Shown here: positions 1-64,000 of the stretch, piece after piece
How positions within the stretch are numbered: position 1 is the stretch's first letter
Layout of the letters: the number at the start of each line of letters is the position of its first letter
NCBI GenBank assembly: GCA_965637545.1
Contig: OZ281496.1
Span: 8,246,001-8,310,000 of the forward strand
Reading direction: 5' to 3'
DNA length: 64,000 nt
Origin: Phallusia mammillata
Lineage: Eukaryota
Position numbers and translations under genes: made by a program
The notes under the pieces: generated by a model
Seen by the model: the letters and a program-made list of their open reading frames with translations, nothing else
The model's database searches: none
Told to the model about the DNA's origin: nothing

Positions 1-240
1 ATTAAGAAAAATGAAAAGACAATACAAACGAGAAAAAAGGCAATACAAACGCTTCAAGAATTGAAATACATTTGTTATTGTTTACGCAGTTAAGCTGAGA
101 ATGATTGCAATCGGCCACTTATGACCAACTTATAATTTGAGCCTGGCGGTCACGTAAGACGTAATCAAACGAGATACAAGACATACGTAAATATATTTAT
201 GATGCAACCACAAATTAACTGCCATTCCCAACTTCCCCAT

Positions 241-494
241 TTACTCATTATTTGAGTCTGGTGGCTTAAAGTGTTCAATTCGTTCCAATACAAAGGGTTG
301 CGCGTGAGGTTTCTTCCTACGTCCTTCTACAGTGTTGGGTTGCTGCCCAGATCCGTCACTCTTGCATGGGAAGACTTTCTTTCTAATGAAGTCATCCATG
401 ACGCAGTACAGGAGGAATACGACGATTCCCTGCAACCCGTTCACCAAGCTGTGCATGTACATAAACGTCACGTTTAAAGTGTCGTTGCCGATTC
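241..494 (-). CDS. Adhesion GPCR, last exon (TM7 and cytoplasmic tail)
   Basis: Phase-1 acceptor ttctacag gives GIGNDTLNVTFMYMHSLVNGLQGIVVFLLYCVMDDFIRKKVF. The N.LQG..VF..YC motif is typical of family B2 TM7. Stop TAA at 241-243. Confidence 0.9.
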
Positions 495-885
495 CTGTAG
501 AAACAAATATGCTTTTTACAGCAGTGATTCACGTATTAAATTTAAATAAAACTATGATATATAAATTAAACTTTTTCTTTTAGGGGTGCAACGTGGTATT
601 GCACTAAACCATTAAATTCAAAGTTGGTAAATAGGTTTGCTGCGACATAGCAAAATATATTTTAAGGTGCATTTTCCAGGCTGAAAAACCAAAAGTTGTC
701 CTAAGATGTAAACGTTTGGTTATCTAACAAAATGAGGATATAGCGTTGTAATGTACACAGACGTCACGGCATCTTGCCATAAACGGGAGTTAAAATTGCA
801 TTCTGCCAAAACGAATACTACGCTCCACACTTCAGTTTAGGAAGTAAGTTTAGAAAAAAAGTTGTGCATTAAATAAAAAACAAAC

Positions 886-1368
886 CTGTGAAAAATGCCA
901 AAGTCCATGTTCCACCCAGCATGAGGAAAAAGATAATGAACGATTTTGCTGCCCTCAATGCGTCTTCCGTTCCAGGATCTTCACCTCTGTTGCGCATCCT
1001 TCGTGAGTTGAAAATCACATGAGTCGTCTTCACGATGATCATCAAGTTGATAAGGAGGACGAGAGCAAGAGGAGCGACGAACGTTGAATAAAATATCGGG
1101 GTACCGGGATCCAACCAGCATCTGTCATACTTGGGATTGGATGAAGACTGGTTTGAATACTTGTGACACTGTTCGTAGAATGGCTGGTGCTTCATATAGA
1201 TATCATAGTGAAAACCCACTCCCGCAGATGGCATCGCGATGAAAGCTGGAATGACCCAGCCCATCAGAATGAAGATTTTGAGACGTTTATCGGGTTCTTG
1301 GATTCTGAATGTGTAGGGAAATGAGGTGGCCATCAGAAGACGGATGCCTTCCACAAGAAACCAAAATC
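886..1368 (-). CDS. Adhesion GPCR exon, TM3-TM6
   Basis: GFWFLVEGIRL...GWVIPAFI...CWL...FVAPLALVLLINLMI...AAKSFIIFFLMLGGTW matches adhesion/secretin 7TM motifs (W..VEG, GW..P, CWL, LG.TW). Splice phases agree with both neighbours. Confidence 0.92.
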
Positions 1369-1681
1369 CTTAAACACAAACATGTTTCAAGATGAGCTTT
1401 AACAGATTTTTGTTCAAAGGTATACTGTAACTTAGACGTATGAGTATTGTCGTTTAACCAAGATGAACAGATGAAGTTACCCTGAAAGGTTCATGCAGAC
1501 CAGCCAGCACGTTACCATTATACATAAATCACAGTATGGCAGGCCCATTCACATGACATCCGGCATGCTTGGGAAATAAGCTTGAATTGGTATAAACCCT
1601 TAAAAGGGCTGGCGCACTATTGTCGTTAGTTTATGATTTACATGCTTCTTACCTAATAGTTTATGATTACATGCATCTTAC

Positions 1682-1907
1682 CTAATGACAGCAAGCAATA
1701 ATGGTTAGCCACAGTAAACACCATGCATGAGGTTTCATGCAGAACGACAAGGTCATGGGATATGTTCACTGCGTGAAGAAGCAGAAGAGCCACTGACAAG
1801 TTGATTTGAACTGGAACCCGATCGTTTTCGCCTTTGAAATGGTGAAGGATTGCTATTGTGATTATCAATGCCACAATGGAGGCAATTTCAGTGGTGTAAG
1901 ATGTGAT
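1682..1907 (-). CDS. Adhesion GPCR exon, TM1-TM3
   Basis: ITSYTTEIASIVALIITIAIL...VQINLSVALLLL...CMVFTVANHYCLL (I..NL.VAL, C....HY motifs). Phase 0 in, phase 1 out. Confidence 0.9.
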
Positions 1908-2023
1908 CTGCATTACATGAAACGTTGATACATTTGTTTTGAGCTAAATTGATTTGGTTATCAGCCTAATAACATCATCAACCTTAAACAATTCCTTTTT
2001 TGCAATACTGCTGTTACCTTTAC

Positions 2024-2841
2024 GCCATGAGGGAGAGTGACGGTTTCCATTGCCATGAGAACACTAAAAACGGTCAGGTGGTTGCACACGCAAGTGACGT
2101 CACCCGTTACGTCATTGGTAATGGTGGCGCAACCTAAACCTGAATATTTCCTTAAAGCTACATCGAAGAAGCGACAGACGTGTTGAAGCTTTGTGATCCT
2201 CAGGTTGCTTGTGTTTTTCATTTCTTCTTCGATCTGCTTGCAGACTGGTTGTGTCGATGGTGGGGTTACGACAAAGCTAGCGTTTCCTGGCAACTGATCG
2301 CTTCCTGCAGTGTAGTTGGATGCAGGCAGGAAGCTATTGGCATTCCAGCCAGCAATAACAATAAACGATGAGTTATCTATAGCAATGTACCGCGTTATAG
2401 CGAGTGAACTTCGACTGGGTGATTCGGTATCTACAGTTTTGGTTTGGTTTATCTTATAGATAAACACAGCAACAACGATTTGACTAACGTTAATTGTTTG
2501 TAGCGTAAAGTCGATGTGAGTTGATTGAAGGTGAAGAATTGAGTTGTACGTCTCCTCGTCAATGTTGGTAACCACGACACGTAACTGGGCATCTGTCAGG
2601 TTGTAGGTAGTTCCGTTGGTATCGGGATGATTCCGGCCAAACTCCTCAATTATGCATTCGAGGTTATCTAATCCACTCCCGTCAGTCGGTTTCTTAACTT
2701 CCAACTGCGGGGAAACTGTAGTTTTCTGTACTTCCAACTCCTGGGAAACTGTGGTTTCCTGAACTTCCAACTGCGGTGGATCTGTATTTTCATGATCTTC
2801 CAACTCCGGTGCAATTGTAGTTTTATGAACTCCCAAAGTTT
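2024..2841 (-). CDS. Adhesion GPCR exon, stalk repeats plus GAIN/GPS domain
   Basis: Contains CRFFD...GC....VTCVCNHL|TVFSVLM, a canonical GPS with the HL/T cleavage triad and a TxFxxLM tethered-agonist motif. Confidence 0.9.
2672..2836 (-). repeat. 33-bp (11-aa) coding tandem repeat, about 5 degenerate units
   Basis: LGVHKTTIAPE / LEDHENTDPPQ / LEVQETTVSQE / LEVQKTTVSPQ / LEVKKPTDGSG. DNA motif cttccaactc/g recurs at about 33-bp spacing. Confidence 0.8.
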
Positions 2842-3562
2842 CTGTAAAACATTTAACAAATCCAACACTTTTAAAATATGATCCAGTGCACAGTTTAAAT
2901 ACTTGAATATCCTATAATTCTAGCACTCACAGCCCACGTGGAACGAAAGGAAACGAATAGTTTACAAACCAAGATTTGGGTATAATCGAATTTGAAATAC
3001 AGGGGTTTCTACTTTCACCCATTATTATTACTTTCACTTTTCTAGGATTCTCAAAAAACATGTTAAAACTCTATATAGTATCTGCTGCTTGCATGGATAA
3101 AAACGGGATCTGAATAAAAACACGTTCTAAAACAACCTAAAAGTTGACCGATGCTCAAGCAAACTTCCAGCTTGAAACAGCCACAATGTTAGGGATTGGC
3201 CAGAACCACAATTTCTAAATTTTCCGATAAATCAATAATGGACCAAAAAACATACAAACAGCGAAAAAAATAAAGAAAGCGATTTGTTTAAAGTCGGCTA
3301 CTTTTGACAACCGTTCTCGAACGACTTTGAGGAGTTGGACCTGAACTGCATGATTGGGTCAAAACTAGGCGAAATTTCTCACAGTGGGCCTCTGATCTCC
3401 TGCCTAAGAAACCCTGGTCAAACCAGGTTAAAGAGAGCAAACAATGTAGGTAGTTCCATCATTAAAAATGCCCATGAATACAAGTTGTTTTAAAAAGATA
3501 AGTTCCACTGAAAATCTGGGTTGTGGAAGTCGCAGATTTAGTTTTGAAAACAAATGATGCAA

Positions 3563-4257
3563 ACCTGAATTTACCTGAATCTGGACAAGTTTCTGGATCG
3601 CTAAATTCGAATTCTGCACAAAATATATTTGCAAATTGCAAATTGTTGGGTAAGGTATTAGATCGTGTGCGACTCTTACCTATGCCATCCGAAAATAGAA
3701 AAACTGCAAGCATTGTTTTGACATGTTTCTTGCAAAAATTCTCTGCTGCTGATATATCGAAAAACCTCGCACACTCTGGATCTGCAACAAACCAAATACA
3801 ACCTATTTTATACAGTAAATGCACAACTATCGTATTGTTTGACAGTTATTCCGACAAGCAGGTGCATTCATTAGACTTAATGTCAGACATTCAATTGTTC
3901 AAGTTTTGATTGTTTTTTTTCACCGAGCCTTTTGACGCCTCTAATAGGCCAGAAGTTATATGGTTTACATTAATGTGTTTATGTATACACAAGTAGATAT
4001 TTAGTGTATAAAAAGCAAGCAAAATGTTGTACGTTGTCGTATTGAACAAAAGGCAACTTGCATTCAATTTAACTTAAAGAAGAATGTAAATTGGTAAGCT
4101 CAATTCTCCATATAATGAGAAGTATGTAGCGATCTAAATGAGTTGGTCCACGGCATAGATCCAAACGAGCAATTTCTACACAAGCGTACTTACGAATAAT
4201 GTTGGAGCAGTTATCAGTGCAGTATGCTTGACCATTCCCTGGACCGCATCTTGGCCC
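3563..4257 (-). CDS. Small Cys-containing ectodomain exons of the adhesion GPCR, between VWA and GAIN
   Basis: Phase 1-1 exons: 4195-4257 (GPRCGPGNGQAYCTDNCSNII), ~3680-3805 (CIWFVADPECARFFDISAAENFCKK...) and ~3563-3598 (EFEFSDPETCPDSG). Boundaries of the last two are approximate and no domain was identified. Confidence 0.55.
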
Positions 4258-4822
4258 TACAAAAGTCATATGAACATGAAAACTTTAAAAATACTTGTGT
4301 GGGTTATTGCCATTATAGGATTGAAATGATGATCATAGGTAAACCAATTGAAGTTACTTATTTTAATAGGTCGTAAAAACACATTAGTAATGAACCAAAA
4401 CACTAACAGTATGGCGGGCAGAAAATAAGGGAATTCTGGTAAATAGGAATGAGCAACTTAGAGTACCAAATCGGAAGGATTCGGTTCCTAAAATCATTTG
4501 GTGTCCGAAATTAGTAACCGGATAGTAGGATTCGGTGTAAATCATTACCTACTACCCACGATAAAAATGAAATAAACATAGAAACTATTTCTAAAGGTTA
4601 ACTAGGATGAACGTTCTACCCAGTGACAACAAATTCATTAGATTCAATTTACTGACGTGTTTCAGGTTGTTTTAGAGCTCCTGCTTTCTGGTTTCAAACT
4701 CAGAACAACATTTGCCTTGAAGTTAAAAGCAAACATAAAATGAAACACAAATTATAACACATCCATGAAATTTATTGTTTTCATCCGCCAAGCTTAAAAG
4801 TTATTTCTATGTTAACTTTATA

Positions 4823-5110
4823 AGTTCTTCCTACCGTTGTATTTTGTTCCATTCGTTGAATCTAAACAAACAATAAGAGAAACATTTTGAACGCAGTTAC
4901 TGTTGTACTATACAGTATACAGAATATGTTTTGTCCAATGCATGTACAGAGCTGCAATGATAACCCTGTTACAGGCCATTGAGGTGATTTTAGTAAACAG
5001 TAAAAAAAATAGTAAAATCGCCATGTCAAAATTATACATTTGCATGGGCGTCCCAGTTGTACAATCTAAAGTTTCTATTTTATCTCAATATTGGTTTGTT
5101 TTAAAACAAT
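4823..5110. repeat. Diverged internal duplication, copy 1 (copy 2 at ~7729-8045)
   Basis: Shared blocks gttcttcctaccgtt...gaatctaaa, ttttgtccaatgcatgta and gaggt(g/t)attttagt. Each copy contains a 27-nt AG/GT-flanked candidate microexon. Confidence 0.75.
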
Positions 5111-5520
5111 TAACTCAAAACCTCTTTGAGTTGGAGATCCTTACGAGAAATTATGTTGTTTTCCAAGGATTATTTAATCACAACAATTTGGTTATGAGGT
5201 AAAGATTATCTAATCGCAGTTATGCTACTATTGACGAATGTATTGCGCTGCTGCTGATAGATAGTCAATGTTATTTTCGCTATACCAGCGTGTCATTGCA
5301 TATATTTGCATACTTGCTGTTATAAATTATGATTGTCGCTGACTTGATCTATACGGTAGCTAGCTGTCCACATACTAACGTGCCAATGAAAAAAAATCTT
5401 TTGGGATCGCCAAGAGTCCAAATGGTGTTTGGCACTGAACAAATGACAGGTACAAGAATTTGATCAAACTTGGTCACCTAGTTCGTACTCGGTTTGAACC
5501 TCATAACAAAAACATCTTAC

Positions 5521-7302
5521 CTTCAAGCTGAAATGAAGCTGTTTGCATTATAACAGTGGTTAGTTTGCTGAGAATTTCACTTAGGGCGTCAAAGTTGCCG
5601 ACTATTAAAACGTGTTCGTTCACTCCAGCGATTGTTAGAAGTTCATTATCATTAATGTTTGATCCAATTCCAACCGATACGATTGTGATGTTGGCCGCCC
5701 TGTTTAACAAACCTCTTGTTTGAATATATATATATTTTGAACTGAGGAAGGTTCTGGATTTCAAGTTTTATTGGACGGAACGGTTTATTATAAAGTCCAT
5801 GTGCATTATGATTTTGTTTACTAACAGACAGTAACGTAAATCCAGACGTTTTTCAGGACCGAATTAAGGCCTGTTTGTTAAAAAAAACTAAGCCGAACCC
5901 AGGCCGAAACCAAACCTGGTGCAAATCCGGCCCGAAAACCTTGACCCGACTTACAACTCTGCTTTATTAAATGGTTACACTGTGAAAAAAAGACGGCAAT
6001 ACTTTTGGTGTCGCAATTGACATAGCTTTTAAATCTTATGATATTTTCTTATACTTGAGACACAAAACTATATTATATAATTTTTTTAACAAAAGCTGTT
6101 TTACGGGAGTTTTTCGACAACCTTGCATTTCTTGCTGATGAGTTAACCTGGCTTGGAAAACCAGATTGGCCATCTGTCATCACAATCATGAGGCGTGGAA
6201 TGTTGCTGTCAGTTGGAGCGGCCTTAAACTCTTCGACTGCCTTTTCAATTCCATTGTAGGTATTGGTACCACCACCCGCGTAATAAGTGTTCAACACCAA
6301 TTCTACAAAAACATCCAAAGCATAAATGAATCAAGGCAACTGTCAAATTATTTCTAAACCGTTACTATCATAACCCAAGCCAAATAGTGCCACTGTAACA
6401 ATTTTGGCGTTCTATTTTACGTTTGGGAAAAGTCAAACAATATGTTTGAAAAAGAAGGCGATATTGCGTACAATATAAGTATAACCAATCTTGAGAAGTT
6501 AGTTTCATACTCACCTATTTTTGAGAGTGCAAAAAGTTTAAAATAAATTTTAGATTAATCAATAACTACATTTTAGGAAAAATATGGTTTATTTAGCCCT
6601 AACGGCATAATTAATTCTTTACTCAAACAAAAGTTCTGTGAGAAAATTGCTTTGTTACATAAACAGTGATAATTATTCTGGATGATACCCACCGTATAAC
6701 AATTCAGCGCTTCTGTTTACCAACAGAATCGACAATCGAGCATTGTCATCATAGTTAACCATTCCAACTCTTACATCACCCACATTGATTGATGACCTAC
6801 AATAGGAGGAAATTCACCAATTCCATTTGCAACTCAGCAACATGTAGCCGGCATTAGACAACATGTACTCAAATTTCTATCGTTTACCCAATAACAGTCT
6901 TGCAAGATATAATTAACCTCCACGACTAATTTTCAAGCTTATTCCGCAAAACCGTTTTAGATGTGTTTTTTTAAATTACCTCAAAAGAGTCACCTAATGT
7001 TTTTCATGTGCTTAAACCTGCGCACACTTGCTTTATAACAATGAGACTTACTAGGTGATTTGTAAGTTTAAAGTCTGTTACTTCCAAGGGGTGTCATGTA
7101 TTCCCCTAATTAATGATATTTTAGCATTAGATTTGTACGTCAGTGGATAAGCTTTATCCTTAGGTTTCTTACTCAAAGCTTTTCGTAACGTTGTTTATCC
7201 ATTCCAACGCCTTTCGGTAATTGGATATACCAACGCTGCCAGACTCATCAACCACAAATATGATGTCAACTTTCATGCGACTTGAGTTTGCGAGTGAGAG
7301 AT
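5521..7302 (-). CDS. von Willebrand factor A (VWA) domain, 4 exons, probably the adhesion GPCR ectodomain
   Basis: Exons 7173-7302, 6693-6796, 6122-6302 and 5521-5699 splice in consistent phases to DIIFVVDESGSVG...VRVGMVNY...GGGTNTYNGI...RLMIVMTDGQS...IVSVGIG. The MIDAS (DxSxS, T, D) is complete. Linkage to the 7TM exons is inferred from same strand, proximity and phase. Confidence 0.88.
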
Positions 7303-7728
7303 CTTAACAATAGATTTTCTGTTGTAGATGTTGTCAGCAATAATATCACCTTTCAATTTTGTGCGGAGTAAGGGCCATAATGATTTATTTGTGCGCCCTA
7401 AATTTCCCACGAGGCAGTAACTGATTGAAACTAGTCTGTAACTGATTACTACGTCTTTTTTATTGCAACTATTACGACAATGGTAACAGACTGTGTTAGC
7501 ATTTATGACTTTGTTCGATACAGAACTCGGCTCAAACCCGAAAAGAAGCCCGTTCATGCCCGAAAGTTTGGTTGAAAACAACATACACACAGGAAAATGG
7601 CCAAACCCATACATTTAGGGCTGTTGGAAATTATGTGGTATCTAGCGACTAGTTGGTAAGTAATTTATATTTTAAATTTACAACTTTGCTTAGGAGATTT
7701 AAAAATGTTTCTATTTAAACAAAATGTA

Positions 7729-8045
7729 GTTCTTCCTACCGTTATTTGATGTTCCAATCGCGGAATCTAAAAAACAAAGAGTGAAAAAAATACAAACACT
7801 ATTGGTACGATACAGAATAACTTATTCATTTATTTTTTGTCCAATGCATGTATGGAACTGCTGTGATAATCATGTTACAGTCCAATGAGGTTATTTTAGT
7901 GAACAGAGAAAAATAGAGACATATTGCTTTTAACAAATTATTAAAAAATCGCAACATTCACTTGTACTGTGGCATAGGGGGTAACATTTACATAATCTAA
8001 AGCTTCCATTCCATTGCAATTTAGGTTTCTTTTAATATAATTAGC
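7729..8045. repeat. Diverged internal duplication, copy 2 (copy 1 at ~4823-5110)
   Basis: Same shared blocks as copy 1; end points approximate. Confidence 0.75.
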
Positions 8046-8299
8046 TGAAAAAGGAGTTTCTCACCAGAAAATATCACAGTAATGCAAATGTCTCCAGAAT
8101 AATTTATTTGCTCATAGTGTTATAGCAAGTGTATGATGCTGCATGTTATACATTTTGATTTTTCTAACCTGTGCAAACGATGGTAGTTTCAGGTAGAGGC
8201 TCAATAATCGATATTCGTTTTCTGTTAAGATTTCCTGAAACAAAATGCTTTACTTTAACCCATTATTTCAAAAAATCACTAAATTACGTGTTCTTCACA

Positions 8300-10550
8300 G
8301 ACCTTTGTTACAATCTGTGTTTTTGTTACAAGGATGCTTGTTGAACGGTTTTATTGAAAAACAAGTACAAAGCTTTGAGAAACAACCGCTACAAATTATT
8401 TTAAATCCAGTTTCAACAATGAAAGGTTGTAAATACGCAAGGGCATAGGTTAGGGCAAAAGGTTCAATGACCTTTACCAAATAAGTTGCTTATTGAGAAA
8501 CTTCAATGCACTATTGTTTTGTATCACGCCACGACTAAATTACAATAGGAATATATATACATTTTCAGTAATGACTGTTGTTCCCCAGTTGTAAGCCGTA
8601 AAAAAAGTTGACATAGCCTATATTCTTGCAGAAGCGAAATACATAAATCAAATAGGCTGATTGGTGGTCCCATCGAAATCCATTTTGGAAAACCCTGGTC
8701 AATACACCTGTATTGCACCAGAAATTATTTGGCCGTTCTCAAAATTGTTAGCTTCCTACGCCATTGTAAAGTGACCTGTTTTGGGCGAACATAAACTGTG
8801 CTTGTAGCATTCAACATATTTACAGTTTACTAACCTTTCTCACATATGTGGATCTTTGAACATTGGAATTTCTGGATAAAATCAGTCACTTTGGGACATT
8901 CTACAAAACAAGCAACAAAAGATGCCATGCTTCGTTACATTGGTGTTATCTCTTGATATTGTGACGATTTTCTTACCATTGATTCTTCCTTGTACTACAG
9001 GATAACACGGGCTTATTTGAAAATCCATCTTTAAAATTCCATCTGCAACAATTTCCCGGATAACTTGTTTATGTAGGTGTACAAAGTCTGCATCGCAATT
9101 TTTTACCCGAACCAGTAATCTATATCTAAAAGGCCCTGATTATAATTTATATTTTAACCCCAGTGTTCAGTTTAAACAAAGCTGAATTGGTTACGGTCTC
9201 ACTTCACCCTAGTTCATAAAATTGCCATCATATGAACATTTGTTTCAAGCTTGCAATTAGCTCAAAAATGCCATGCTTGAAACCAAAACTGGGCCACAAC
9301 AAATTAAATTAATGGATATAAACCATAGTTTGTAAAAATGCATCAAGTAAAGAAGTAATCAGAAAACCATTCAACGTAAAAAAACGTTCGTAAAAAAGCA
9401 TGGTAAATAACTTATAACTTATACCTACCTTCAGACTCCGTCCAGTTTTCTGAGATTGAATATTTGGAATAATTTGCATTTACAGATTTCCAACTTTCGA
9501 TGTTTTTAAGTCTGCAAACGTCACCCGTTCCTAATAACACAAACAAGGATTATTTACAAATTGAAGTCAAATAGTCCAATGGTTTGTTAGTAGATTGGCA
9601 AATCATGTTTAAACTTTGTAATATTTCTTTTCGCAGTTAAATATTTTGTAGATATGACTTTGTGATCTTCTGTCTACGCGCTTTTACCCTGTGCGTTGTC
9701 CTGTGATTGACACTGCCTGGTACATAATTTTGCGACAGCCAATTGCAAGAGCACGTGTGCACAATTTAACGCCTTTAACCGCGTATATATAAAACCGCAA
9801 TGGTTTACTTAAGCCCTCTTTGTTTTATTTTTTTCTGGCCTTCCACCTTTCTTGTCAGTCTGGTTTGCCTTTCCGTTTTAATCCGTGTTTTCTGACTGTA
9901 TTACTACTATAAAACTATAAAACCTAGTTACAAGACACTTGTTTTTTTGGACTCCCTATTGTCAAGCTCAGGAGTTAGGGAGGTTTTCTGGTGACGCAGA
10001 TACAAATTTGAGACTTATTTGCAAAAACATAACATAAACCCTCAAACGCAGGGACTATGGATTTAAAAACTTTTCTCCACCGAAAAGCCGCACCCAACAT
10101 GTAGGTCAGTACTGATTAGGGCATCAGGATTTAAACTAGTACGCCAAATGAGCAATGTTTTTTAATCTTATGTTTGATTTTAAATTCACGCGCAAACTTT
10201 TTTTGGCACCCGACAATTCGCTTTCAACAAATCAAGCTTACTGCAGATATTTAAGTTTGTTTCTTGGTGAGAAAAATAAATAGTTTTCTTTACAATGCAA
10301 TAAATAATTTACCGTCTCCATTTATTCCAGTCACGGGTGAATCGTAGCATGCCTTGGGGTAATACGTGTAACAACATTCTGAAAAGGAAAGGCAAAAGAA
10401 TATGTTTAAACCAAACAAAAATTAAATGAAACTTTCTATCACATAATGAAACAAACTAAATTGAGTTCAATCTTTTACCTGAATGTCTGTTCCGATTTTT
10501 CAACGAAGAATTATCGCCAGAAAATATCGCTAGTGTTATGTGCAAAGTGG
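8300..10550 (-). CDS. Probable further Cys-rich 5' exons (adhesion GPCR N-terminus or a separate gene)
   Basis: Splice-flanked phase 1-1 segments ~10313-10378 (ECCYTYYPKACYDSPVTGING), ~9429-9530 (GTGDVCRLKNIESWK...) and ~8815-8880 (ECPKVTDFIQKFQCSKIHICEK), plus ~8302-8385 (GCFSKLCTCFSIKPFNKHPCNKNTDCNK). A fully phase-consistent path could not be built. Confidence 0.4.
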
Positions 10551-11617
10551 CAGCTCATGTTTTTTTTAAATCTTTTGACAGTTTGCTGTGTTTTGTTAAA
10601 TGCGCCCTACCATTAGGTAAACAGAAATAAACACGTTTTTTCCAACAAAGATCATAACATACATTTTGATATGCGACATATATAAGCTTGTTGTTTCTCT
10701 CAAACCCTAAATAAGGGTCCTTCTGGCGAAGAACATGTAAAATCTAATTTTGTTCTCACCGTTCCTTGCCGGTTGGAAGTGGTTTTCGATCGCGTAATGA
10801 CTATAGTTACCGCCTGTGGACAAAATGTGTATCAGTGTTGCAAGTAAAGTGATGTAACAACACAAAACTTACTGATTAGATCTAGGCAATTTCCCCCTGT
10901 GCAAGAGTCACTGGGCCCATAGATGCTTGGAACTGAAGTGTGATTTGTGCAGTAAGTTATCTTGTACCCTAGAAAATATTTAAAAACAACATTACTACTT
11001 CTTGTTGTGAACAATGTAGAACATAGTCACATTTTAACACTGAATCTAGAAATCGAATGATACTTTAATTAAAAGGTGAAACATACTATAAAGCGGGACA
11101 CGCCTGTCTGAAACAAACTATCAAATTTACAGGTAGATTCAAAATAATCAAAAGTTCCGAAACAGACATGCAGTTCAGATCGCAATTACATATTTCTAAT
11201 TAAACTGCAATTGGTTAGAAATCAATATGTATGCTATTTTACTTAGTTAACAGTAATGCCAATACAATAATAACTTAATTACTGAGCTCTTGCAGTTTTC
11301 CCACAATATATTTTAGAAACTTTAGCCGATTGTTATCTGAACGTCTCTTTTTTGCAAAAAAATGCAAGGGCACTCACCTTTAGTTTCCAGAAAACACCAA
11401 GCTAGGAAATATTGAAATATCAACTTTCTCATTCTGCTTAGTTTATCAAACGATTCATTTTGCCTTTACTTAAAACGAAAAAAATACCAGAAAGACATTA
11501 ATGATGTAATCAGGTGTAAAGCTAACACTTCATATACCAGTATAGCTTTGCCATAATTATTTTTTTGTTATCATAAACTTTCGGCACCAAGATATGCTGT
11601 TTGTCATGACCTTAAAC

Positions 11618-12404
11618 CAGGGGTGTCCAACTTTTTTGCCAAAGGGCCACATGCGGTTTACGAATGATTGCGAGGGCCACTTGAGTGTTTACTTCTAATT
11701 TATAATCATACAAATGGCTGTCTTATAATTTCTAATTAAAATCCACACTCCGCAATTCTCATCTCCTCGTTTAAAAATCTAAGAACAATAAACATTCCAA
11801 GATATAGTAAAGTGCCCAAAATTTTTACCACACGTCGATATTTCAATGTAAAGTATGGCACTGTTTTTCTCTTACAAGTTTGGCAATATTTGGCGAGATG
11901 GCTTATGTAGCAATGTGAAGCGAGTTTTCCATATGGTTATCCGAAACTATTGATCTTACAGGGGATTTGAAGTCACGTGTCCACCTTTCTTGTAATACTC
12001 TGTTGGCGTTACCAGCTTTTCGGTTTGGCATAATTTATATCACTGCAGAGTGCGGAAGATATTTCACTGCTAAATGCGTTATGCGCGGGTCTCTGATTAT
12101 TATCAGATGGACCTCAAAAAGGCAAGGAATATTTCTGACTGACTCTTAAAGCACGAGTTTAATTGTGGACGCAACAATGTAGAAATTGTGATGCGTAACA
12201 ATGTGTATTATGATGAAATAAAGGTAACTTGAACAGTTGTGTATTACTCCATTAAGAAAGAAACAAAGCAAACAATGAATGCCAATTTGAATGAAAGTTC
12301 GCCATAAATTACGTAGGCGATTAGGTTAATAATAAAAGTTATTTCGAAAAATATCACGCGGGCCACTCAAAACCTTACTGCGGGCCACGGGTTGGACACC
12401 CCTG
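11618..12404. mobile_element. hAT-type MITE 1
   Basis: Perfect 14-bp TIR CAGGGGTGTCCAAC / GTTGGACACCCCTG. The 8-bp TSD CCTTAAAC is at 11610-11617, and its right copy is displaced to 13501-13508 by a later insertion. Confidence 0.85.
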
Positions 12405-12406
12405 CC

Positions 12407-13494
12407 CAGGCTCCACGAGAGGGGGGTGCAGCCGGTGCGCCGCACCGGGGCCCATGAAAGTCTGGGGCCCCATAATTATTAATGAAAGTTACAGGGTGAA
12501 ATGTGAAAGACGTTTACTTTGCTGTCTGCCTTCGTATTAACATTTTTAATTGGTCTGTACGTATAGCAGCAATGGGGTCTCATGTCCGACTTAAGTCACA
12601 TTTTTCGAAAGCTTGACTTGACTTGAGCCTTCTCAGCTGTGAAAAGACTTGACTTGACTCGGTATATCAACAAAAACAGGAATATTTTTACCAGATAACC
12701 TGTTCAGTTGGCTTTAACCAAACAATAGCAGAACTTACTGTGTGATTTGTAGGTATACCCAGTATATATTTTATTTTTTTGAGGTCATTTCATCCGGCCC
12801 TCGACCATATTTTTTTTGGTTTGCGAAATCGTATTGATAATTTTGTAACATTCAAAATTTGAACTACTCCCTACGAAAGTTTTTCTGTCTCGATATGTGA
12901 AATTGATATTACCTAGTCCTAGTTTCACAGGATTACAACGCCTATTAATTGATTCAAAGCTATAGTTTGTTACGTCACAGACAAGACTACAACTGTTGAT
13001 TGTGCGCAGACAATTGTCTTTCTATGTCACTTGTGACGTAATATACAAGCATTGCTCGTAAGATGAGACTAACTATACCAGGGGTCGGCAACCCCTGGCA
13101 CGCGTGCCACGGTTGGCACGCTATAGGTGTTTTTTCATGGCAGCCAACCGATTTGCGTGTTTATATTGAAGTAACAATTTAACCTGTTACACTGCTTGTT
13201 TATAGTTTTTATCATGCCGTGGTCTTAAAATTCAGCCTTTGGCACGCGTCGCGTTTACTTTGCTGTACGAACGTTATAGTGCATGCAGTAAAAGATAGGA
13301 ATTTTAGGTTTTTAAAACTTTAAAGGTTTGGCGTTATTGTCCAAGCTGTTTAATGAGTGCGGCTAGCTTGCTTCTGTTTGTTCTTTTGGCGAATAAACGT
13401 ATTAAACGCTTGATATTCAGCACATAAATAGTGTTCAAAGAGGGGCCCAGAAATTGACTTGCACCAGCATATTTTTTCTCTCTCCAGGGCCCTG
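12407..13494. mobile_element. hAT-type element 2, inserted at the right end of MITE 1 and carrying further nested fragments
   Basis: Ends CAGGCTCC... / ...GGGCCCTG with 8-bp TSD CCCCTGCC (12399-12406 and 13495-13502). Internal GACTTGACTTG-rich fragment at ~12590-12661 and another hAT end CAGGGGTCGGCAACC at 13079. Confidence 0.75.
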
Positions 13495-14498
13495 CCCCTG
13501 CCTTAAACGCTTAAATCGAATTTTCTAACGCGCTTTGCACAGTCAACTATATCGCTTATTATCAGTTTCATACACGACTTTGCACGCATAAAGCGGGTTC
13601 CCTAACGAGTTTTGTGCAGTCAATGATAGCTTTGTACCTAAAAGGTGCATATGCTCTACGCTGTTTACCTAACAAGCTAAAGACAAGCAAGATACCGCTC
13701 ATACAATGACCTACTTTGTGGCTTAAACATGTTTTTTTTGCAGTCAACCATCATACAGGGCATGTTACATGCACTACTTACAACCCTTTAGCGGTTATTC
13801 CAATTAGCTTAGTTAAGTCATCTTGCTACACTTACATTATTATACACAAAAAAGTGGAAAATCAACTTTGAATTATTATTTTCTTCTTAAAATTGCCCCT
13901 GCATATATTCACGTCTTATCGCAACAGCTATCAAAGCAAACTGAATCGAACGTTGTTAATAACGTTTAGTGCATGGACTAAAAACGGCCAAAATAGGCTT
14001 TGTTAAGAATGTACAATGAATTTGAGCAGATCTTCCATACGTACAGATGTGAAGACATGTCGACTTCCGCAAGAAAAGATGGAAAATTGACTAAAGCGTT
14101 TGAAAAGCGCCACTGTTCCTCTCTACGTCACAACCGCTCCATAGATCTAACTGGAGGACAAAAGGTGAACAGATTTGTTTGATTAGGTACCATATTAGGT
14201 CGCCTTGCTTCTTTATTGATATCTCCATGGAATTGCAATAGGGCGTTGTCCAAAATGTTGACATTAAAAATATATCATAAATTTGACAACGGGATCTGAA
14301 TTGTCCAAGCGCAGTCGTTCGGCTGCTCCAATATTTCTTTTGTGAGATTTGAGTTGTCTCTGTTTTATTGCATCAATTTATTACATGCTTCAACTTTTCC
14401 TGTGGTCACCAGCTTAAATAAAAAAGAATCATTGTTGGTAAAGTCGACATTGGAAAAAATCGTACAACACGCTTGTTTTTGTGGCAATGCAGCAAGGG

Positions 14499-14970
14499 CA
14501 GGGGTCGGCAACCTTTTAAGCGGCGCGTACCCATTTACTTGTTATTTCCATGTGATAATGGCTGCTCGTGCCAACATTTTTTGTGGATAATAGTGGTTTG
14601 TGCCAGGTGATCTTAATGGTAAGCAGAAAACAGAGTGTTTTGTGCATGTGGGTTAGTTTTTAAACAATGTCATGATCAAAAACTAAAAACAAGCAGTAAA
14701 ATAGGTTGTTTAGTACTTTAATGTAAACACGCAAATCGATTGTCGTGCCATGAAAAGTAATGGAGTTTAAAAAATAAACACATTTTGCCGCTGAAGTGCA
14801 ATGTCGGTGAGTGTAAGAGAAAAACTTGATTCATACAAATCAGTTACTTTAAAATGTCTGAAATATGAGTTGAGTCAAACATACATAAATATGCTGGAGT
14901 TGTGCAGAACCTGAGACAACAAAAATGTGTAAGATGTTTAATGAAAACATTAAACCGGCCAATAGACGCA
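14499..14970. mobile_element. Truncated hAT-type MITE (one end only)
   Basis: Starts with CAGGGGTCGGCAACC, the same terminus as at 13079. No matching right TIR was found, so the right end is approximate. Confidence 0.5.
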
Positions 14971-15942
14971 AAATCTGTTTTTATCCCATGCTATATGTAA
15001 CAAATCCAATATAATGTCCTATATCTGTAACTATCTACCGTTTTCAGGTAATATTTGATTGTACCCTTTTGGTTACGCTTCGTGTACTTTTGGGATGGTT
15101 TCTTTTTCTGTTGAACCCCACCCTCTTTCCACTGGTGGCTAGCTTTTAGGTCCCAACTTGAGTGATTCCACCAACGTAGCCCCCCAGTTTCGTCCAAATG
15201 TGCCAACCTCACCTTCTAATGTGAGTCCCTGTCACGTAAGGCTTGTAGTAACGGTGTAGCTGCAGCGCGTCTACCATCTATCCACCAATTGTACACCCAA
15301 CTTTGTCGCGACTTTTGACGTCTATTTCCGGTTTAGTGAATATTTTAGCGCAATTGTGCTGTTACGATTTTGCCCGGCGAAATAAATCCTCAATCCATTA
15401 CTGTTTTGCCTGTTGTGATTACTTTATCGTGTGTGGTATATAAATCGACAATCCAAGCCAATGCTTGTGTCGTTAATATAAACAAACACAAATAGTTTTT
15501 AGAAAAGATTAATAATAACAACCATACAAATGATTTTTATAGGTGAGTAGCTTGTTGGGGCCTCCAGATAGGCGATTGGTAACTTAAACAATTCTATGGA
15601 AAAATTATCATGGTTGTGAAATGCTAAGTTGGATAATATACGCTTGTTAACGTAGCAGCTACCATCACTAGATCGCTTACAAGAGACGTTGTATTGGCGG
15701 AAATAGTTGCTCGACCACAGCACACTACCTGCTGATGTAATAAACCATAACGGTTTACTTACACATATGTTGTGAAGCATGAAACACAAATGACCCTGAC
15801 CATATAAACAGGAGTCCAAGCAGGTAGTAACACCAAGTGACCTACTTATTTCTTCAGTTCTAACAAGATGCTGTAATTGTTTTACTCATTCTTAGCTTTG
15901 TCCAGCAGTCCTAATATATTGTACTTAAAATATCCTCTATGA

Positions 15943-16478
15943 CAGGGGCGGAGCAGCTTCTCCAGTCGGCGGGCCTGATATGGGAAAATGAAGTACTTGG
16001 CGGGCCGGATTCCTGAATCGATACATTAATCGCGTATTTATCCAGTGATTTAAAACGGATTTTTGACCACCTTAACCATACATACATTCAAGAACATCAC
16101 AAATACAATACAGTCCAAACAATCTAACTGAAATAACATAAAATATCCACCACAGTAAATTTAATGCATACACCACAGACTTGCTGAAACACTAACTAGG
16201 CTACACGTGATGAAACAAAGGAAACCGTGAAAGCAGGCCACACACAAGGTTGGCAGTTTTATGTCGTAACAATGGACTTATGGTTCAATGGTAACAACGG
16301 CGGGAAAGTTTTTTACTATTGGGGAGCGTTACTATCTGTTACAACTACAATTTGACGCAGTAAGCATATGGGGGGAATTGCGGCAGACTGTGGCCGCGGG
16401 CCACATTATCATGTAAGACCTGAAACTGTCTGCGGGCCGCTCAAAATCCCGTCACGGGCCGTATGTTGCCCGTCCCTG
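15943..16478. mobile_element. hAT-type MITE
   Basis: Imperfect TIR CAGGGGCGGAGCA / TGTTGCCCGTCCCTG, GCGGGCC subterminal motifs and near-perfect 8-bp TSD CTCTATGA / TTCTATGA. Confidence 0.75.
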
Positions 16479-16947
16479 TTCTATGATATGATATTCCATG
16501 AATTTATCAGTTGGCAAAAAAACGTTCATTTCAATATGTTACAATCGGTTGTAACAGAATTTACTGGTTGCGTTAACTGAGTGAAGTAATTTTTATGAAA
16601 CTGTTCATTCTTCTCATCCCAAATATAAAAAGTTTTGCAGGTAAACTGTTTATATTATCGTGAAATGATTACATCAAAGTATGTACAACTAAATAACGCA
16701 TTATGAAAGATTTCACTAAAATTAACGAAATAACATTCATATTTTTGTAAGCACAAATTGGACAAAATTTAGTTTCAAATTCACAAAACATTTGAGTTAA
16801 AATTATTTCTAAGCCATTAGCAGACACATGGGCAGTAATTGAAACACATAGCTAAAATGTACAGTTTTTAACCTAAACAACTTAATTACAATAATATTTT
16901 TAACTCCAATATGTGGCAGAAATGTGTTACGTCTATTTTGACAAAAT

Positions 16948-19900
16948 TTATCGATAAAATATCATAATTGTCGAATCCAAATCTCTCTGAGAATGAGCAT
17001 ATTCAACTGGAGTCGTTTTGTTCAACGTAGTTTCTGGCAATCCGTTCCAATCTATTTTTAAATTACAATTTTTGACAGACACAATGTTACGGTGTTAAAC
17101 AAAACAATTACTTGTAAAGTCATTGCAGTCTTCACAGTTGGAAAATCTGGATTGTTCATTCCTCCAATACACACAAACTCACTTCGCCAATCGTTCACTC
17201 TGAACAATTTACGTTTTTTTATAAAGTAATATTTAAAATAATGAATACTTCAGGTGTGACATTTAGCAGTAATTTTGTTTGGAAAAGAATCTTTTTTACA
17301 TATTGCTGGGTCACAAAGCTTTCAAATCAGACGTATTAATTTATGGTTTGTTTGGAAAAGAGTTCCAATGTCGACGCTAAGGATTTTTTGATGAGCAATT
17401 ACACTTGCAACACTTTTGTTCTGACTGTAATTTTTTGTATTGCAGTTGAACCTACGCCATTATGTTAACTACATTTTTTTTTTAAATGTAACAATATTAT
17501 AAAAGTCAGGTTGGATATTAACTTTGTTAAAGTATCACTAGATGGTATAGGCACCATAGATCTTATCGATTTAACGGATTTTGTTAACCCTTGACAAAAA
17601 AGTTTTTTTCAGTCGGTTGAAAGTACAATATATCAAAAAAAGCTTACATGAATACTGTCTATTTTAGTAATAAACCCGTTTTAGGTATATTTGTATGACA
17701 GCTGCACTAACTTAACAGCAGGACACATTGCATAGACGCTTCCATGTTTTCCATAAGCACGAAAATGAACAAAACCGGTAGGTAGAGGCTTCACACTTGG
17801 TGGCAGCATCGAGTTAACCACAGAATCGTTTCCGATCGAAAATTGAACTGGTACTGAAAGCACGTCTTCCTCATAAGAGCAATCTGGACCTTAAAAAATA
17901 AATCAGTAGGTTTGTCACCAATAAATCTAGTTATAGAATACACGCTAGAGCCAGATAGTTAAAAAAACAAACAATAAATCCAATGATTTTTAGATCAATT
18001 CAGTTATTATTGAAAAATCTTTATTAATTAACAAAAGCTTGGTAATACAACAAAGACCGTTTGCGTAACGTTGGTGGTTGCAAAACTCACAAAAATCACT
18101 TTCCGAAATTACTTCCAATATTTTGTAGGTAAAAGCGTTGACCTCTGTTTCTAATATTAAATCTCCAGTTTTCCTAAACACAGAATTAACATGACTAGCT
18201 GTTTTACTTAGTTTCAAGCGTTTTCATCACCAGTATACCTGGAAATCATTGTGTAACCAAGTAGAGTGTTGGACAACGGTGTATATATTTTCAACCCATA
18301 AAAGTATGATTTGCTAGTTGTACTAGTTTTCAATTCTAGCTTTGGGTTTCCTGATGATTTCCATGTCTATGTATAAAAGACAAGTTTATTAAAAAACTCC
18401 GTAAAATTGGTTTATCTGTCAAGTTTGGAATCGAAAATATCATTTTCTGGGCTGCGCCCCCAAAGTTAGATATCGTATATTGTTGACGAACTTTTTTGTA
18501 AGTTGAAATAAAATTTGTATTTTCAACACACGTCACATGTCTATACCCTCTGGTCAAATAAATAAGCGAATAAGTACCCGGTGATTATTGTAAAAGAAAC
18601 TTTCAATGTACCTGTGTGTTAAAAATGTAAAACATAATGTCACAGAAGCTGGCAGTTGTTGATCTGTTTCTACATGATGGTTCATAATGTAAAAAGAAAT
18701 TGTCGAGAGTGTGATTTCCTTCGTACCAAAGGATCGAAAACCATGTGGCTATAGACACCAAAATCATGGAATAATTTAAACTGGGCAATATGCAAGTGCT
18801 GCATTCACTTACCCCAAAAGAGACATATTTCAAAGAGGGATCAAAATCTCCTATAGCAAACAAGGCAAAGAATGGATGCATTTTTCGACTCGATTGCATT
18901 ATATTGTCCTGATCACATCTTTATTGTATACAGGAAAAGTAAATCACGTGGTACAACAAAAAAACATCCTACATTTCACCAACCTATGATCTAATCCGTA
19001 ATGTGCATGGTGATTAGGACACCTTGTTTTGTAATTAAATGAACAAAATAGACAATCTTGACAATATGGATGATTCGGATTATATGCTCCTCTTGCGCTA
19101 AAATCGACCTGTACAAACACATTTTTTAGTCGAACAAACATGGCAATTTTGTTAACTTACCCTCATTCCGTAACGTTCCCCGACAATTCCCTATCGTGCA
19201 GCTCATAAGCATGAGTACCATAGTCATAAAAATAGTAGTCAGAAATTAAATTTGTGAAGTCTGTAGATTTTTCCTCAAGTCTATCCAACATCGATTTTAC
19301 ATCGGGATAAAACTCTTAAATTAAAAACAAAACCGTCAACCTATTACACAGCCATAAATTGTTGGAAGTACCATTCCCTTGCTGTAATGGATAATGAAAA
19401 TTGTAAATTTTATGCAAATTCCCCCCATAATTTTGCGTAAATCCGTTCACTGATTGATATTGCAAAATACTCATCTCTCTGCTGACCTCCAGTGGTGTTA
19501 GGTTTTGAACATGACGTAAGATTATGTCTTGTTCCTAAACAAGCACAATGTTTCAAAGCGTTTCAAACTATTTTGCATTTTACAAAATTTTTTTTACATG
19601 GTATTCGAAATAAGCCTGGCTTTTAAAATCCATTTTTGTACAGGTATCAAATGTTCCAAAAGTGTTTGTGTTCATCCAATTCTAAAGTTCTGAAAATTAA
19701 AACTTAAAACAGTTTTTAACCTTTGGGCAATCTACCTTACCCAAGACTGCACTATTGTTGCTTGAAGTCAGAAACCACAAATTACTATAAGATTCTACAT
19801 AAGTAAAACTATTGTTGTTGATAGTTGCCGCGAAAATCCATCCACCACCAGCAGCTTTCATGTCAAAATAAGCCTTGACAAAATGTAAAAAAAGATAGAC

Positions 19901-22298
19901 GGATACTAATGTTTTTGGAAAAGGTTGCTCATTGTACATAAGATAATCAAACATTTATGAAATGCCTAAATGCAGTTTTGTTTCCTTATTCCGCTCACCG
20001 GAACAATTAAAGAAGTTTCAACATATACACAAGAAAAAAAATACAAAGTGCACCTTACAAAGACAAAAAGTTTGATCAGAAAAGATCTCAATGTCCATTT
20101 TGAAGCTATTTTGATTTACGAAAAACAAAAATTAAAAACGAAATCGATTATTAACCACACAAACTGTTTCTGTATAATACCTACTTCAAGCGATTTGTGT
20201 AACGATTGTATAACGTAGATTCCATCTTGAAACCCAGCATCTGTCAGTTCAACACATGAACGGGCAGAGTTAGGGAAAGTACCAAGCGGTGGTTTTATTG
20301 TCATGTGTTCTGTTGCGTTAAAAGCTGGGTGTTCAAATGTCTGCGGTCCTCCAAAGCCATCTAAAATCGTTAAGGTATGATATAACTTATTTTGAAACAG
20401 TATTTTATTTACTTACTTGGTTGTTTATAAAGAATAAATATGCCAAAAGTTAGTCCCAAAGCAGCCAGGACTCCAACCACACACACCAAAATTATAATCA
20501 CATGTAACAACTTCTGATTCTTTGGATGCTTTTCCGGGCGCATGGTAACAATTTCTGTTAAAAAAACATTAGTACATGTCGTTTCCTATCCAGGTTTGCA
20601 CCATATCTGATATCTGCCTTGATTAATACGTTTGGGAAACGTTAAACCAACAAAGGGCCAAAATCATTCTACAGCTGTTTTAACTAGATTTAAACCGAAT
20701 TCTGGTCTCCGTTATTAATTTTACCACATTGTACGCATCAATGCAGGTTAACTCACTTTTTGAAAGAAATGAAAGGTGTTGCGATTTTGACACATGCTAA
20801 ATATTATACTGGGTAAAGAAACGTTTGTCAGTTAAACCCACTGTAAACGCGATGTTTAAACGGTTGTTCTGTGTTTGCCACTTTCATATAAGCGTGGCAC
20901 ACATCGAAACATTATCGGCCAATCGTTACTACGTCATGCTGCAGTAAAGAGAAACTGCAATCGATCGTTATGGTGTGGTTAAGATTTAAAAAAACGACAC
21001 TGAGACCAACCTTACCTAATGCACTACTTTTTTGTTTGTAGTTGTTTCTCCAGTAGTAAATTTTCCATTTTTTCCGCCTTGCTTTATTTTATACGCACTT
21101 ATTGTTGTGTTATGTTTGTTCGATTTTTTGAACCTTGATTTTTATGTACATCACAGCACACCAACCAGGTTACCATTTTGTACGAAACCCCAGCCGTTAT
21201 CATGTGGTTGATTTGTTTTTACCTAGGTTTACTCAACAATATATTTGTTTTGAATATGAATTCTAGGTATAATTCAACAAATATTTGTCCACAGCAAACC
21301 AAAATATTTTTGTAATTGTCTAAAAGCCCTTGTTATAAGGTTGCACATACAAATCGCCTAAAGCCCTCATATACAGTATACATTGCTAAGTTGACTTATT
21401 TGCGCTGAATAACGTTGCAAAGTTGCGCAGCTATTGAGGACCTAATGATTGTTAATGTAAAACTATTTTGTGAACTTTCAACAAGTGAAATCAATCGTTT
21501 AAACATCACAATGCAACCACCGAATATCTCAGCATGTATTAAAGCCTGTAATATTGTGTAGTAGGATTTGAGGTTTTGTCTGTATCACTGCTGGTTTTGT
21601 CTGTAAATATTTAGGACATTAAAAGATATGAAATGTAATGCGAGTGCTTTAAATTAAACCTGATTGAGAAACTTTTGTAAGTTAAGTCGACTATGACACG
21701 CAACATTAAGTGACTGCCACTTAAAAGGTCACATGACTCACATTAGCTTGCCCTACATCAAAACAATAATGATTGTACTTTTGGCTAATCGTTACTACGT
21801 CACCCTGCAGTGTCGAGAAACTGAATCATTGTTAAAGCCGCTATGGTGTGGGTTGGATTGTAATAATCAACACTAAAATGAATCCCAATTTTTGCACTAG
21901 CACCTCGTCTGCACGAATTTTCCCCTGGTAAATTTTTCGCTTTTTTTCGTATTGCCTTTTACGCACTACTTGATATTTTATGTTTGTTCGATTTTGTAAA
22001 GCTTATTTTATGTGTACGTCACAACACGAATTAGGTGATCATTCTGCTTAAAACCCTAGCTGTTCTTGTGTAGAATTTCTTGTAAGTTTTAAAACTTGAG
22101 TTGTACACACCCTGGGATGTACTATATATATCCTGATGACGACGCCTCGAACCAGACATCTAGTTTTAGGCTGAGTTATTTCAATTTCACTGGAAAGAAT
22201 ATACCTGATTGATTTGTTTCCACTTCCGGAATGTTTTTTCGCTGAAGCTCAATAACTTCGTAAGATACAGGATCATTATTTACATAATTATTAGACAT
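16948..22298 (-). pseudogene. Type II TM split-intelectin receptor, copy A (probable pseudogene)
   Basis: Exons are collinear with copy C: first exon 22205-22298 (MSNNYVNNDPVSYEVI...), TM exon ~20418-20555, then RSC..L...G..DG, YFDM..GGGW, NWMNTNTFG, GPDC...FRAYG and IMIFYR*. Lesions: in-frame TAG at 19682-19684; exon 19161-19314 is 154 nt versus 155 in B/C; exon 17112-17199 is 88 nt versus 89; frame disrupted near 18740. Confidence 0.8.
20915..22060. repeat. Diverged ~300-bp direct duplication (~20915-21210 and ~21780-22060) in the intron after copy A exon 1
   Basis: Shared blocks aatcgttactacgtca, gagaaactg, tatggtgtgg and ttatgtttgttcgatttt. Confidence 0.65.
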
Positions 22299-24426
22299 CT
22301 TGGACTGTTTTAGAATCCTGAAAATAACAGAAATCCTGAAAAGCTAGTCATTACTGAATATAATACGCAGCGTCTGTTTTTTTCTGACATCGTTCAAGTC
22401 GAATTTATTTACCGTCTAAAAAAAATTGTTCTCAGTGCCGGATCAAGGCTCTGCTGGCATGTAGGCACATTTTATAAGTGGCCCGAAAACTAGGGTTGCC
22501 AACAAAAAAATTAGAATTTCATTCTACTGATTTTAAAGTGGCCTGGATTTTTGACTGGCCTGTAAGCACGGGCCTACTTTGCATAATGGTTGGTATTGAC
22601 AAACAACAACAAGAAACAAAAAATGATTGACTTGTAGCAATTTTACGGTTAATTTTGAAGTTGTACTTTGAATATGTATATACGAATAACCGAACCTTAA
22701 ACAGGTTGTAGCTGAATATATCTCCGCATTTAGCTTAACTAAGTAAATAAATCAAAGGTGACATTTTTCAACAGTGACACAAACAACATATATGATAAAA
22801 TTATTTTGCAAAACATTAATATTACAGCAACAACATACTTATTATTTTACGAATAGCTTGTAACTTAAATAAAGCTTACTGCAAACTGAACTGGATGAAA
22901 TATCAGAAATATCTGTCTTTACCACCCTTTCAGCACTTACATATCCACGATATGAACTCATGTACATTGGAACACTTTATAAAACGCTATAGCGAGAAAC
23001 TTTATTGCGGTGCACAATTACATATCCTTACAGATGATTCAAATCAGAAACTCAGTAGACATGATTGAAAGTAGAAACTAGATGACGGTCATTCCTTTAT
23101 TAATGATATCGAACACATACGACCCAGCTCGAACGCCAGTGATGCCAAGGTTCAATCAGTAAACACAATTGTTTTTGAAGCTTAAAATCATCCTTGGGCC
23201 CCAGAATTGAAAAAAAAAAACGAATTTAGTTAAACAAGCTGATAATTTACTTGCCCCGACACTCACCCACCTTTTATTTATTTTCTTACAAACCATTTAT
23301 TGTTCGTTGTATATGGACTTTACTGATATGGTCATTGCAAAAATAAGTTTTGAACTTCAAACTACCTAGCATACTTGTTTTAATTGATTGAGTTTGTCTT
23401 TGATGTCAGTCAGAGAACAGTGGTTAAATAATCATACGATAAATTAATACGTAATAGGAGCGTGGTCTTTACCGCAGGTCACAACGCGTACAAGCTTTTC
23501 TACGGACCGTGTCATACTTTGTGAATCATATTTCTGTCTACACTATAACGTGCCATATGCTACAGGACGGTGTTAGTGCAGATAATACAACAAGTAGCAT
23601 CGCTTCATCACAAATTTAAGCTATCGTTTGAAATTAGTATACTAATTAAATTTGGTTTGACATGATACAATATTCAGCAAAATTGTCTGTAACGTTTCCA
23701 AATTTTTTTTAACTGATTGTGAACAAGGTGGTATTTGGATGAGAAATGTATTGATCAAAATGGTATTGCTTTTAACAGCTCTAAATGGTACAAAATCTGA
23801 CAAAGAAAATTGTAACATGTTAAATAAGTTATACTTTATTCCCGATTGTCTCTGTGTGGCTTGGACAAAAATAACTCCGTGCTGTCAACTATTTCGCAGT
23901 AATATTAAATTATTTATGTGACTAGGTGCTTTAGGAAGTGGCTATTAGATAATTTCTCAATAAATTGTTTCTCACCGAGTAAGAAACTAATTAAAAAAAA
24001 TTGATGGATTGAACTAATATAAATAAAAGTCAATAATGGTCAAATCGATCTGTAAAGGTCCGGTAGCTCAACGACTAGGAGACTGTGAGAAGACAAATGC
24101 AAGGGTTGTCTGTCGGCAGTAGGCAAACAAATAAACTGTTGCCAACCTGATTAAAAAATATACATATTTTAGCGCAAAAAATCGGGATCAGTTGTCGGAA
24201 AAATCGGCAAAAAACTTGGTGGAAAAAAATAGATAGAGAAAAGCCAAAATGGCGTCGTACTTTACCTGAATCTGTTTGCTTTCTAACCTTTATCTTGTTG
24301 AAGCTGACAGAAAAAAAAACTTGTGACCTATAATTTTGTCCTCCAAGTCATTTCTGTCTCAACAAGCAAACCAGTTATAATTATAAAGTCACGAATTTAA
24401 ACCGCAAAAAAATGCTTGAAGCCCAC

Positions 24427-24523
24427 CTGGTTTGCTTTTAAGTTTTAATTTCAACGCTTGTCCTTCTTTAATTCCGACCGTTTCGTAAGTGTCATCACCA
24501 TGATTTACGTAAATATGCGCCAT
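24427..24523 (-). pseudogene. Orphan first coding exon (copy D) of the split-intelectin receptor family
   Basis: MAHIYVNHGDDTYETVGIKEGQALKLKLKSKP with a phase-1 GT donor. It is 97 nt, the same as copy C exon 1 (MAHTYVN...). No matching TM or lectin exons were found before copy A. Confidence 0.7.
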
Positions 24524-25340
24524 AACTAACATAAATTTACAACCTAAAAAGTGTTCTGTTAAAATGTCCATGAATGCAAAACAAACAGAATTAGATGCGA
24601 TTTATAATTATTGTGAGATTTTCAGTTTCATTTACTGTCAACAAATCTAGTTCCTGTTTGGTTTATGTCCTATTGTGGCATCGAACATATGGGTTTGGGC
24701 ATGCTTTTTAGCCTGTTTTTGCCACAAAACGCACGTAGCAGAAACGAACCAAAAAAGGGACCAAAAACCACGTTATACATTACATTATATGTAACAAATG
24801 CTTTGACAACAGCTTCACTGCTGGGTCATTATAAATTAAAACAGTGTGCTCTGACTTTCGCTTAAATATCTTTACTTTGTTGTTAAAACTCTGTCCAAGA
24901 CTGTCTTGTGAAAACAACACTTTCTTTAACATTAGTTGCAATACTAACTTCAAGTTAAACTAGGAATTTAAAAAAAAGTTGTTAGTGAAGGGTTACAGCT
25001 TTTAGTAACGGACACAACGTATCTGCAGCAACAATATGTGCCAGCTTAAACCGAAAGTCTTCGGTCGTTGTGTTACACAAGATGTGTAAAGTTTAATTGG
25101 TAGTAAACCCTTACAAACGGGTATTGTTACATTCGGTCAATGTCAATAGAGATTCCGAAATGTCGATAATAAACAGCGTTTGTGTTAAGCAATTGAACAG
25201 CCTGCGTATTTCTTGATCGCAGACAAAACCGACTTGAAATTGTACTTACGTGCTTGTGTAATAACACTCTTAATTTTACTTTTGCGAATATCTATTTGCA
25301 AATACACAGCAGTTTAAATACAGTTGCAGAACCTTTAAAC

Positions 25341-25880
25341 CAGGGAGTCGAACCGCTTGTCATATGGGTTCAGGTTCGGTTCGGGTTCACTTGGTTTTGT
25401 TTTTAAGGGTTCGGGTTCAGGTCCGGTTTTTAAAAATGTATATTTTCGGGTTCGGGTTTTGTTCTGGTTTGGGCAAATTATCCGGTCCGAACCGGTTTGC
25501 GGTTTTTAAACCGGTTCAAATTTTTATTCGTTTTAATTTAATTCTACCCATCAACTACCTGGCCATATCAAACGCCAAAATAATTTTGCCCGTGTGCTGT
25601 TATTTTTGACACGCCCTATATAGCGCACTGAAGACTACGCGAGATAACACATATATATGTGTGCGCTGTTTTGAACAAAAAATCATAAAATATAAAACAG
25701 ACTGCATTTTTTACTGGTTCGGTTCCGGTTCAGGTCCAACGCCAAACAAAATATAGGGTTCAACTCCGGTTCGGGTTTTAAGAAAATCGTAGTTAGCGGT
25801 TCGGGTTCGGTTCGGGTTTAATGAAATTAACCGCTCAAACCGGTTTGCGGGTTCGGGTTCAGTTCCGGTTCGACTCCCTG
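25341..25880. mobile_element. Young hAT-type MITE
   Basis: Perfect 15-bp TIR CAGGGAGTCGAACCG / CGGTTCGACTCCCTG, perfect 8-bp TSD CTTTAAAC (25333-25340, 25881-25888) and many GGTTCG/AACCGG subterminal repeats. Confidence 0.92.
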
Positions 25881-27250
25881 CTTTAAACAAAGAGATATCT
25901 GAAGATTGTGGTAATTGATTCAATACATTTTTTTGCTTTTCTTTGTAAACAAACCAAGTTGAAGAATAAAAAGGCATTGTAAAAAAATGCAAATGTTTGT
26001 TTTGCAACTCCTCAGAACGCGTTTCTCTCCTCTTGCAACCAAGCAAGGTAGCACGAACAATTATCAAAGTGTCAGGAAGAGTCGTAAACCTCCAGCCAAC
26101 ATCAAGCATCATGCTCAGAGGAACCCGCCGCGTCTCAATTGTAGTATATGTACTGCCGAAGCAAGTATCGCATTTGAGGTTTTGTCATACCTGGTTGACG
26201 TATTTATGACACACACTATCGAAATGATCCCTAAAAGTATGATCTTAACGTTTGCAAATTAGTTCAGCAATAAGAATGAGGTGAAATTGTTTATGATTGT
26301 GGTGTGCTAATAATTTACATGCTTTGATTTCATATTCAACTTCACTTGTATTCGTTGGGTTCAAATTCCATCACGGTTCAGAAATTCAGAACCACGTCTT
26401 GCTACACTTTATTAGTTGAAATCTTGTCCCTAATTACAGGAATTCATTTACTTATACGCACATACAAACATTTGGTGATAGTATTATTTGAAACCATATT
26501 TCGAAATGTTGCTTTCTAAACGTGAAAAATCATAGATTGCAAAATTATTTCAGAAAAATGTTATATAGTTCATGCTTTACTACTTTACACTATTGTTTTG
26601 TGTTTACTGCCCACCCTTTTTTTCATGCAACAGTGTCTGCTTCATTTGGATTACGTTTTCAAGATACTTAGTGTAGGAATGATCTCCAAAAACACCTTTG
26701 TTTACGAATTTAGCAACCGATTGTATCTAAACTTTAACGGCCAGATATCCCAAATCTTTGCTCACTTGTTAAGAACGTTTTGTAGATTGGTTTTCAAGCT
26801 ATACAAGCAAATCGGGTTGCTGTGTCGAATGTATACGCCGTAAAATATTTATCGGTTGTAAATCTGATCCGATCTTTTTTTTAATTTTCACACAATCCAG
26901 GTTTACTTCAAGATAGTTTTATATTTACTTTGTCATGTATTGTATGCTATTATTTTTTCGGTTCAATTTGAAAAAAGTTTGGAATTTAAGAATGACAAAA
27001 AGTTTTCATCAAATTTAATAAGGACTGTGTTAAATTTTATATTGTAACTAAACTAATTGAACAAGCAACGTCTCTTTGTTTGTGGACATGTGTTTAACTC
27101 GGTTATATTGTACTGTAATAACAGCTGCGGGTGGTTTTCATCATAACAAAGTGTCAAAAAAGTCCGGAAACAAACGGTTGTTAAAAACTCGATTGTCGAG
27201 TTATATTCTAGTAATGGTTTGATGTTTCCTGTTCGTCAATTCCACTGAAA

Positions 27251-27397
27251 TCAGATACAATACGTGAGACGAGATCGGTTACAAATCCTAGCAAAACAAG
27301 TGTTATTAAGTCCTGGCCTGAACGGACTCAAAATATTATCTGCCTTTACATTTGCAACAAGAAAGAACATGAGAAAAACTAAAATATTCAAAGGCAT
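27251..27397 (-). CDS. Possible small secreted peptide, or first exon of an unknown gene
   Basis: MPLNILVFLMFFLVANVKA-DNILSPFRPGLNNTCFARICNRSRLTYCI*. The N-terminus resembles a signal peptide with a V-K-A cleavage site. No other support. Confidence 0.3.
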   Translation of the reverse strand: MPLNILVFLMFFLVANVKADNILSPFRPGLNNTCFARICNRSRLTYCI

Positions 27398-27728
27398 TTC
27401 CCGCAACGTTTTTTTTTTCGAAAACATAATTATTTTTGATATAATTGCCTTTAACTTGTCAAACAATAGGTACATTTAAAACTGGATGTATATTAGCCAT
27501 TATGTAGTAATTTTCGAGGGAATTAGCACACGCAGTTTGTAGGAACGATTTAAGCAGTGATGATAACGAAAACATCATCTACGTTATATACACACCAGAC
27601 TGGTTTCAGCTCAGCTACGTGTCGATTAACGAACATTTAAATGATCAGCAATTATATAATCTGAATTTTTATGTATAGAAACAGATCAATTTTGCGATAA
27701 AAAACCAGCGCACTAATTCAAGACATAT

Positions 27729-30700
27729 TTATCGATAAAATATCATAATTGTTGAATCCAAATCTCTCTTAGCATGAGCATAATCAACTGGAATCGTTTC
27801 GTTCAACAAGGTTCCTGGTAATCCGTTCCAATCTATATTAATTAACACAAACTAAATATATTACTAAACAACTATAAAATGGTATCTTTAATTAAATCAC
27901 GCTAAATTACTGGTGAAATCATTGCAGTCATCCAAGTAGGTAGAATCCGGGTTTTTCATTCCTCCAAAACAAACAAATTCGCTTCTCCAATCGTTAACCC
28001 TAAATAAATTACGAGAATGAAATCCTGTAAATTATTAAACTAATTATTAGGTATAAAAATAAACTGTGTCAACTACGTTTTTTTTAAAACGTTTTTTTTT
28101 AACAGAAGTGTCGCAATGTCACATAGCCATTTGTTCAATATTGCTGCAGAAAACGTAAACCAAATATACAATAAACGAAACTAATAAAAAAGCTTCATAA
28201 ACTATAGTATTTAGGGATCCAACCAAGTCAAATGACGACCCATTTGGTATTCAGATCAGGGGATTGGGGTGCACCGCACTGAACGAATGGATGCACGATT
28301 GGGTGTAACAGAATAGCGATAACCTTGTTAGCGATGGGGTGCTTGGTTTAGGCACGAGTATGTCCAACTACTTACTTAACAGCAGGACACAATGCGTAGA
28401 CGCTTCCAGTTCTTCCATAAGCACGAAACTGAATAAAACCGGTCGGGAGAGGTTTTACACTTGGTGGCAGCATCGAGTTAGCCACTGAATCGTTTCCGAT
28501 AGAAAATTGAACTGGTACTGAAAGTACGTCATCATCATAATAACAATCCGGACCTGAAGCAAAAAAAAAGAAAACGTGTGAAAGCCTTTTGGTTACTGAC
28601 TGGAAATGCACCTGCGATTTTAGAACCGGATTAATCGCGTACATTTTTGATATATTCACATGAATATCACTTCATAAAAAATTGAAACAATGTGCATCAT
28701 CTGTTAGTAAAAACTTTCGTTAACAAAACAAACAATGCTTTTAGATAGCATAGGATTTTTTTACTCACAAAAGTCAGTTTCTGAAATAATTTCCAATATT
28801 TTGTAGGTAACAGCGTTGATCTCTGTTTCAGGTATCATGACACCACTTTTTCTAGAAATAAAGTCAAAAATAACAACAGAATTTCGATGTCTGTGTTAGT
28901 AATACCACTACACACTGAGCAGTGAACAACAATTTACCTTGCAATCATTGTGTAACCACAAAGTGTGTTGGATGCAGCTTCACGAATTGTCCATCCAAAA
29001 TAATAATGAGTTGAATATGTGCTGTTGTACAATTCTGTGGTTGGCATTCCAGATGGCTTCCAAATGTATGTCGTAAACATTAAAAAATAGTAAGTCCTTT
29101 AACAAACGAACTCCTAAATGCTTAAGTTTAAACAAGGGGAAAATCATACAGCTAAAAACGCAAAGACTAAATTAATTTTCTGATGGTGCAAAAAAGTTCA
29201 AAGGTGGCAAACCCAACATACCTCATTTTTAATGACGTAAAACCAAACATCACACAAGCTTGCATTCAAAGTCCCGTTCCTACATTGTGCTTCATAATGG
29301 AAAAATAAATTGTTAAAGGTGTGATTTCCGTTGTACGCAACTGTTGAATCAGTATCTGGTCGATAAGCAAGAACCTAAAATATTAAAAGATTACGTGCAT
29401 TGTTTTATTTAACAATGTACGACCGCACTATTTCCTTACCCTTAATTTGAAATAGTCGAAACAGTTGTCAAAGTTTCCCATAACAAACAAGGCAAAAAAT
29501 GGATGCATTTTTCGACTCGATTGCATCGTGTTGCCAAGATCGCATCTTTATTGTTTGGCAGTAAAGTAAATATAAGATACAACAAAAAGGCAGGATATTT
29601 TTTACCAACCTATAATCCAATCCGTACGGAGAACATTTTCGATGTGTGTAGGTGTAAATCTGTATCATCCATTTTAGTTTTTTTTTAAAAACAAAAAAAT
29701 AGAATTTCAATAAGCAAACTTACTTCCATTCCATACCTTTCACCATACAGATTATTATCATGCAACTTATCAACTTGAGAACCATAAACATAGAAATAGA
29801 AATCAGTAATTACACTTGTGATTTCTATAGACTTAGCAGCACGTCGATCCAACATCGAATATACATCGGGGTAAAAAGCTAAAAAGTAGGAATGGAAATT
29901 ATGACTTCGGACCAAACCTACACAGCTTAACTATTTGTAAATCGCTTTAAAAAAATTGACTCCTATTGCAAGTTAGTTTATGTTTGCTTTTGTATCAGTC
30001 AGAAATGCCATCCGTGAATTATAAAAATATATAAAATTCTTCCTACATTTACATTTAAAATGCTTTTTTTACATTATAAGTTTTTTTTTACAGTCAGGTT
30101 TTGTGTCAGAAGTCCTGCAGGCAATCGGTTATACCTATTTATGAAAACAAAAACCATAACAGAAAACATTTTTCTCACTAATTTTTGGTTTCAGTGAATA
30201 GTGGTGATTAAAAATTCTATGCAAATTTCCTCCATAAGTTTCTAAAAATCCATTTGCCGATTGATATTGAAGGAAACTCTGCTCTCTGCTGACTACCAGT
30301 GGTGTTTGGTTTAAAACATGACGCAGCATTATGTCTTTTCCTTGTAAATTTTCTTAGTAATAAGATCAAAACAAATGTCTTTTTACAAACAATTTTTGCC
30401 TGATATTCAAAATAAGCTTGATTTTTAAAATCTGATCTTGTACAAGTAGCAAATGTTCCAAATGTATTTGTGTTCATCCAGTTTTGGTAATCTGAAATTA
30501 AAATGGTGGTCGGTGTTTGGATATCATGCTGTAAATCTAGTTTACCGTAAACAGCTTGATCTTTGTTTGACGTCGTAAGAAACCACATATCAGCATAAGT
30601 TTCTGTAGTACTAAAATTATTGTCGCTAATAGTGGCCGCGAGAATCCATCCACCACCAGCAGCTTTCATGTCACAATAAGCCTGAGGACAAGAGAAATGG

Positions 30701-33067
30701 AAACTAAGGTGATGTTACACCCAATGAGGACAAATACCGATTACTATGCTCCATTTTTTTGTTCACACAGATGTTATAAATACGACATACTCCAAAGTGA
30801 AATTTCTTGTCCTTTCAATTAAGAAGTCGACCCTAACCAACTACATTGAGTTCACATAATTGCAAATCACTTCAAAAAATACGCGTATCTTTCATGTTAA
30901 TCTTTCACAACAAGCTTTGGAAACAAGACCGACACCCCAATAAACTACTTGATACTTGAAACGATTTGAGTGATGGTTGTATGACGTAGATTCCATCTTT
31001 GAATCCAGCATCTCTCAGTTCAACACAAGAACGGGCAGGATTGGGGAAAGTACCGAGCGGTGGTTTTGTAGTCGCAGATTCAGTTGTATCGTAAGTTGTT
31101 TGTTTTGTTATATGTGCTGCTATCACCATGCAAAGACATTCTCAATTAGGAAGTAGGAGAAAAATAATGTAACTGCCAAAATGTCCATTTGTTAAAGTAT
31201 AATCTGTTCCTTTAGCCAATGTTCTCTTAGTGGTCTAAAAGAGTCCATTACGTAACCTCTGACAATCGGTTACCATGAAAACGTGGCTGCGGTCTATCGT
31301 TTGAAGCAACAATATTGGAAATTTGTAAATACACTCCCCAATTATTCTTTACACAAATGAAAACAAGAAGAAAGTATGAGGTTCTATAAATACCGAATGC
31401 TTATTATGACCAGAACTTAAGGGGGTCGATTAACAGAGTTCAATACACTCATTAGACCATGCAATTTGTTAAAACTCGATCAGAATATAAGAAAGAAAGA
31501 TCAGAAATGTAGTGCAGACTTAACCTCACAGCTTATACCACAAACACTTGAAACGTGAACCAATGCTTGATTTTAGAAAATAATTAACTTCAACACAATA
31601 AAGGAAACTTTTTTGTGTGACAAAATCGTTATAAATTAGACGTAGTTTCAATTGTTCTTTGCTAAAAAAAATCTCGTCGGCAAGAACAGTTTTGAAAAAC
31701 AAATAGTAAAGGCATTTTGTTGCAAACACTTTTACAATGTTTGACTTACCTTGGGAAGCTTCTTTGTTTGCTTTCTGAAATAGCAAACATAATAAGTCAA
31801 TAGCATTAGGACACAAAGCACACTTCATTTAGTTTATGTGACATTACACACCTGGTCTTTTTGGAAATGAAGTATTCCCAAAACTAGTCCCAAAGCAGCC
31901 AGGATTATAACTGCAAACACCAAAATCTTATTCATGTTAAAAGTTTTTTGATGACATGACGAATTTTTACTTTGTTTGCCGCTTGATTGTGTTGCAACAA
32001 CCTCTGCATAATAAGTACAGCATTCTATAGATTAGATAATTATGTAGACAACACAAGCTTTTATTAAATATGCAAGAAAAAATCTAATTCAACAGTTTTA
32101 TGCAAAACAAAGGCTAGAAAAAGTTATAAAATTAAAATTCAAGAGCCATATCAAATTGAGTATAAATTTTAGTTGCCTTTACTGCACTGTGATTTGGGCA
32201 TACATGGTAATACGGAACATAACACAAAAAAAGTATGAAAAACCTACCAAAATCTTGCACAGTTGTTACTGTGGGTCTAATTGCATCAATATTTTCTTCA
32301 CGTACACGTTTTCTTCACGCTGAAGGTTGAGCAAACATGTTTGTTAATACTCTTTGATCATCTTGTTCTGAAAACAAAAGTATTGAAGTTAATATTTATT
32401 TTTTACCCCACAAATTTTGGTCTGTTTTATTTAATTGAAGAAGTACACGTATGGTCGCATTTTAGACTTCAACATTTGATTATGTTGTTTGTTAAGCACA
32501 ACAAGTTGTGATGAACAATACCTATTTTGTTTGAACACTCAAAAGCACAGCAAGCTCAAATCTATGCTTTAGGGTAGGGGTGCATAACATGCAGCCACGT
32601 AGACGAATTTATGTGGCCGTAAACATGTGTATCAAAGTTCACGTACTGGCGACCGTGAATGGATTAAACCTCTTTTGCAGGACATTAAGCTTTTGCTGGA
32701 ATGGAAACATTTAGTTTTTGCTGACATGGAAAAACATATTATATCGCCCCAGACTTATTGTACGCATACTATTTGCAAACAAATTAACAAACAAGCAAAC
32801 ACACAACGTAACAATATACAACGGGGACATTTGGTCGTTGGTAAAATATACGATTTGTCCGTAATGGCGAAACGGTTGTGCACTTCCGATTTAGGGCTAA
32901 ATTTGGTAACATTTAATTGCAACCTTTTTCATAAAACAACACATATCTGTTCAAATAAAATGTTTACCTGTTTCCTTTGGAATAGTTTGAGCTTGTCGAA
33001 GTTGTTCTTCATTAAATTCAATTGATTCGTAGGTCACAGGGTCATTATTCACATATGCCTGAGACAT
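27729..33067 (-). pseudogene. Type II TM split-intelectin receptor, copy B (probably disabled)
   Basis: All 17 exon equivalents are present: first exon 32968-33067 (MSQAYVNNDPVTYESI...), TM exon 31852-32003, microexon 31750-31774, last exon 27729-27832. Lesions: in-frame TGA at 32315-32317 in exon 2 (skippable, phase 1-1); exon 8 acceptor one base out of phase (~30340); exon 13 acceptor is AC instead of AG (29067). Confidence 0.75.
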
Positions 33068-34777
33068 GTCTAACCTTATCAATTGCATGTAGCTGCAAGC
33101 ACACAAATGTGAAAGGTCTGAGTTTTGATGGTAACAGTTACTTGCTTTAAACCAACTTAATTCGCTCAAAAGACCATAGGTATTAATATGAAAAACGGTT
33201 TTTAACTGGTTAAAACCCATGCGTATATTTGCAAATTTTCACGTGATTTTTAATGGGTACAAGACTTTACTGTTACTTAAGCCTTCTTACAAAGTCACCC
33301 TGCTTGCAGATAAACTACCTCCGCCATGGTGGGCAGAAATATTAGTCAAAACAAACAGTGCCACATAAAACGACCGCAAATTCAATGCCTTTGTGTAGCC
33401 ATGATGCTGCGAATATACTACATGAATGGCAAGTGACAGTTTATTTTGATAAGCGCAGTTCGACGGTTGGGAGGTTGCCCAACTTGTTGATTCAGCTGTT
33501 TCGTGTTTTCGTTCTTGCCACATTAAGTTGAACTTGGTACTCTATGTCCAGGGTCTTGAAACATTGTTTGTCAAGTCAAAAATTGATTCGTATTATTATT
33601 TTAGGTCAAAATTTTATTTCGTAGCAATGTCAAAAAAGTTATGCATGTATTATTATTTTACCTAACAGTGGATAATTGCTTAATTGCTACTCATGTATAA
33701 ACACAAAAAATGACTTCGTTCGTCGGGTAGTGTGTACCTACCTCCAGGTACATTGTATTAGGGGAATTAGATATTAGCGAATTTTATTGAGTAAAAATTG
33801 CTTGTTAAAATCGTACATTCGACGCGTTACTAAATAAATCTTACATTAGGAAAACACCTGCGTAACTAATATATGTTTTTTTTTAGATAAGACCACTTTT
33901 TTTTCTTTTTTTTTCAGATTGGATATTTGATGGGCAATAACTTTAGTGTATAACTATAACATAACATTTGTTTTTCCCATTTATCTGAACTTCACGTTGG
34001 CAATAACTGTGTATCACTAAATGAAATATCTGGTAAACTTTATACTTCTGTGTATTTGCCAATAACTGTTATGCTTTGAATCACTGTCGGAATGAAAATA
34101 GTTGCAAATTTTGTCAAAAGTTATTTTGTTTGACGGAGAACGGACGCACAACCTAACGAGTGAACTAGTAGAATGGGAAATGTTCTAAAATATCTAAGCC
34201 GCAGTAATGAATCCGAATTCTCAAATGACGAAGTAGCTTTCACATATCTGTTGCGTGTTATTTCCTGTTAGGTTTATATTTGTCATAAATGTGTTTTATA
34301 CTACATTGTAACCTGTCAACAAATTTACCAATCGCCTGATGGCGGTTTTCTGGATTAAAGAGTAACTTTCGTCACAAGGACATATACTTCTTTCTGATGT
34401 ATAACGAGCTTTCCGACTTTCAGCAAATTAATCCAAACAATCGGTATGTCAGGCCTTTTCAATTCAAGTGACTTGGTAGATCGAATTAATCAACACGAAA
34501 CCATTTTTACATATTCTGCCTAATGTAGTGATTTTTGATTAAAGCAGATGAAATATAACAGAGAATTAGCACATACAGTTTGTACGCGGTTTAATCAGTG
34601 ATAATCTATCATCATCTACAATTTTCCATTATATATCGAACTTGAGTATTTAAGTATCAGAATTGAGTCAGGAAACACGGGTGGTCAAGATTTCAATGAA
34701 AATCGAATACATCAGCAGAATTTTTACATATAATTTTGCGATGACAAGCACTGAAAGTGACCCGATTCAAATCCTAT

Positions 34778-37700
34778 TTAGCGATAAAATATCATAATTG
34801 TTGAATCCAGGTCTCTCAGAGAATGAGCATAATCAACTGGAATCGTTTCGTTCAACAAGGTTCCTTGATATCCGTTCCAATCTACATTAAACAGAAACAC
34901 ATTTTTTAAACAAACAAATGTTGAGAAAACTATTATTTACTTGTAAAATCATTGCAGTCATCTAAATAGGGAGAATCTGGATTCTTCATTCCACCAATAC
35001 AAACAAATTCGCTTCTCCAATCTTTCACCCTAAATAAATAACAAATATTTTTGCTGCACGAATGCGTTAGTCAAAACGTCAAAGTATACAATAAGCGGTA
35101 CTCCGTTGTCGAATAGCTTCATGAACTATTGCAATCGACGACCCAACTAAATAACCACTCATTTTTAAATCGACACTTGGGAGTTTGGGTGCGCCGCACT
35201 AAACGATTGTTTAAATGCACGGATTATTCAAATATGGAAGGGTGTGATTGGAAAACATGGAGATGCCTCGTTTAACGAGAACGGTCGGTATTTGTTGCAG
35301 CTGTGCTGTAGCAACGGACTTAGCATCATGAACACCTTTTTCCAACACAGAGATGTTCACAAGTATACTTGGTATAGACCTAGTTTGGGGCAAAGATCTT
35401 TGATAGATTTTTACATTGTGTCGACTGACTTATTTTCTGATGTGTTGGACGTTCGAGTCAAACGCAGTGCTGAATTGTCAACTGATCACCACCTAGTGGT
35501 ATGTTCCTTACGATTTTGCGATCCTTGGCATAACAAGAAAATCCGTAAGTCAACCGTGGCATATAGGATCAAATGGGAGGCTTTGGAAGACAAAGAAGTA
35601 AGGAAGAAGTTTGCATCGAGCATGTCATCAAAGTTCAGACAACTTCCAGATGTATCTGAGGACATTGAGATGGAATGGGAATCATTCAAAACAGCCATAA
35701 TTTCTTCTGCTGCGGAAAGTTGCGGGCGAAAACGACTCAGAGTAACGAAGAACAAAAAGAAAACACCTTGGTGGAATGAGGATGTGAAACAAGTGATTAG
35801 TGCAAAGAAGGAGGCTTATAGGGCTTTGTTGCAACACAGGTCTTCATCTGAATTACAATCGCGTTACTCGGAAGCGCGGAGAGCTGCCACTTTAGCAGTT
35901 AAAAAGTCCAAAGAGAAATCTTGGGAGGAGTTTGGTCGACAGTTGGATTCCAACTACACATCGGCAAATAAAGTATTTTGGCAGACCATACGCCGTTTGC
36001 GTGGTAAGAGATCAAATGCCACAAGCTACATCAAAGACACAAATGGAAACATCATTCGTGAAGAAAGGGATATACTTGCACGATGGAGAGAATACTTTAA
36101 AGACCTTTTGAACCCAGTAAAGGCAACGCCAATTGATACACAGCAAATAGTCCAACCAGGAGAAGAGGAAGTCTTCACAGCAGTCGAAGTTGCAATAGCA
36201 GTACGAGGGCTAAAATCCGGAAAGGCAGCTGGTGAAGATGAAATCCGACCTGAAATGTTGAAAGCTCTTGGACGGGAAGGAATTCTGTGGTTAACACAAG
36301 TGTGTCAAGTGGCGTGGAAACTTGGCAAGACACCTAAAGACTGGCAAACGGGCGTAGTTATTCCCATTTTTAAAAAAGGCGATCGTAAGGAATGCACGAA
36401 CTACAGAGGAATATCGTTGCTTAGTTTGCCAGGAAAGGTGTATGCCAAATGCCTTGAACGAAAATGCCGAGAAATAGTGGAAACAAAACTGGAGGAGGGC
36501 CAGTGTGGTTTTCGTCCTGGTCGCAGCACTACGGACCAAATCTTCACATTGAAGCAAGTCTTCGAGAAATCATGGGAATATGCCAAAGACGTATTCGCAT
36601 GTTTCGTCGACCTTGAGAAGGCATTTGATCGGATTCCTCGAGAAAAGCTTTGGGGAGTACTACAGGAACATGGCATCAATGGCCAGCTGTTGCTGGCCAT
36701 AAAATCATTTTACAATCAGCCCGAGGTTTGTGTTCGCGTGAACGGCAAACAAACTAAACCATTCCATGTGGGGGTTGGTCTTCGGCAAGGATGTGTATTG
36801 TCACCACTCCTTTTCGTTATCTACATGAACTGGATTGACAAGTGCAGCCTAACTGATGATTGTGTCACGATTGGAAGCTTTAAAATTAGTCGTTTGCTTT
36901 TTGCAGTGATGGGAGACAAGACACCGAAATTGATTTTAGAACTGGAAAAGCAAGCTCTGTGATAAGGGCATTGCAGTTTTCGGTTGTCATGAAACGAGAA
37001 TTGTCAAAGAAGGCGAAGATGGCGATATTTAAAACCATCTTCATTCCCATACTCACTTATGGTCATGAGGCGTGGATCATGACCGAGAAGGTGCGATCAC
37101 AACTACAAGCATCTGAAATGAGGTTTTTGCGTAGGGTTGAACGGGTTACTTTACTTGACAAAGTACGTAGCTCCGAAATCCGCAAATCTCTGAGCGTCGA
37201 TCCTCTACTTCTCAAAATCGAACGATCCCAGCTGAAATGGTTTGGCCATGTTAACAGAATGCCTCAGAAAAGGCTTCCCAAACAATCTCTGTTTGCAAAA
37301 CCAAAAGGGAAGCGGCCCACTGGACGACCTCGAACTCGATGGTTAGATCAAGTTAAAAGCCTGTCCTGGAATCCCTTGGGAATTTATCCGGATGAACTGA
37401 AGGAAGTGGTGACTGACCGTGAAGTGTGGAGGCTCAATCGTGAGCTGCTGCCCCCGCGACCCTTAAAAGGATTAAGCGGGAAAGAAAAATGATGAATGAT
37501 GATGATTATTCAAATACATGAGTTATTAGCTCAAGAACCGTAATCTGGTTAGGTGCACGGTAGTAAGTTATCCACGAGTGCACCTAACTACCAATGTGTA
37601 AAAGCATTCTTACTCACTTAACAGCAGGACACATTGCGTAGACGCTCCCAGTTCTTCCATAAGCACGAAACTGAACAAAACCGGTCGGTAGAGGTTTTAC

Positions 37701-40700
37701 ACTTGGTGGCAACATCGAGTTAACCACTGAATCGTTTCCGATTGAAAATTGAACTGGTACTGAAAGCACGTCATCATCATACAAGCAACCTGGACCTGAA
37801 ACAACAAGCTTTTTCAAATTGTTGTAAAGCATAAGTTCTCAGTTGCATCAAATTATTTACTCACAAAAGTCAGTTTCTGTAATGATTTCCAATATTTTGT
37901 ACGTTGCAGCTTTAATCTCAGTTTCGGTTATTAAAACTCCATTTCTCCTACCAATTAAAATCGATTTTAGAAAAGTATTTTATTACAATGTTTGTTAGTA
38001 CAATGCCAAACCCTTCCTATTACCTTGAAATCATTGTGTAACCAAAAACTATATTTGATACAGCATTTTTAATTGACCATTCGAAAAAATAACTATTGCC
38101 GACGGGGTTGTATAAACTGATAATAGGCGTTCCAGATGATTTCCAAAGCTAAAAAGAAAAAAGTTAGAAATAAAAAAAAATACTAAGTTTTTATTAAGTT
38201 ATATCTTTTATTTATATAGGCAATCTTATAATATTTGTTTAGAAGAAAATAATGCAGGAAATATTTTCGTCTATGCTATCAAATTCAGAATTTGCAAATG
38301 TGTGTAAACTGCAGTGTAACTCAAGTAACAATTACCAAAAACAATTTTTAGTTTTTTATTGATTATCAGAAATTAATCGACAATCTTTTGGCTTTAAAAT
38401 AAATTTGAAGGTACGTATTAAAAACAATTCCAGTCATAACTGTATTATATTACCTGCGTAAACTCCGTGACTTGAAACTATCTACTGATATTAGGTAAAA
38501 CAAAGGTAAAACGTACCTCTGGATTATTGACATAAAACCAAACATCACACAAGCTGGCATATGACGTTCCATTTCTACATTGCGATTGAAAATGCAAAAA
38601 GAAATCGTTGATAGTGTGGTTTCCCTCGTAGAGAACTACTGAATCAGTTACTGGTCTTTGACTGTATAACTAAAACGAACAAAGTTTAAATGGATAATTG
38701 AAAAATGTCATAACGCAGTATAAACGTACTTCGAAATTCATGTAATCAAAACAGTGGTCAAAATTTCCGATACCAAACAAAGCAAAAAAGGGACGCATTT
38801 TTCGACTTGAACTCATTATGTTTCCAATGCCGCATCTTTTACAGTTGATTATTTAGTTAAATTTTAACAACAACAAAATTGCAATTTAAACATACGTAGC
38901 ATCCAAATCATAATACACATAACGATTATAATGATCAGAACAATCTATTTGATATTCGTATGGATAATTGCAACGATGTCTTGTGTAGAATCTGACCTGA
39001 ACAAACACTTTTGTTATAATTTCCTTGATCATATCAGAATGGCAATAGCATACCCTCATTCCGTAATTGTTTCCAAACAATTGACTATCATCCATCAAAT
39101 AAGAATGAGAACCATAGTTGTAAAAATAGTAATCAGTAATTAAACTCGTGATTTCTGTGGATTTTTTCTCAAGTCGATTCAACATTGAATTCACATCAGG
39201 ATAAAAAACTTTAAGCAAACATAAAACTTGCTTTAGTTTAGAGCGAATTAATTTACCAAAGTTGGGAAGATTCCCTGCATACGTTTTTTAGAGTTCAACC
39301 GCAGGCTAATATACACTTACTGTTAAAATACAGAAATTCATACATAATTATTTAGCGATTGGGACTTTCAACATTTATACTTTAGTGCACTTTAAAGGCA
39401 ATCAGTAATGCTGAGAGGTACATAATCTTATATTTGCAAAAGCTACATTTAAGGGTATTTCTTACCATTCTTGGAACTTATTTGATATCGAGAATTAAAC
39501 ATTTTTTGCATATTTCCTCCATAAAATTGCATAAATCCGTTCTCTGTTTGATATTGCAAAAAACTTTGCTCTCTGCTGATCTCTAGTGGTGTTTGGTTTA
39601 AAACATGACGTAACATAACATCTTTTCCCTGAAATTGATTTTTCCATTGTAAAAAATGGGTTAAGTCACTTTTTATCAATATTTGCCTGATATTCAAAAT
39701 AAGCTTGACTTTTAAAATCTGATCGTGTACAAGTAGAAAATGTTCCAAATGCGTTTGTGTTCATCCAATTTTGGTAATCTGGAATTCAAGAAGCACGTAA
39801 AATGTTTTCTTGCATTAGTACAATATAACTTACCTATAATATTATCGTTGTTGTTTGACGATGTAACAAACCACAAATCACTATAAATTTCTTCTAAACT
39901 TAAATCATTGTCGTTGATAGTTGCAGCGAGAATCCATCCACCACCACCAGCAACCATGTCACAGTAAACCTGTAAACAAAACTCGTTCGTAAGAGTACAT
40001 TTGTTATTCTAAAAGTTGCAATGATGTCATTGATGGATTGTCAGAAAAAAAAGACAGACCATCTTTTTTTACATTAAAGGCAGAATTCTCGTTAAAGGCA
40101 AAATTGTAAACAACTCTCAGACGCCAGGCCCAGTGAAGGCCTTTCACCGACTTAGCCGGTCACCAGATATTTTCCACATAGATTTTTCGGTATAACGCCA
40201 ACAATAGGCCTGGCGTGCTGTCATTTATATATGTGTGTGCCGTGATTGCTGGTGTGCATGAACGCTTCCGGGCTGGTCTGCAATCAAGTAAACATCGTCA
40301 TAAAATATAATTCCACACCTCAAACGATTTGAGTGACGGTTGTATGACGTAAATTCCATCTTTGAAGCCTGTGTCTCTCAGTTGAATACATGAACGAGCA
40401 GGATTTGGGAAAGTACCGAGCGGTGATTTTGTTGTCTCAGATTCTGTTGTGTTCAGAGTTGTTTGTCCTGTTGTCGGCGGTGCTGAGCAATACAGAAATT
40501 AAATTAAATATATCCTTTATTCATGCAAAACTACGACAACTTTGTCTAAGTGGCTCCTTCAGCAAATTTTTTATTCAGTTGTGTTTACAGTTGTTTGTCC
40601 AGTTGTCTGTGGTGCTGAGCAACAGAAACACTATTTTTAATGAAACTTTTAGTTCTACAACACTGCACTAACTTTATTTAAGTTTTCAACCTCCCGTAAT

Positions 40701-41825
40701 TATACTTGGAAAGTCGTTTATTCTTACATTTGTGTCAAAAAGAAACATATAAGACTTACATTTAGATTAAAATGTTTGATAACAGCTGACTGCATAATGG
40801 CTGGTTAATATTTTTTGGATATGTTTAAACCCAAACATTTATTTTCAGTCAAGCTTAAAGTTAAAAACGTTTACAAAAATCAGTCTGAAGTACTCGTCAG
40901 AAACTCGATTATGGTTTATGACTTACTGTGATCAGTTGCTTCGTCTAAGTTCTGAAACAATAAAACGTGCAGTTTGCAGTCAAACGCAACAAGTGTAACA
41001 AGTTAACTGCACCTGTTTTCCTGTGAAATTGAGTATCCCGAAAACTAGACCCAAAGCAGCCAGAATACCAACTGCGCACACCAAGACTACAATCCAGTTT
41101 GATGTGTTTGGTTTTGCAAAAAAAATTCTTGGACATTTTTTACCTGACTGCGTGTCGACAGTTTCTGTATAAAATAGAAGTCATTGTTTCTCTAAACGTA
41201 GCCTCTCCACCACAAAAAAACAGGAACTTTGTTGCATTAAAACCTATTGAAATAGGATTAGACTTAAAAATAAACTGTTTGAAATAAATTAACTGAGTTT
41301 GCAGGAGAAAACTGTTTTTTTTTGCGCTACAGTGGTCATAAATGATGCAACAACCGTAGTTTAAACACAGTTTAAAATATTGTTTGGTAGCACTCAACAC
41401 AGATTTAAAATGTACTGCGAGTGTTGTTTTTTTTATCAAGCATTTACAAAACAACTTACCAGAACTGTGTACAGTTTTAGGTGTTGGTGTTGTTTTAATG
41501 GATTCTTCATATACGTCTGTGGAAGATTCCACGTACACATTTGAGAAGGGCCCCTGTCGTTCTGGTTTGAAGGGGAAAAGTCACAGTAAATATTCGAGAG
41601 TAAGTATTTGTGGTTTGTGTTATGTTTCGACAAACATTTTAAATATGTTACACAGCATTTTGGACAGATGTAAACAAAAAAATTGAAGAGATTTTTTGCA
41701 AAGTTAAAAATATCCTTTAAAATATTACCTCGTTTCTTTCTGTTTGCTGCAGGCTGGTAACGACCTTGTTTGATCTCAATAGTTTCGTAGTCACCAGCAT
41801 CATTGTTCACATAAGTATGAGCCAT
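34778..41825 (-). CDS. Type II TM split-intelectin (fibrinogen-related) receptor, copy C, intact, 674 aa
   Basis: Exons 41729-41825, 41460-41561, 41013-41164, 40927-40951, 40319-40482, 39834-39969, 39687-39778, 39466-39628, 39054-39208, 38896-38996, 38730-38835, 38517-38669, 38024-38148, 37865-37947, 37618-37795, 34941-35029 and 34778-34881 splice into one open frame of 2025 nt. No signal peptide; TM is WIVVLVCAVGILAALGLVFGIL. Intelectin motifs in order: RSC..L...DG.Y, YCDM..GGGW.L.A, NW.N.N.FG, DFK...Y, L.Y....GF...GGN, GF.QFR, CIGG, C.DF, IFYR*. Confidence 0.85.
35235..37503 (+). mobile_element. 5'-truncated RTE-clade LINE (Expander/Rex3-like), antisense in an intron of copy C
   Basis: APE C-terminus plus RT (GLRQGCVLSPLLF) in 35244-36962 and RTE-type C-terminus (GRPRTRW) in 36959-37492. 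Short ATGA/GAT tail and 13-bp TSD GATTATTCAAATA (35222-35234, 37504-37516). An internal deletion near 36908 removes the catalytic FADD and shifts the frame. Confidence 0.9.
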
Positions 41826-44800
41826 GTTTGATTTCTGTTATAACCCGTAATACCTACCACTGACCTTCAACCTTAGCTGCATTAAGTATAACATACATAC
41901 AAATTTTGGGTGTTTATATTGCTTTCCTTCAAAAATTTCTCGGTTTAAAGTTTTGCATCTCTATTAAAACATAAGGAAACGCCCTAACTTCAACAGAAAG
42001 TAGTCCAAGCCTTATGTCTATTTTTCAAACTGCCGAAAACCTGACTCGATTTAAAGACCCGTTACCACGAATTACACCTTAAAAAGCATTGTATCGAAAT
42101 CACAAAGATTCTACCCTTTAGCTTTTTCCGGTCTCAACGTTTTATTGATAACATACGTCCGTGGTCTGAATCTTTTTTGATCTTGTTTCGTTTAATTCTG
42201 CTGAGGTACGTTGACTCAAACAAAATAATTAAATTAGAAGTCACACAATGGACAAGAACTTGCGTCATTGTAGACTATGTCCTAAAAGTTTCTCTCAGTT
42301 CATTTCAGTTAGAATTCTTAGTTACCAATTTGCAATCTTTTTTGAATTTCCGAATTAGATAGAAAGGTATTCACATTTCTCAACAGTTGTGTCTGTTTCA
42401 ACATTTTAACCAAGATTTAATTGGGTTAAACTAATAAATACAAAACGCATATGATCATTTCATAATCATTGCAATATTACCAAACTATACAATAGTATAC
42501 ATTTTTAAAACATTTAAATGACTGCTGTCTGCTCACGCATCGTGTTACAAATGCTAAACAGAAAGTAATGTACATCACGTTCAAGTGGTTTTAACGGTAG
42601 TAAACCTATCGCCTTAAAAGAGTCGTTATCACAAATGGTGTGCAATAAAACCGTCAGCAAGGTTGTTCAATGTTTGTTAGGGTCGTAAAAATCTCCGTAC
42701 TTGTATATTTTGCTGTTTCGCGTTGGGTTTTTGTGTACGAATTGTGTCTCGTACAATACAAACCCAAGTTAGTTTAAACCAGTCTAGTAATCCTGCTAAT
42801 GTTATGTTTAAAATCCAAGTGTTGGTAAAAGTTATGTTACAGAATATGGCGCAAACGCTTGCTACTAACAAACTTTGAAATGCAAAAACTAACAAATAGC
42901 AAACGCAAAAAGGGAACCTGTGGGTGTGTGATTGTATGACTATTTTTAACAGCATTGTTTCAAGTAAATAAACTGTTTCTGCCAGGCAAATTTGTAGCAC
43001 TTCCAGTAGCTACCACTGCGCTTTTTGTGTCTCATCGCCCTTGTTGCTTTGTAGCAACTCTGTGTTTTCAATTTATATCACTGATGATGGTGTCTCGTAT
43101 GGGACATCGAAATGTCGGCATATTATCAGAAAAACTGCTGGAAGAACTACAAGTTTGTTAAGTGTTTCTTCGGGCATTTAGCAATATAATAAAACGTTGT
43201 TGCTATTTACAACTGCTCAGAATATCCTTCTGCCTGCAACCGATAATGGGAACTGCCCCAATCTTTGAAATTTTTGACATTGTCGTAAAATTCTATGCAA
43301 CACCAAGCTTCATGCTCAGAGGAACCGCTTAGTCTCATCATCGCAGTTCAGTCTGACATACTTGGATGACGTTTTCAAGATATTTACAAAAGATTCCTAC
43401 AGGAAAAAATATTCATCTTGAACTAACAGCTTGACGACAAACACGACCTAGCGTCTTGAGAAATTTGCTTCTATATTTTTAAAAAAGTAGAGATTATGAT
43501 TTCGATTCTTCATGTAGACAGACAGCATTGTTACAAAACCAATACACTGTTACATGTTTAAGTTTATTACTACGTGATCAGGTTGCTTTTTTGAATGAGT
43601 TGCATCTAAACCCAACATAACGCAGCTTTACTGGACAAAACTTCAGCACTACGCAACTACTCAAATATACCGCTAGGTGGGATAAAGAGAGTCCAAAGCT
43701 CAAATCAAGATACTACTCATCCTGGAGCACTCACAATAAAAGCTTAGCAAAGTTGATATTATGCATTCTTCTTTAGTTTTTTTACATTTTGCGCTTGGAA
43801 ATTCTTCGTTAAAAGTTACCTATTTTAAATAAAAACACAAAACTAATAACTTTTTGGTTTATGGTAGTTTGTTTTATATTTCATATATTTTCATGTAACT
43901 TTATTTCATATAAGAATAATAAACTCGCCACACAAAGTAACAATACAGATAAAATTTCACAGCCCTTTTCTTTTTTGTTTCTGTTTTGAAAAGTTTTGGT
44001 TTAGACAAAGTTTTAGGCTAAAAATGGTTTTTATAGTATTTTGCATTTTCAAACGTGATGATTACGGTAAATCACCCTTAAGCAAAACACGGTCAAATTT
44101 AGCCTTAAAGTGGTAGCAGCTAACTACATTGTGACTGCCCGATTCCCTGCTTTCAAAACGACAGAAGATTCACATGTTAACAACATTTTTTGTGTCTTTT
44201 GCTTTCTTGCACTAACAATTAGCAGTTATGCATCATTTGGCACAGTACATTTTTTAAAATAGCCACCGTTGATAACAAGTGTTGTGATGACTTAAAATTT
44301 AAGTTGCTGAAAACATAATTGTAGGAACTCAGTTGCACTAAAACAATAACCAAGCCGGAAATAGCTGCTCAAACCTGAAACGCTATAGTGGAAGGCGCAA
44401 TTGGTGGACAATGTCTAAACGCGCTACAGCTGCTTCGTATTACAAATCGTTAAGCGAGGAAAACTTGAAACACAATAAGTTTGGCGCACTGTAAGCAAAA
44501 CTACAACTGTTGGAAACGTTGATTTGACCACTCAAGAGGGCTCAAAGCCGTTAAAGTAAACTTTCCCGTAATTAAATCTGTTTTATCACAACTAAGTTTG
44601 TGAATTGCTGTGTAAAATGTAGCTCATATTCATAGAAAACAACACTTAACCAGCATCAGTTTTGATAATATTGGAGAATTAAAGTTTCACTTATAAAACG
44701 TACTTTATGTAATTGTTGAGTAATTGTATTACATACGGAAAGCAATGTGAGCTTTACCCAAGGAATTTACCAACGACAAATGTTAGAATGCAAACACATA

Positions 44801-44832
44801 ACAATCTTGAGTATATGGGGAAAAACTTATAT

Positions 44833-47800
44833 CTACAGACGAATTTGTTTAGCTGTTGGGTTCAGGGAAATTTTGCTCCATACAAGGTAACCAGCTACCA
44901 TCACTACAGCAGCTAGAAGAACAAACATCCCAAGTTGGAAGATGTTGTGAGCTGCTTCATTGGCTTCATCTCTATCTCCTGCAGTGTCTGCAATAAAAAA
45001 ACGTTTAACTTAGATCTACACATATGAACGAGAACATATTTATTACATAAAATCTGCACTCAATTGAACTTTTAGGTTGGTCAACTTTAAACAATACTGT
45101 ATATATAAATATCATCGTACGCCAGACCTGGAACTGAACTTATATCTAATTAAGAACCTTAAAAAGGCATCTACATACAATATGAGTTAAACTAAATTTA
45201 TAAAGGGGCAAGCATTTATTAAGTTTACAACTTTTTGCTTTTAAAGATTTTGCCAGAGACTTTGGTTGCGTATTCAAAAAGCCAATATTCGCTTATCGAA
45301 ATAGGTATTGGAAATAGGAGATTAGAATAAGGTTGCAAGTTAAGTATAAATGATATTTCATTTGTTGTGCTGTTACCTTGCACATGCAAATACTTGGTAG
45401 TTTGTAGGATGTGCACTGGTCCTGTAGAAAGTCGTTGGTTGCGTCCATTGTTGTCAACAGATCGTCGACCTACACCTCCACATGTCTGCGAATAAATTAA
45501 TACACTCTAGTTATTGCATTAGGGATTTACCATTAAGTGTTTTAGTTTAAAAACTTGAAACAAATTTAGACACACCGAATCTGTCTAACTCTAAAAGATA
45601 ATAGTGACAAAAAACTCTTAGGTAAACTTTTAACTTGGTTAAGAGCATTTTCTAGTGTTTCATGTTTCGGAGAGAAATATTATCAACCCAACTCACCTGT
45701 CCAGGGCATTGTCCAGTTGAGTTTTGACAGACGGTCACGTCGCAGTGGATGTAGATAAATTGTTCTGCGTCGGTAAAGTTTGTCCACACAAAGCTCATCA
45801 CCTTGAATGTTGCAAAGTTGGATTCGTAATTTCGCATCAACATTTTTGCGTCGGCAGCCTCGCCCTCACTGGGTGGCGCGTCGCATCTAATATTTTGACA
45901 CGAGTTACGCACTGTCAAATAGGGAACGAAAGATAAGAAATAAATAATCAAATCGGTAATCCATTGAGAGTATACAAGTAAAGCTTACCCGCTTTGTACA
46001 ACCGGGTAGTTCGGCAAACCACTGGAGGTTTCAACGCGTGTGGCCCAACATTCTTCAAGCTGTGCACAAAAGTTGTAATTACAATCTATTCTGCGTAAAT
46101 GGAAAATTGGCGAGATCAAAACCAAATTACGAAGCCCGTTTGATAAACATCAGGTGAGGCACAACTTTGACATTTTCAAAAATATTCTGGAAGCTCTAAT
46201 CGATAATTCTTTGTTTCACAAGAATCTTTTTGTATTCAACGCACCCGAACAATATAGTCATCGCTGCTTGGAGAAATTTCATTTAGTCTGACTTCAGCAA
46301 AAATGTAGTTAGGTACAGTGACTTCTCCGGGCAAGCTTTCGTTGAAATGTTGGTTGGCAAAGAGATTGAGAGCGATATCAAAGTTTCCTGTATTCTGAGC
46401 TGAAATTTCAGCGGATCTACAAATAGGTTACATGTCTCAGAAATTGGTACTTTAGGCTTCAAGGTATCTTGATTTGAAATTTCAAGTTTCTATGGGTAAA
46501 AAGTAATGCACATTTTTCTGAGGATTTTGTCAAATTAACTGTAATTTCGAATTATTGTCTTTACCGTTTATTTTTTCCATGTTTTTTGACTAGCACTAAA
46601 AATCAAACTAAATTTCCTCAACAATTTCCTGCAAAAGCAACGCTTGTGTGTGGCATGTTTTTTTCGCATTAAATGACGTTTGTCATTTTTATATTTCGCA
46701 TATTGTTATTGTTGACTGTGGCATGTGACATGGGCTCCCGCATCGAATGACATGTGCCATGTTTATATTTCTGATGTGGTCTGCTTTTTGCTTTGGTTTC
46801 TCACCCTGCTTGTGGTTGGACGTGGGATGACGAGAGAAATAGGTCTGCTTCAAATAGACAAGTCACATTGAGCTTGTTTTGAACGTCACGTTGGATCACG
46901 GCAGAGGATGGAGCTAGGTATCTCCAGATCAGGAAAGACGCCGATACATTGCCGTTCTCATTCTGTCACATATACAAATTTAGAAGCTGATCAAAATGTA
47001 CAACAGCCAATCGCAACTTTATAGAATACAGACATTAAAGAGCTGAATACAATGTACACTTTCAATGCACACTTACTTTGATTTTGCTTTTGTAATGTAT
47101 TTTAACAACTGATATTTTTCGTGTCACCTTGTAGAAGGCTTCGCATTGGCCAATGTCAAACACGAACACTGGATCTGATCCCGTGACCTTGCAGCTGTCA
47201 TTGAGTTGAGAAGGGGGAGTTTCCCGGTTCAATGCGATGTAAAGTGTGTCACCGAGTTCGTAATCTAATGTCATCTGTTCATCAGCTGTGACTCTGCAAT
47301 GATCAGGTTTTTGCTATTTACAGATCAATTTAATTCAACATGTCTTCAAGGAATACATAGTAAAACCTTTTTTAGAACCACTATAAGAGAGAAAACAATG
47401 ACTAAGCATGACGTGACACTACTATTACATCAAATGTGTACAATATTGTAAGATGTATACATCGCTATTCTATCTTGAACATTATGTAGCCACGGTGTAG
47501 CTGCAGTGCGTTTAGCGCTCATCCGTCAATTGTGCCCTGCGCTGTTTTGCGCTCTATGACGTTTTAACGCTGCGCAGCTATTTCCGGCTTATTGATTGTT
47601 TTAATCCAGTGGTTCCCAAACTTTTTCATATTTTTTATCAAAACGGTCCCTTTGCCATTATTTCGACGGCTCGCGGTCCTTAAGCCTAAACGTGTATTTC
47701 ATAAAAACGAAAGTTGATTGCAGGGTTTTAGCTAGTTATGCAAAATTGCGCATAACAATCATCCAAATACAGCATATGACATCACAAACAAGACAAAAAA

Positions 47801-49891
47801 CATTACGATTGTGCGCGAACAATTGCATTTTTGATAGTTGTCATTCAATAAAGGCCATTGTTTAGCAATGGAGACAGTCGATTCTCAATTCTACTTTGAT
47901 TTAAACTTATTTAGTGGCACAAACTGAGGCCAAATAAGATTATAGAATTACTTCAACCGCTTGGCGGTCCCCCTAAAATTGCCTCACGGACCCCTAAAGG
48001 ACCGCGGACCCCAGTTTGGGAACCGCTGTTTTAATCCAATTGGGTCGCTATGCATTCTTTCATCCAGTAAAACAAACTAAACTCGACCATTTCACGGCAG
48101 TTACTAAATTTGACGCGACAATTTTCGATACAGTGAACGTTGGTTCAGTTGCAATCGAAACATTTTCTTTGTTTCATGCCGCAAAATGTATTTTTTGCCC
48201 TGCAATTGGCCTCATAGTAACGTTATTTTAACGGGGAAAGTATAAATTAGCACTTGTTGGTAACAACGTGTATCCCTTCGTTCATATAGCTTGAGGTAGT
48301 TTGTTTTCGTTTTGAAAGTGTTCAATATATTATTACTCTATTGTTAGGAGCTAACTACACAACAAACTCACCTTATGGTCAAATCTTTTTCGCTGCATTT
48401 CACTGCTTGCTGCATGTCTAAAAAAATCCACAATAATCAATAATCATTCTCTAACTTACAACAAGCAGTTAAACCAAAACAATTAAAATTTAGCTGATTG
48501 TTTTCCGTTCCGACCAGTTTGGCTGCATTTGGTTACTTTAACCTTGCAACACAGCCTCTTTAAGTGAGTGGTTTTCAACCTGTGGGACGTAACCCATTGG
48601 GGGCGTTAGCCATTTTAACTGGGAGTCGTGAAGGCCGATAAATGGTATCAAACATTAGTATTCATAAAATCCAACCGTTTGATTTACACTTGCCATGTAG
48701 TGAACTATGACTATAAAAAACAAATGCCTTATCACGTTGCTATTACGAAGAAATGTTAATGCAAGTGACCCCGGCGCGTGTAAGTGTCGGGCATGCGTTT
48801 TGGGTCGGGTTCGGTTTCAGCATTATACTTTTGGGTTCGGGCCGGGTTCAAACTCGAGTTTGTGCTCACTGACCCACACACTGATGGCAAACTTGATCTC
48901 AGAAGCGGCATGAGATCAAAACCCGCGATAAAAAGAAAAAAATTCACTCACCTTGTAGATTTTACTGTCGCATTAAATTTAAAACAAACAGTTTTTTACA
49001 TACTTTCTTCTAGGACCACAGTTGCATTAAACCCCATTCCGCCAACATTTCTGTCACTGAGAAACATAACAGTGAGACTTGTTGCGTTAACTCGGTGTTC
49101 AAATTCTTGAAGTAATCCACTAAGTACCTCCACACGATTATTGTCGATCTTGAACTGAATAAAAAGTTGTAAATTATCAATTAATGTAAAACTATCAGAA
49201 AGCTTGGTCGGTTTTCTGTCCGAATGGGCTACATTTCGTTATCAAGTTGCAGTGTAATTTAATAACAGTGGTTTAGATGATGTCTTTCGAGTTTTAGGTC
49301 AACTAGATTTGGGTTAGATTTCACAATGTTTTGGCGGTTTCCAAGCACTAATTGGCGACCCCACCCCCAATGAATAGAGTGTCAAAAACAATGACTTTTT
49401 TATTTAAAAGCAATAGGTAAAGGAACCGCTCTCATTATTTGAACTGGAACGTAATGATAGACTTACGAATAACATATCATAGGTGTCTTCCGTGTCGAAT
49501 GCTGAGAATTGGAACAACAATGACTTTCTGGTATCGAGTTGAAAATTCCATGTGCACACTTGATTAGTTGGGTAGTCGCTCGGAAAGTTTGGAGACATGA
49601 AATTAAACACTGGTACAGTTGCATCTTCCCCACACAAATTTGCTGAAATGTAACAGAACGAACGCAATGAAAGCTGCTTGATTCGGACCTGACTTTTCGC
49701 TCGTTTCGCAACTTTAAGGTAAATCTATATATTTTCTTACCTTGAAGAATTCTGAAATTCACCCTTTCTGTTGTATAGTTTGTTACACATTGAATGAAGG
49801 CTCTAGGGCCGGTCAAGACCACAGGAAAAGACGGGCCTCCTCCCTGCAAAATCCCCACGAAATTGCCTGTGTTGTCAGTTCCCTCGTAAAC
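44833..49891 (-). CDS. CUB-CUB-ZP transmembrane protein (CUZD1-like architecture); 5' end unresolved
   Basis: Phase-consistent exons 49741-49891, 49467-49642, 49004-49154 (CUB: CG...SPNFPSDYP.NQVCTW...F.SD...GF.A), 48372-48417, 47128-47293, 46805-46962 (ZP-N), 46245-46416, 45989-46059, 45697-45886 (ZP-C: LEECWAT, IYIHCDVTVC), 45377-45485 (basic GRRS after the ZP) and 44833-44987 (TM LGMFVLLAAVVMVAGYLVW, stop). Confidence 0.88.
47607..48028. mobile_element. hAT-type MITE in an intron of the CUB-ZP gene
   Basis: TIR CAGTGGTTCCCAAAC / GTTTGGGAACCGCTG and perfect 8-bp TSD TTTTAATC (47599-47606, 48029-48036). It sits inside an older repeat whose 5' part also occurs near 15250-15350. Confidence 0.88.
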
Positions 49892-52800
49892 CTAGATAAT
49901 GAAAAAGAGATTTCGGTTTCAGATTGGATTTATATATGATTCTCGGAGTCTCGGGGTGTCGTGGAGCCGCTTGGCATCGGGTTGTCGGAGTCTCGGGGTC
50001 TCCGAAGTAATAGTAAAGTGTTATAAAACGATAGTTGAAAGCAAACATGTTGTGGCGATATGAAGTCACTCAAACCCAGCATTGTAAACTAAAATAAGAT
50101 TCTTATCAACCCCAGTAAGTGCGAACGTAGGCGATTGTGCAGTTTTGAAGGGAAATTTACCTTACAGAAGTTATCTGCTGCCAGCTCGGCTGCTCGTGTA
50201 TAGGCGACCATTTTGGCGGAACCCAGAGTTGAATTGAATTGAAGGTTGAAACTGTCACATGATGTTTCAATGTAGCCCACATACTCATGGTATGTCGACA
50301 TAGCATTGCACTGAGCATCCGAAACTAAAATGTATTTGCAATGTCAGAAGAAATATGAAGTTTGTCACAACCAAGCATTTCATCAAACTCGTATATGTGA
50401 ATTAAACAAATAGGTTTTCAAAGTATTAGCCTGCATAGAGTTTGACTGGCTTAGTATGGACATTCGTCAAAGCTTCGGATAATTTGCCGAATCAACCGAA
50501 TTAAATTTGACGTCACCCTGCGATTCTGACGAAATTACATGAGTTTTGCTGAAAAGTACCGTATTTACTCGATTGTTAGCCGCACAAACACGGAGGGTAA
50601 AACACCTTATTAGGTCAATACGAAGTTTTTATAAAATGCCTAAGCGAAAACTTTATTCCAGTACTATTTTGTTTAGATTCTGCTTGCGAAAAGTTTAATC
50701 GGACTATTGTACTCATTGACAAAAATGGGTATTATTAGCCCAAGTTTTAAAGCAAGAAGTGCTATTACAATGTAGCGACTCAATTGCATCCAATTAACTT
50801 ACCTCCGTGTAATAAACTTAGACTGGATAGAACAGGGCAATTTTGACAAGTCGACTTGCCATTTTTAACGGTTTTATCAAAAAAAACTGTTATATAAATA
50901 TAAAAGTTATAGCTACAAACATATGACCAGCGTTAATTGCAAACTAACAAATTTAAATGAGTATCAAACGATTCCCCCAGTCGTGTTTACCCACAATGGA
51001 CCGACTTCCCTTTCCATAACGTTTGACCGTTACGCATCTATTTCCAGGTTGGTGACTATTCGGTGCGATTGTGTCGCTTTGTTTTGCTTGACCAAGCGAA
51101 ATAAACTCAATGGTTTCACCCACGAGTTTTTACCTGATTGCACGGTTCGTGGCCTAAAGTTTTACGAAGTACACTTTTCAGTTGTTGCAGTCTTTCGTTT
51201 GTTTTTTGTAAAATATCTTATCTTAAGTAAGGTATTTTATGTGTATTGTATAACCACGGGGATTTTTATGCTTTATGGTGAAAGTAACGGCCCAAATAGA
51301 CGTAAAAAGCGACATGCTTATATATTTCAAACGTTTCGGCAAATGCTCATGCCATCATCATTTTTATGTTTTTTGTAGATAGTGGTGATGTTATATATAC
51401 GCACACATATGCATATATAACTTACAATCTTAACGACAAATAATTTTTTTTCATGTAAGTTGCTTAAATCTAAACGATAAGAACTACACTTAAAACAAGA
51501 ATAACTTTTGATAAAACAACATTTTGAAACCACTTACTTTTGTGTAGCAAACTCATCGAGAGGACAAAAAGAGCAAACTTTAGGAGTCGAAGTGACATTT
51601 TTTACCGTTTTTTTTTTTTCAAATGATTAACTGTACTAACTAATCAACTGCCAAAATATGATCAGAATATAATACAAATTATACCAATTTCACACCCAAC
51701 ACTTTCATTTATGTTGCGCAAATGCAAATGTTTTTAAATACATCACTAAAATACTAATTGTACAGTACAAAAGCTCGTATCCAACCTTCTTACAACTAAA
51801 TACATTTGTTTTCGGCAGAGCTGATATTATAAAGCTACCTCTATGCTAAAACCTTGTGCCAAGCGGGTTTCCTCATCTGCGTTATAACATACAGTGGCCT
51901 ATTTAAGACTTACAGCCGTAAACAGCGCGAGCCCCGTAACACAACGCAGGTGATTCAAACCGGATCAATACAGTCGCGTCGCTTCCCCCGTACCGATGCC
52001 GCTACATCCAACTGTGTTAAACGAGTGCTATGTACCCTACACGAGTCTACAGCGTTCTTTTCGATACACCGCGCTGGAACAAAACGTAGATAATGTACAT
52101 TTACTGAAAATCGCTCACGAACTACCAACAATACCAATGGTGCTTCTGAACTAGCGTTTACAACAGCTTGAAACCCATTTAACAATTAGTTTGCCAGATA
52201 GTATTTTGCAACTGTTGTTTGCATAAGGATGAAAAATTAGATAACTAGAAAATAGTAACATTAACATCAAAAAATGTAAAATATGGGGAAAAATTTACAC
52301 AACAAACAGAAAGAGCCCAACAAACATATATTTTCCTCTCAGTGGACCGATTACATGAAAAAAGAGCAAGTAATTTTCTAGGAGAATAAGAATTACTAGT
52401 AGAGAAAAGCTATTTAGTTAAATGAAGTTAATATACGACATTAAGCTAAATACTAGCGTTCTTTGTATCAAGGACTTCCTATCCAATCAAATTGTTTGAT
52501 TGAGTGCATTAGAGGCCTCGATGTAGCAGATTACGTGGTACGTGCTTTTGTTACTGTCCGTTTTTCAAACATTTTCTGTCACACATTGCGTGGCACCTTT
52601 TGGTCGGTGGCTTACTCAAAATTTGCTTGACCCTCTAAGATGCTTGCTAAATAAGCACGAGGTATTTAACCAATACAGTAACCAACCAAATCTAATTTTC
52701 AAACCGAACCCCTTTGATGCGGTGCAAAGCGCTGTGATTCTGCTGCTTGAAGAAAAATGTTTACCTGAAGCAGTGGTTCCCTACCTGTGGTATATCGTAG

Positions 52801-53398
52801 ATTTTGGTTTTCAATTTCCATAATTAAATATATACAGTAGCACTATAAATCAGGTATTCTGTCCCTTACTATTTTCAGCCCCATTCAGTAACACAATGCC
52901 CTAAAAGAGCGACCGCTAGGTTGAGCAGCAGAGTGAACGTTGTACAGAATCTTTCCAAAAACACTTGTGGGACAAATTTTTACTGGAATTGCTAGCTTGC
53001 TTGTTTCAGAAATATTCGAGTCTGCACGAAAAAAATAGGTCTATGTCTCGGTCTTAGCATTCAAACAAGGTTCCGGTGGTATGCAGGGATAGAGAATTTC
53101 GTCAGATGGTACGCGATTAGTAAATGGTTGAGAACGTTTGTACTTGTGGAATCAATATGCTCTAGTTGCAAAAAATACAACGAGACTGGATGTGGTTTAA
53201 AGAGAAAAAATAAAGCAAAGTAGTTTTTCATGCTACGCGTACAAAATCAACTAATTTCCTCCAGTTAGTTGGTCATGGTAATTAACGCAAATAAAAGGCT
53301 GGATGTAGAGACCACAAGATGTCGTCTTGTGTTTTGAATGGGTTGCAAATTACACGCGTGGTTTGAAACCTCCTGCTGGTCATTAAATCCTTAGCCAG

Positions 53399-54111
53399 TG
53401 TTACATCTCCACGTTCAGTTACGCATGATTAACTTGTCTCATTATTCCACTGCTATGACGTTACAATCGCCATGTGCGTAACAGTAAAATTAGAAGGCTA
53501 TTGTCTGTATGTTGCAATGATTAGTTCATTTACTGTACAACGTGGTCGAGTAAGGTGATTTATTACTGCATTAAGTAAATTCGTTTGTGTTGCATTTTTA
53601 GAGACGAATAAGGCTAAATTAAATATTGTGACGACTGACTAATTAATCTTCAAGTGAAGGCTGTTTACCGTGATTGTCGGTGAGTGTTTAATTCGATTTG
53701 TGACCTAAATTAATTCATGGCTTTATGTGTGACTTACGGCATGCTGTATTTTCCTATAGTGATTGCAGCGATTGTTTCATCGTCTTGCAACTGTTGATAC
53801 GTGTACTGTACCTGTTGACCTGTGTCGCAAAATAGTTGGTAAGTTAGTCATTGGCATTTTGTGCGTTGGCATATGTCAATGTGTTTCGTTTTCTTGTTTA
53901 GAAAACCGTTCCCGTTCCCGTTTCGTTCTCAACCCTGTTTCTGTCCGTTCCTGATTGTGTACGACGTTGTGGTTGTTGCCGCTGTTGTCGCTGTGGATTA
54001 TTACACGTGATTCGGGAAGTGTGGTTTGTGTGGGAAAGGGCGGGGCGTGTTTCAACGTGACAAACCCCTTTGTGAGGCTCAGCCTTGCAGGTCGGCCGTT
54101 CAGAGTCTACA
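53399..54111 (+). repeat. 5' LTR of the BEL element
   Basis: TGTTACATC...GTCTACA. Same length as the 3' LTR, with no differences seen by eye. Confidence 0.95.
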
Positions 54112-54114
54112 TAA

Positions 54115-54262
54115 AGAAGTTTTCAACTACTGCTCGTTGAAAAAGAAGTTTTCAACTACTGCTCGTTGAAAAAGAAGTTTTCAACTACTGCTCGTTGAAA
54201 AAGAAGTTTTCAACTGTTGCTCGTTGAAAAGGAAGTTTCAACTGTCGCTGATTGAGAGAAGC
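54115..54262 (+). repeat. 29-bp tandem array in the BEL leader, each unit with an 8-bp inverted repeat
   Basis: AGAAG-TTTTCAAC-TACTGCTC-GTTGAAAA three times, then one near-perfect and one degenerate unit. Period is 29 (54115, 54144, 54173, 54202). Confidence 0.92.
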
Positions 54263-54307
54263 TTTCTACTCTTCCTTATTGGAAAGAAGCTGTTGCTTGG
54301 TTAAAAA

Positions 54308-57300
54308 ATGAATTCCGACACGATTGAAGAAGATAAGGGTGAACAGCTCATCAAATTGCAACGTTTATTGCAAGAATCCTACACCCAAACGGAACGTTTA
54401 ATGGTCAGTCCCAATAACTTAGTTTCTGTACATTCATCGGTGCGAATTATAAATGAAAGGTACCGACTTCTTGTGGAGCATATTACTTCAAATTCACCTG
54501 AAAATGAAGACCTTGTCAAGGATTTGTTAAAGCGATACGCTGAGGAGAAGACGGAGTTTGATAGCAGGGTTGCTGAATGGATCGAAAAGGCCCAGCCTGC
54601 TACGTCCCCACCGCCACAAGTTGGTTCAAAAAAGTCGGTTAAAAGTTGCACTTCTAGTTGCCCTACTTCAGCAAGTACGAGTTCCAGTGTTCGTAGAACT
54701 GAAGCACGAATTAAGCTTGAGATGGCTCGCGCAAAGCTTCGTCAGGCCAAGGAAAGACAGGACGAGGAGAACGAGCGACGAAAGAAGCTGCTTGATGACG
54801 AACGCAAGTTGCGTGATGAAGAACAGAAGTTGCGTGAGTCAGAGCGCCGATTGACAGTCGACGCAGAAATTCGCGAGGTACAACGTCAAGCCGAACTAGC
54901 CGAAATCGAAGCTCGCGGATGGGAAGGTAAATTCGAAGCGGAATTCGTTTATCCGCCAACCGTAGAGAGGCCTTTTGTGCAAACGGTCACCGAATGTCCA
55001 AAACCTGTACCGCGTTGTGATAGGCAGGAGCTGCCTAAAGTAAGTCATCAGCATCCTATCTATGCTACTCCGCAATACGATTGTCAAAATAGGAATAATC
55101 CCACAGTAGCGCAGGAACCTCGTTACAGCTCAGATGAGCGTTTTCTACCGCGTCCGAAGATAATGTCATTTAACGGCGATCCAATGGAATACTGGACGTT
55201 CATTCGCAACTTTGAAGCGCACGTTGCCACTAAAGTTCACTCTGACGATTTGCGGTTGGTTTATCTGCTGCAACATTGTGATGACAAAGTGCGACCTAAA
55301 ATTGATCACTTGACGAAAAGGCCAGTCGAGGGTTACCGACAGGCACGTCAAAAGCTATTTCATGAGTACGGACAGCCGCACATTATCGCAAATGCCTGTG
55401 AGCAGCATTTGAAGAAGAGTCCTCGCTTGAAAGGAGATCAACCGGAACGACTAATGCAGTTTGCAGATCTGCTGGAAAAATGTCTCACTACACTGGAGGA
55501 TATCGATGAATATGCCGGTCTTAATTCACTTGACACCATGCTGCAGCTCATTGACAAGTTGCCCTATCGCTTGCAGGAAAAATGGATAGAGCGATCAGTC
55601 GAAGTTCTACATCGCACTAATCGTGAAGCCGGGTTTAGCCACTTTGTTCAGTTTGTTTCGGAGCGTGCTGAGGTGGAAAATTCCCTCTACGGGAGTAGGA
55701 TTATGGGTTCTAGGCGCGACAAGGATCCTGGTCCACCGATGAGAAAGCCAAGACCGTCTGCGTACGTTGTGAACCCAGTAGAAGTTCGACAGCATCCGAC
55801 AGAGAGGCCGACTACTTCCGCTACGTGTCTGTTCTGTGGTAAGGCTCACGATTTGTCCAGGTGCTTTGAGTTTAAACGTAAAACGTACTCCGAACGTGTG
55901 GAATTTGTCAGTCGTAAGAGATTGTGCTTCAGATGCCTTACTTCAGGTCACCGTGTTAGACGATGTAAAGCGAGAACTGCCTGCGAAGAAAACGACTGTT
56001 CGAGTCACTATCACCACACATTGCTGCATAGGCCTGCTCCAGCCGCAAAGCCAAAGTCACCAGCGACACCGGTTGAACCACAAAAGGTCGCTTCATGTTC
56101 AGTAGCAACGCCCGGCGAATGCGGTTACGACGACGTGTATCAGTGTGTCGTACCGGTTGAGGTAAAATACGAAGGCCGGAAGGTTTTAACTTACGCATTT
56201 TTGGATATCGGCTCTACCGGAACCTTCTGTAACCAAAGGTTGATTAAAGCCCTGGGCATGAAAGGTGAAACTAAGGAGATTGTTTTGCAAACACTGACAG
56301 ATGAAGCCAAAGAGCATACGGCTGTTTCAGTGAGTTTCTCTGTTTCTCCAGTAGGTGGCGGAGATGATATATTTCTCCCTAAAGTAATAACCGTTGGTGA
56401 AATCCCCGTTCGTCCTAATCCGATTCTTAGCAAAGAAGCATTAAGGGGTGCCCCACATTTACGTGACTTGGATTTTCCCTTAATCGAGAAAGGAACTGTA
56501 ACATTGCTGATTGGTCTGGATAATCCAGACGCCTTGTTCATTGAGGAGATGCGTCGTGGTCCAAAAGGGAAACCGTTTGCTGTCAAGACACCTTTTGGAT
56601 GGACATTATTTGGCCCTTCACTCCTTCCGTGTGCATCATCGAGGTATCAGGTAAACTTCGTGAAGTCTAGAGGCAGCTCTTTACAGAAGCAAATCTCTAG
56701 TCTGTGGGAGACAGATTTTGGGAACGAAACTGCTGTTCTAGATTTCCCCACGTCGCGCGAAGACAGAAAGACGTATGGTATCATGCAAAAGAACGTGAAA
56801 ATGGTGGAAGGTCACTATGAGCTGCCGTTGCCGTGGAGAGAAAGCTCAGCTTGTTTGCCAGATAACAAGCCAATGGCCGAAAGACGGCTGACGTACTTGA
56901 AGCGACGCCTGGAGAAGGATCACTCACTGAAGGAAAAGTACGTGAGCACAATGCAGTCCTACCTCGAGAAAGGGTACGCAAGAGAGATACCTCGAGAAGA
57001 AATCGAATCGGTTGATGGTGTTTGCTGGTATTTACCACACCATCCTGTACTTCATCCCCGTAAGCCAGACAAGGTTCGTGTAGTTTTTGATTGCGCTGCA
57101 AAGCACAAGGGCGTTTCCCTCAATGATGTGCTGATGCAGGGCCCGGATCTCGTAAACAGTTTGGTGGGTGTTTTGACTCGATTTCGCAAAGAGCGGTACG
57201 CTTTGGTGGCCGATATAGAATCGATGTTCCACCAGATTCGTGTTACCCTTAAGGACAGGGACGCCTTGCGATTTCTGTGGTGGCCAGGAGGGGATTTGAC

Positions 57301-60043
57301 AAATCAACCAACAGCGCATCAAATGACTGTGCACCTGTTCGGGGCGACTTCATCCCCTAGTTGCGCGAGTTTTTGCTTGAAGCAAACAGCCTTGGATTTT
57401 GGTCAAGATTTCAATGCACAAGCGTCTTCGGTCGTCAGAAGAAATTTTTACGTGGACGACTGCCTGACTTCGGTTGCATCTACAGTGGAGGGAATTCAAA
57501 TGACCAAAGAGATTTCAGATTTGTTGTCACGTGGAGGATTCCACTTGACAAAATGGCTCAGTAATAACCAGAAGATTCTGTCAAAAATTCCTGAAGAAGA
57601 GAGGTCAAAGGCAGTGCGAAACAAAAGCTTGAGTGATGACGTCACAGAGAGAGTGCTTGGTGTCCACTGGAACGTGCACGAAGATACGTTTGGATTTAAG
57701 GTCAACCTTCCTGAAACGGCGAAGACTCGAAGAGGACTTCTTTCTGCATTGAGTTCACTGTACGACCCTCTTGGATTCGTTGCACCGTGCACGCTTGGAG
57801 CCAAATTATTACTCCAAGGTTTGTGCAAACGTGGAGTTGGCTGGGACGACTGCATTTTGGAATCGGAAGCAACACAATGGAGCGAATGGCTTGGGCGTTT
57901 ACCGAAGCTTCATGACCTGTGTCTTCCTCGTTGTTTTAAGCCCGATGATTTCGGCGATGTGCAAAGTTGGGAGTTACACCACTTTGCAGATGCTTCCTCC
58001 GTGGCCTACGGAGCTGTGTGTTATCTGAGGATAGTCGACGTCGGTTCGCGTGTTCACTGCGTGTTTCTTGTTGGCAAGTGTCGACTAGCGCCGCTGAAAA
58101 CAGTGTCAATTCCAAGACTGGAACTGACGGCGGCAGTTCTATCCGTGAAGCTAGATGAAATGATGCGACGAGAGCTTGGCTTGCCAGTGCATCGGTCTGT
58201 GTTCTGGACAGACTCCACTGCCGTCCTACAGAGCATCAGGAATTCGAAGAAGAGATTCCCTACGTTCGTTGCTAATCGAATTGCAAAGATTGAAAGGCAA
58301 AGCGATCCTTTAAGCTGGAGACATGTTCCTTCAAAGCTCAATCCGGCAGACGAGGCGTCACGTGGATTGACGTCAGAAGCGTTAGTGACGTCTGGCCGCT
58401 GGTTGCGCGGTCCGCAGTTTTTGTTGGAATCTGAGGATCACTGGCCTGTGAGTCCGATTGTTTTACCCGACTTGCCTGCTGAGTTCAGTCCCGTAAAAAA
58501 GCAGGAAGTCTCCATACATATGGTCGTAGAGAGGCAGTCCATAGTTGAGAGGATCATCCATCGGTACTCTTCGTTGCATCGTTTGAAAAAGAGTATCGCC
58601 TGGCTGCTTCGATATAAGAAGTTTTTACTGTCGCGTGTTCGCGGTAACAAGGCTGTGGTGGAGAATCGTGGATCATTATCTGTTGAAGAATTAAATGCTG
58701 CCGAACTGGAGTTGATTAAATATGTGCAGCGAAAGCATTTCAGCCCTGAGCTTGCTGCGTTGGAGAAGGGATCTCTTTCCAAGACCTCTGTGAAACGTCA
58801 CATGTTCAAACTAAATCCAATGGTTGTTAACTCCGTGCTTCGAGTTGGTGGTCGACTAGAAAAGGCTTTCATTCCGTACGATGCCAAACATCCGATTCTT
58901 CTACCACATTCGTGTCATTTTACTGACTTGGTTATCGAGAGACATCATCGTCTTGTCGGACATTCTGGGATGGGCCACACTTGGTCGTCGCTGCGCCAAA
59001 GGTTTTGGATACTTAAAGGTGGAGTAGCCGTACGCCGAGTGATTGGGAATTGCCTGTTCTGCAAGAGAAGAAATGCTTCCGCTGGAGTACAGAGGATGGC
59101 AGACCTTCCTTCAGCAAGACTGCATCCGGACGAGCCCCCGTTTTCACACGTAGGGGTGGATTATTTCGGTCCCTTTCCAGTTAAGCAGGGACGGAGCATC
59201 GTGAAACGGTACGGGGCAGTGTTTACCTGCCTATCAATTCGAGCTGTCCATATCGAAGTTGCCCACAGCCTATCTACAGACTCGTTCATCGACGCGCTTC
59301 GTCGCTTCATTGGTCGGCGTGGGAATCCTGTAAATATATATTCCGACAATGGGACGAACTTTGTCGGTGCAGAACGGATACTGAGAGAATCACTGCAGTC
59401 TTGGAACCAAGTTCACATTGAGGAGTACCTGAAACAAAGCGGAATTCGTTGGTCGTTCAATCCCCCGACAGCCAGTCATATGGGAGGTGCGTGGGAACGA
59501 ATGGTGCGCTCCATCCGGCGAATTCTGACGTCTCTGATGACACAGCAAGTTGTTTCCGACGAAACATTGTCAACGCTTTTTGTTGAGGTTGAGTCAATAC
59601 TCAACTCGCGTCCTCTTGTTCCTGTCACCTTTGATCCCCGAGATGATGAACCGATCACACCCAATCATCTCCTGCTCATGAGATGCAACTCGAATTTGCC
59701 TCCTGGCTTGTTCGACAAAAAGGACTGTTACGTGCGGCGCCGTTGGGCGCAAGTGCAGTACTTGGCGAATCAATTTTGGATCCGCTGGGTTCGCGAATAT
59801 CTACCGAACATCATTTCCAGGCAGAAGTGGTTCCAGAAGAGGAGAGATCTCCAGATCAACGATGTGGTTCTCGTCGTGGATGATTCACAGCCACGCTCCA
59901 AGTGGTTGATGGGTCGCGTTGCGGATACATTTCCCGATAAAACGGGAACTGTACGCTCGGTGCTTGTGCAAACGCGATACAATCGTGTCAAACGACCGAT
60001 TGCAAAACTTTGCTTGATTGTCGCCGCTGAAAGTGATGCTTAG
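54308..60043 (+). CDS. BEL/Pao Gag-Pol polyprotein, 1911 aa, intact
   Basis: Gag with three Cys/His knuckles (CLFCGKAHDLSRC, CFRCLTSGHRVRRC, CEENDCSSHYHHTLLH), protease FLDIGS, RT YVDD, RNase H (HFADAS, FWTDS), integrase HH/CC plus GVDYFGP, SDNGTNF, GAWERMVR. The PR-RT-RH-IN order and motifs are typical of BEL/Pao. Confidence 0.95.
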   Translation: MNSDTIEEDKGEQLIKLQRLLQESYTQTERLMVSPNNLVSVHSSVRIINERYRLLVEHITSNSPENEDLVKDLLKRYAEEKTEFDSRVAEWIEKAQPATSPPPQVGSKKSVKSCTSSCPTSASTSSSVRRTEARIKLEMARAKLRQAKERQDEENERRKKLLDDERKLRDEEQKLRESERRLTVDAEIREVQRQAELAEIEARGWEGKFEAEFVYPPTVERPFVQTVTECPKPVPRCDRQELPKVSHQHPIYATPQYDCQNRNNPTVAQEPRYSSDERFLPRPKIMSFNGDPMEYWTFIRNFEAHVATKVHSDDLRLVYLLQHCDDKVRPKIDHLTKRPVEGYRQARQKLFHEYGQPHIIANACEQHLKKSPRLKGDQPERLMQFADLLEKCLTTLEDIDEYAGLNSLDTMLQLIDKLPYRLQEKWIERSVEVLHRTNREAGFSHFVQFVSERAEVENSLYGSRIMGSRRDKDPGPPMRKPRPSAYVVNPVEVRQHPTERPTTSATCLFCGKAHDLSRCFEFKRKTYSERVEFVSRKRLCFRCLTSGHRVRRCKARTACEENDCSSHYHHTLLHRPAPAAKPKSPATPVEPQKVASCSVATPGECGYDDVYQCVVPVEVKYEGRKVLTYAFLDIGSTGTFCNQRLIKALGMKGETKEIVLQTLTDEAKEHTAVSVSFSVSPVGGGDDIFLPKVITVGEIPVRPNPILSKEALRGAPHLRDLDFPLIEKGTVTLLIGLDNPDALFIEEMRRGPKGKPFAVKTPFGWTLFGPSLLPCASSRYQVNFVKSRGSSLQKQISSLWETDFGNETAVLDFPTSREDRKTYGIMQKNVKMVEGHYELPLPWRESSACLPDNKPMAERRLTYLKRRLEKDHSLKEKYVSTMQSYLEKGYAREIPREEIESVDGVCWYLPHHPVLHPRKPDKVRVVFDCAAKHKGVSLNDVLMQGPDLVNSLVGVLTRFRKERYALVADIESMFHQIRVTLKDRDALRFLWWPGGDLTNQPTAHQMTVHLFGATSSPSCASFCLKQTALDFGQDFNAQASSVVRRNFYVDDCLTSVASTVEGIQMTKEISDLLSRGGFHLTKWLSNNQKILSKIPEEERSKAVRNKSLSDDVTERVLGVHWNVHEDTFGFKVNLPETAKTRRGLLSALSSLYDPLGFVAPCTLGAKLLLQGLCKRGVGWDDCILESEATQWSEWLGRLPKLHDLCLPRCFKPDDFGDVQSWELHHFADASSVAYGAVCYLRIVDVGSRVHCVFLVGKCRLAPLKTVSIPRLELTAAVLSVKLDEMMRRELGLPVHRSVFWTDSTAVLQSIRNSKKRFPTFVANRIAKIERQSDPLSWRHVPSKLNPADEASRGLTSEALVTSGRWLRGPQFLLESEDHWPVSPIVLPDLPAEFSPVKKQEVSIHMVVERQSIVERIIHRYSSLHRLKKSIAWLLRYKKFLLSRVRGNKAVVENRGSLSVEELNAAELELIKYVQRKHFSPELAALEKGSLSKTSVKRHMFKLNPMVVNSVLRVGGRLEKAFIPYDAKHPILLPHSCHFTDLVIERHHRLVGHSGMGHTWSSLRQRFWILKGGVAVRRVIGNCLFCKRRNASAGVQRMADLPSARLHPDEPPFSHVGVDYFGPFPVKQGRSIVKRYGAVFTCLSIRAVHIEVAHSLSTDSFIDALRRFIGRRGNPVNIYSDNGTNFVGAERILRESLQSWNQVHIEEYLKQSGIRWSFNPPTASHMGGAWERMVRSIRRILTSLMTQQVVSDETLSTLFVEVESILNSRPLVPVTFDPRDDEPITPNHLLLMRCNSNLPPGLFDKKDCYVRRRWAQVQYLANQFWIRWVREYLPNIISRQKWFQKRRDLQINDVVLVVDDSQPRSKWLMGRVADTFPDKTGTVRSVLVQTRYNRVKRPIAKLCLIVAAESDA

Positions 60044-60135
60044 TGTGCTGTTTTGTTTATTGAATTTCGTTGAACGTTCGATGTTTGTTTGTGTGTGAAA
60101 TGTATTTACCCGGCTCATACATTTAGGTGGGGGTA

Positions 60136-60848
60136 TGTTACATCTCCACGTTCAGTTACGCATGATTAACTTGTCTCATTATTCCACTGCTATGACGTTA
60201 CAATCGCCATGTGCGTAACAGTAAAATTAGAAGGCTATTGTCTGTATGTTGCAATGATTAGTTCATTTACTGTACAACGTGGTCGAGTAAGGTGATTTAT
60301 TACTGCATTAAGTAAATTCGTTTGTGTTGCATTTTTAGAGACGAATAAGGCTAAATTAAATATTGTGACGACTGACTAATTAATCTTCAAGTGAAGGCTG
60401 TTTACCGTGATTGTCGGTGAGTGTTTAATTCGATTTGTGACCTAAATTAATTCATGGCTTTATGTGTGACTTACGGCATGCTGTATTTTCCTATAGTGAT
60501 TGCAGCGATTGTTTCATCGTCTTGCAACTGTTGATACGTGTACTGTACCTGTTGACCTGTGTCGCAAAATAGTTGGTAAGTTAGTCATTGGCATTTTGTG
60601 CGTTGGCATATGTCAATGTGTTTCGTTTTCTTGTTTAGAAAACCGTTCCCGTTCCCGTTTCGTTCTCAACCCTGTTTCTGTCCGTTCCTGATTGTGTACG
60701 ACGTTGTGGTTGTTGCCGCTGTTGTCGCTGTGGATTATTACACGTGATTCGGGAAGTGTGGTTTGTGTGGGAAAGGGCGGGGCGTGTTTCAACGTGACAA
60801 ACCCCTTTGTGAGGCTCAGCCTTGCAGGTCGGCCGTTCAGAGTCTACA
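60136..60848 (+). repeat. 3' LTR of the BEL element
   Basis: Copy of 53399-54111 at offset 6737; the ORF track gives the same 63-aa peptide in both. Confidence 0.95.
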
Positions 60849-63333
60849 GCCAGTGTTGCTTTCAGTCGTAGATCAACAATATATTTCTGGTTCTAAACTT
60901 ATAAGAGGTACGTAAGGATCTAAAGTTAAGAAAATGTTATATGATTATAACGCATTTCACTTAACAATAGTAGTTGCTGTGGACTTGATGAATTTGTTAC
61001 ATCTGTTTTTATCGGGGGCTGGAAATAACTTTGATTTTGCTGATCTGTTGACATCATTTTCAAATTCACGTTATTAGAGATGGAGCATAGTGTGTCTTTG
61101 TTTAAACGGCAAACCTGGGCTTTGAAATGACAATCACATTCATAATGTTATTGCTAATATGGACATGATACCCTTTTGGACATGATCATTAGAATATGAG
61201 AATTATTCTAAACCAAGTGAGCCATTTTCCACTTGCCACATTGTTTACGATTGCGGTTGCCCTGTTTGCAGCAGCAAAAGAAACAATGTGCGGAATATCA
61301 TTTTTACAAAAACCTTAAACGCCGAAAATTTTCTTAGTAATTCTTTTACATTCCGTGCACATGTTTTGCTGATGCGGGCTTTGCAACTAAATACAATGTT
61401 TGCATCGTAGACTAAATATCCGGATTAGTGTCTGTTATCGAAAAAGTGTTGGTCTAAATGGACGAAAACTTGGTGCTGAATTTACTTTTGTAAAGCAAAG
61501 CAAAAATGAAGAAATAAATTTGTCTGATCGTACTTATGGCAACGTATTTTGTTTCCGTACTTGGAAAAGGACTGCCTGAATCAGTAAGTTGGAACAACCT
61601 TGGACGAGCCGTTTAATGTTTTGCTGTTTAATCTTTGGTTTTTATTTAAATGAACTACAAAATCTGTTAAAGCGGTTTATTGCAACTTGTTTGCCGGTGT
61701 TTTCACACCACTTTTTGTAGGGAATTTTTCCACAACAGCTATTGCCTCACACAGTTTTGGATGAGTTTTTTTGGAACACTCGAAAAAAGTAGGTATAGGT
61801 TTCAAATTGTTAACTGTTGACCAGGACGCATTTAATAATTCGTTTGAATACACAAGCTTTGAGTGGTAAAATTTTGCTTGTTGCGCTACGAGGCAGTTGT
61901 TTGCGTTTCGGCAACAGAAAAAAATACGAGCGTGCTAACAAACCAAAACTTGGAACAATATCTCTTCCTTCTCTAGTACAAAGCCTAACTTTTCCTAAAA
62001 AAGGCACATGCTTATGTATTATAGACCAAAAGATTTGTCGAATGCGCAAAGAAGCAAATTCTAAAGCAAGAAATCTTTGTTGTGTGGACAGTAGACCGTG
62101 TTGTTCAAACAGCAATCAGGAATAAAGTAATGTGAAAAGTGGCCCATTCGATCAACAAATGTGGCCTTTCAAAGCCAAGTGTTGGTAAAAAACACTGTTC
62201 TTAAAGTTCATGATTTCGAAAACTCCGTTGAAGCAAGCGACAGTCAGGGCAATCTGTTTCGACCTATACAGTCCCATTGTTGCAGCTACTGCAACTAACT
62301 AATGACACTCCAGTTTGTTGGGAATACTGATTGATTTGTCGGTTAGCTCTTATACGCAGACCGATGTTTTAGTTCAGTTTTTTAAGTTTATCACTAATCT
62401 GTAGCTTGCCATGTTGGTTGTTGGAAATTCAGTATTTAAAGGAGCCCATGAAATGAAATATTTTGTCTCATCCTATTTTTAGAGCAATAGTCAGGGGAAA
62501 ATTTCATAAACTACAGCGACCGCTAGTTGGTACAGAAGAGTACACACTGGAAAAGGATAATGGACGTTTCCAACAATACGTGCGGGACAAGATGTTATTT
62601 CGCAGATCTAAACTTTTCAAACTTAAAATAAATAAAAAATTCGGTGTTGATATTCTGGACAAGCTTCATCCAAAGCCAACGAGAAGATTAGTTTTGAGGA
62701 AAAATAATTTCTATTGTCGGACTCGTATCATGTCGATCGGAGAGGATTCAAAAAATTATTTAAAATAGTTGTTTCAAATCGCGTTTTTAAGGAATGTTGC
62801 TGGATTACTTTGTTGTGTAAATTGATGATTATAGAATATGTTGATCAGTTTAGACAAATACTCAGTACGCGCTTTGTTTTGTCACAAACGCAAAAGCTGC
62901 AGTAGTGACTGTGATGATTTTTAACTGTTTTTTATGAAACAGCCTAAATATTCATTTGGTTTGATGCAAGAATCTTTTTTCATTCTACTCTTTGCGGGAG
63001 ATTCTTTACATAACAAAAGTATTTTAGCTTGTCTGAGTTCATATTGAATTTGACTTCGACACAATCTAATTTGCTTATGTTTGTAAATCAAATCGAAATA
63101 TTTTCCCACCGGTCAAAGAAAATGGATCTAATCTTGATGGTAACCTCGAGAGTTTTAGGTTTTTTTTTATGTTTTTTGGTTTGTTTATTAAATATTTTTT
63201 AAATAGTTGTAGGTCGGGCCGAGTTTTCGGATCCATTTAGTTTTGACTCGGATTGCAGTTTGAACCCAAGTAAAAATAAAGCAGGCTAGATCTCACTTTT
63301 GATTTAAATGTTATTTTGGTAAACTGTTCTTGT

Positions 63334-63933
63334 TTAATCCAGGCAGTATTTAAACCAAATATTGTGCCCTGCAAAAAGTCTTTGGTTGCGTCCATTGTTG
63401 TCAACAGATCGTCGTCCTACACCTCCACATGTCTGTAAAAATGTTAATATTTTATGTTTTCGAGTAATTATTGTTGTTGGTTTGTGAAATTTATACCAAG
63501 TATGTTATTTTGGGTCCTAAAGTATTTGCTTGAAAACATAATATTTGTTTTTACTTCATCAAAACGTTGAAACCTTGGTAAGCTCAATTAGTGATGCACC
63601 AAACCTTCCTCAAAAGGTTTGGGTCGAAACCGAAACAAAGGAAAATGGTGTATACGCCTGGAATGTTTCAGCCAACCGAAACCTCGGTACATCATTTAGG
63701 CCCAATATTTTGTTTTTAGCGAAATATGCTGAAATCAACTCACCTGTCCAGGGCATTGTCCAGTTGAGTTTTGACAGATGGTCACGTCGCAGTGGATGTA
63801 GATAAATTGTTCTGCATTGGTAAAGTTTGTCCACACAAAGCTCTTTAGCTTGAAAGTTGCAAAGTTGGATTTGTAATTTCGCATTAATATCTTTGCGTCG
63901 GCAGCCTCGTCTCCACTGGGTGGCGCAACGCAC
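63334..63933 (-). CDS. 3' exons of a second ZP-domain paralog (gene continues beyond the window)
   Basis: Exon 63744-63933 has the same 190-nt length and near-identical sequence as 45697-45886. Exon 63334-63432 starts like 45377-45485 (TCGGVGRRSVDNNGRNQRL) but diverges to FAGHNIWFKYCLD*. Confidence 0.82.
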
Positions 63934-64000
63934 CTGACATTTGTGACACAGAGTTAAAAATAGAAAACGAAAGATAAGAAATAAAGAATTTAAACGGTAA

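What the first reader, a model, noticed from the sequence alone, without database searches (positions are those of the whole stretch)
16948..41825. Tandem family of membrane-anchored intelectin-domain receptors with signalling tails (best candidate for an undescribed system)
Seen: three collinear gene bodies plus one orphan first exon. Intact copy C encodes about 90 aa of N-terminal tail with no signal peptide, one hydrophobic helix, a Thr-rich stalk and a C-terminal domain with intelectin motifs in order, ending IFYR*. Established: the intelectins I know (human ITLN1/2, Xenopus XL35/XEEL, ascidian plasma lectin) are secreted with signal peptides. Type II topology with tyrosine motifs is the design of NK-complex C-type lectin receptors, and FIBCD1 is a type II receptor with a classical fibrinogen domain. 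Inference: this is a polymorphic innate-immune or allorecognition receptor family that uses an intelectin fold as its sensor. I know of no description of it, but novelty needs a search.
Basis: partly seen in the sequence, partly recalled or inferred. Interest (0 to 1): 0.9.

Follow-up and report, generated by a model that had tools for sequence, protein, structure and literature searches.

The report
Membrane-anchored split intelectin receptor genes
Three neighbouring sea-squirt genes (one clearly intact) encode a sugar-binding intelectin domain, interrupted by an extra module, that is tethered to the cell membrane with a short inner tail carrying conserved tyrosine motifs; such genes sit unnamed in several sea-squirt genome annotations, and I found no paper on them.

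Summary
On the minus strand lie three collinear multi-exon genes (A 16948-22298, B 27729-33067, C 34778-41825) and one extra first exon (24427-24523).

Copy C splices into an intact 670-aa ORF. It has an 89-aa tail without a signal peptide, one strong hydrophobic helix, a short Thr-rich stalk and an intelectin domain ending IMIFYR. A 241-aa six-exon module interrupts that domain.

Copy A is probably a pseudogene. Copy B has lost one canonical splice acceptor.

The nearest proteins are three Phallusia mammillata 'uncharacterized' proteins with the same tail-helix-lectin order. Membrane-anchored relatives are annotated in Styela, Ciona and Clavelina.

A model of a Styela relative superposes on solved intelectins across both halves.

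The tail start (Tyr5 in YVN, Tyr13 in YE-x-I/V) is kept in all four first exons and in part in Styela, which argues for function. Signalling and endocytic sorting cannot be told apart here.

Nothing supports polymorphism or allorecognition (dN/dS about 0.4). RNA contigs did not show copy C transcribed.

No paper describing such proteins was found. This scan has already flagged the same family on other pieces of this genome.

Verdict: a real family, a new variant of known kinds, of moderate interest.

The parts
41729..41825 (-). Copy C exon 1: start codon and cytoplasmic tail with Tyr5 (YVNN) and Tyr13 (YETI)
41460..41561 (-). Copy C exon 2: second tail exon with NVY-x3-STD-x-YEE-x-I, matched in P. 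mammillata P0003
41000..41164 (-). Copy C exon 3: basic flank and the hydrophobic helix (residues 90-111). The donor is uncertain (41000 or 41013).
40319..40482 (-). Copy C exon 4: Thr-rich stalk and the start of the intelectin domain (first conserved Cys)
39466..39969 (-). Copy C exons 5-7 (39969-39834, 39778-39687, 39628-39466): N half of the intelectin domain, including YCDM..GGGW. Intron 6 has a GC donor.
37865..39208 (-). Copy C exons 8-13 (39208-39054, 38996-38896, 38835-38730, 38669-38517, 38148-38024, 37947-37865): inserted 241-aa module, 723 nt, a phase 1-1 cassette
37618..37795 (-). Copy C exon 14: the intelectin domain resumes (GFVQFR). This is the exon most conserved between copies, and the only one well covered by RNA contigs, which come from paralogues.
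34778..35029 (-). Copy C exons 15-16 (35029-34941, 34881-34778): end of the intelectin domain with the binding-site region, IMIFYR and the stop codon
35244..37492 (+). LINE-type retroelement fragment (endonuclease and reverse transcriptase) inside intron 14 of copy C, on the opposite strand
40597..40622 (-). Decayed stalk-repeat pseudo-exon (reads ..PQTTGQTT) in intron 3 of copy C. It is out of frame with the exon-4 acceptor at 40482.
27729..33067 (-). Copy B: all exon homologues are present. The exon-7 acceptor is changed from CAG to CAA (30342-30343), so the frame stays open only through shifted splice sites. Exon 2 is doubtful.
16948..22298 (-). Copy A: probable pseudogene. It has a 1-nt deletion in exon 15 at about 17143/17144, YCDM changed to YFDM, a stop before the exon-8 donor, and no exon 2.
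24427..24523 (-). Orphan first exon (97 nt, phase 1, GT donor, YVNH and YETV motifs), 2.2 kb upstream of copy A's own first exon. It is either an alternative 5' exon of A or the relic of a lost copy.

Best explanation
This is a tandem cluster of ascidian genes for single-pass, N-terminus-inside (type II) membrane glycoproteins. The species is most likely Phallusia mammillata or a close relative.

Anatomy. Outside the cell, a short mucin-like Thr-rich stalk carries an intelectin (X-type lectin) domain. That domain folds from two halves around an inserted beta-supersandwich module of about 240 aa. Inside the cell, an N-terminal tail of 50-90 aa begins with a conserved pair of tyrosine motifs: Tyr5 in Y-V-N and Tyr13 in Y-E-x-I/V.

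Proposed mechanism (inferred). The ectodomain binds a glycan or another multivalent surface ligand. Clustering then lets the tail tyrosines be used in one of two ways: as phosphotyrosine docking sites (pYxN for a Grb2-type SH2, pYExI for Src/Syk/SHP-type SH2), or as a YxxPhi sorting signal for uptake.

What is shown: the gene anatomy, the family relationship, the fold of a relative, and the conservation of the tail motifs. What is inferred: topology, ligand binding and signalling.

Within the cluster only copy C is clearly intact.
For: - Gene structure and an intact 670-aa ORF for copy C.
- Similarity between copies is confined to exon islands. dN/dS is 0.19-0.67 by region.
- There is one strong hydrophobic segment far from the N-terminus, with four K+R on the N side against one on the C side. 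Seven N-x-S/T sequons and 14 Cys lie on the C-terminal side.
- The best relatives carry the same tail-helix-stalk-lectin order: P. mammillata P0074, 54% identical over 616 aa, plus P0001 and P0003.
- Helix-anchored relatives are annotated in Styela clava, Ciona intestinalis and Clavelina lepadiformis. A helix-anchored, unsplit intelectin with a collagen-like stretch is annotated in amphioxus.
- The AlphaFold2 ectodomain model of Styela P0096 (pLDDT 88.9) matches XEEL, human intelectin-1 and lamprey LSVL at TM-by-target 0.85-0.88 across both halves.
- HMMER splits the match to those structures exactly at the insert.
- The tail start is conserved in all four first exons and in P. mammillata while the rest of exon 1 diverges. 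Tyr5 and Tyr13 recur in Styela P0034 and P0036.
- YxN lies within the first 30 residues in 10 of 17 tails, against 1.7 in shuffled tails.
- The insert-bearing proteins form one clade (SH-aLRT 99). A subclade with helix and Tyr tail spans the window genes, Phallusia and Styela.
- An RNA contig from the same organism joins insert exons 11-13 to exon 14 and to an exon-15-like sequence in a paralogue.
Against: - There is no RNA support for copy C itself. The four RNA runs covered only the conserved exon 14, by contigs that diverge elsewhere and so come from paralogues. No contig links the tail or helix exons to the lectin exons at this locus.
- Topology rests on hydropathy and charge only.
- The structure model is of a 30%-identical relative, not of the window protein.
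- Intelectin-1 binding-site residues are only partly kept: W288 is kept, E274 is S (with D just before it), and Y297 has no counterpart because the loop is 7 residues longer (residue roles from PMC12800186).
- The strict ITIM pattern is met in A and B only, and a hemITAM acidic triplet is absent.
- Shuffle statistics on related tails overstate independence.
- Two of the three copies carry lesions.
Confidence: 0.6

Rival explanations
1. It is a purely endocytic or clearance receptor. The Y-E-x-I/V motif acts as a YxxPhi signal for the AP-2 adaptor, and the protein internalises bound glycans or microbes, as FIBCD1 and the asialoglycoprotein receptor do, without phosphotyrosine signalling.
For: YxxPhi is met at Tyr13 in all four first exons. 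The type II lectin design is shared with known endocytic receptors (established knowledge).
Against: Across the 17 tails, YxxPhi is not enriched over shuffles (6 observed against 3.4 expected, P about 0.11). YxN and YE-x-Phi are enriched. Styela tails keep Y-E-T-A, which is not a YxxPhi motif, together with Y-E-N.
Confidence: 0.2
2. It is a membrane-tethered precursor. The helix serves only as a signal anchor, and the ectodomain is shed to give a soluble multivalent lectin like the classical plasma or mucosal intelectins.
For: Sister proteins in the same insert-bearing clade are secreted, with a signal peptide and a collagen-like stretch (P0094, P0097). All reviewed intelectins are secreted proteins of 313-339 aa.
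Against: A conserved tyrosine-motif tail of 50-90 aa is not expected on a mere anchor. No obvious dibasic cleavage site lies in the stalk of copy C.
Confidence: 0.1
3. It is a polymorphic allorecognition or gamete self-recognition receptor family.
For: The tandem, lineage-specific expansion has divergent tails and an orphan exon. The −2 residue before Tyr13 falls into two classes: Val in A and B, acidic or Gly in C and the orphan exon.
Against: dN/dS is below 1 in every region. The binding-site half is the most conserved part, at 90% amino-acid identity between B and C. No polymorphism data exist. The known ascidian recognition loci use other domains (from memory, not tested).
Confidence: 0.05
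4. The locus is a decaying remnant with no present function; the working genes are the family members elsewhere in the genome.
For: Copy A carries a frameshift and other lesions. Copy B has lost an acceptor. Copy C has a retroelement in an intron and was not seen in the RNA contigs.
Against: Copy C has a complete ORF with good splice sites across 16 exons. Purifying selection acts in all regions. The RNA runs were small and of unknown tissue or stage.
Confidence: 0.1

Closest known systems
Secreted intelectins / X-type lectins (human ITLN1 and ITLN2, Xenopus XEEL, lamprey LSVL, ascidian plasma lectin)
   Same: The lectin domain is homologous. The conserved blocks YCDM..GGGW, GF-x-QFR, C-IGG and ..IFYR appear in the same order. 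The fold of a family member matches 4WMO, 4WMQ and 7E1E at TM 0.85-0.88.
   Different: No signal peptide; instead there is a long N-terminal tail and a membrane helix. The domain is split by a 241-aa inserted module. Binding-site positions 274 and 297 are not conserved in the window copies.
FIBCD1 (vertebrate type II membrane receptor with a fibrinogen-related domain)
   Same: Type II topology with a C-terminal lectin head of the fibrinogen-related superfamily. FIBCD1 chains appear among the weaker fold matches (TM-by-target about 0.32-0.35).
   Different: The head is of the intelectin type, not a classical FReD. No coiled-coil region was seen. The tail motifs differ. There is no close sequence relationship.
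hemITAM or ITIM-bearing type II C-type lectin receptors (Dectin-1, CLEC-2, NK-complex receptors)
   Same: The design is alike: a short N-terminal cytosolic tail with a tyrosine motif within the first 15-20 residues, one helix, a stalk and a C-terminal lectin head. This comparison rests on established knowledge.
   Different: The lectin fold is unrelated. The motif is D-x3-Y-E-x-I/V with no acidic triplet and with I/V in place of L. The strict ITIM pattern is met in only two copies. Any similarity would be convergent.
Unstudied public gene models: P. mammillata CAB3262707 and CAB3262769; Styela clava XP_039273929; Ciona intestinalis XP_002120751; Clavelina lepadiformis XP_076822543
   Same: Same family and architecture: tail (very short and without the tyrosine motifs in the Ciona XP_002120751 and Clavelina models), helix, and an intelectin domain split by the same insert.
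   Different: These are other paralogues or orthologues, 25-54% identical to copy C. The source names are automatic ('uncharacterized', 'intelectin-1-like'). No functional study was found.

Membership tests
Intelectin (X-type lectin) family | Significant sequence similarity across the intelectin domain | tested here: met
   Copy C against canonical intelectins P0004 and P0051: 38.7% identity over 163 aa, E 4e-32 and 9e-32. Exon 14 alone against XEEL: E 0.019. The relative P0096 against XEEL: E 6.8e-48, in two stretches.
Intelectin (X-type lectin) family | Intelectin fold | tested here: met
   Tested on a relative only. The P0096 ectodomain model (pLDDT 88.9) matches 4WMO, 4WMQ and 7E1E at TM-by-target 0.85-0.88. 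The window protein itself could not be modelled because a spliced sequence has no reference.
Intelectin (X-type lectin) family | Binding-site residues of ITLN1 (E274, W288, Y297; also N260, E262 and H263, whose roles I give from memory) | tested here: inconclusive
   By alignment: W288 and E262 are kept; E274 is S with D just before it; N260 is R; H263 is F; Y297 is lost in a longer loop. The roles of E274, W288 and Y297 are taken from PMC12800186.
Intelectin (X-type lectin) family | Secreted, with a cleavable signal peptide, about 310-340 aa | tested here: not met
   The first 30 residues are hydrophilic (mean Kyte-Doolittle −1.23). The only hydrophobic segment is at residues 90-111. The protein is 670 aa. 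Reviewed intelectins are 313-339 aa.
Type II (N-in) single-pass membrane proteins | One internal signal-anchor helix, positive charge on the N side, glycosylation sites and cysteines on the C side | tested here: met
   Kyte-Doolittle 19-residue mean 2.88-3.2. K+R is 4 against 1 in copy C. Seven sequons and 14 Cys lie C-terminal of the helix. No experimental or dedicated topology predictor was available.
hemITAM receptors | A single YxxL preceded by an acidic triplet (DED-G-Y-x-x-L) in the N-terminal tail | tested here: not met
   The window motifs are D-A-G-D-Y-E-T-I, D-P-V-T-Y-E-S-I, D-P-V-S-Y-E-V-I and G-D-D-T-Y-E-T-V. Position +3 is I or V, and there is no acidic triplet.
ITIM receptors | [S/I/V/L]-x-Y-x-x-[I/V/L] | tested here: inconclusive
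   Met in copies A and B (V at −2). Not met in copy C or the orphan exon. Met in 2 of 17 family tails against 0.6 in shuffles.
Grb2-type pYxN docking sites | Y-x-N in a cytosolic segment | tested here: met
   Y-V-N at Tyr5 in all four first exons. YxN lies in the first 30 residues of 10 of 17 family tails against 1.7 expected. Phosphorylation was not testable.

The most novel reading that the evidence does not exclude
Ascidians possess an undescribed class of signalling pattern-recognition receptors. An intelectin head, enlarged by an inserted supersandwich module shared with phage and bacterial proteins, is coupled through a type II anchor to a conserved pYxN/pYExI tail. This would be a convergent counterpart of the vertebrate hemITAM/ITIM C-type lectin receptors. 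The −2 residue before Tyr13 may distinguish inhibitory-like members from activating-like ones.
Probability: 0.25. Interest if true: 0.75.

Novelty: new variant of a known kind. Interest (0 to 1): 0.55.

Why it matters
Intelectins are treated in the literature as soluble lectins. Reviews and every reviewed database entry describe secreted proteins of about 313-339 aa.

A tunicate-wide clade in which the same head is membrane-anchored would add a receptor branch to the family. That clade carries a conserved tyrosine-motif tail and has taken up a whole extra domain inside the fold.

It would also give a tractable case of exon-shuffled domain insertion: the insert is a 723-nt, phase 1-1 cassette whose removal restores a canonical intelectin junction.

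Finally, it offers a concrete candidate for cell-surface microbial or glycan sensing in the closest invertebrate relatives of vertebrates. The predictions are testable by tail peptide pull-downs, glycan arrays and topology tags.

Tried and rejected
- The search for homologous proteins with P0001, and with an 8-sequence family alignment, returned only the three P. mammillata proteins. The word index evidently missed the Styela, Ciona and Clavelina relatives that the exhaustive HMMER search had found.
- The look-up of sequencing runs was run with kind 'any', so no RNA run was selected for holding the gene. The four RNA runs laid gave only paralogue contigs on exon 14.
- The look-up of encoding contigs found no contig for P0074. 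The Styela P0034 locus showed no tandem array.
- Pfam gives only a short Fibrinogen_C hit in relatives and nothing for the insert.
- PDB Foldseek on the insert gave no convincing match (TM at most 0.39).
- I considered including the stalk-repeat mini-exon in copy C. It is out of frame with the 40482 acceptor and fits only with a weak acceptor at 40435, so I left it out.
- An ITAM was rejected: the first tyrosine is Y-V-N-N, not YxxL/I.
- The RKKR in copy C's tail was considered as a furin-type site. It lies on the predicted cytosolic side, so I dismissed it.
- The spliced 670-aa protein of copy C could not be given to the structure, PDB or large database tools, because it has no reference and must not be typed. 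Relatives were used instead.
- The Wesener 2015 and Hayashibe 2017 papers are not held.
Full report
**1. What is in the sequence**

The window is AT-rich (GC about 0.34 in the region) and has eukaryotic gene structure.

Stop-free segments on the minus strand repeat three times in the same order. blastn between the three stretches finds similarity only in exon-sized islands of 73-92% identity, while the sequence between them no longer aligns. That pattern is what old tandem duplicates under constraint look like. It also argues that the islands coding for the insert are real exons.

A regular-expression scan of all six frames finds exactly four first exons, three helix exons, three GGGW exons, three GF-x-[QH]-FR exons and three IMIFYR-stop exons. 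tblastn with the spliced copy C protein finds nothing else of the family in the window, apart from the orphan first exon at 24.5 kb.

**2. Gene models**

I built the models from splice-site enumeration guided by the nearest proteins, then read every junction.

Copy C has 16 coding exons (coordinates under 'parts'):
- Acceptor tracts are good, and 14 of the 15 donors are GT.
- Intron 6 has a GC donor in B and C; A has GT at the same place.
- The P. mammillata proteins read ..EYQ|GKD.. across that junction, as the GC donor predicts.
- The ORF is 2013 nt, or 670 aa.
- Intron 14 holds a LINE-type endonuclease/reverse-transcriptase fragment on the other strand (35244-37492; RVT_1 E 4.8e-25).

Copy A has several lesions:
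- A 1-nt deletion in exon 15 removes the conserved ..DDCNDFT.. segment.
- The first Cys of YCDM is replaced.
- A stop lies two codons before the usual exon-8 donor.
- No exon 2 was found.

Copy B has every exon. Its exon-7 acceptor is CAA instead of CAG, and only a shifted donor/acceptor pair keeps the frame.

The orphan first exon (24523-24427) has the same length (97 nt), phase and GT donor as copy C's exon 1. It lies 2.2 kb upstream of A's own first exon. It could be an alternative 5' exon of A or the remains of a lost copy.

**3. The protein (copy C)**

Layout:
- Residues 1-89: hydrophilic tail.
- Residues 90-111: the only strongly hydrophobic segment (Kyte-Doolittle 19-residue mean 2.88; next best 1.03).
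- Flanks of the helix: four K+R before it, one after.
- C-terminal side: seven N-x-S/T sequons and 14 Cys.

This fits an uncleaved signal anchor with the N-terminus in the cytosol. It is an inference from composition, not a test.

After the helix comes a short Thr-rich stalk. A decayed second copy of the stalk repeat lies in intron 3, and P. mammillata P0001 has three such repeats. The intelectin blocks follow.

Between the block ending ..YQISSKN and the block starting GPGC.. lie six exons. They total 723 nt, enter in phase 1 and leave in phase 1. Skipping them would join ..KN-G-PGC.., which lines up with the human ..KYGEGKC.. junction.

**4. Relatives**

An exhaustive HMMER search with a stop-free piece of copy B found 73 proteins.

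The best hits are P. mammillata entries named only after Ciona loci: P0001 and P0003, and then P0074. Copy C is 54% identical to P0074 over 616 aa.

All three carry the tail, helix, stalk and intelectin N half. P0001 and P0074 also carry the insert, and P0074 carries the resumed intelectin part as well. All three end by reading into what is an intron in the window genes, so they look like incompletely spliced or early-terminated transcripts. That they derive from mRNA is my recollection of those records, not something I tested.

Helix-anchored relatives are annotated in three more genera:
- Styela clava: P0034, P0068/P0078 (with a tandem double insert), P0085, P0096.
- Ciona intestinalis: P0018, P0039, P0098.
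- Clavelina lepadiformis: P0065; and P0072, which has a WSC domain and an unsplit intelectin.

An amphioxus 'intelectin-1-like' protein (P0051) has an N-terminal anchor and a collagen-like stretch.

A tree of the intelectin columns, with the insert left out, puts all insert-bearing proteins in one clade (SH-aLRT 99). Within it, a subclade joins the window genes, Phallusia and the Styela proteins with tyrosine tails (SH-aLRT 84). The sister subclade contains secreted, collagen-bearing forms.

**5. Fold**

The ectodomain of Styela P0096, modelled with a 37-row alignment, gives pLDDT 88.9 and pTM 0.82. It matches XEEL, human intelectin-1 and lamprey LSVL at TM-by-target 0.85-0.88 over alignments that span the insert. 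HMMER against PDB sequences splits into two stretches that abut at XEEL residues 174/180.

The insert modelled alone (P0074:296-540, 14 rows) gives pLDDT 87.9. It is a beta-supersandwich between an N-terminal and a C-terminal helix. Its matches:
- Solved structures: weak (TM at most 0.39, N-terminal domains of GH65/GH92 enzymes).
- ESM Atlas: moderate (GH65 N-domain-like, TM about 0.54).
- Two uncharacterised phage proteins: better (TM 0.72 and 0.58).
- A 234-aa protein annotated 'IgGFc-binding protein N-terminal domain' (organism not shown): TM 0.55-0.58 at 27% identity.

Pfam sees nothing in the insert.

**6. Binding site**

PMC12800186 names E274, W288 and Y297 as intelectin-1 binding-site positions, and W288/Y297 as the aromatic box. 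PMC8185196 describes the calcium ion that holds the exocyclic diol.

By the alignments, in the window copies:
- W288 and E262 are kept.
- Position 274 is Ser, with Asp just before it.
- Position 260 is Arg and position 263 is Phe. The roles of 260, 262 and 263 are from memory.
- The loop that carries Y297 is seven residues longer.

Styela P0096 keeps Glu at 274. Lectin activity of the classical kind is therefore possible but not predicted with confidence.

**7. Tail**

The four first exons and two of the three P. mammillata proteins share M-x3-(Y)-V-N-x-D-x3-Y-E-T-I-E. The rest of exon 1 does not align.

Copy C's exon 2 adds N-V-Y-x3-S-T-D-x-Y-E-E-x-I, which P0003 also has.

Styela P0034 and P0036 have tyrosines at the same positions 5 and 13, plus Y-E-N at 19. 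Other Styela and Ciona tails have Y-E-x-x-[IVM]-x-Y-x-N.

In 17 tails (the tails are related, so these counts overstate independence):

| Motif in first 30 residues | Tails with motif | Mean in shuffled tails |
|---|---|---|
| YxN | 10 | 1.7 |
| YE-x-Phi | 6 | 0.3 |
| YxxPhi | 6 | 3.4 |
| strict ITIM | 2 | 0.6 |

Conservation across two ascidian orders is good evidence that the tail start is functional. It does not say whether the function is SH2 docking or sorting. The SH2 preferences quoted (pYxN for Grb2, pYEEI for Src-family kinases) are established knowledge, not tested here.

The −2 residue before Tyr13 is Val in A and B (ITIM-like). It is Gly or acidic in C and the orphan exon. This is probably what another note of this scan read as two classes.

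**8. Selection and expression**

Nei-Gojobori dN/dS between C and B:

| Region | dN/dS |
|---|---|
| Tail | 0.38 |
| Helix and stalk | 0.67 |
| Intelectin N half | 0.34 |
| Insert | 0.35 |
| Intelectin C half | 0.19 |

In the C half, dS is only 0.29 against 0.83 in the insert, so gene conversion is possible there. Nothing points to diversifying selection.

RNA contigs of four runs of the same species label covered essentially only exon 14. The contigs diverge elsewhere, so they come from paralogues. One 615-nt contig is collinear with exons 11-12-13-14 and runs on into an exon-15-like sequence (V-N-D-W-R-S-E-Y-V). This shows that, in a paralogue, insert and resumed intelectin lie on one spliced RNA. 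Copy C's own junctions were not seen.

**9. Literature and earlier notes**

Full-text searches found no description of a membrane-anchored or split intelectin. They combined intelectin with ascidian, Ciona, tunicate, transmembrane, type II and membrane-bound, and also tried the Ciona locus names.

The papers that mention ascidian intelectins treat them as soluble, or use the name as a marker. One comparative paper credits tunicates with 22 intelectins, citing Yan et al. 2013. Two key subscription papers could not be read.

This scan has flagged the same family on other pieces of this genome (s1-368973, s1-392394, s1-395744 and others). One follow-up names the species as P. mammillata and relates the insert to bacterial and phage proteins. 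My phage fold matches agree with the latter. I did not verify the species.

**10. Verdict**

This is a real, ancient, tunicate-wide family of type II anchored, split intelectin proteins. This cluster holds one intact and two damaged members. It is a new variant of known kinds (intelectins; type II lectin receptors such as FIBCD1 and the C-type lectin receptors). It is present but unstudied in public annotation. The receptor mechanism is plausible and testable, but not shown.

Noticed in passing
window 54308-60043 (+): A single 1911-aa open reading frame of a BEL/Pao-type LTR retrotransposon (Peptidase_A17 E 9e-42, RVT_1, integrase zinc-binding domain, DUF5641, DUF1759). It accounts for the GC-rich stretch at 54-60 kb.
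   Followed up: partly
window 35244-37492 (+): A LINE-type element fragment in two ORFs (572 aa and 177 aa; RVT_1 E 4.8e-25) sits inside intron 14 of copy C. It lengthens that intron from about 0.4-0.5 kb in A and B to 2.6 kb.
   Followed up: partly
window 1961-2836 (-): An exon-like ORF with a GPS (GPCR proteolysis site) motif (E 4e-6). This agrees with the adhesion-GPCR gene that another note places at 241-7302.
   Followed up: no
window 39687/39686 and 30400/30399 versus 19598/19597: Intron 6 has a GC donor in copies C and B but a GT donor at the homologous place in copy A. The P. mammillata proteins read ..EYQ|GKD.. across the homologous junction, as that splice site predicts.
   Followed up: partly
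window 27729-28553 versus 34778-37795: The C-terminal intelectin half of copies B and C is much more alike (90% amino-acid identity, dS 0.29) than the insert (dS 0.83) or the tail (dS about 1.5). This suggests gene conversion or stronger constraint there.
   Followed up: no
P0001, P0003, P0074 (P. mammillata proteins): All three public proteins end by reading a few codons into positions that are introns in the window genes (after exons 12/13, 7 and 14). They probably come from incompletely spliced or prematurely ended transcripts.
   Followed up: partly
window 25300-26110, both strands: A low-complexity stretch between the orphan exon and copy B. Its ORFs read as repeated G-S-G / T-E-P-E-P peptides. 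It is probably a simple repeat.
   Followed up: no
P0078 / P0068 (Styela clava): One Styela family member carries two tandem copies of the insert module inside its intelectin domain (phmmer hits at 294-493 and 516-735).
   Followed up: partly

Follow-up and report, generated by a model that had tools for sequence, protein, structure and literature searches.

Clustered families of recognition receptors with variable loops are exemplified by the rodent Ly49 receptors of the NK gene complex, the snail FREPs and ascidian v-Themis. These families are organized as germline multigene clusters with pseudogenes and carry lectin or fibrinogen-related ectodomains with a localized variable region; the Ly49 proteins are type II membrane proteins with cytoplasmic tyrosine motifs. 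The window analyzed here, a stretch of 64,000 nucleotides from Phallusia mammillata, contains three tandem genes on the minus strand (A, B and C), which encode type II membrane proteins with an intelectin-like ectodomain and belong to a family with tyrosine-motif tails. Searches of the genome identified 87 family matches for exon 15 and 82 for exon 12, most of them in C3:5.75-8.37 Mb, and the tandemly expanded family comprises about 70 or more copies (70-85). The gene cluster is large and includes pseudogenes, a birth-and-death pattern. The folds of Ly49, FREPs and v-Themis are different from that of the Phallusia family, for which neither somatic diversification nor hypervariability between alleles nor a dN/dS over 1 was shown.

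Intelectin ectodomain and nested domain

The lectin part of the proteins was recognized by sequence. The N-terminal half of the ectodomain, a fibrinogen-related segment with a CDM..GGGW motif, matched the intelectin structures 7e1e, 6usc, 4wmq and 4wmo with E values of 5e-10 to 5e-8. Both this half and the C-terminal end are similar to the intelectins or X-type lectins, represented by human ITLN1 (4WMQ/4WMY), Xenopus XEEL (4WMO/4WN0) and a serum lectin (7E1E). The C-terminal exons 15-17 are conserved and the protein ends in ..IMIFYR, which is typical of intelectins; exon 15 used alone as a query gave no PDB match. Pfam Fibrinogen_C matches were obtained on the Ciona proteins P0004 and P0005. 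Known intelectins are secreted, whereas the Phallusia proteins are membrane-anchored. They also differ in that the intelectin fold is interrupted by a nested domain of ~235 aa, encoded by exons 9-14, in that ~70 or more tandem copies are present, and in that the nested domain, and not the lectin part, contains the variable exon.

The nested domain resembles a beta-supersandwich. None of the insert exons was matched by any Pfam family, and Foldseek searches of the nested domain against the PDB gave no significant match (best E 1.2e-3). AlphaFold2 models had pLDDT values of 88.8 and 87.9. Structural matches of the domain formed a consistent class with Z scores of 9.2-8.0 over 170-206 aligned residues, the best being 5h3z and 7fe3 (VIA Z 9.2, 178-179 residues, rmsd 3.9-4.3), where a Z near 9 is only modestly over background; ESM Atlas matches had a TM of 0.50-0.56. 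In its predicted fold the domain may be similar to the galactose-mutarotase-like beta-supersandwiches (N-domains of GH65/GH94/GH116, YidC P1 and the C-domains of heparinases/lyases), with a sequence identity to such matches of 4-10%, a resemblance of fold and not a demonstrated homology.

Related domains were found in ascidian proteins. The insert aligned end to end with eight repeat units of P0003, with seven of P0007 and with Ciona P0004, so that it is an autonomous domain. P0003 (Phallusia) and P0007 (Ciona) are LOC104266555 proteins, tandem arrays of the nested domain whose eight and seven units cover nearly the whole insert. These arrays have neither the lectin part nor the cysteine loop, and at the region of exon 10 they have a short segment, 'IYFxx - turn - xxxYNQT'. 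The uncharacterized Ciona intestinalis LOC100185179 and its relatives (P0004, P0005, P0006, P0013 and P0014) share the tail, the transmembrane segment, the intelectin part and the nested domain with the Phallusia genes; their insert aligns to that of Phallusia with an E value of 4.5e-30 and has the same predicted fold. However, the Ciona equivalent of exon 10 is constant, with 18 aa, one cysteine and a 4-residue turn, unlike the variable loop of Phallusia, and few copies of this group occur among the database matches, compared with the ~70 or more of Phallusia.

Borders, reading frame and integrity of exon 10

In the window, exon 10 is located on the minus strand at 18984-19108 in copy A, 29610-29659 in copy B and 38896-38996 in copy C. 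With 125, 50 and 101 nt, each exon is 2 mod 3 in length; AG stands before and GT behind all three, which run from phase 0 to 2 and are open in frame 1, and the encoded peptides contain four, one and two cysteines, respectively, exactly as in the original prediction. In copy C the exon comprises the edge strand, a variable C...C loop and a YDLD tail, and an identical exon was found in the near-identical duplicate gene L035. The exon of copy B is the shortest of the family, and a 13-codon deletion takes out its second cysteine; that of copy A is the longest, and its additional cysteines lie within a weak 9-nt periodic stretch. Exon 9 has the claimed length of 155 nt in B (29878-29724) and C (39208-39054).

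For comparison within the family, 31 of the ~70-85 members were picked by their exon 15 similarity to copy C, and 23 non-redundant paralogs formed the exon 10 set. The exon 12 core ..CR.G...SLCDVWFYV was used as the family search profile, and the alignment was rebuilt without the short exon 10, 13 and 14 fragments, which MAFFT had misplaced. Extreme lengths in A and B, which are both aberrant genes, and a 1-nt frameshift inside exon 10 of L042 could suggest that wrong borders or pseudogene decay simulate the differences in length, which would be equalized in the true transcripts. This explanation is very improbable and largely refuted. The borders of exon 10 are homologous at the nucleotide level in all 23 paralogs, with the acceptor ..ttYag/[AG]T[CT] and the donor TAYGGNTTGGATTAYAG/gt (the slash marks the junction); given these borders, the chance that the exon is open in all 23 is about 1e-22. 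The three independent P. mammillata protein entries P0001, P0018 and P0002 show the predicted junctions, with exon 10 lengths of 77 and 89 nt, and among copies that seem intact the exon still measures 77-113 nt (mode 89). P0001 is identical to L032/L033 at 154 of 154 positions over exons 10-13; its C-terminus was tested as a read-through of intron 13, which would prove an RNA origin, and it is not.

Other arrangements of the exon were considered as well. Mis-annotated borders were rejected on the basis of the homologous borders and the protein junctions. The interval between exons 9 and 11 measures 178-314 nt and contains a single exon, which rules out a mutually exclusive exon array of the Dscam type. 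A skippable cassette exon was also ruled out, since all lengths are 2 mod 3 and skipping would therefore break the frame. Frame-blind selection of splice sites by a crude consensus score placed 8 of 23 exons in frame, which is the chance level, and was uninformative because AT-rich DNA holds too many AG and GT dinucleotides; it was replaced by border homology and indel spectra.

Of the three genes, only copy C is structurally clean. Its exon 9 (39054-39208, 155 nt) opens the nested domain with two helices. Exon 10 is followed by exon 11 (38730-38835, 106 nt), which has a constant length of 35 codons in all 22 paralogs and holds Cys1 and Cys28, by exon 12 (38517-38669, 153 nt) with the conserved core given above, by exon 13 (38024-38148, 125 nt) and by exon 14 (37865-37947, 83 nt), which encodes the C-terminal helix of the nested domain. 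The intelectin fold resumes in exon 15 (37618-37795, 178 nt), with a mean identity between paralogs of 91%. Exon 7 (39687-39778) ends at a GC donor, CAG/gcaaat, which is common to 15 of 19 paralogs and agrees with the junction EYQ/GKD of P0018. All these exons are on the minus strand, as are the damaged elements of A and B.

Copy B looks splice-defective, as it has lost a conserved acceptor in addition to a cysteine. The AG of its intron 7 acceptor (30342-30343) is mutated to AA, the sole case in 19 paralogs, and the frame is kept only via a shifted donor/acceptor pair (30387/30334). Copy A is probably a pseudogene, with four disabling lesions outside exon 10. An in-frame TAG (19684-19682) stands directly behind the conserved acceptor at the start of exon 7 (19682-19689), and exon 9 (19161-19314, 154 nt to the conserved donor) has a 1-nt deletion near 19182/19183 that leads to a TGA at 19165-19163. 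Exon 12 (18612-18748) has a 16-nt deletion compared with B and C and needs a 4-nt shift of the exon 11 donor to stay in frame. Exon 16 (17111-17199) has a 1-nt deletion, and its frame could be rescued only by an implausible exon of 17 nt (17199-17183). The description 'always in frame' therefore holds for exon 10 and fails for gene A, where the deletion in exon 9 brings an in-frame stop codon. The spread of 125, 50 and 101 nt comes partly from the two aberrant copies.

Variability of exon 10 and selection

Among the 23 non-redundant paralogs, exon 10 falls into nine length classes (50-125 nt, mode 89), compared with one to five classes in other exons. Its mean pairwise identity is 0.42, whereas the other insert exons have 0.56-0.64 and exon 15 has 0.91; its column entropy is 1.76 bits versus 1.02-1.28 bits in the rest of the insert, and with 12.3 changes per codon it has the highest value among the exons. 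As had been proposed, variability is thus centred on exon 10 and not spread equally across exons, with exon 13 coming close. The expectation of frame-preserving indels was confirmed in the paralogs: six of seven indels inside exon 10 are multiples of 3, versus 8 of 35 in the flanking introns, and the additional 24 nt of exon 10 in L043 are a tandem duplication. Family-wide, the exon encodes 18% Tyr, 7.4% Cys and 6% Gln; for the remaining exons of the insert the values are 8%, 2% and 1.6%. The loop had been described as rich in Tyr, His and Cys; enrichment was found for Tyr and Cys, and for Gln, but not for His (2.5% versus 2.4%).

Richness in Tyr is common in binding loops. This composition, the top rank of exon 10 in length and sequence variability, its predicted position as a loop on a beta-sandwich and the large clustered family with pseudogenes, whose birth-and-death pattern is typical of recognition receptors, would all fit a specificity determinant comparable to a CDR or a hypervariable region of allorecognition, in which positive or balancing selection actively promotes diversity. 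Pairwise dN/dS was 0.35-0.46 for exon 10 and 0.44-0.87 for its position-defined parts, and no partition or divergence class reached 1. The nearly neutral values of the strand ahead of Cys1 (0.75-0.87) could mask a mixture of constrained and positively selected positions. In the tree-based analysis the ratio of exon 10 was 0.71, the same as that of exon 13, and a single site reached an uncorrected p = 0.047 and was lost on correction. Positive selection on exon 10 was thus detected neither by the pairwise nor by the tree-based dN/dS of the paralogs. The two comparisons that were possible between database proteins and genomic copies gave no excess allelic difference at exon 10, with 0 of 29 residues differing between P0001 and L032 and 1 of 29 between P0018 and L026. 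In addition, scaffold and tail stay conserved. Active diversification is therefore considered unlikely. The claim that the loop was diversified under selection was not borne out, and of the comparison with a CDR the concentration of variability in one segment stands, while a dN/dS above 1 is missing and a scaffold is retained instead of a free-form loop.

Exon 13 is the second least constrained exon and is as weakly constrained as exon 10 in the tree-based ratio; therefore exon 10 is not the sole relaxed element of the domain. The dS of exon 10 is also raised (about 1.3), and alignment uncertainty may be part of the cause.

The low constraint could also reflect a loop that is functionless in itself, a structurally tolerant turn where near-neutral substitutions and in-frame indels accumulate and the frame for the downstream domain is the only constraint. 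This agrees with the ratios of 0.5-0.9 found for strand and loops, with the tolerance of 5-25 loop residues without loss of the gene and with the fact that Ciona manages without the extension. However, a second cysteine and the YPYxY and NC motifs are present in most paralogs, 16 of 22 paralogs have the standard total of six cysteines, a number kept by compensation in L024, and Tyr and Gln are enriched. Since these features point to more constraint than the frame alone, a functionless loop is possible but doubtful.

Structural setting and possible role of the loop

AlphaFold2 places exon 10 as an edge strand (residues 53-61) followed by a long coil (62-82) with the C...C motif; the block has a pLDDT of 62-74, the lowest in the domain interior. 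Mapping on the structural model thus agrees with the predicted loop. The scaffold retained in exon 10 reads [IV]xFY..Q.C ... NC ... YGLDY, and the loop would be exposed at the surface and might be stapled by a disulfide, with a predicted pairing of Cys2 of exon 10 and Cys28 of exon 11.

Taken together, exon 10 is probably a structural element of the nested domain, a variable loop held by the reading frame, the cysteine scaffold and the tail, and plausibly a paralog-specific contact surface. The predicted element comprises an edge beta-strand, then a turn with the conserved cysteine as its first residue, and the conserved YGLDY segment, after which the next strand follows. The turn has ~4 residues in Ciona and in the free-standing tandem-repeat versions of the domain, and in Phallusia it would have grown to a Tyr-rich loop of 5-25 residues with a second cysteine, its length changing via frame-preserving indels, including tandem duplication. 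Beyond the bounds set by frame, scaffold and tail, purifying selection on the loop appears weaker than anywhere else in the domain. The loop therefore differs in almost every paralog, and for that reason it may plausibly serve as a contact surface specific to each paralog. The loop may have a role in ligand specificity.

Ascidians, the invertebrates most closely related to vertebrates, are not known to have antibodies, which lends interest to the source of their recognition diversity. The family unites a lectin fold, a nested second domain and a membrane anchor in a large birth-and-death cluster, and no description of it was found in the literature on intelectins in Phallusia, Ciona and tunicates or on transmembrane forms. 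It is conceivable, though rather improbable, that the cluster is a germline recognition repertoire of a solitary ascidian, in which a composite surface similar to a CDR, formed on the nested domain by the cysteine loop of exon 10 with variable parts of exons 9 and 13, sets the target of each paralog, such as a microbial glycan, a self marker or a gamete ligand. If true, the repertoire would correspond in function to the NK lectin-receptor complex of vertebrates, on an unrelated fold. If the loop is inert, it would still show cleanly how in-frame tandem duplication lengthens a hairpin turn, which also acquires a partner for its cysteine. An element that differs in nearly every copy offers a concrete experimental handle on the idea of a diversified receptor repertoire.

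The intelectin-like genes and their state

Comparison of the window with itself revealed three tandem paralogous genes on the minus strand, A (∼16950-22300), B (∼27730-32030) and C (∼34780-41825). Gene models were built exon by exon, and the exons of A, B and C were joined for reading-frame checks and for the tree. The genes are predicted to encode type II membrane intelectin-like proteins, because the largest ORF piece of B matched solved intelectin structures (7e1e, 6usc, 4wmq and 4wmo, E-values 5e-10 to 5e-8) via its CDM..GGGW segment and the ORF pieces also carry an N-terminal cytoplasmic tail, a single transmembrane helix and a C-terminal ..IMIFYR. Exons 9-14, ∼240 residues, are placed between two portions of the lectin fold, and a Pfam search of these exons matched no family.

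The cytoplasmic tails (41766-41837 in C, 22239-22310 in A, and the N-termini of the Phallusia database proteins P0002 and P0018) contain conserved Tyr motifs: YVNN, a Grb2-type YxN motif, and YETI/YEVI with acidic residues in front of it, a pattern that recalls the hemITAM or ITIM tails of type II lectin receptors. Stalk length differs, with about three Thr-rich 20-aa repeats in P0002 that are absent from P0018. Upstream of the transmembrane exon of copy A, two segments of ∼290 nt (20917-21198 and 21783-22064) are 68% identical and are possibly duplicated 5' or stalk exons.

Exon 15 of copy C gave 87 matches in its own genome, ∼65 of them strong and nearly all at C3:5.85-8.37 Mb, and an exon-12 profile gave 82 matches, ∼10 containing stops. 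Genes lie on the plus strand up to 7.42 Mb and on the minus strand from 7.51 Mb, which suggests that half of the cluster was inverted or that an inverted duplication took place. For the family comparison 30 narrow and 20 wide loci were used. Copy C has a near-identical duplicate ∼88 kb away (L035/L005, region G000:C3:8372091-8372264; exons 9-15 98-100% identical), and the three paralogous loci L032, L033 and L034 (at 6.08, 6.26 and 7.42 Mb) are near-identical to one another; both cases reflect either segmental duplication of recent date or redundancy in the assembly. For the same pairs of genes, synonymous divergence is only ∼0.23 in exon 15 (37618-37795 and homologs), compared with 0.5-1.4 across the exons of the insert, and the high similarity between paralogs ends at the exon borders, which points to exon-limited homogenisation or synonymous-site constraint.

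Copy A is probably a pseudogene, the intactness of B is doubtful and C is structurally clean, because of the following differences. Four minus-strand lesions were found in A: an in-frame TAG (19684-19682) directly past the conserved exon-7 acceptor, a 1-nt deletion in exon 9 leading to a TGA (19165-19163), the loss of 16 nt from exon 12 and a 1-nt deletion in exon 16, for which a 17-nt exon is the sole in-frame rescue. The intron-7 acceptor of B is changed from AG to AA (30343-30342), uniquely among 19 copies, and the frame is kept only by a shifted donor/acceptor pair. Exons 6-17 of C splice in frame at family-conserved sites; its intron 7 donor is GC (39685-39686, CAG|gcaaat), as in 15 of 19 paralogs, the remainder having GT.

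Two further features were also observed. Reverse-transcriptase ORFs (RVT_1, 4.8e-25) at 35244-37492 (+), where GC content reaches 0.43, lie opposite to gene C within its 2.6-kb intron 15, which measures merely ∼380-510 nt in A and B. A BEL/Pao-type LTR retrotransposon at 53399-60848 looks like a very recent insertion. Its direct repeats, 713 bp each and 100% identical (53399-54111 and 60136-60848), enclose an uninterrupted 1911-aa ORF (54308-60043) that matches Peptidase_A17, integrase zinc-binding, DUF1759 and DUF5641.

Borders, length and cysteines of exon 10

Exon 10 was located on the minus strand at 18984-19108 (A), 29610-29659 (B) and 38896-38996 (C), in each case with AG before and GT after it and with frame 1 peptides containing 4, 1 and 2 Cys, respectively, as originally described. 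At 125, 50 and 101 nt, each of the three exons has a length of 2 modulo 3, which agrees with the proposed phase 0 to 2. By similarity, exons 9 and 11-15 were recovered in nearly every locus, and recovery of exon 10 was limited to near-identical duplicates and a small number of closely related loci. Exon 10 was modelled per locus within the interval from the exon 9 donor to the exon 11 acceptor, and an open phase 0-to-2 solution was found in all 26 resolved loci (23 non-redundant). Locus L042, a twin of L043 with a 1-nt frameshift in exon 10, reads as 107 nt. Non-redundant lengths were 50 (B), 77 (twice), 83 (twice), 86 (three times), 89 (nine times), 92 (twice), 101 (C), 113 and 125 nt (A). 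Since A and B are aberrant copies, the 125/50/101 spread in the window is wider than what is normal for the family (77-113 nt, mode 89).

The junctions agree with database proteins. An exon 12 profile (A1) searched against 1.84 billion representatives gave ten hits, of which the real ones were all ascidian. The P. mammillata protein P0001, whose first residues are the final two of exon 9, is identical to L032/L033 at 154/154 positions through exons 10-13, which assigns the genome to P. mammillata or a very close relative; exon 10 of P0018 equals that of locus L026 with one difference, and P0002 has a 26-residue version, both with agreeing junctions. These three entries are probably mRNA-derived.

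At the borders of exon 10, homology across paralogs is seen at the nucleotide level. The peptides share a scaffold of, in order, [IV]xFYxxQxC, YPYxY, NC, five or six free residues and YGLDY. Between close pairs, 6 of 7 exon 10 indels were multiples of 3, compared with 8 of the 35 indels counted for introns 9 and 10, consistent with frame preservation. The additional 24 nt in L043 are a tandem duplication (28/31 bases identical), and the additional cysteines of copy A are located in a weak 9-nt periodic stretch.

Six Cys over exons 10-12 form the standard set (16 of 22 paralogs). Because Ciona has neither the second exon-10 Cys nor exon-11 Cys28, a pairing of these two is suggested; in locus L024 Cys28 is lost and a third exon-10 Cys gained. 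Totals are odd in B (five) and A (seven, counted with corrected exon 12 frame).

Exon 10 within the nested domain

The P0018 insert (residues 299-536) aligns end to end with eight and seven repeat units of P0003 (1914 aa, Phallusia) and P0007 (1724 aa, Ciona), respectively, and matches Ciona P0004 at 4.5e-30, as expected of an autonomous domain. P0003 and P0007 (LOC104266555) are large uncharacterised ascidian proteins in which the ∼235-aa domain nested within the intelectin receptors is repeated in tandem, 8 and 7 times respectively; they carry DMYDxGN where the receptors have ..FG..YGM.

Confident AlphaFold2 models of the Phallusia (pLDDT 88.8, pTM 0.89) and Ciona inserts (pLDDT 87.9, pTM 0.88) both showed two helices, a beta-sandwich and a C-terminal helix. 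Foldseek of the insert model against the PDB returned nothing significant, and the nearest structural neighbours were galactose-mutarotase-like supersandwich domains (Z 9.2-8.0, TM 0.50-0.56). Exon 10 corresponds to model residues 55-84, a strand (53-61) followed by coil (62-82) with Cys63 and Cys72, in line with the predicted loop; the block pLDDT there, 62-74, is the lowest within the domain interior. With the two in register, the conserved Cys is followed by a turn of 4 residues in Ciona and by ∼13 residues in Phallusia.

Variability and selection

Among 22 paralogs, exon 10 was indeed the most variable exon, with a mean pairwise identity of 0.42 (0.35 counting gaps) versus 0.56-0.64 for exons 9 and 11-14 and 0.91 for exon 15, nine length classes versus 1-5 and a column entropy of 1.76 versus 1.02-1.28 bits. 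In a composition count, the described richness in Tyr and Cys held and extended to Gln, and His was not enriched.

The proposal that the loop was diversified under selection did not find support. Pairwise dN/dS of exon 10 (0.35-0.46) lies inside the range of the neighbouring exons, because dS is high as well; by position-defined part it was 0.75-0.87 in the strand, 0.44-0.68 in the loops and 0.11-0.14 in the tail. A parsimony count on the tree gave 12.3 changes per codon at a ratio of 0.71, equal to exon 13, with one site at an uncorrected p of 0.047. Exon 10 is thus, jointly with exon 13, the least constrained exon, with positive selection not demonstrated; adaptive diversification is not what this sequence evidence shows. 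Exon 10 encodes an edge strand and a lineage-specific Tyr-rich loop extension, probably disulfide-stapled, that accepts in-frame indels. No other element of the ectodomain is as paralog-specific as this loop, and a role for it in specificity is plausible.

What the first reader, a model, noticed from the sequence alone, without database searches (positions are those of the whole stretch)
37865..39208. Intelectin domain split by a ~241-aa six-exon insert of unknown fold
Seen: after YQISSKNG the intelectin alignment resumes only at CPGCLYDDDVLSVPVQF. The matching human ITLN1 segments, recalled from memory, are YPVKYGEG and KCWTDNGPVIPVVY, which are contiguous. Between them lie six phase-compatible exons totalling 723 nt (FYPDV..., SSRKM.PFFALF, Y.GNHT...FFLH....CRN....S.CD, W...G...GYTMI.R, TYKILE.I.E.DFC). 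They are present in all three copies and show third-position substitutions consistent with coding. Inference: an extra domain grafted into the intelectin fold, possibly a new ligand-binding module.
Basis: partly seen in the sequence, partly recalled or inferred. Interest (0 to 1): 0.8.

Follow-up and report, generated by a model that had tools for sequence, protein, structure and literature searches.

The report
Microbe-type domain nested inside intelectin
In this sea-squirt (Phallusia mammillata) gene and at least 78 relatives, six exons place a complete extra beta-sandwich domain, related to bacterial and viral surface proteins, inside a loop of the sugar-binding intelectin domain; I found no description of this architecture.

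Summary
On the minus strand, six AG..GT exons (39208-37865; 155+101+106+153+125+83 = 723 nt) lie between the exon ending YQISSKN and the exon starting CPGCLYDDD. Their phases are compatible.

- **Family-wide:** the same six exons occur in all 30 paralogs inspected, and exon I4 has at least 78 genomic matches. Full-length Ciona RefSeq proteins have the same layout.
- **Coding:** the insert exons evolve like coding sequence (dN/dS 0.31, against 0.27 for the intelectin exons).
- **Transcribed:** in a paralog, intron-less RNA-like contigs join them D-I1-I2-I3-I4-I5-I6.
- **Split position:** human intelectin-1 has 8 residues where these proteins have about 240.
- **Origin of the insert:** it is an autonomous domain with no Pfam, NCBIfam or PHROGs model. 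It is homologous to a unit repeated 4-8 times in other ascidian secreted proteins, with identical intron positions and phases (1|0|2|0|0|2|1), and to domains of giant bacterial surface proteins and viral contigs.
- **Fold:** AlphaFold models it confidently (pLDDT 85) as a beta-sandwich, nearest to galactose-mutarotase-like supersandwiches (Z up to 8.7, borderline).
- **Untested or negative:** function is untested and the ancestral acidic motif is lost. Packing of the two intelectin halves could not be modelled. Two of the three window copies carry lesions.

The scan had already noted this family on other DNA of this genome.

The parts
41729..41825 (-). copy 1, putative exon 1: ATG and cytoplasmic tail (MAHTYVNNDAGDYETIEI...), donor in phase 1
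   Evidence: It is similar to the first exon of copy 3 and to the N-terminus of P0001.
41013..41164 (-). copy 1, transmembrane (signal-anchor) exon. Its only strong donor (CAG|gtgcag) is phase 0, but exon A needs phase 1, so the junction is unresolved.
40319..40482 (-). copy 1, exon A: Thr-rich stalk and start of the fibrinogen-like segment (ARSCIQLRD..GIYVI)
39834..39969 (-). copy 1, exon B: VYCDMVAGGGGW.. (intelectin/FReD motif)
   Evidence: weak Fibrinogen_C match.
39687..39778 (-). copy 1, exon C (YQNWMNTNAFG..), with a GC-AG intron donor
39466..39628 (-). copy 1, exon D: last exon of the intelectin N half, ending ..YQISSKN plus 1 base (phase 1)
39054..39208 (-). insert exon I1 (155 nt): N-terminal helix plus the degenerate, highly variable remnant of the DGGxDMYDxxGN motif
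38896..38996 (-). insert exon I2 (101 nt): two-cysteine loop, variable in length. Most paralogs have 29 codons.
38730..38835 (-). insert exon I3 (106 nt): SSRKM.PFFALF, corresponding to the HPF strand of the domain family
38517..38669 (-). insert exon I4 (153 nt): GNHT..FFLH..CRNG..SLCDVWFYV, with two invariant Cys. It has 78 genomic matches.
38024..38148 (-). insert exon I5 (125 nt): variable stretch followed by the conserved FGYTMIS
37865..37947 (-). insert exon I6 (83 nt): C-terminal helix (TYKILEIITETDF), ending in phase 1
37618..37795 (-). copy 1, exon E: intelectin resumes (C)PGCLYDDDVLSVPVQF...GFVQFRAYG..AMCPAV. This is the most conserved exon of the family.
36400..37490 (+). fragment of a reverse-transcriptase (LINE-like) element, antisense, inside the E-F intron of copy 1
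   Evidence: This comes from reading the sequence; it was not searched.
34941..35029 (-). copy 1, exon F (VKDWRSEFVCIGGMKNPDSPYLDDCNDFT): the region homologous to the Ca/ligand site of intelectin-1
34778..34881 (-). copy 1, last exon G (..DLDSTIMIFYR, then stop)
28769..29878 (-). copy 2, insert exons I1-I6. The exon frames are open, I2 is shortened to 16 codons, and the acceptor of I5 is AC instead of AG. The acceptor of exon D at about 30342 is AA.
18091..19314 (-). copy 3, insert exons I1-I6, with a 1-nt deletion in I1 and a frame-breaking 16-nt shortening of I4. There is also a stop in exon C and a frameshift in exon F, so this copy is a pseudogene.

Best explanation
**What the six exons are (shown).** They are coding exons for one autonomous domain of about 230 residues: an N-terminal helix, a 12-strand beta-sandwich and a C-terminal helix. 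The domain is nested in the surface loop of the intelectin domain that corresponds to residues about 193-200 of human intelectin-1. The host protein is a type II membrane protein with a cytoplasmic tail carrying tyrosines, a signal anchor, a Thr-rich stalk and a split intelectin. It belongs to a family of at least 78 genes clustered on one Phallusia contig, and the family is also present in Ciona.

**Where the domain comes from (shown).** It belongs to an unannotated family marked by DGGxDMYDxxGN ... GADGxG. That family is common in giant bacterial surface proteins and on viral contigs. In animals I found it only in ascidians, where it also forms 4-8 tandem units in secreted proteins (the LOC104266555 family).

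**How it got there (inferred).** Insert and tandem unit share all seven intron positions and phases (1|0|2|0|0|2|1). The module therefore most likely moved at the DNA level as a symmetric phase 1-1 six-exon cassette, that is, by exon shuffling. This would have happened once, before Ciona and Phallusia split. The domain itself probably entered the tunicate lineage from a microbe or virus.

**How it works (inferred, not shown).** The intelectin core is the conserved scaffold. The nested domain has lost the ancestral acidic motif and gained disulfides, and its loops carry most of the variation between paralogs. On this reading it acts as a diversified recognition or spacer head on a signalling membrane lectin.
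For: - **Exon anatomy and open frame:**
- **Conservation:** exons are conserved while introns are not. Exon I4 has 78 genomic matches, and all 30 fetched paralogs have the same layout.
- **Selection:** dN/dS is 0.31 for the insert and 0.27 for the intelectin exons.
- **Independent gene models:** my copy-1 model is collinear with Ciona RefSeq LOC100185179 over 528 residues, at 35% identity and E 7e-91. Ten Ciona paralogs were found. Phallusia database proteins CAB3262707 and CAB3257370 contain the spliced insert.
- **Transcripts:** RNA-like contigs of paralog L023 carry GT..AG joints D-I1, I1-I2, I2-I3, I3-I4, I4-I5 and I5-I6. No contig skips from D to E.
- **Split position:** two-piece match to 4WMQ and XEEL. 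Insert-less Phallusia intelectins are continuous at this site.
- **Autonomous domain:** BLAST of the insert against tandem units reaches E 5e-21, and 22 domain instances align.
- **Shared intron positions and phases:**
- **Microbial relatives:** 144 bacterial loci, E down to 3e-21 over the full domain length, lying in giant ORFs with Ig-like, lectin and type IX secretion (T9SS) tail domains. 48 viral contigs also hold it.
- **Trees:** ascidian domains form one clade and the intelectin inserts are monophyletic (99), with Ciona and Phallusia both inside.
- **Fold:** the model has pLDDT 85 and pTM 0.86.
- **Variation:** it is concentrated in I1 residues 32-49, I2 and I5 residues 6-24, while exons E and F are nearly invariant.
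Against: - The I6-E junction was not covered by any contig, and the runs are only guessed to be RNA.
- Copy 1 itself has no expression evidence; RNA-like runs hold at most 2% of its words.
- In copy 1 the junction from the TM exon to exon A lacks a phase-compatible strong donor. Copies 2 and 3 carry lesions.
- The full ectodomain model was confident only for the insert (pLDDT 55.7 overall). Packing of the two intelectin halves is therefore not shown.
- The residues invariant in microbial and repeat versions are lost in the inserts. Their variability gives dN/dS 0.55, not above 1, so it may be relaxation rather than diversifying selection.
- Canonical Phallusia intelectins have no intron at the site, so insertion into a pre-existing intron is not shown.
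- Restriction to ascidians rests on searches of limited reach. The grouping with viral contigs carries a long-branch warning.
Confidence: 0.8

Rival explanations
1. The feature is real in the family, but the copies in this window, including copy 1 at the reported coordinates, are decaying pseudogenes of a birth-and-death family. On this reading the insert here no longer makes protein.
For: - Copy 3 has a stop in exon C and frameshifts in I1, I4 and F. Copy 2 has AG>AA and AG>AC acceptor mutations.
- In copy 1 the strong donor of the TM exon is out of phase with exon A, a LINE fragment sits in an intron, and a degenerate stalk pseudo-exon lies upstream.
- RNA-like runs hold next to none of copy 1.
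- Even the expressed paralog behind P0001 ends prematurely in I6.
Against: - Copy 1 is open through 13 exons and 549 codons, with canonical sites from exon A to the stop.
- A near-identical duplicate 88 kb away is equally open over the exons compared.
- The available runs look embryonic or small, so silence there is weak evidence.
- A weak phase-1 donor exists downstream.
Confidence: 0.35
2. The six exons are an optional cassette. The main product would be an ordinary continuous intelectin, with the insert included only in minor or non-productive isoforms.
For: - The cassette is symmetric (phase 1-1, 723 nt), so skipping it would keep the frame.
- The I6-E joint was not observed.
Against: - No contig joining D to E was seen, whereas one 945-nt contig runs D-I1-I2-I3-I4-I5.
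- Ciona RefSeq models and Phallusia database proteins include the insert.
- Purifying selection on the insert equals that on the intelectin exons in about 30 paralogs.
- The insert has been kept since the Ciona/Phallusia split.
Confidence: 0.05
3. The nested domain keeps the ancestral activity of the microbial or tandem-repeat domain, presumably calcium or glycan binding through the acidic DGGxDMYD/GADG site. The receptor would then simply have two classical sugar sites.
For: - The whole domain is homologous to the microbial and tandem-repeat versions.
- The nearest folds are carbohydrate-enzyme accessory supersandwiches.
Against: - In the 9 intelectin inserts aligned, the invariant Asp, Met and Asn of the motif are replaced and GADG is deleted.
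- That stretch is the most variable part among paralogs.
- The ancestral activity is itself unknown.
Confidence: 0.08
4. The nested domain is only a structural spacer or oligomerisation piece with no ligand contact. On this reading recognition stays with the intelectin core.
For: - The intelectin C half is extremely conserved.
- The ancestral motif of the insert is lost.
Against: - By-eye alignment to intelectin-1 shows the calcium/ligand residues changed. N260 becomes R in Phallusia and D in Ciona, H263 becomes F or Y, and the E274 loop is altered (with residue names from PMC12800186).
- Variation between paralogs is concentrated in loops of the insert.
Confidence: 0.25

Closest known systems
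Intelectins / X-type lectins (human intelectin-1 4WMQ/4WMY, Xenopus XEEL 4WMO)
   Same: - Both halves of the domain align: E 2e-45 for a Ciona member, residues 96-252 and 491-605.
- The GGGW motif, the fibrinogen-like start and the C-terminal ..IMIFYR are present.
- W288 is kept.
   Different: - About 240 residues sit where intelectin-1 has 8.
- An N-terminal cytoplasmic tail and signal anchor replace the secretion signal.
- By-eye alignment shows the calcium/ligand residues N260, H263 and E274 are not conserved.
- The family has at least 78 genes.
Ascidian tandem-repeat secreted proteins (Ciona LOC104266555 XP_078491493, Phallusia CAB3263223, Clavelina LOC143469517)
   Same: - Same domain over its full length (E to 5e-21).
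- The same six-exon structure, with identical intron positions and phases.
   Different: - The units are tandem (4-8 per protein) and separated by Ser/Thr linkers; they are not nested in another domain.
- They keep the DGGxDMYDxxGN and GADGxG motifs that the intelectin inserts have lost.
Unannotated domain of giant bacterial surface proteins (Bacteroidota, Verrucomicrobiota, Cyanobacteria) and of proteins on IMG/VR viral contigs
   Same: - Homology is full-length, at 25-33% identity, with shared invariant motifs.
- No Pfam, NCBIfam or PHROGs model covers the domain in any of these proteins.
   Different: - The genes have no introns.
- The domain is embedded among Ig-like, lectin and type IX secretion tail domains, or stands alone in ORFs of about 300 aa.
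- Function is unknown there as well.
Galactose-mutarotase-like beta-supersandwich domains (N-terminal domains of GH65/GH94/GH15, C-terminal domains of polysaccharide lyases, YidC P1)
   Same: Nearly all of the top 50 structural neighbours of the model are of this fold class: Z 8.7-6.3, 137-206 residues aligned. The best ESM Atlas match is GH65, TM 0.50.
   Different: - There is no sequence similarity (3-11% identity).
- Foldseek found nothing below E 1e-3.
- Z about 8 is what models without any true match typically reach.
Other nested-domain receptors, such as the integrin alpha I domain inserted in the beta-propeller (from general knowledge, not tested here)
   Same: A complete ligand-type domain is inserted into a loop of another extracellular domain.
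   Different: The folds and lineage are unrelated. This is an analogy only.

Membership tests
Intelectin (X-type lectin) | Fibrinogen-like N-terminal segment with the GGGW motif, followed by the intelectin-specific region, detectable by sequence | tested here: met
   A Ciona family member gives E 2e-45 to 4WMQ and 5e-46 to XEEL. Copy 1 is 35% identical to that member over 528 residues. Exon-level Pfam matches to Fibrinogen_C and COLFI are weak.
Intelectin (X-type lectin) | One continuous domain of about 270 residues | tested here: not met
   The match is split: chain residues 185 and 194 of 4WMQ flank a 238-residue insert. Insert-less paralogs in the same genome are continuous at this site.
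Intelectin (X-type lectin) | Ligand-site residues: calcium ligands N260/E262/E274, H263, and the aromatic box W288/Y297 | tested here: inconclusive
   This rests on a by-eye alignment on the HMMER output. Ciona has D, Q, a shortened loop, Y, W, Y. Phallusia copy 1 has R, E, S(?), F, W, N(?). E274, W288 and Y297 are named in PMC12800186. N260, E262 and H263 are recalled from Wesener et al. 2015, which could not be read here.
Intelectin (X-type lectin) | Secreted soluble oligomer | tested here: not met
   A hydrophobic signal-anchor exon preceded by a cytoplasmic tail is present in copies 1-3 and in the Ciona and Phallusia proteins. Topology is predicted from sequence only.
DGGxDMYD-type microbial/ascidian surface domain (unnamed) | Full-length sequence homology to the domain | tested here: met
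   BLAST E to 5e-21. Alignments A2 and A3. The inserts are placed inside the ascidian clade of the domain tree.
DGGxDMYD-type microbial/ascidian surface domain (unnamed) | Invariant motifs DGGxDMYDxxGN and GADGxG | tested here: not met
   The motifs are replaced or deleted in the 9 intelectin inserts aligned. The inserts form a divergent subfamily.
DGGxDMYD-type microbial/ascidian surface domain (unnamed) | Ascidian six-exon unit with phases 1|0|2|0|0|2|1 | tested here: met
   Copy 1 was compared with the unit P0003 1047-1274 in locus L111.
Galactose-mutarotase-like supersandwich fold | Structural superposition well above background | tested here: inconclusive
   Z 8.7 at rmsd 3.2 over 160 residues, with a uniform hit list, but Foldseek found nothing below E 1e-3. 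The query is a predicted model, not a solved structure.

The most novel reading that the evidence does not exclude
A domain captured from a microbe or giant virus was turned into a six-exon cassette in early ascidians. It was then shuffled into a loop of intelectin and now forms the variable recognition head of a very large, clustered family of tyrosine-signalling membrane lectins. That would make it an ascidian-specific diversified innate, or self/non-self, receptor system built on a conserved intelectin scaffold.
Probability: 0.2. Interest if true: 0.85.

Novelty: new variant of a known kind. Interest (0 to 1): 0.66.

Why it matters
Intelectins are studied as small secreted lectins that read microbial sugars. 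Here the same fold is used as a membrane-anchored scaffold that carries a second, complete domain in one of its loops. That architecture has been multiplied to about 80 genes in one chromosomal cluster in the sister group of vertebrates.

- **Domain evolution.** It is a clean, datable case of domain nesting by exon shuffling: the donor-type gene and the recipient have identical intron phases. The nested domain is otherwise found only in bacteria and viruses, as is already known for tunicate cellulose synthase.
- **A new domain family.** It brings to light a widespread microbial surface-protein domain that has no family model.
- **Testable immunology.** It offers a concrete candidate for a diversified non-immunoglobulin receptor family in ascidians. 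The conserved intelectin half can be tested against the variable nested loops by binding assays and loop swaps.

Tried and rejected
**Searches that found nothing**
- Pfam on single exons, on the full Ciona and Phallusia proteins and on 22 domain instances gave nothing for the insert.
- NCBIfam and PHROGs gave nothing.
- A profile search of Protein Data Bank sequences gave nothing.
- Foldseek against the PDB gave nothing below E 1e-3.
- The ESM Atlas search by features gave no usable hit.
- Papers: no description was found in the held library. Wesener et al. 2015 could not be read.

**Searches of limited reach**
- The exhaustive representative search used only the 49-position I4 profile. It returned just ascidian proteins plus two spurious hits, which is too short to exclude distant eukaryotic relatives.
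- The word-indexed search with the domain alignment found only Ciona fragments within its length window.
It worked with the repeat-unit alignment A4.

**Models and expression**
- The full ectodomain AlphaFold model was confident only for the insert.
- RNA evidence for copy 1 itself is absent.

**Readings considered and dropped**
- The idea that the cassette landed in a pre-existing phase-1 intron is not supported. Canonical Phallusia intelectins have no intron at the site.
- Positive selection on the variable loops is not shown (dN/dS 0.55, with regions chosen post hoc).

- My spliced copy-1 protein has no reference id, so it was analysed only inside scripts. It was not sent to the database, fold or family tools; Ciona P0004 served as proxy.
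Full report
**Organism and locus.** The window is G000:C3:8246001-8310000 of a 240-Mb genome. Database proteins that match its paralogs almost exactly are from the ascidian Phallusia mammillata. Three tandem paralogs lie on the minus strand: copy 1 at about 41825-34778, copy 2 at about 32000-27729 and copy 3 at about 22300-16948.

**Checking the observation.** I read the minus strand in three frames and aligned the three copies.
- Exon D ends at 39466 with ..YQISSKN plus one base.
- Six blocks follow, each preceded by AG and followed by GT: 39208-39054, 38996-38896, 38835-38730, 38669-38517, 38148-38024 and 37947-37865.
- Their lengths are 155, 101, 106, 153, 125 and 83 nt, which sum to 723. 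The junction phases are 1|0|2|0|0|2|1.
- Exon E starts at 37795 and completes a Cys codon before PGCLYDDDVLSVPVQF.
- Spliced from exon A to the stop, copy 1 gives a single open frame of 549 codons.
- Between the copies the exons align and the introns do not.

**Is it more than chance, and is it coding?**
- Exon I4 alone has 78 matches in the genome. Nearly all lie on contig C3 between 5.7 and 8.4 Mb.
- In all 30 loci fetched, the order D, I1, (I2), I3, I4, I5, I6, E is kept. An I2-type exon, usually 29 codons with two cysteines, is present in essentially all of them.
- An alignment of 25 I4 exons has 79% mean column identity with two invariant cysteines.
- Median pairwise dN/dS is 0.31 for the insert exons and 0.27 for the intelectin exons.

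**Independent gene models and transcripts.**
- A profile of I4, searched against 1.84 billion representatives, returned Phallusia proteins CAB3262707 (582 aa) and CAB3257370 (166 aa, named intelectin-1-like). Both contain the spliced insert. The search also returned Ciona proteins.
- Ciona LOC100185179 (605 aa) is collinear with my copy-1 model over 528 residues, insert included (35% identity, E 7e-91). Nine further Ciona paralogs share the insert.
- Runs guessed to be RNA hold almost nothing of copy 1 but about 27% of the words of paralog L023.
- Laying their contigs on L023 gave intron-less contigs with CT..AC ends, which are GT..AG on the gene strand. They sit at exactly the predicted boundaries: C-D, D-I1, I1-I2, I2-I3, I3-I4, I4-I5, I5-I6, E-F and F-G.
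- One 945-nt contig spans D through I5. No contig joins D to E. The I6-E joint was not covered.

**Is the intelectin domain really split?**
- The Ciona member matches human intelectin-1 (4WMQ) and Xenopus XEEL in two pieces: residues 96-252 to chain 28-185 and residues 491-605 to chain 194-306. About 238 residues therefore replace 8.
- As an in-genome control, Phallusia has dozens of insert-less, intron-poor intelectin genes. In three that I read, the sequence runs ..RYPIVSQTYSYPADNGPSPPVVFD.. through the site inside one exon.

**What the insert is.**
- No Pfam, NCBIfam or PHROGs model and no PDB sequence matches it.
- The I4 search also hit two long secreted proteins several times each: Ciona LOC104266555 (1724 aa) and its Phallusia counterpart (1914 aa). 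BLAST shows that the whole insert aligns to a unit of about 225 residues present 7-8 times in them (E to 5e-21). Clavelina has a 4-unit protein.
- The 22 aligned instances share FYxYxYD, DGGxDMYDxGN, HPF, GADGxG, CEVxF and FGYxLLS.
- In the Phallusia genome the tandem-unit genes lie at C4:18.58-18.67 Mb. For the unit P0003 1047-1274 I mapped six exons whose seven boundaries fall at the same alignment positions, and in the same phases (1|0|2|0|0|2|1), as I1-I6. This is the strongest evidence that the insert moved as a DNA cassette.

**Wider relatives.**
- A pattern from the unit alignment found 144 bacterial loci, mostly Bacteroidota but also Verrucomicrobiota, Cyanobacteria and others. They give full-length tblastn matches down to 3e-21.
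- The matches sit inside ORFs longer than 1500 aa. These carry HYDIN/ASH Ig-like, MBG, Ig_7, Laminin_G_3 and ricin-type domains, and type IX secretion tails in related metagenomic proteins. The domain itself is unannotated.
- 48 IMG/VR viral contigs, including three giant-virus bins, also encode it, as ORFs of about 300 aa or within larger proteins.
- In trees, the ascidian domains form one clade. The intelectin inserts are monophyletic (99) with Ciona and Phallusia inside, so the nesting predates their split.
- With viral sequences added, ascidians group with the viral contigs against bacteria (support 100), but with a long-branch warning.
- No other eukaryote was found, though the searches that could have found one were limited.

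**Fold.**
- AlphaFold on the domain alignment gave pLDDT 85 and pTM 0.86: a helix, twelve strands and a helix.
- Foldseek found nothing below E 1e-3.
- The exhaustive structural aligner gave Z 8.7-6.3. Almost every neighbour was a galactose-mutarotase-like supersandwich from a carbohydrate-active enzyme. The best ESM Atlas match was GH65, TM 0.50. I treat this as a fold-class lead, not as homology.
- The model of the whole ectodomain was confident only for the insert, so packing of the halves remains open.

**Clues to function.**
- The residues invariant in bacteria and in the tandem units are substituted or deleted in the intelectin inserts.
- That stretch (I1 residues 32-49), I2 and I5 residues 6-24 are the most variable positions among about 30 paralogs. 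Exons E and F are nearly invariant.
- dN/dS in those loops is 0.55, against 0.25 elsewhere. This shows relaxation or diversification, not positive selection.
- By eye, on the alignment, several calcium/ligand residues of intelectin-1 are not conserved. Residue names come from PMC12800186 and from memory.
- I therefore favour a conserved intelectin scaffold carrying a diversified nested head on a membrane receptor. This is inference.

**State of the window copies.**
- Copy 3 has a stop and three frameshifts.
- Copy 2 has two mutated acceptors.
- Copy 1 is open from exon A to the stop, but the strong donor of its TM exon is out of phase with exon A.

**Earlier notes of this scan.** They describe the same family elsewhere in this genome, including the phase-1 flanks and the bacterial and viral relatives. 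I re-derived these points independently on this window.

Noticed in passing
window 36400-37490 (+): An antisense fragment of a reverse-transcriptase (LINE-like) element lies inside the E-F intron of copy 1. It lengthens that intron to about 2.6 kb, against about 0.35-0.5 kb in copies 2 and 3.
   Followed up: no
window 30342 and 29066 (copy 2); 19689-19598, 19314-19161, 18748-18612, 17199-17112 (copy 3): Copy 2 has AA and AC where the acceptors of exons D and I5 should be AG. Copy 3 has an in-frame stop in exon C and frame-breaking deletions in I1, I4 and F. This looks like birth-and-death turnover within the cluster.
   Followed up: partly
window 41013-41164 and 40596-40621: In copy 1 the only strong donor of the TM exon is phase 0, while exon A needs phase 1; copy 2 has a good phase-1 donor there. 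A degenerate copy of the Thr-rich stalk exon, with stop codons, lies between them.
   Followed up: partly
L002 = G000:C3:8371487-8374639: A near-identical copy of copy 1 (96-100% per exon) lies about 88 kb downstream of it. It is either a very recent segmental duplication or an assembly duplicate.
   Followed up: no
window 39687 (copy 1) and 30400 (copy 2): The intron after exon C uses a GC donor (CAG|gcaaa) in copies 1 and 2. Copy 3 has GT at the same place.
   Followed up: no
exons E, F, G of about 30 paralogs (window 37795-37618, 35029-34778 and loci L003-L030): Synonymous divergence of the intelectin C half is half that of the rest of the gene (dS 0.32 against 0.64-0.69). This suggests gene conversion or extra constraint on these exons.
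   Followed up: partly
window 41729-41825, 22200-22298; P0001, P0004, P0010-P0017 N-termini: The cytoplasmic tails carry conserved tyrosine motifs (YVNND..YETIEI in Phallusia, YEQE..Y..V/I in Ciona). This is the subject of another first-reader note and was not analysed here.
   Followed up: no
L023 (G000:C3:13403347-13406499) and P0001: The transcribed paralog behind CAB3262707 ends prematurely inside I6, although its exons E, F and G are also present in spliced contigs. It is either an expressed truncated member or a frameshifted allele.
   Followed up: partly
G000:C4:18578000-18670500: A cluster of about 90 kb of tandem-unit (DGGxDMYD domain) exons lies on both strands. That is far more units than the 8 in the database protein, so there may be several genes or a very long one.
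   Followed up: partly
G000:C6:3299900-3324000; C3:27385000-27425200; C1:2776000-2907000: Separate clusters of insert-less intelectin-like genes are present. Their N half is encoded in one exon, which makes them intron-poor compared with the 13 coding exons (A to G) mapped in the split family.
   Followed up: partly
L139, L143, L122, L127, L128 (IMG/VR contigs): On phage-like viral contigs the domain fills the C-terminal 250 residues of ORFs of about 285-314 aa that have no PHROGs family. These may be small receptor-binding or surface proteins.
   Followed up: partly
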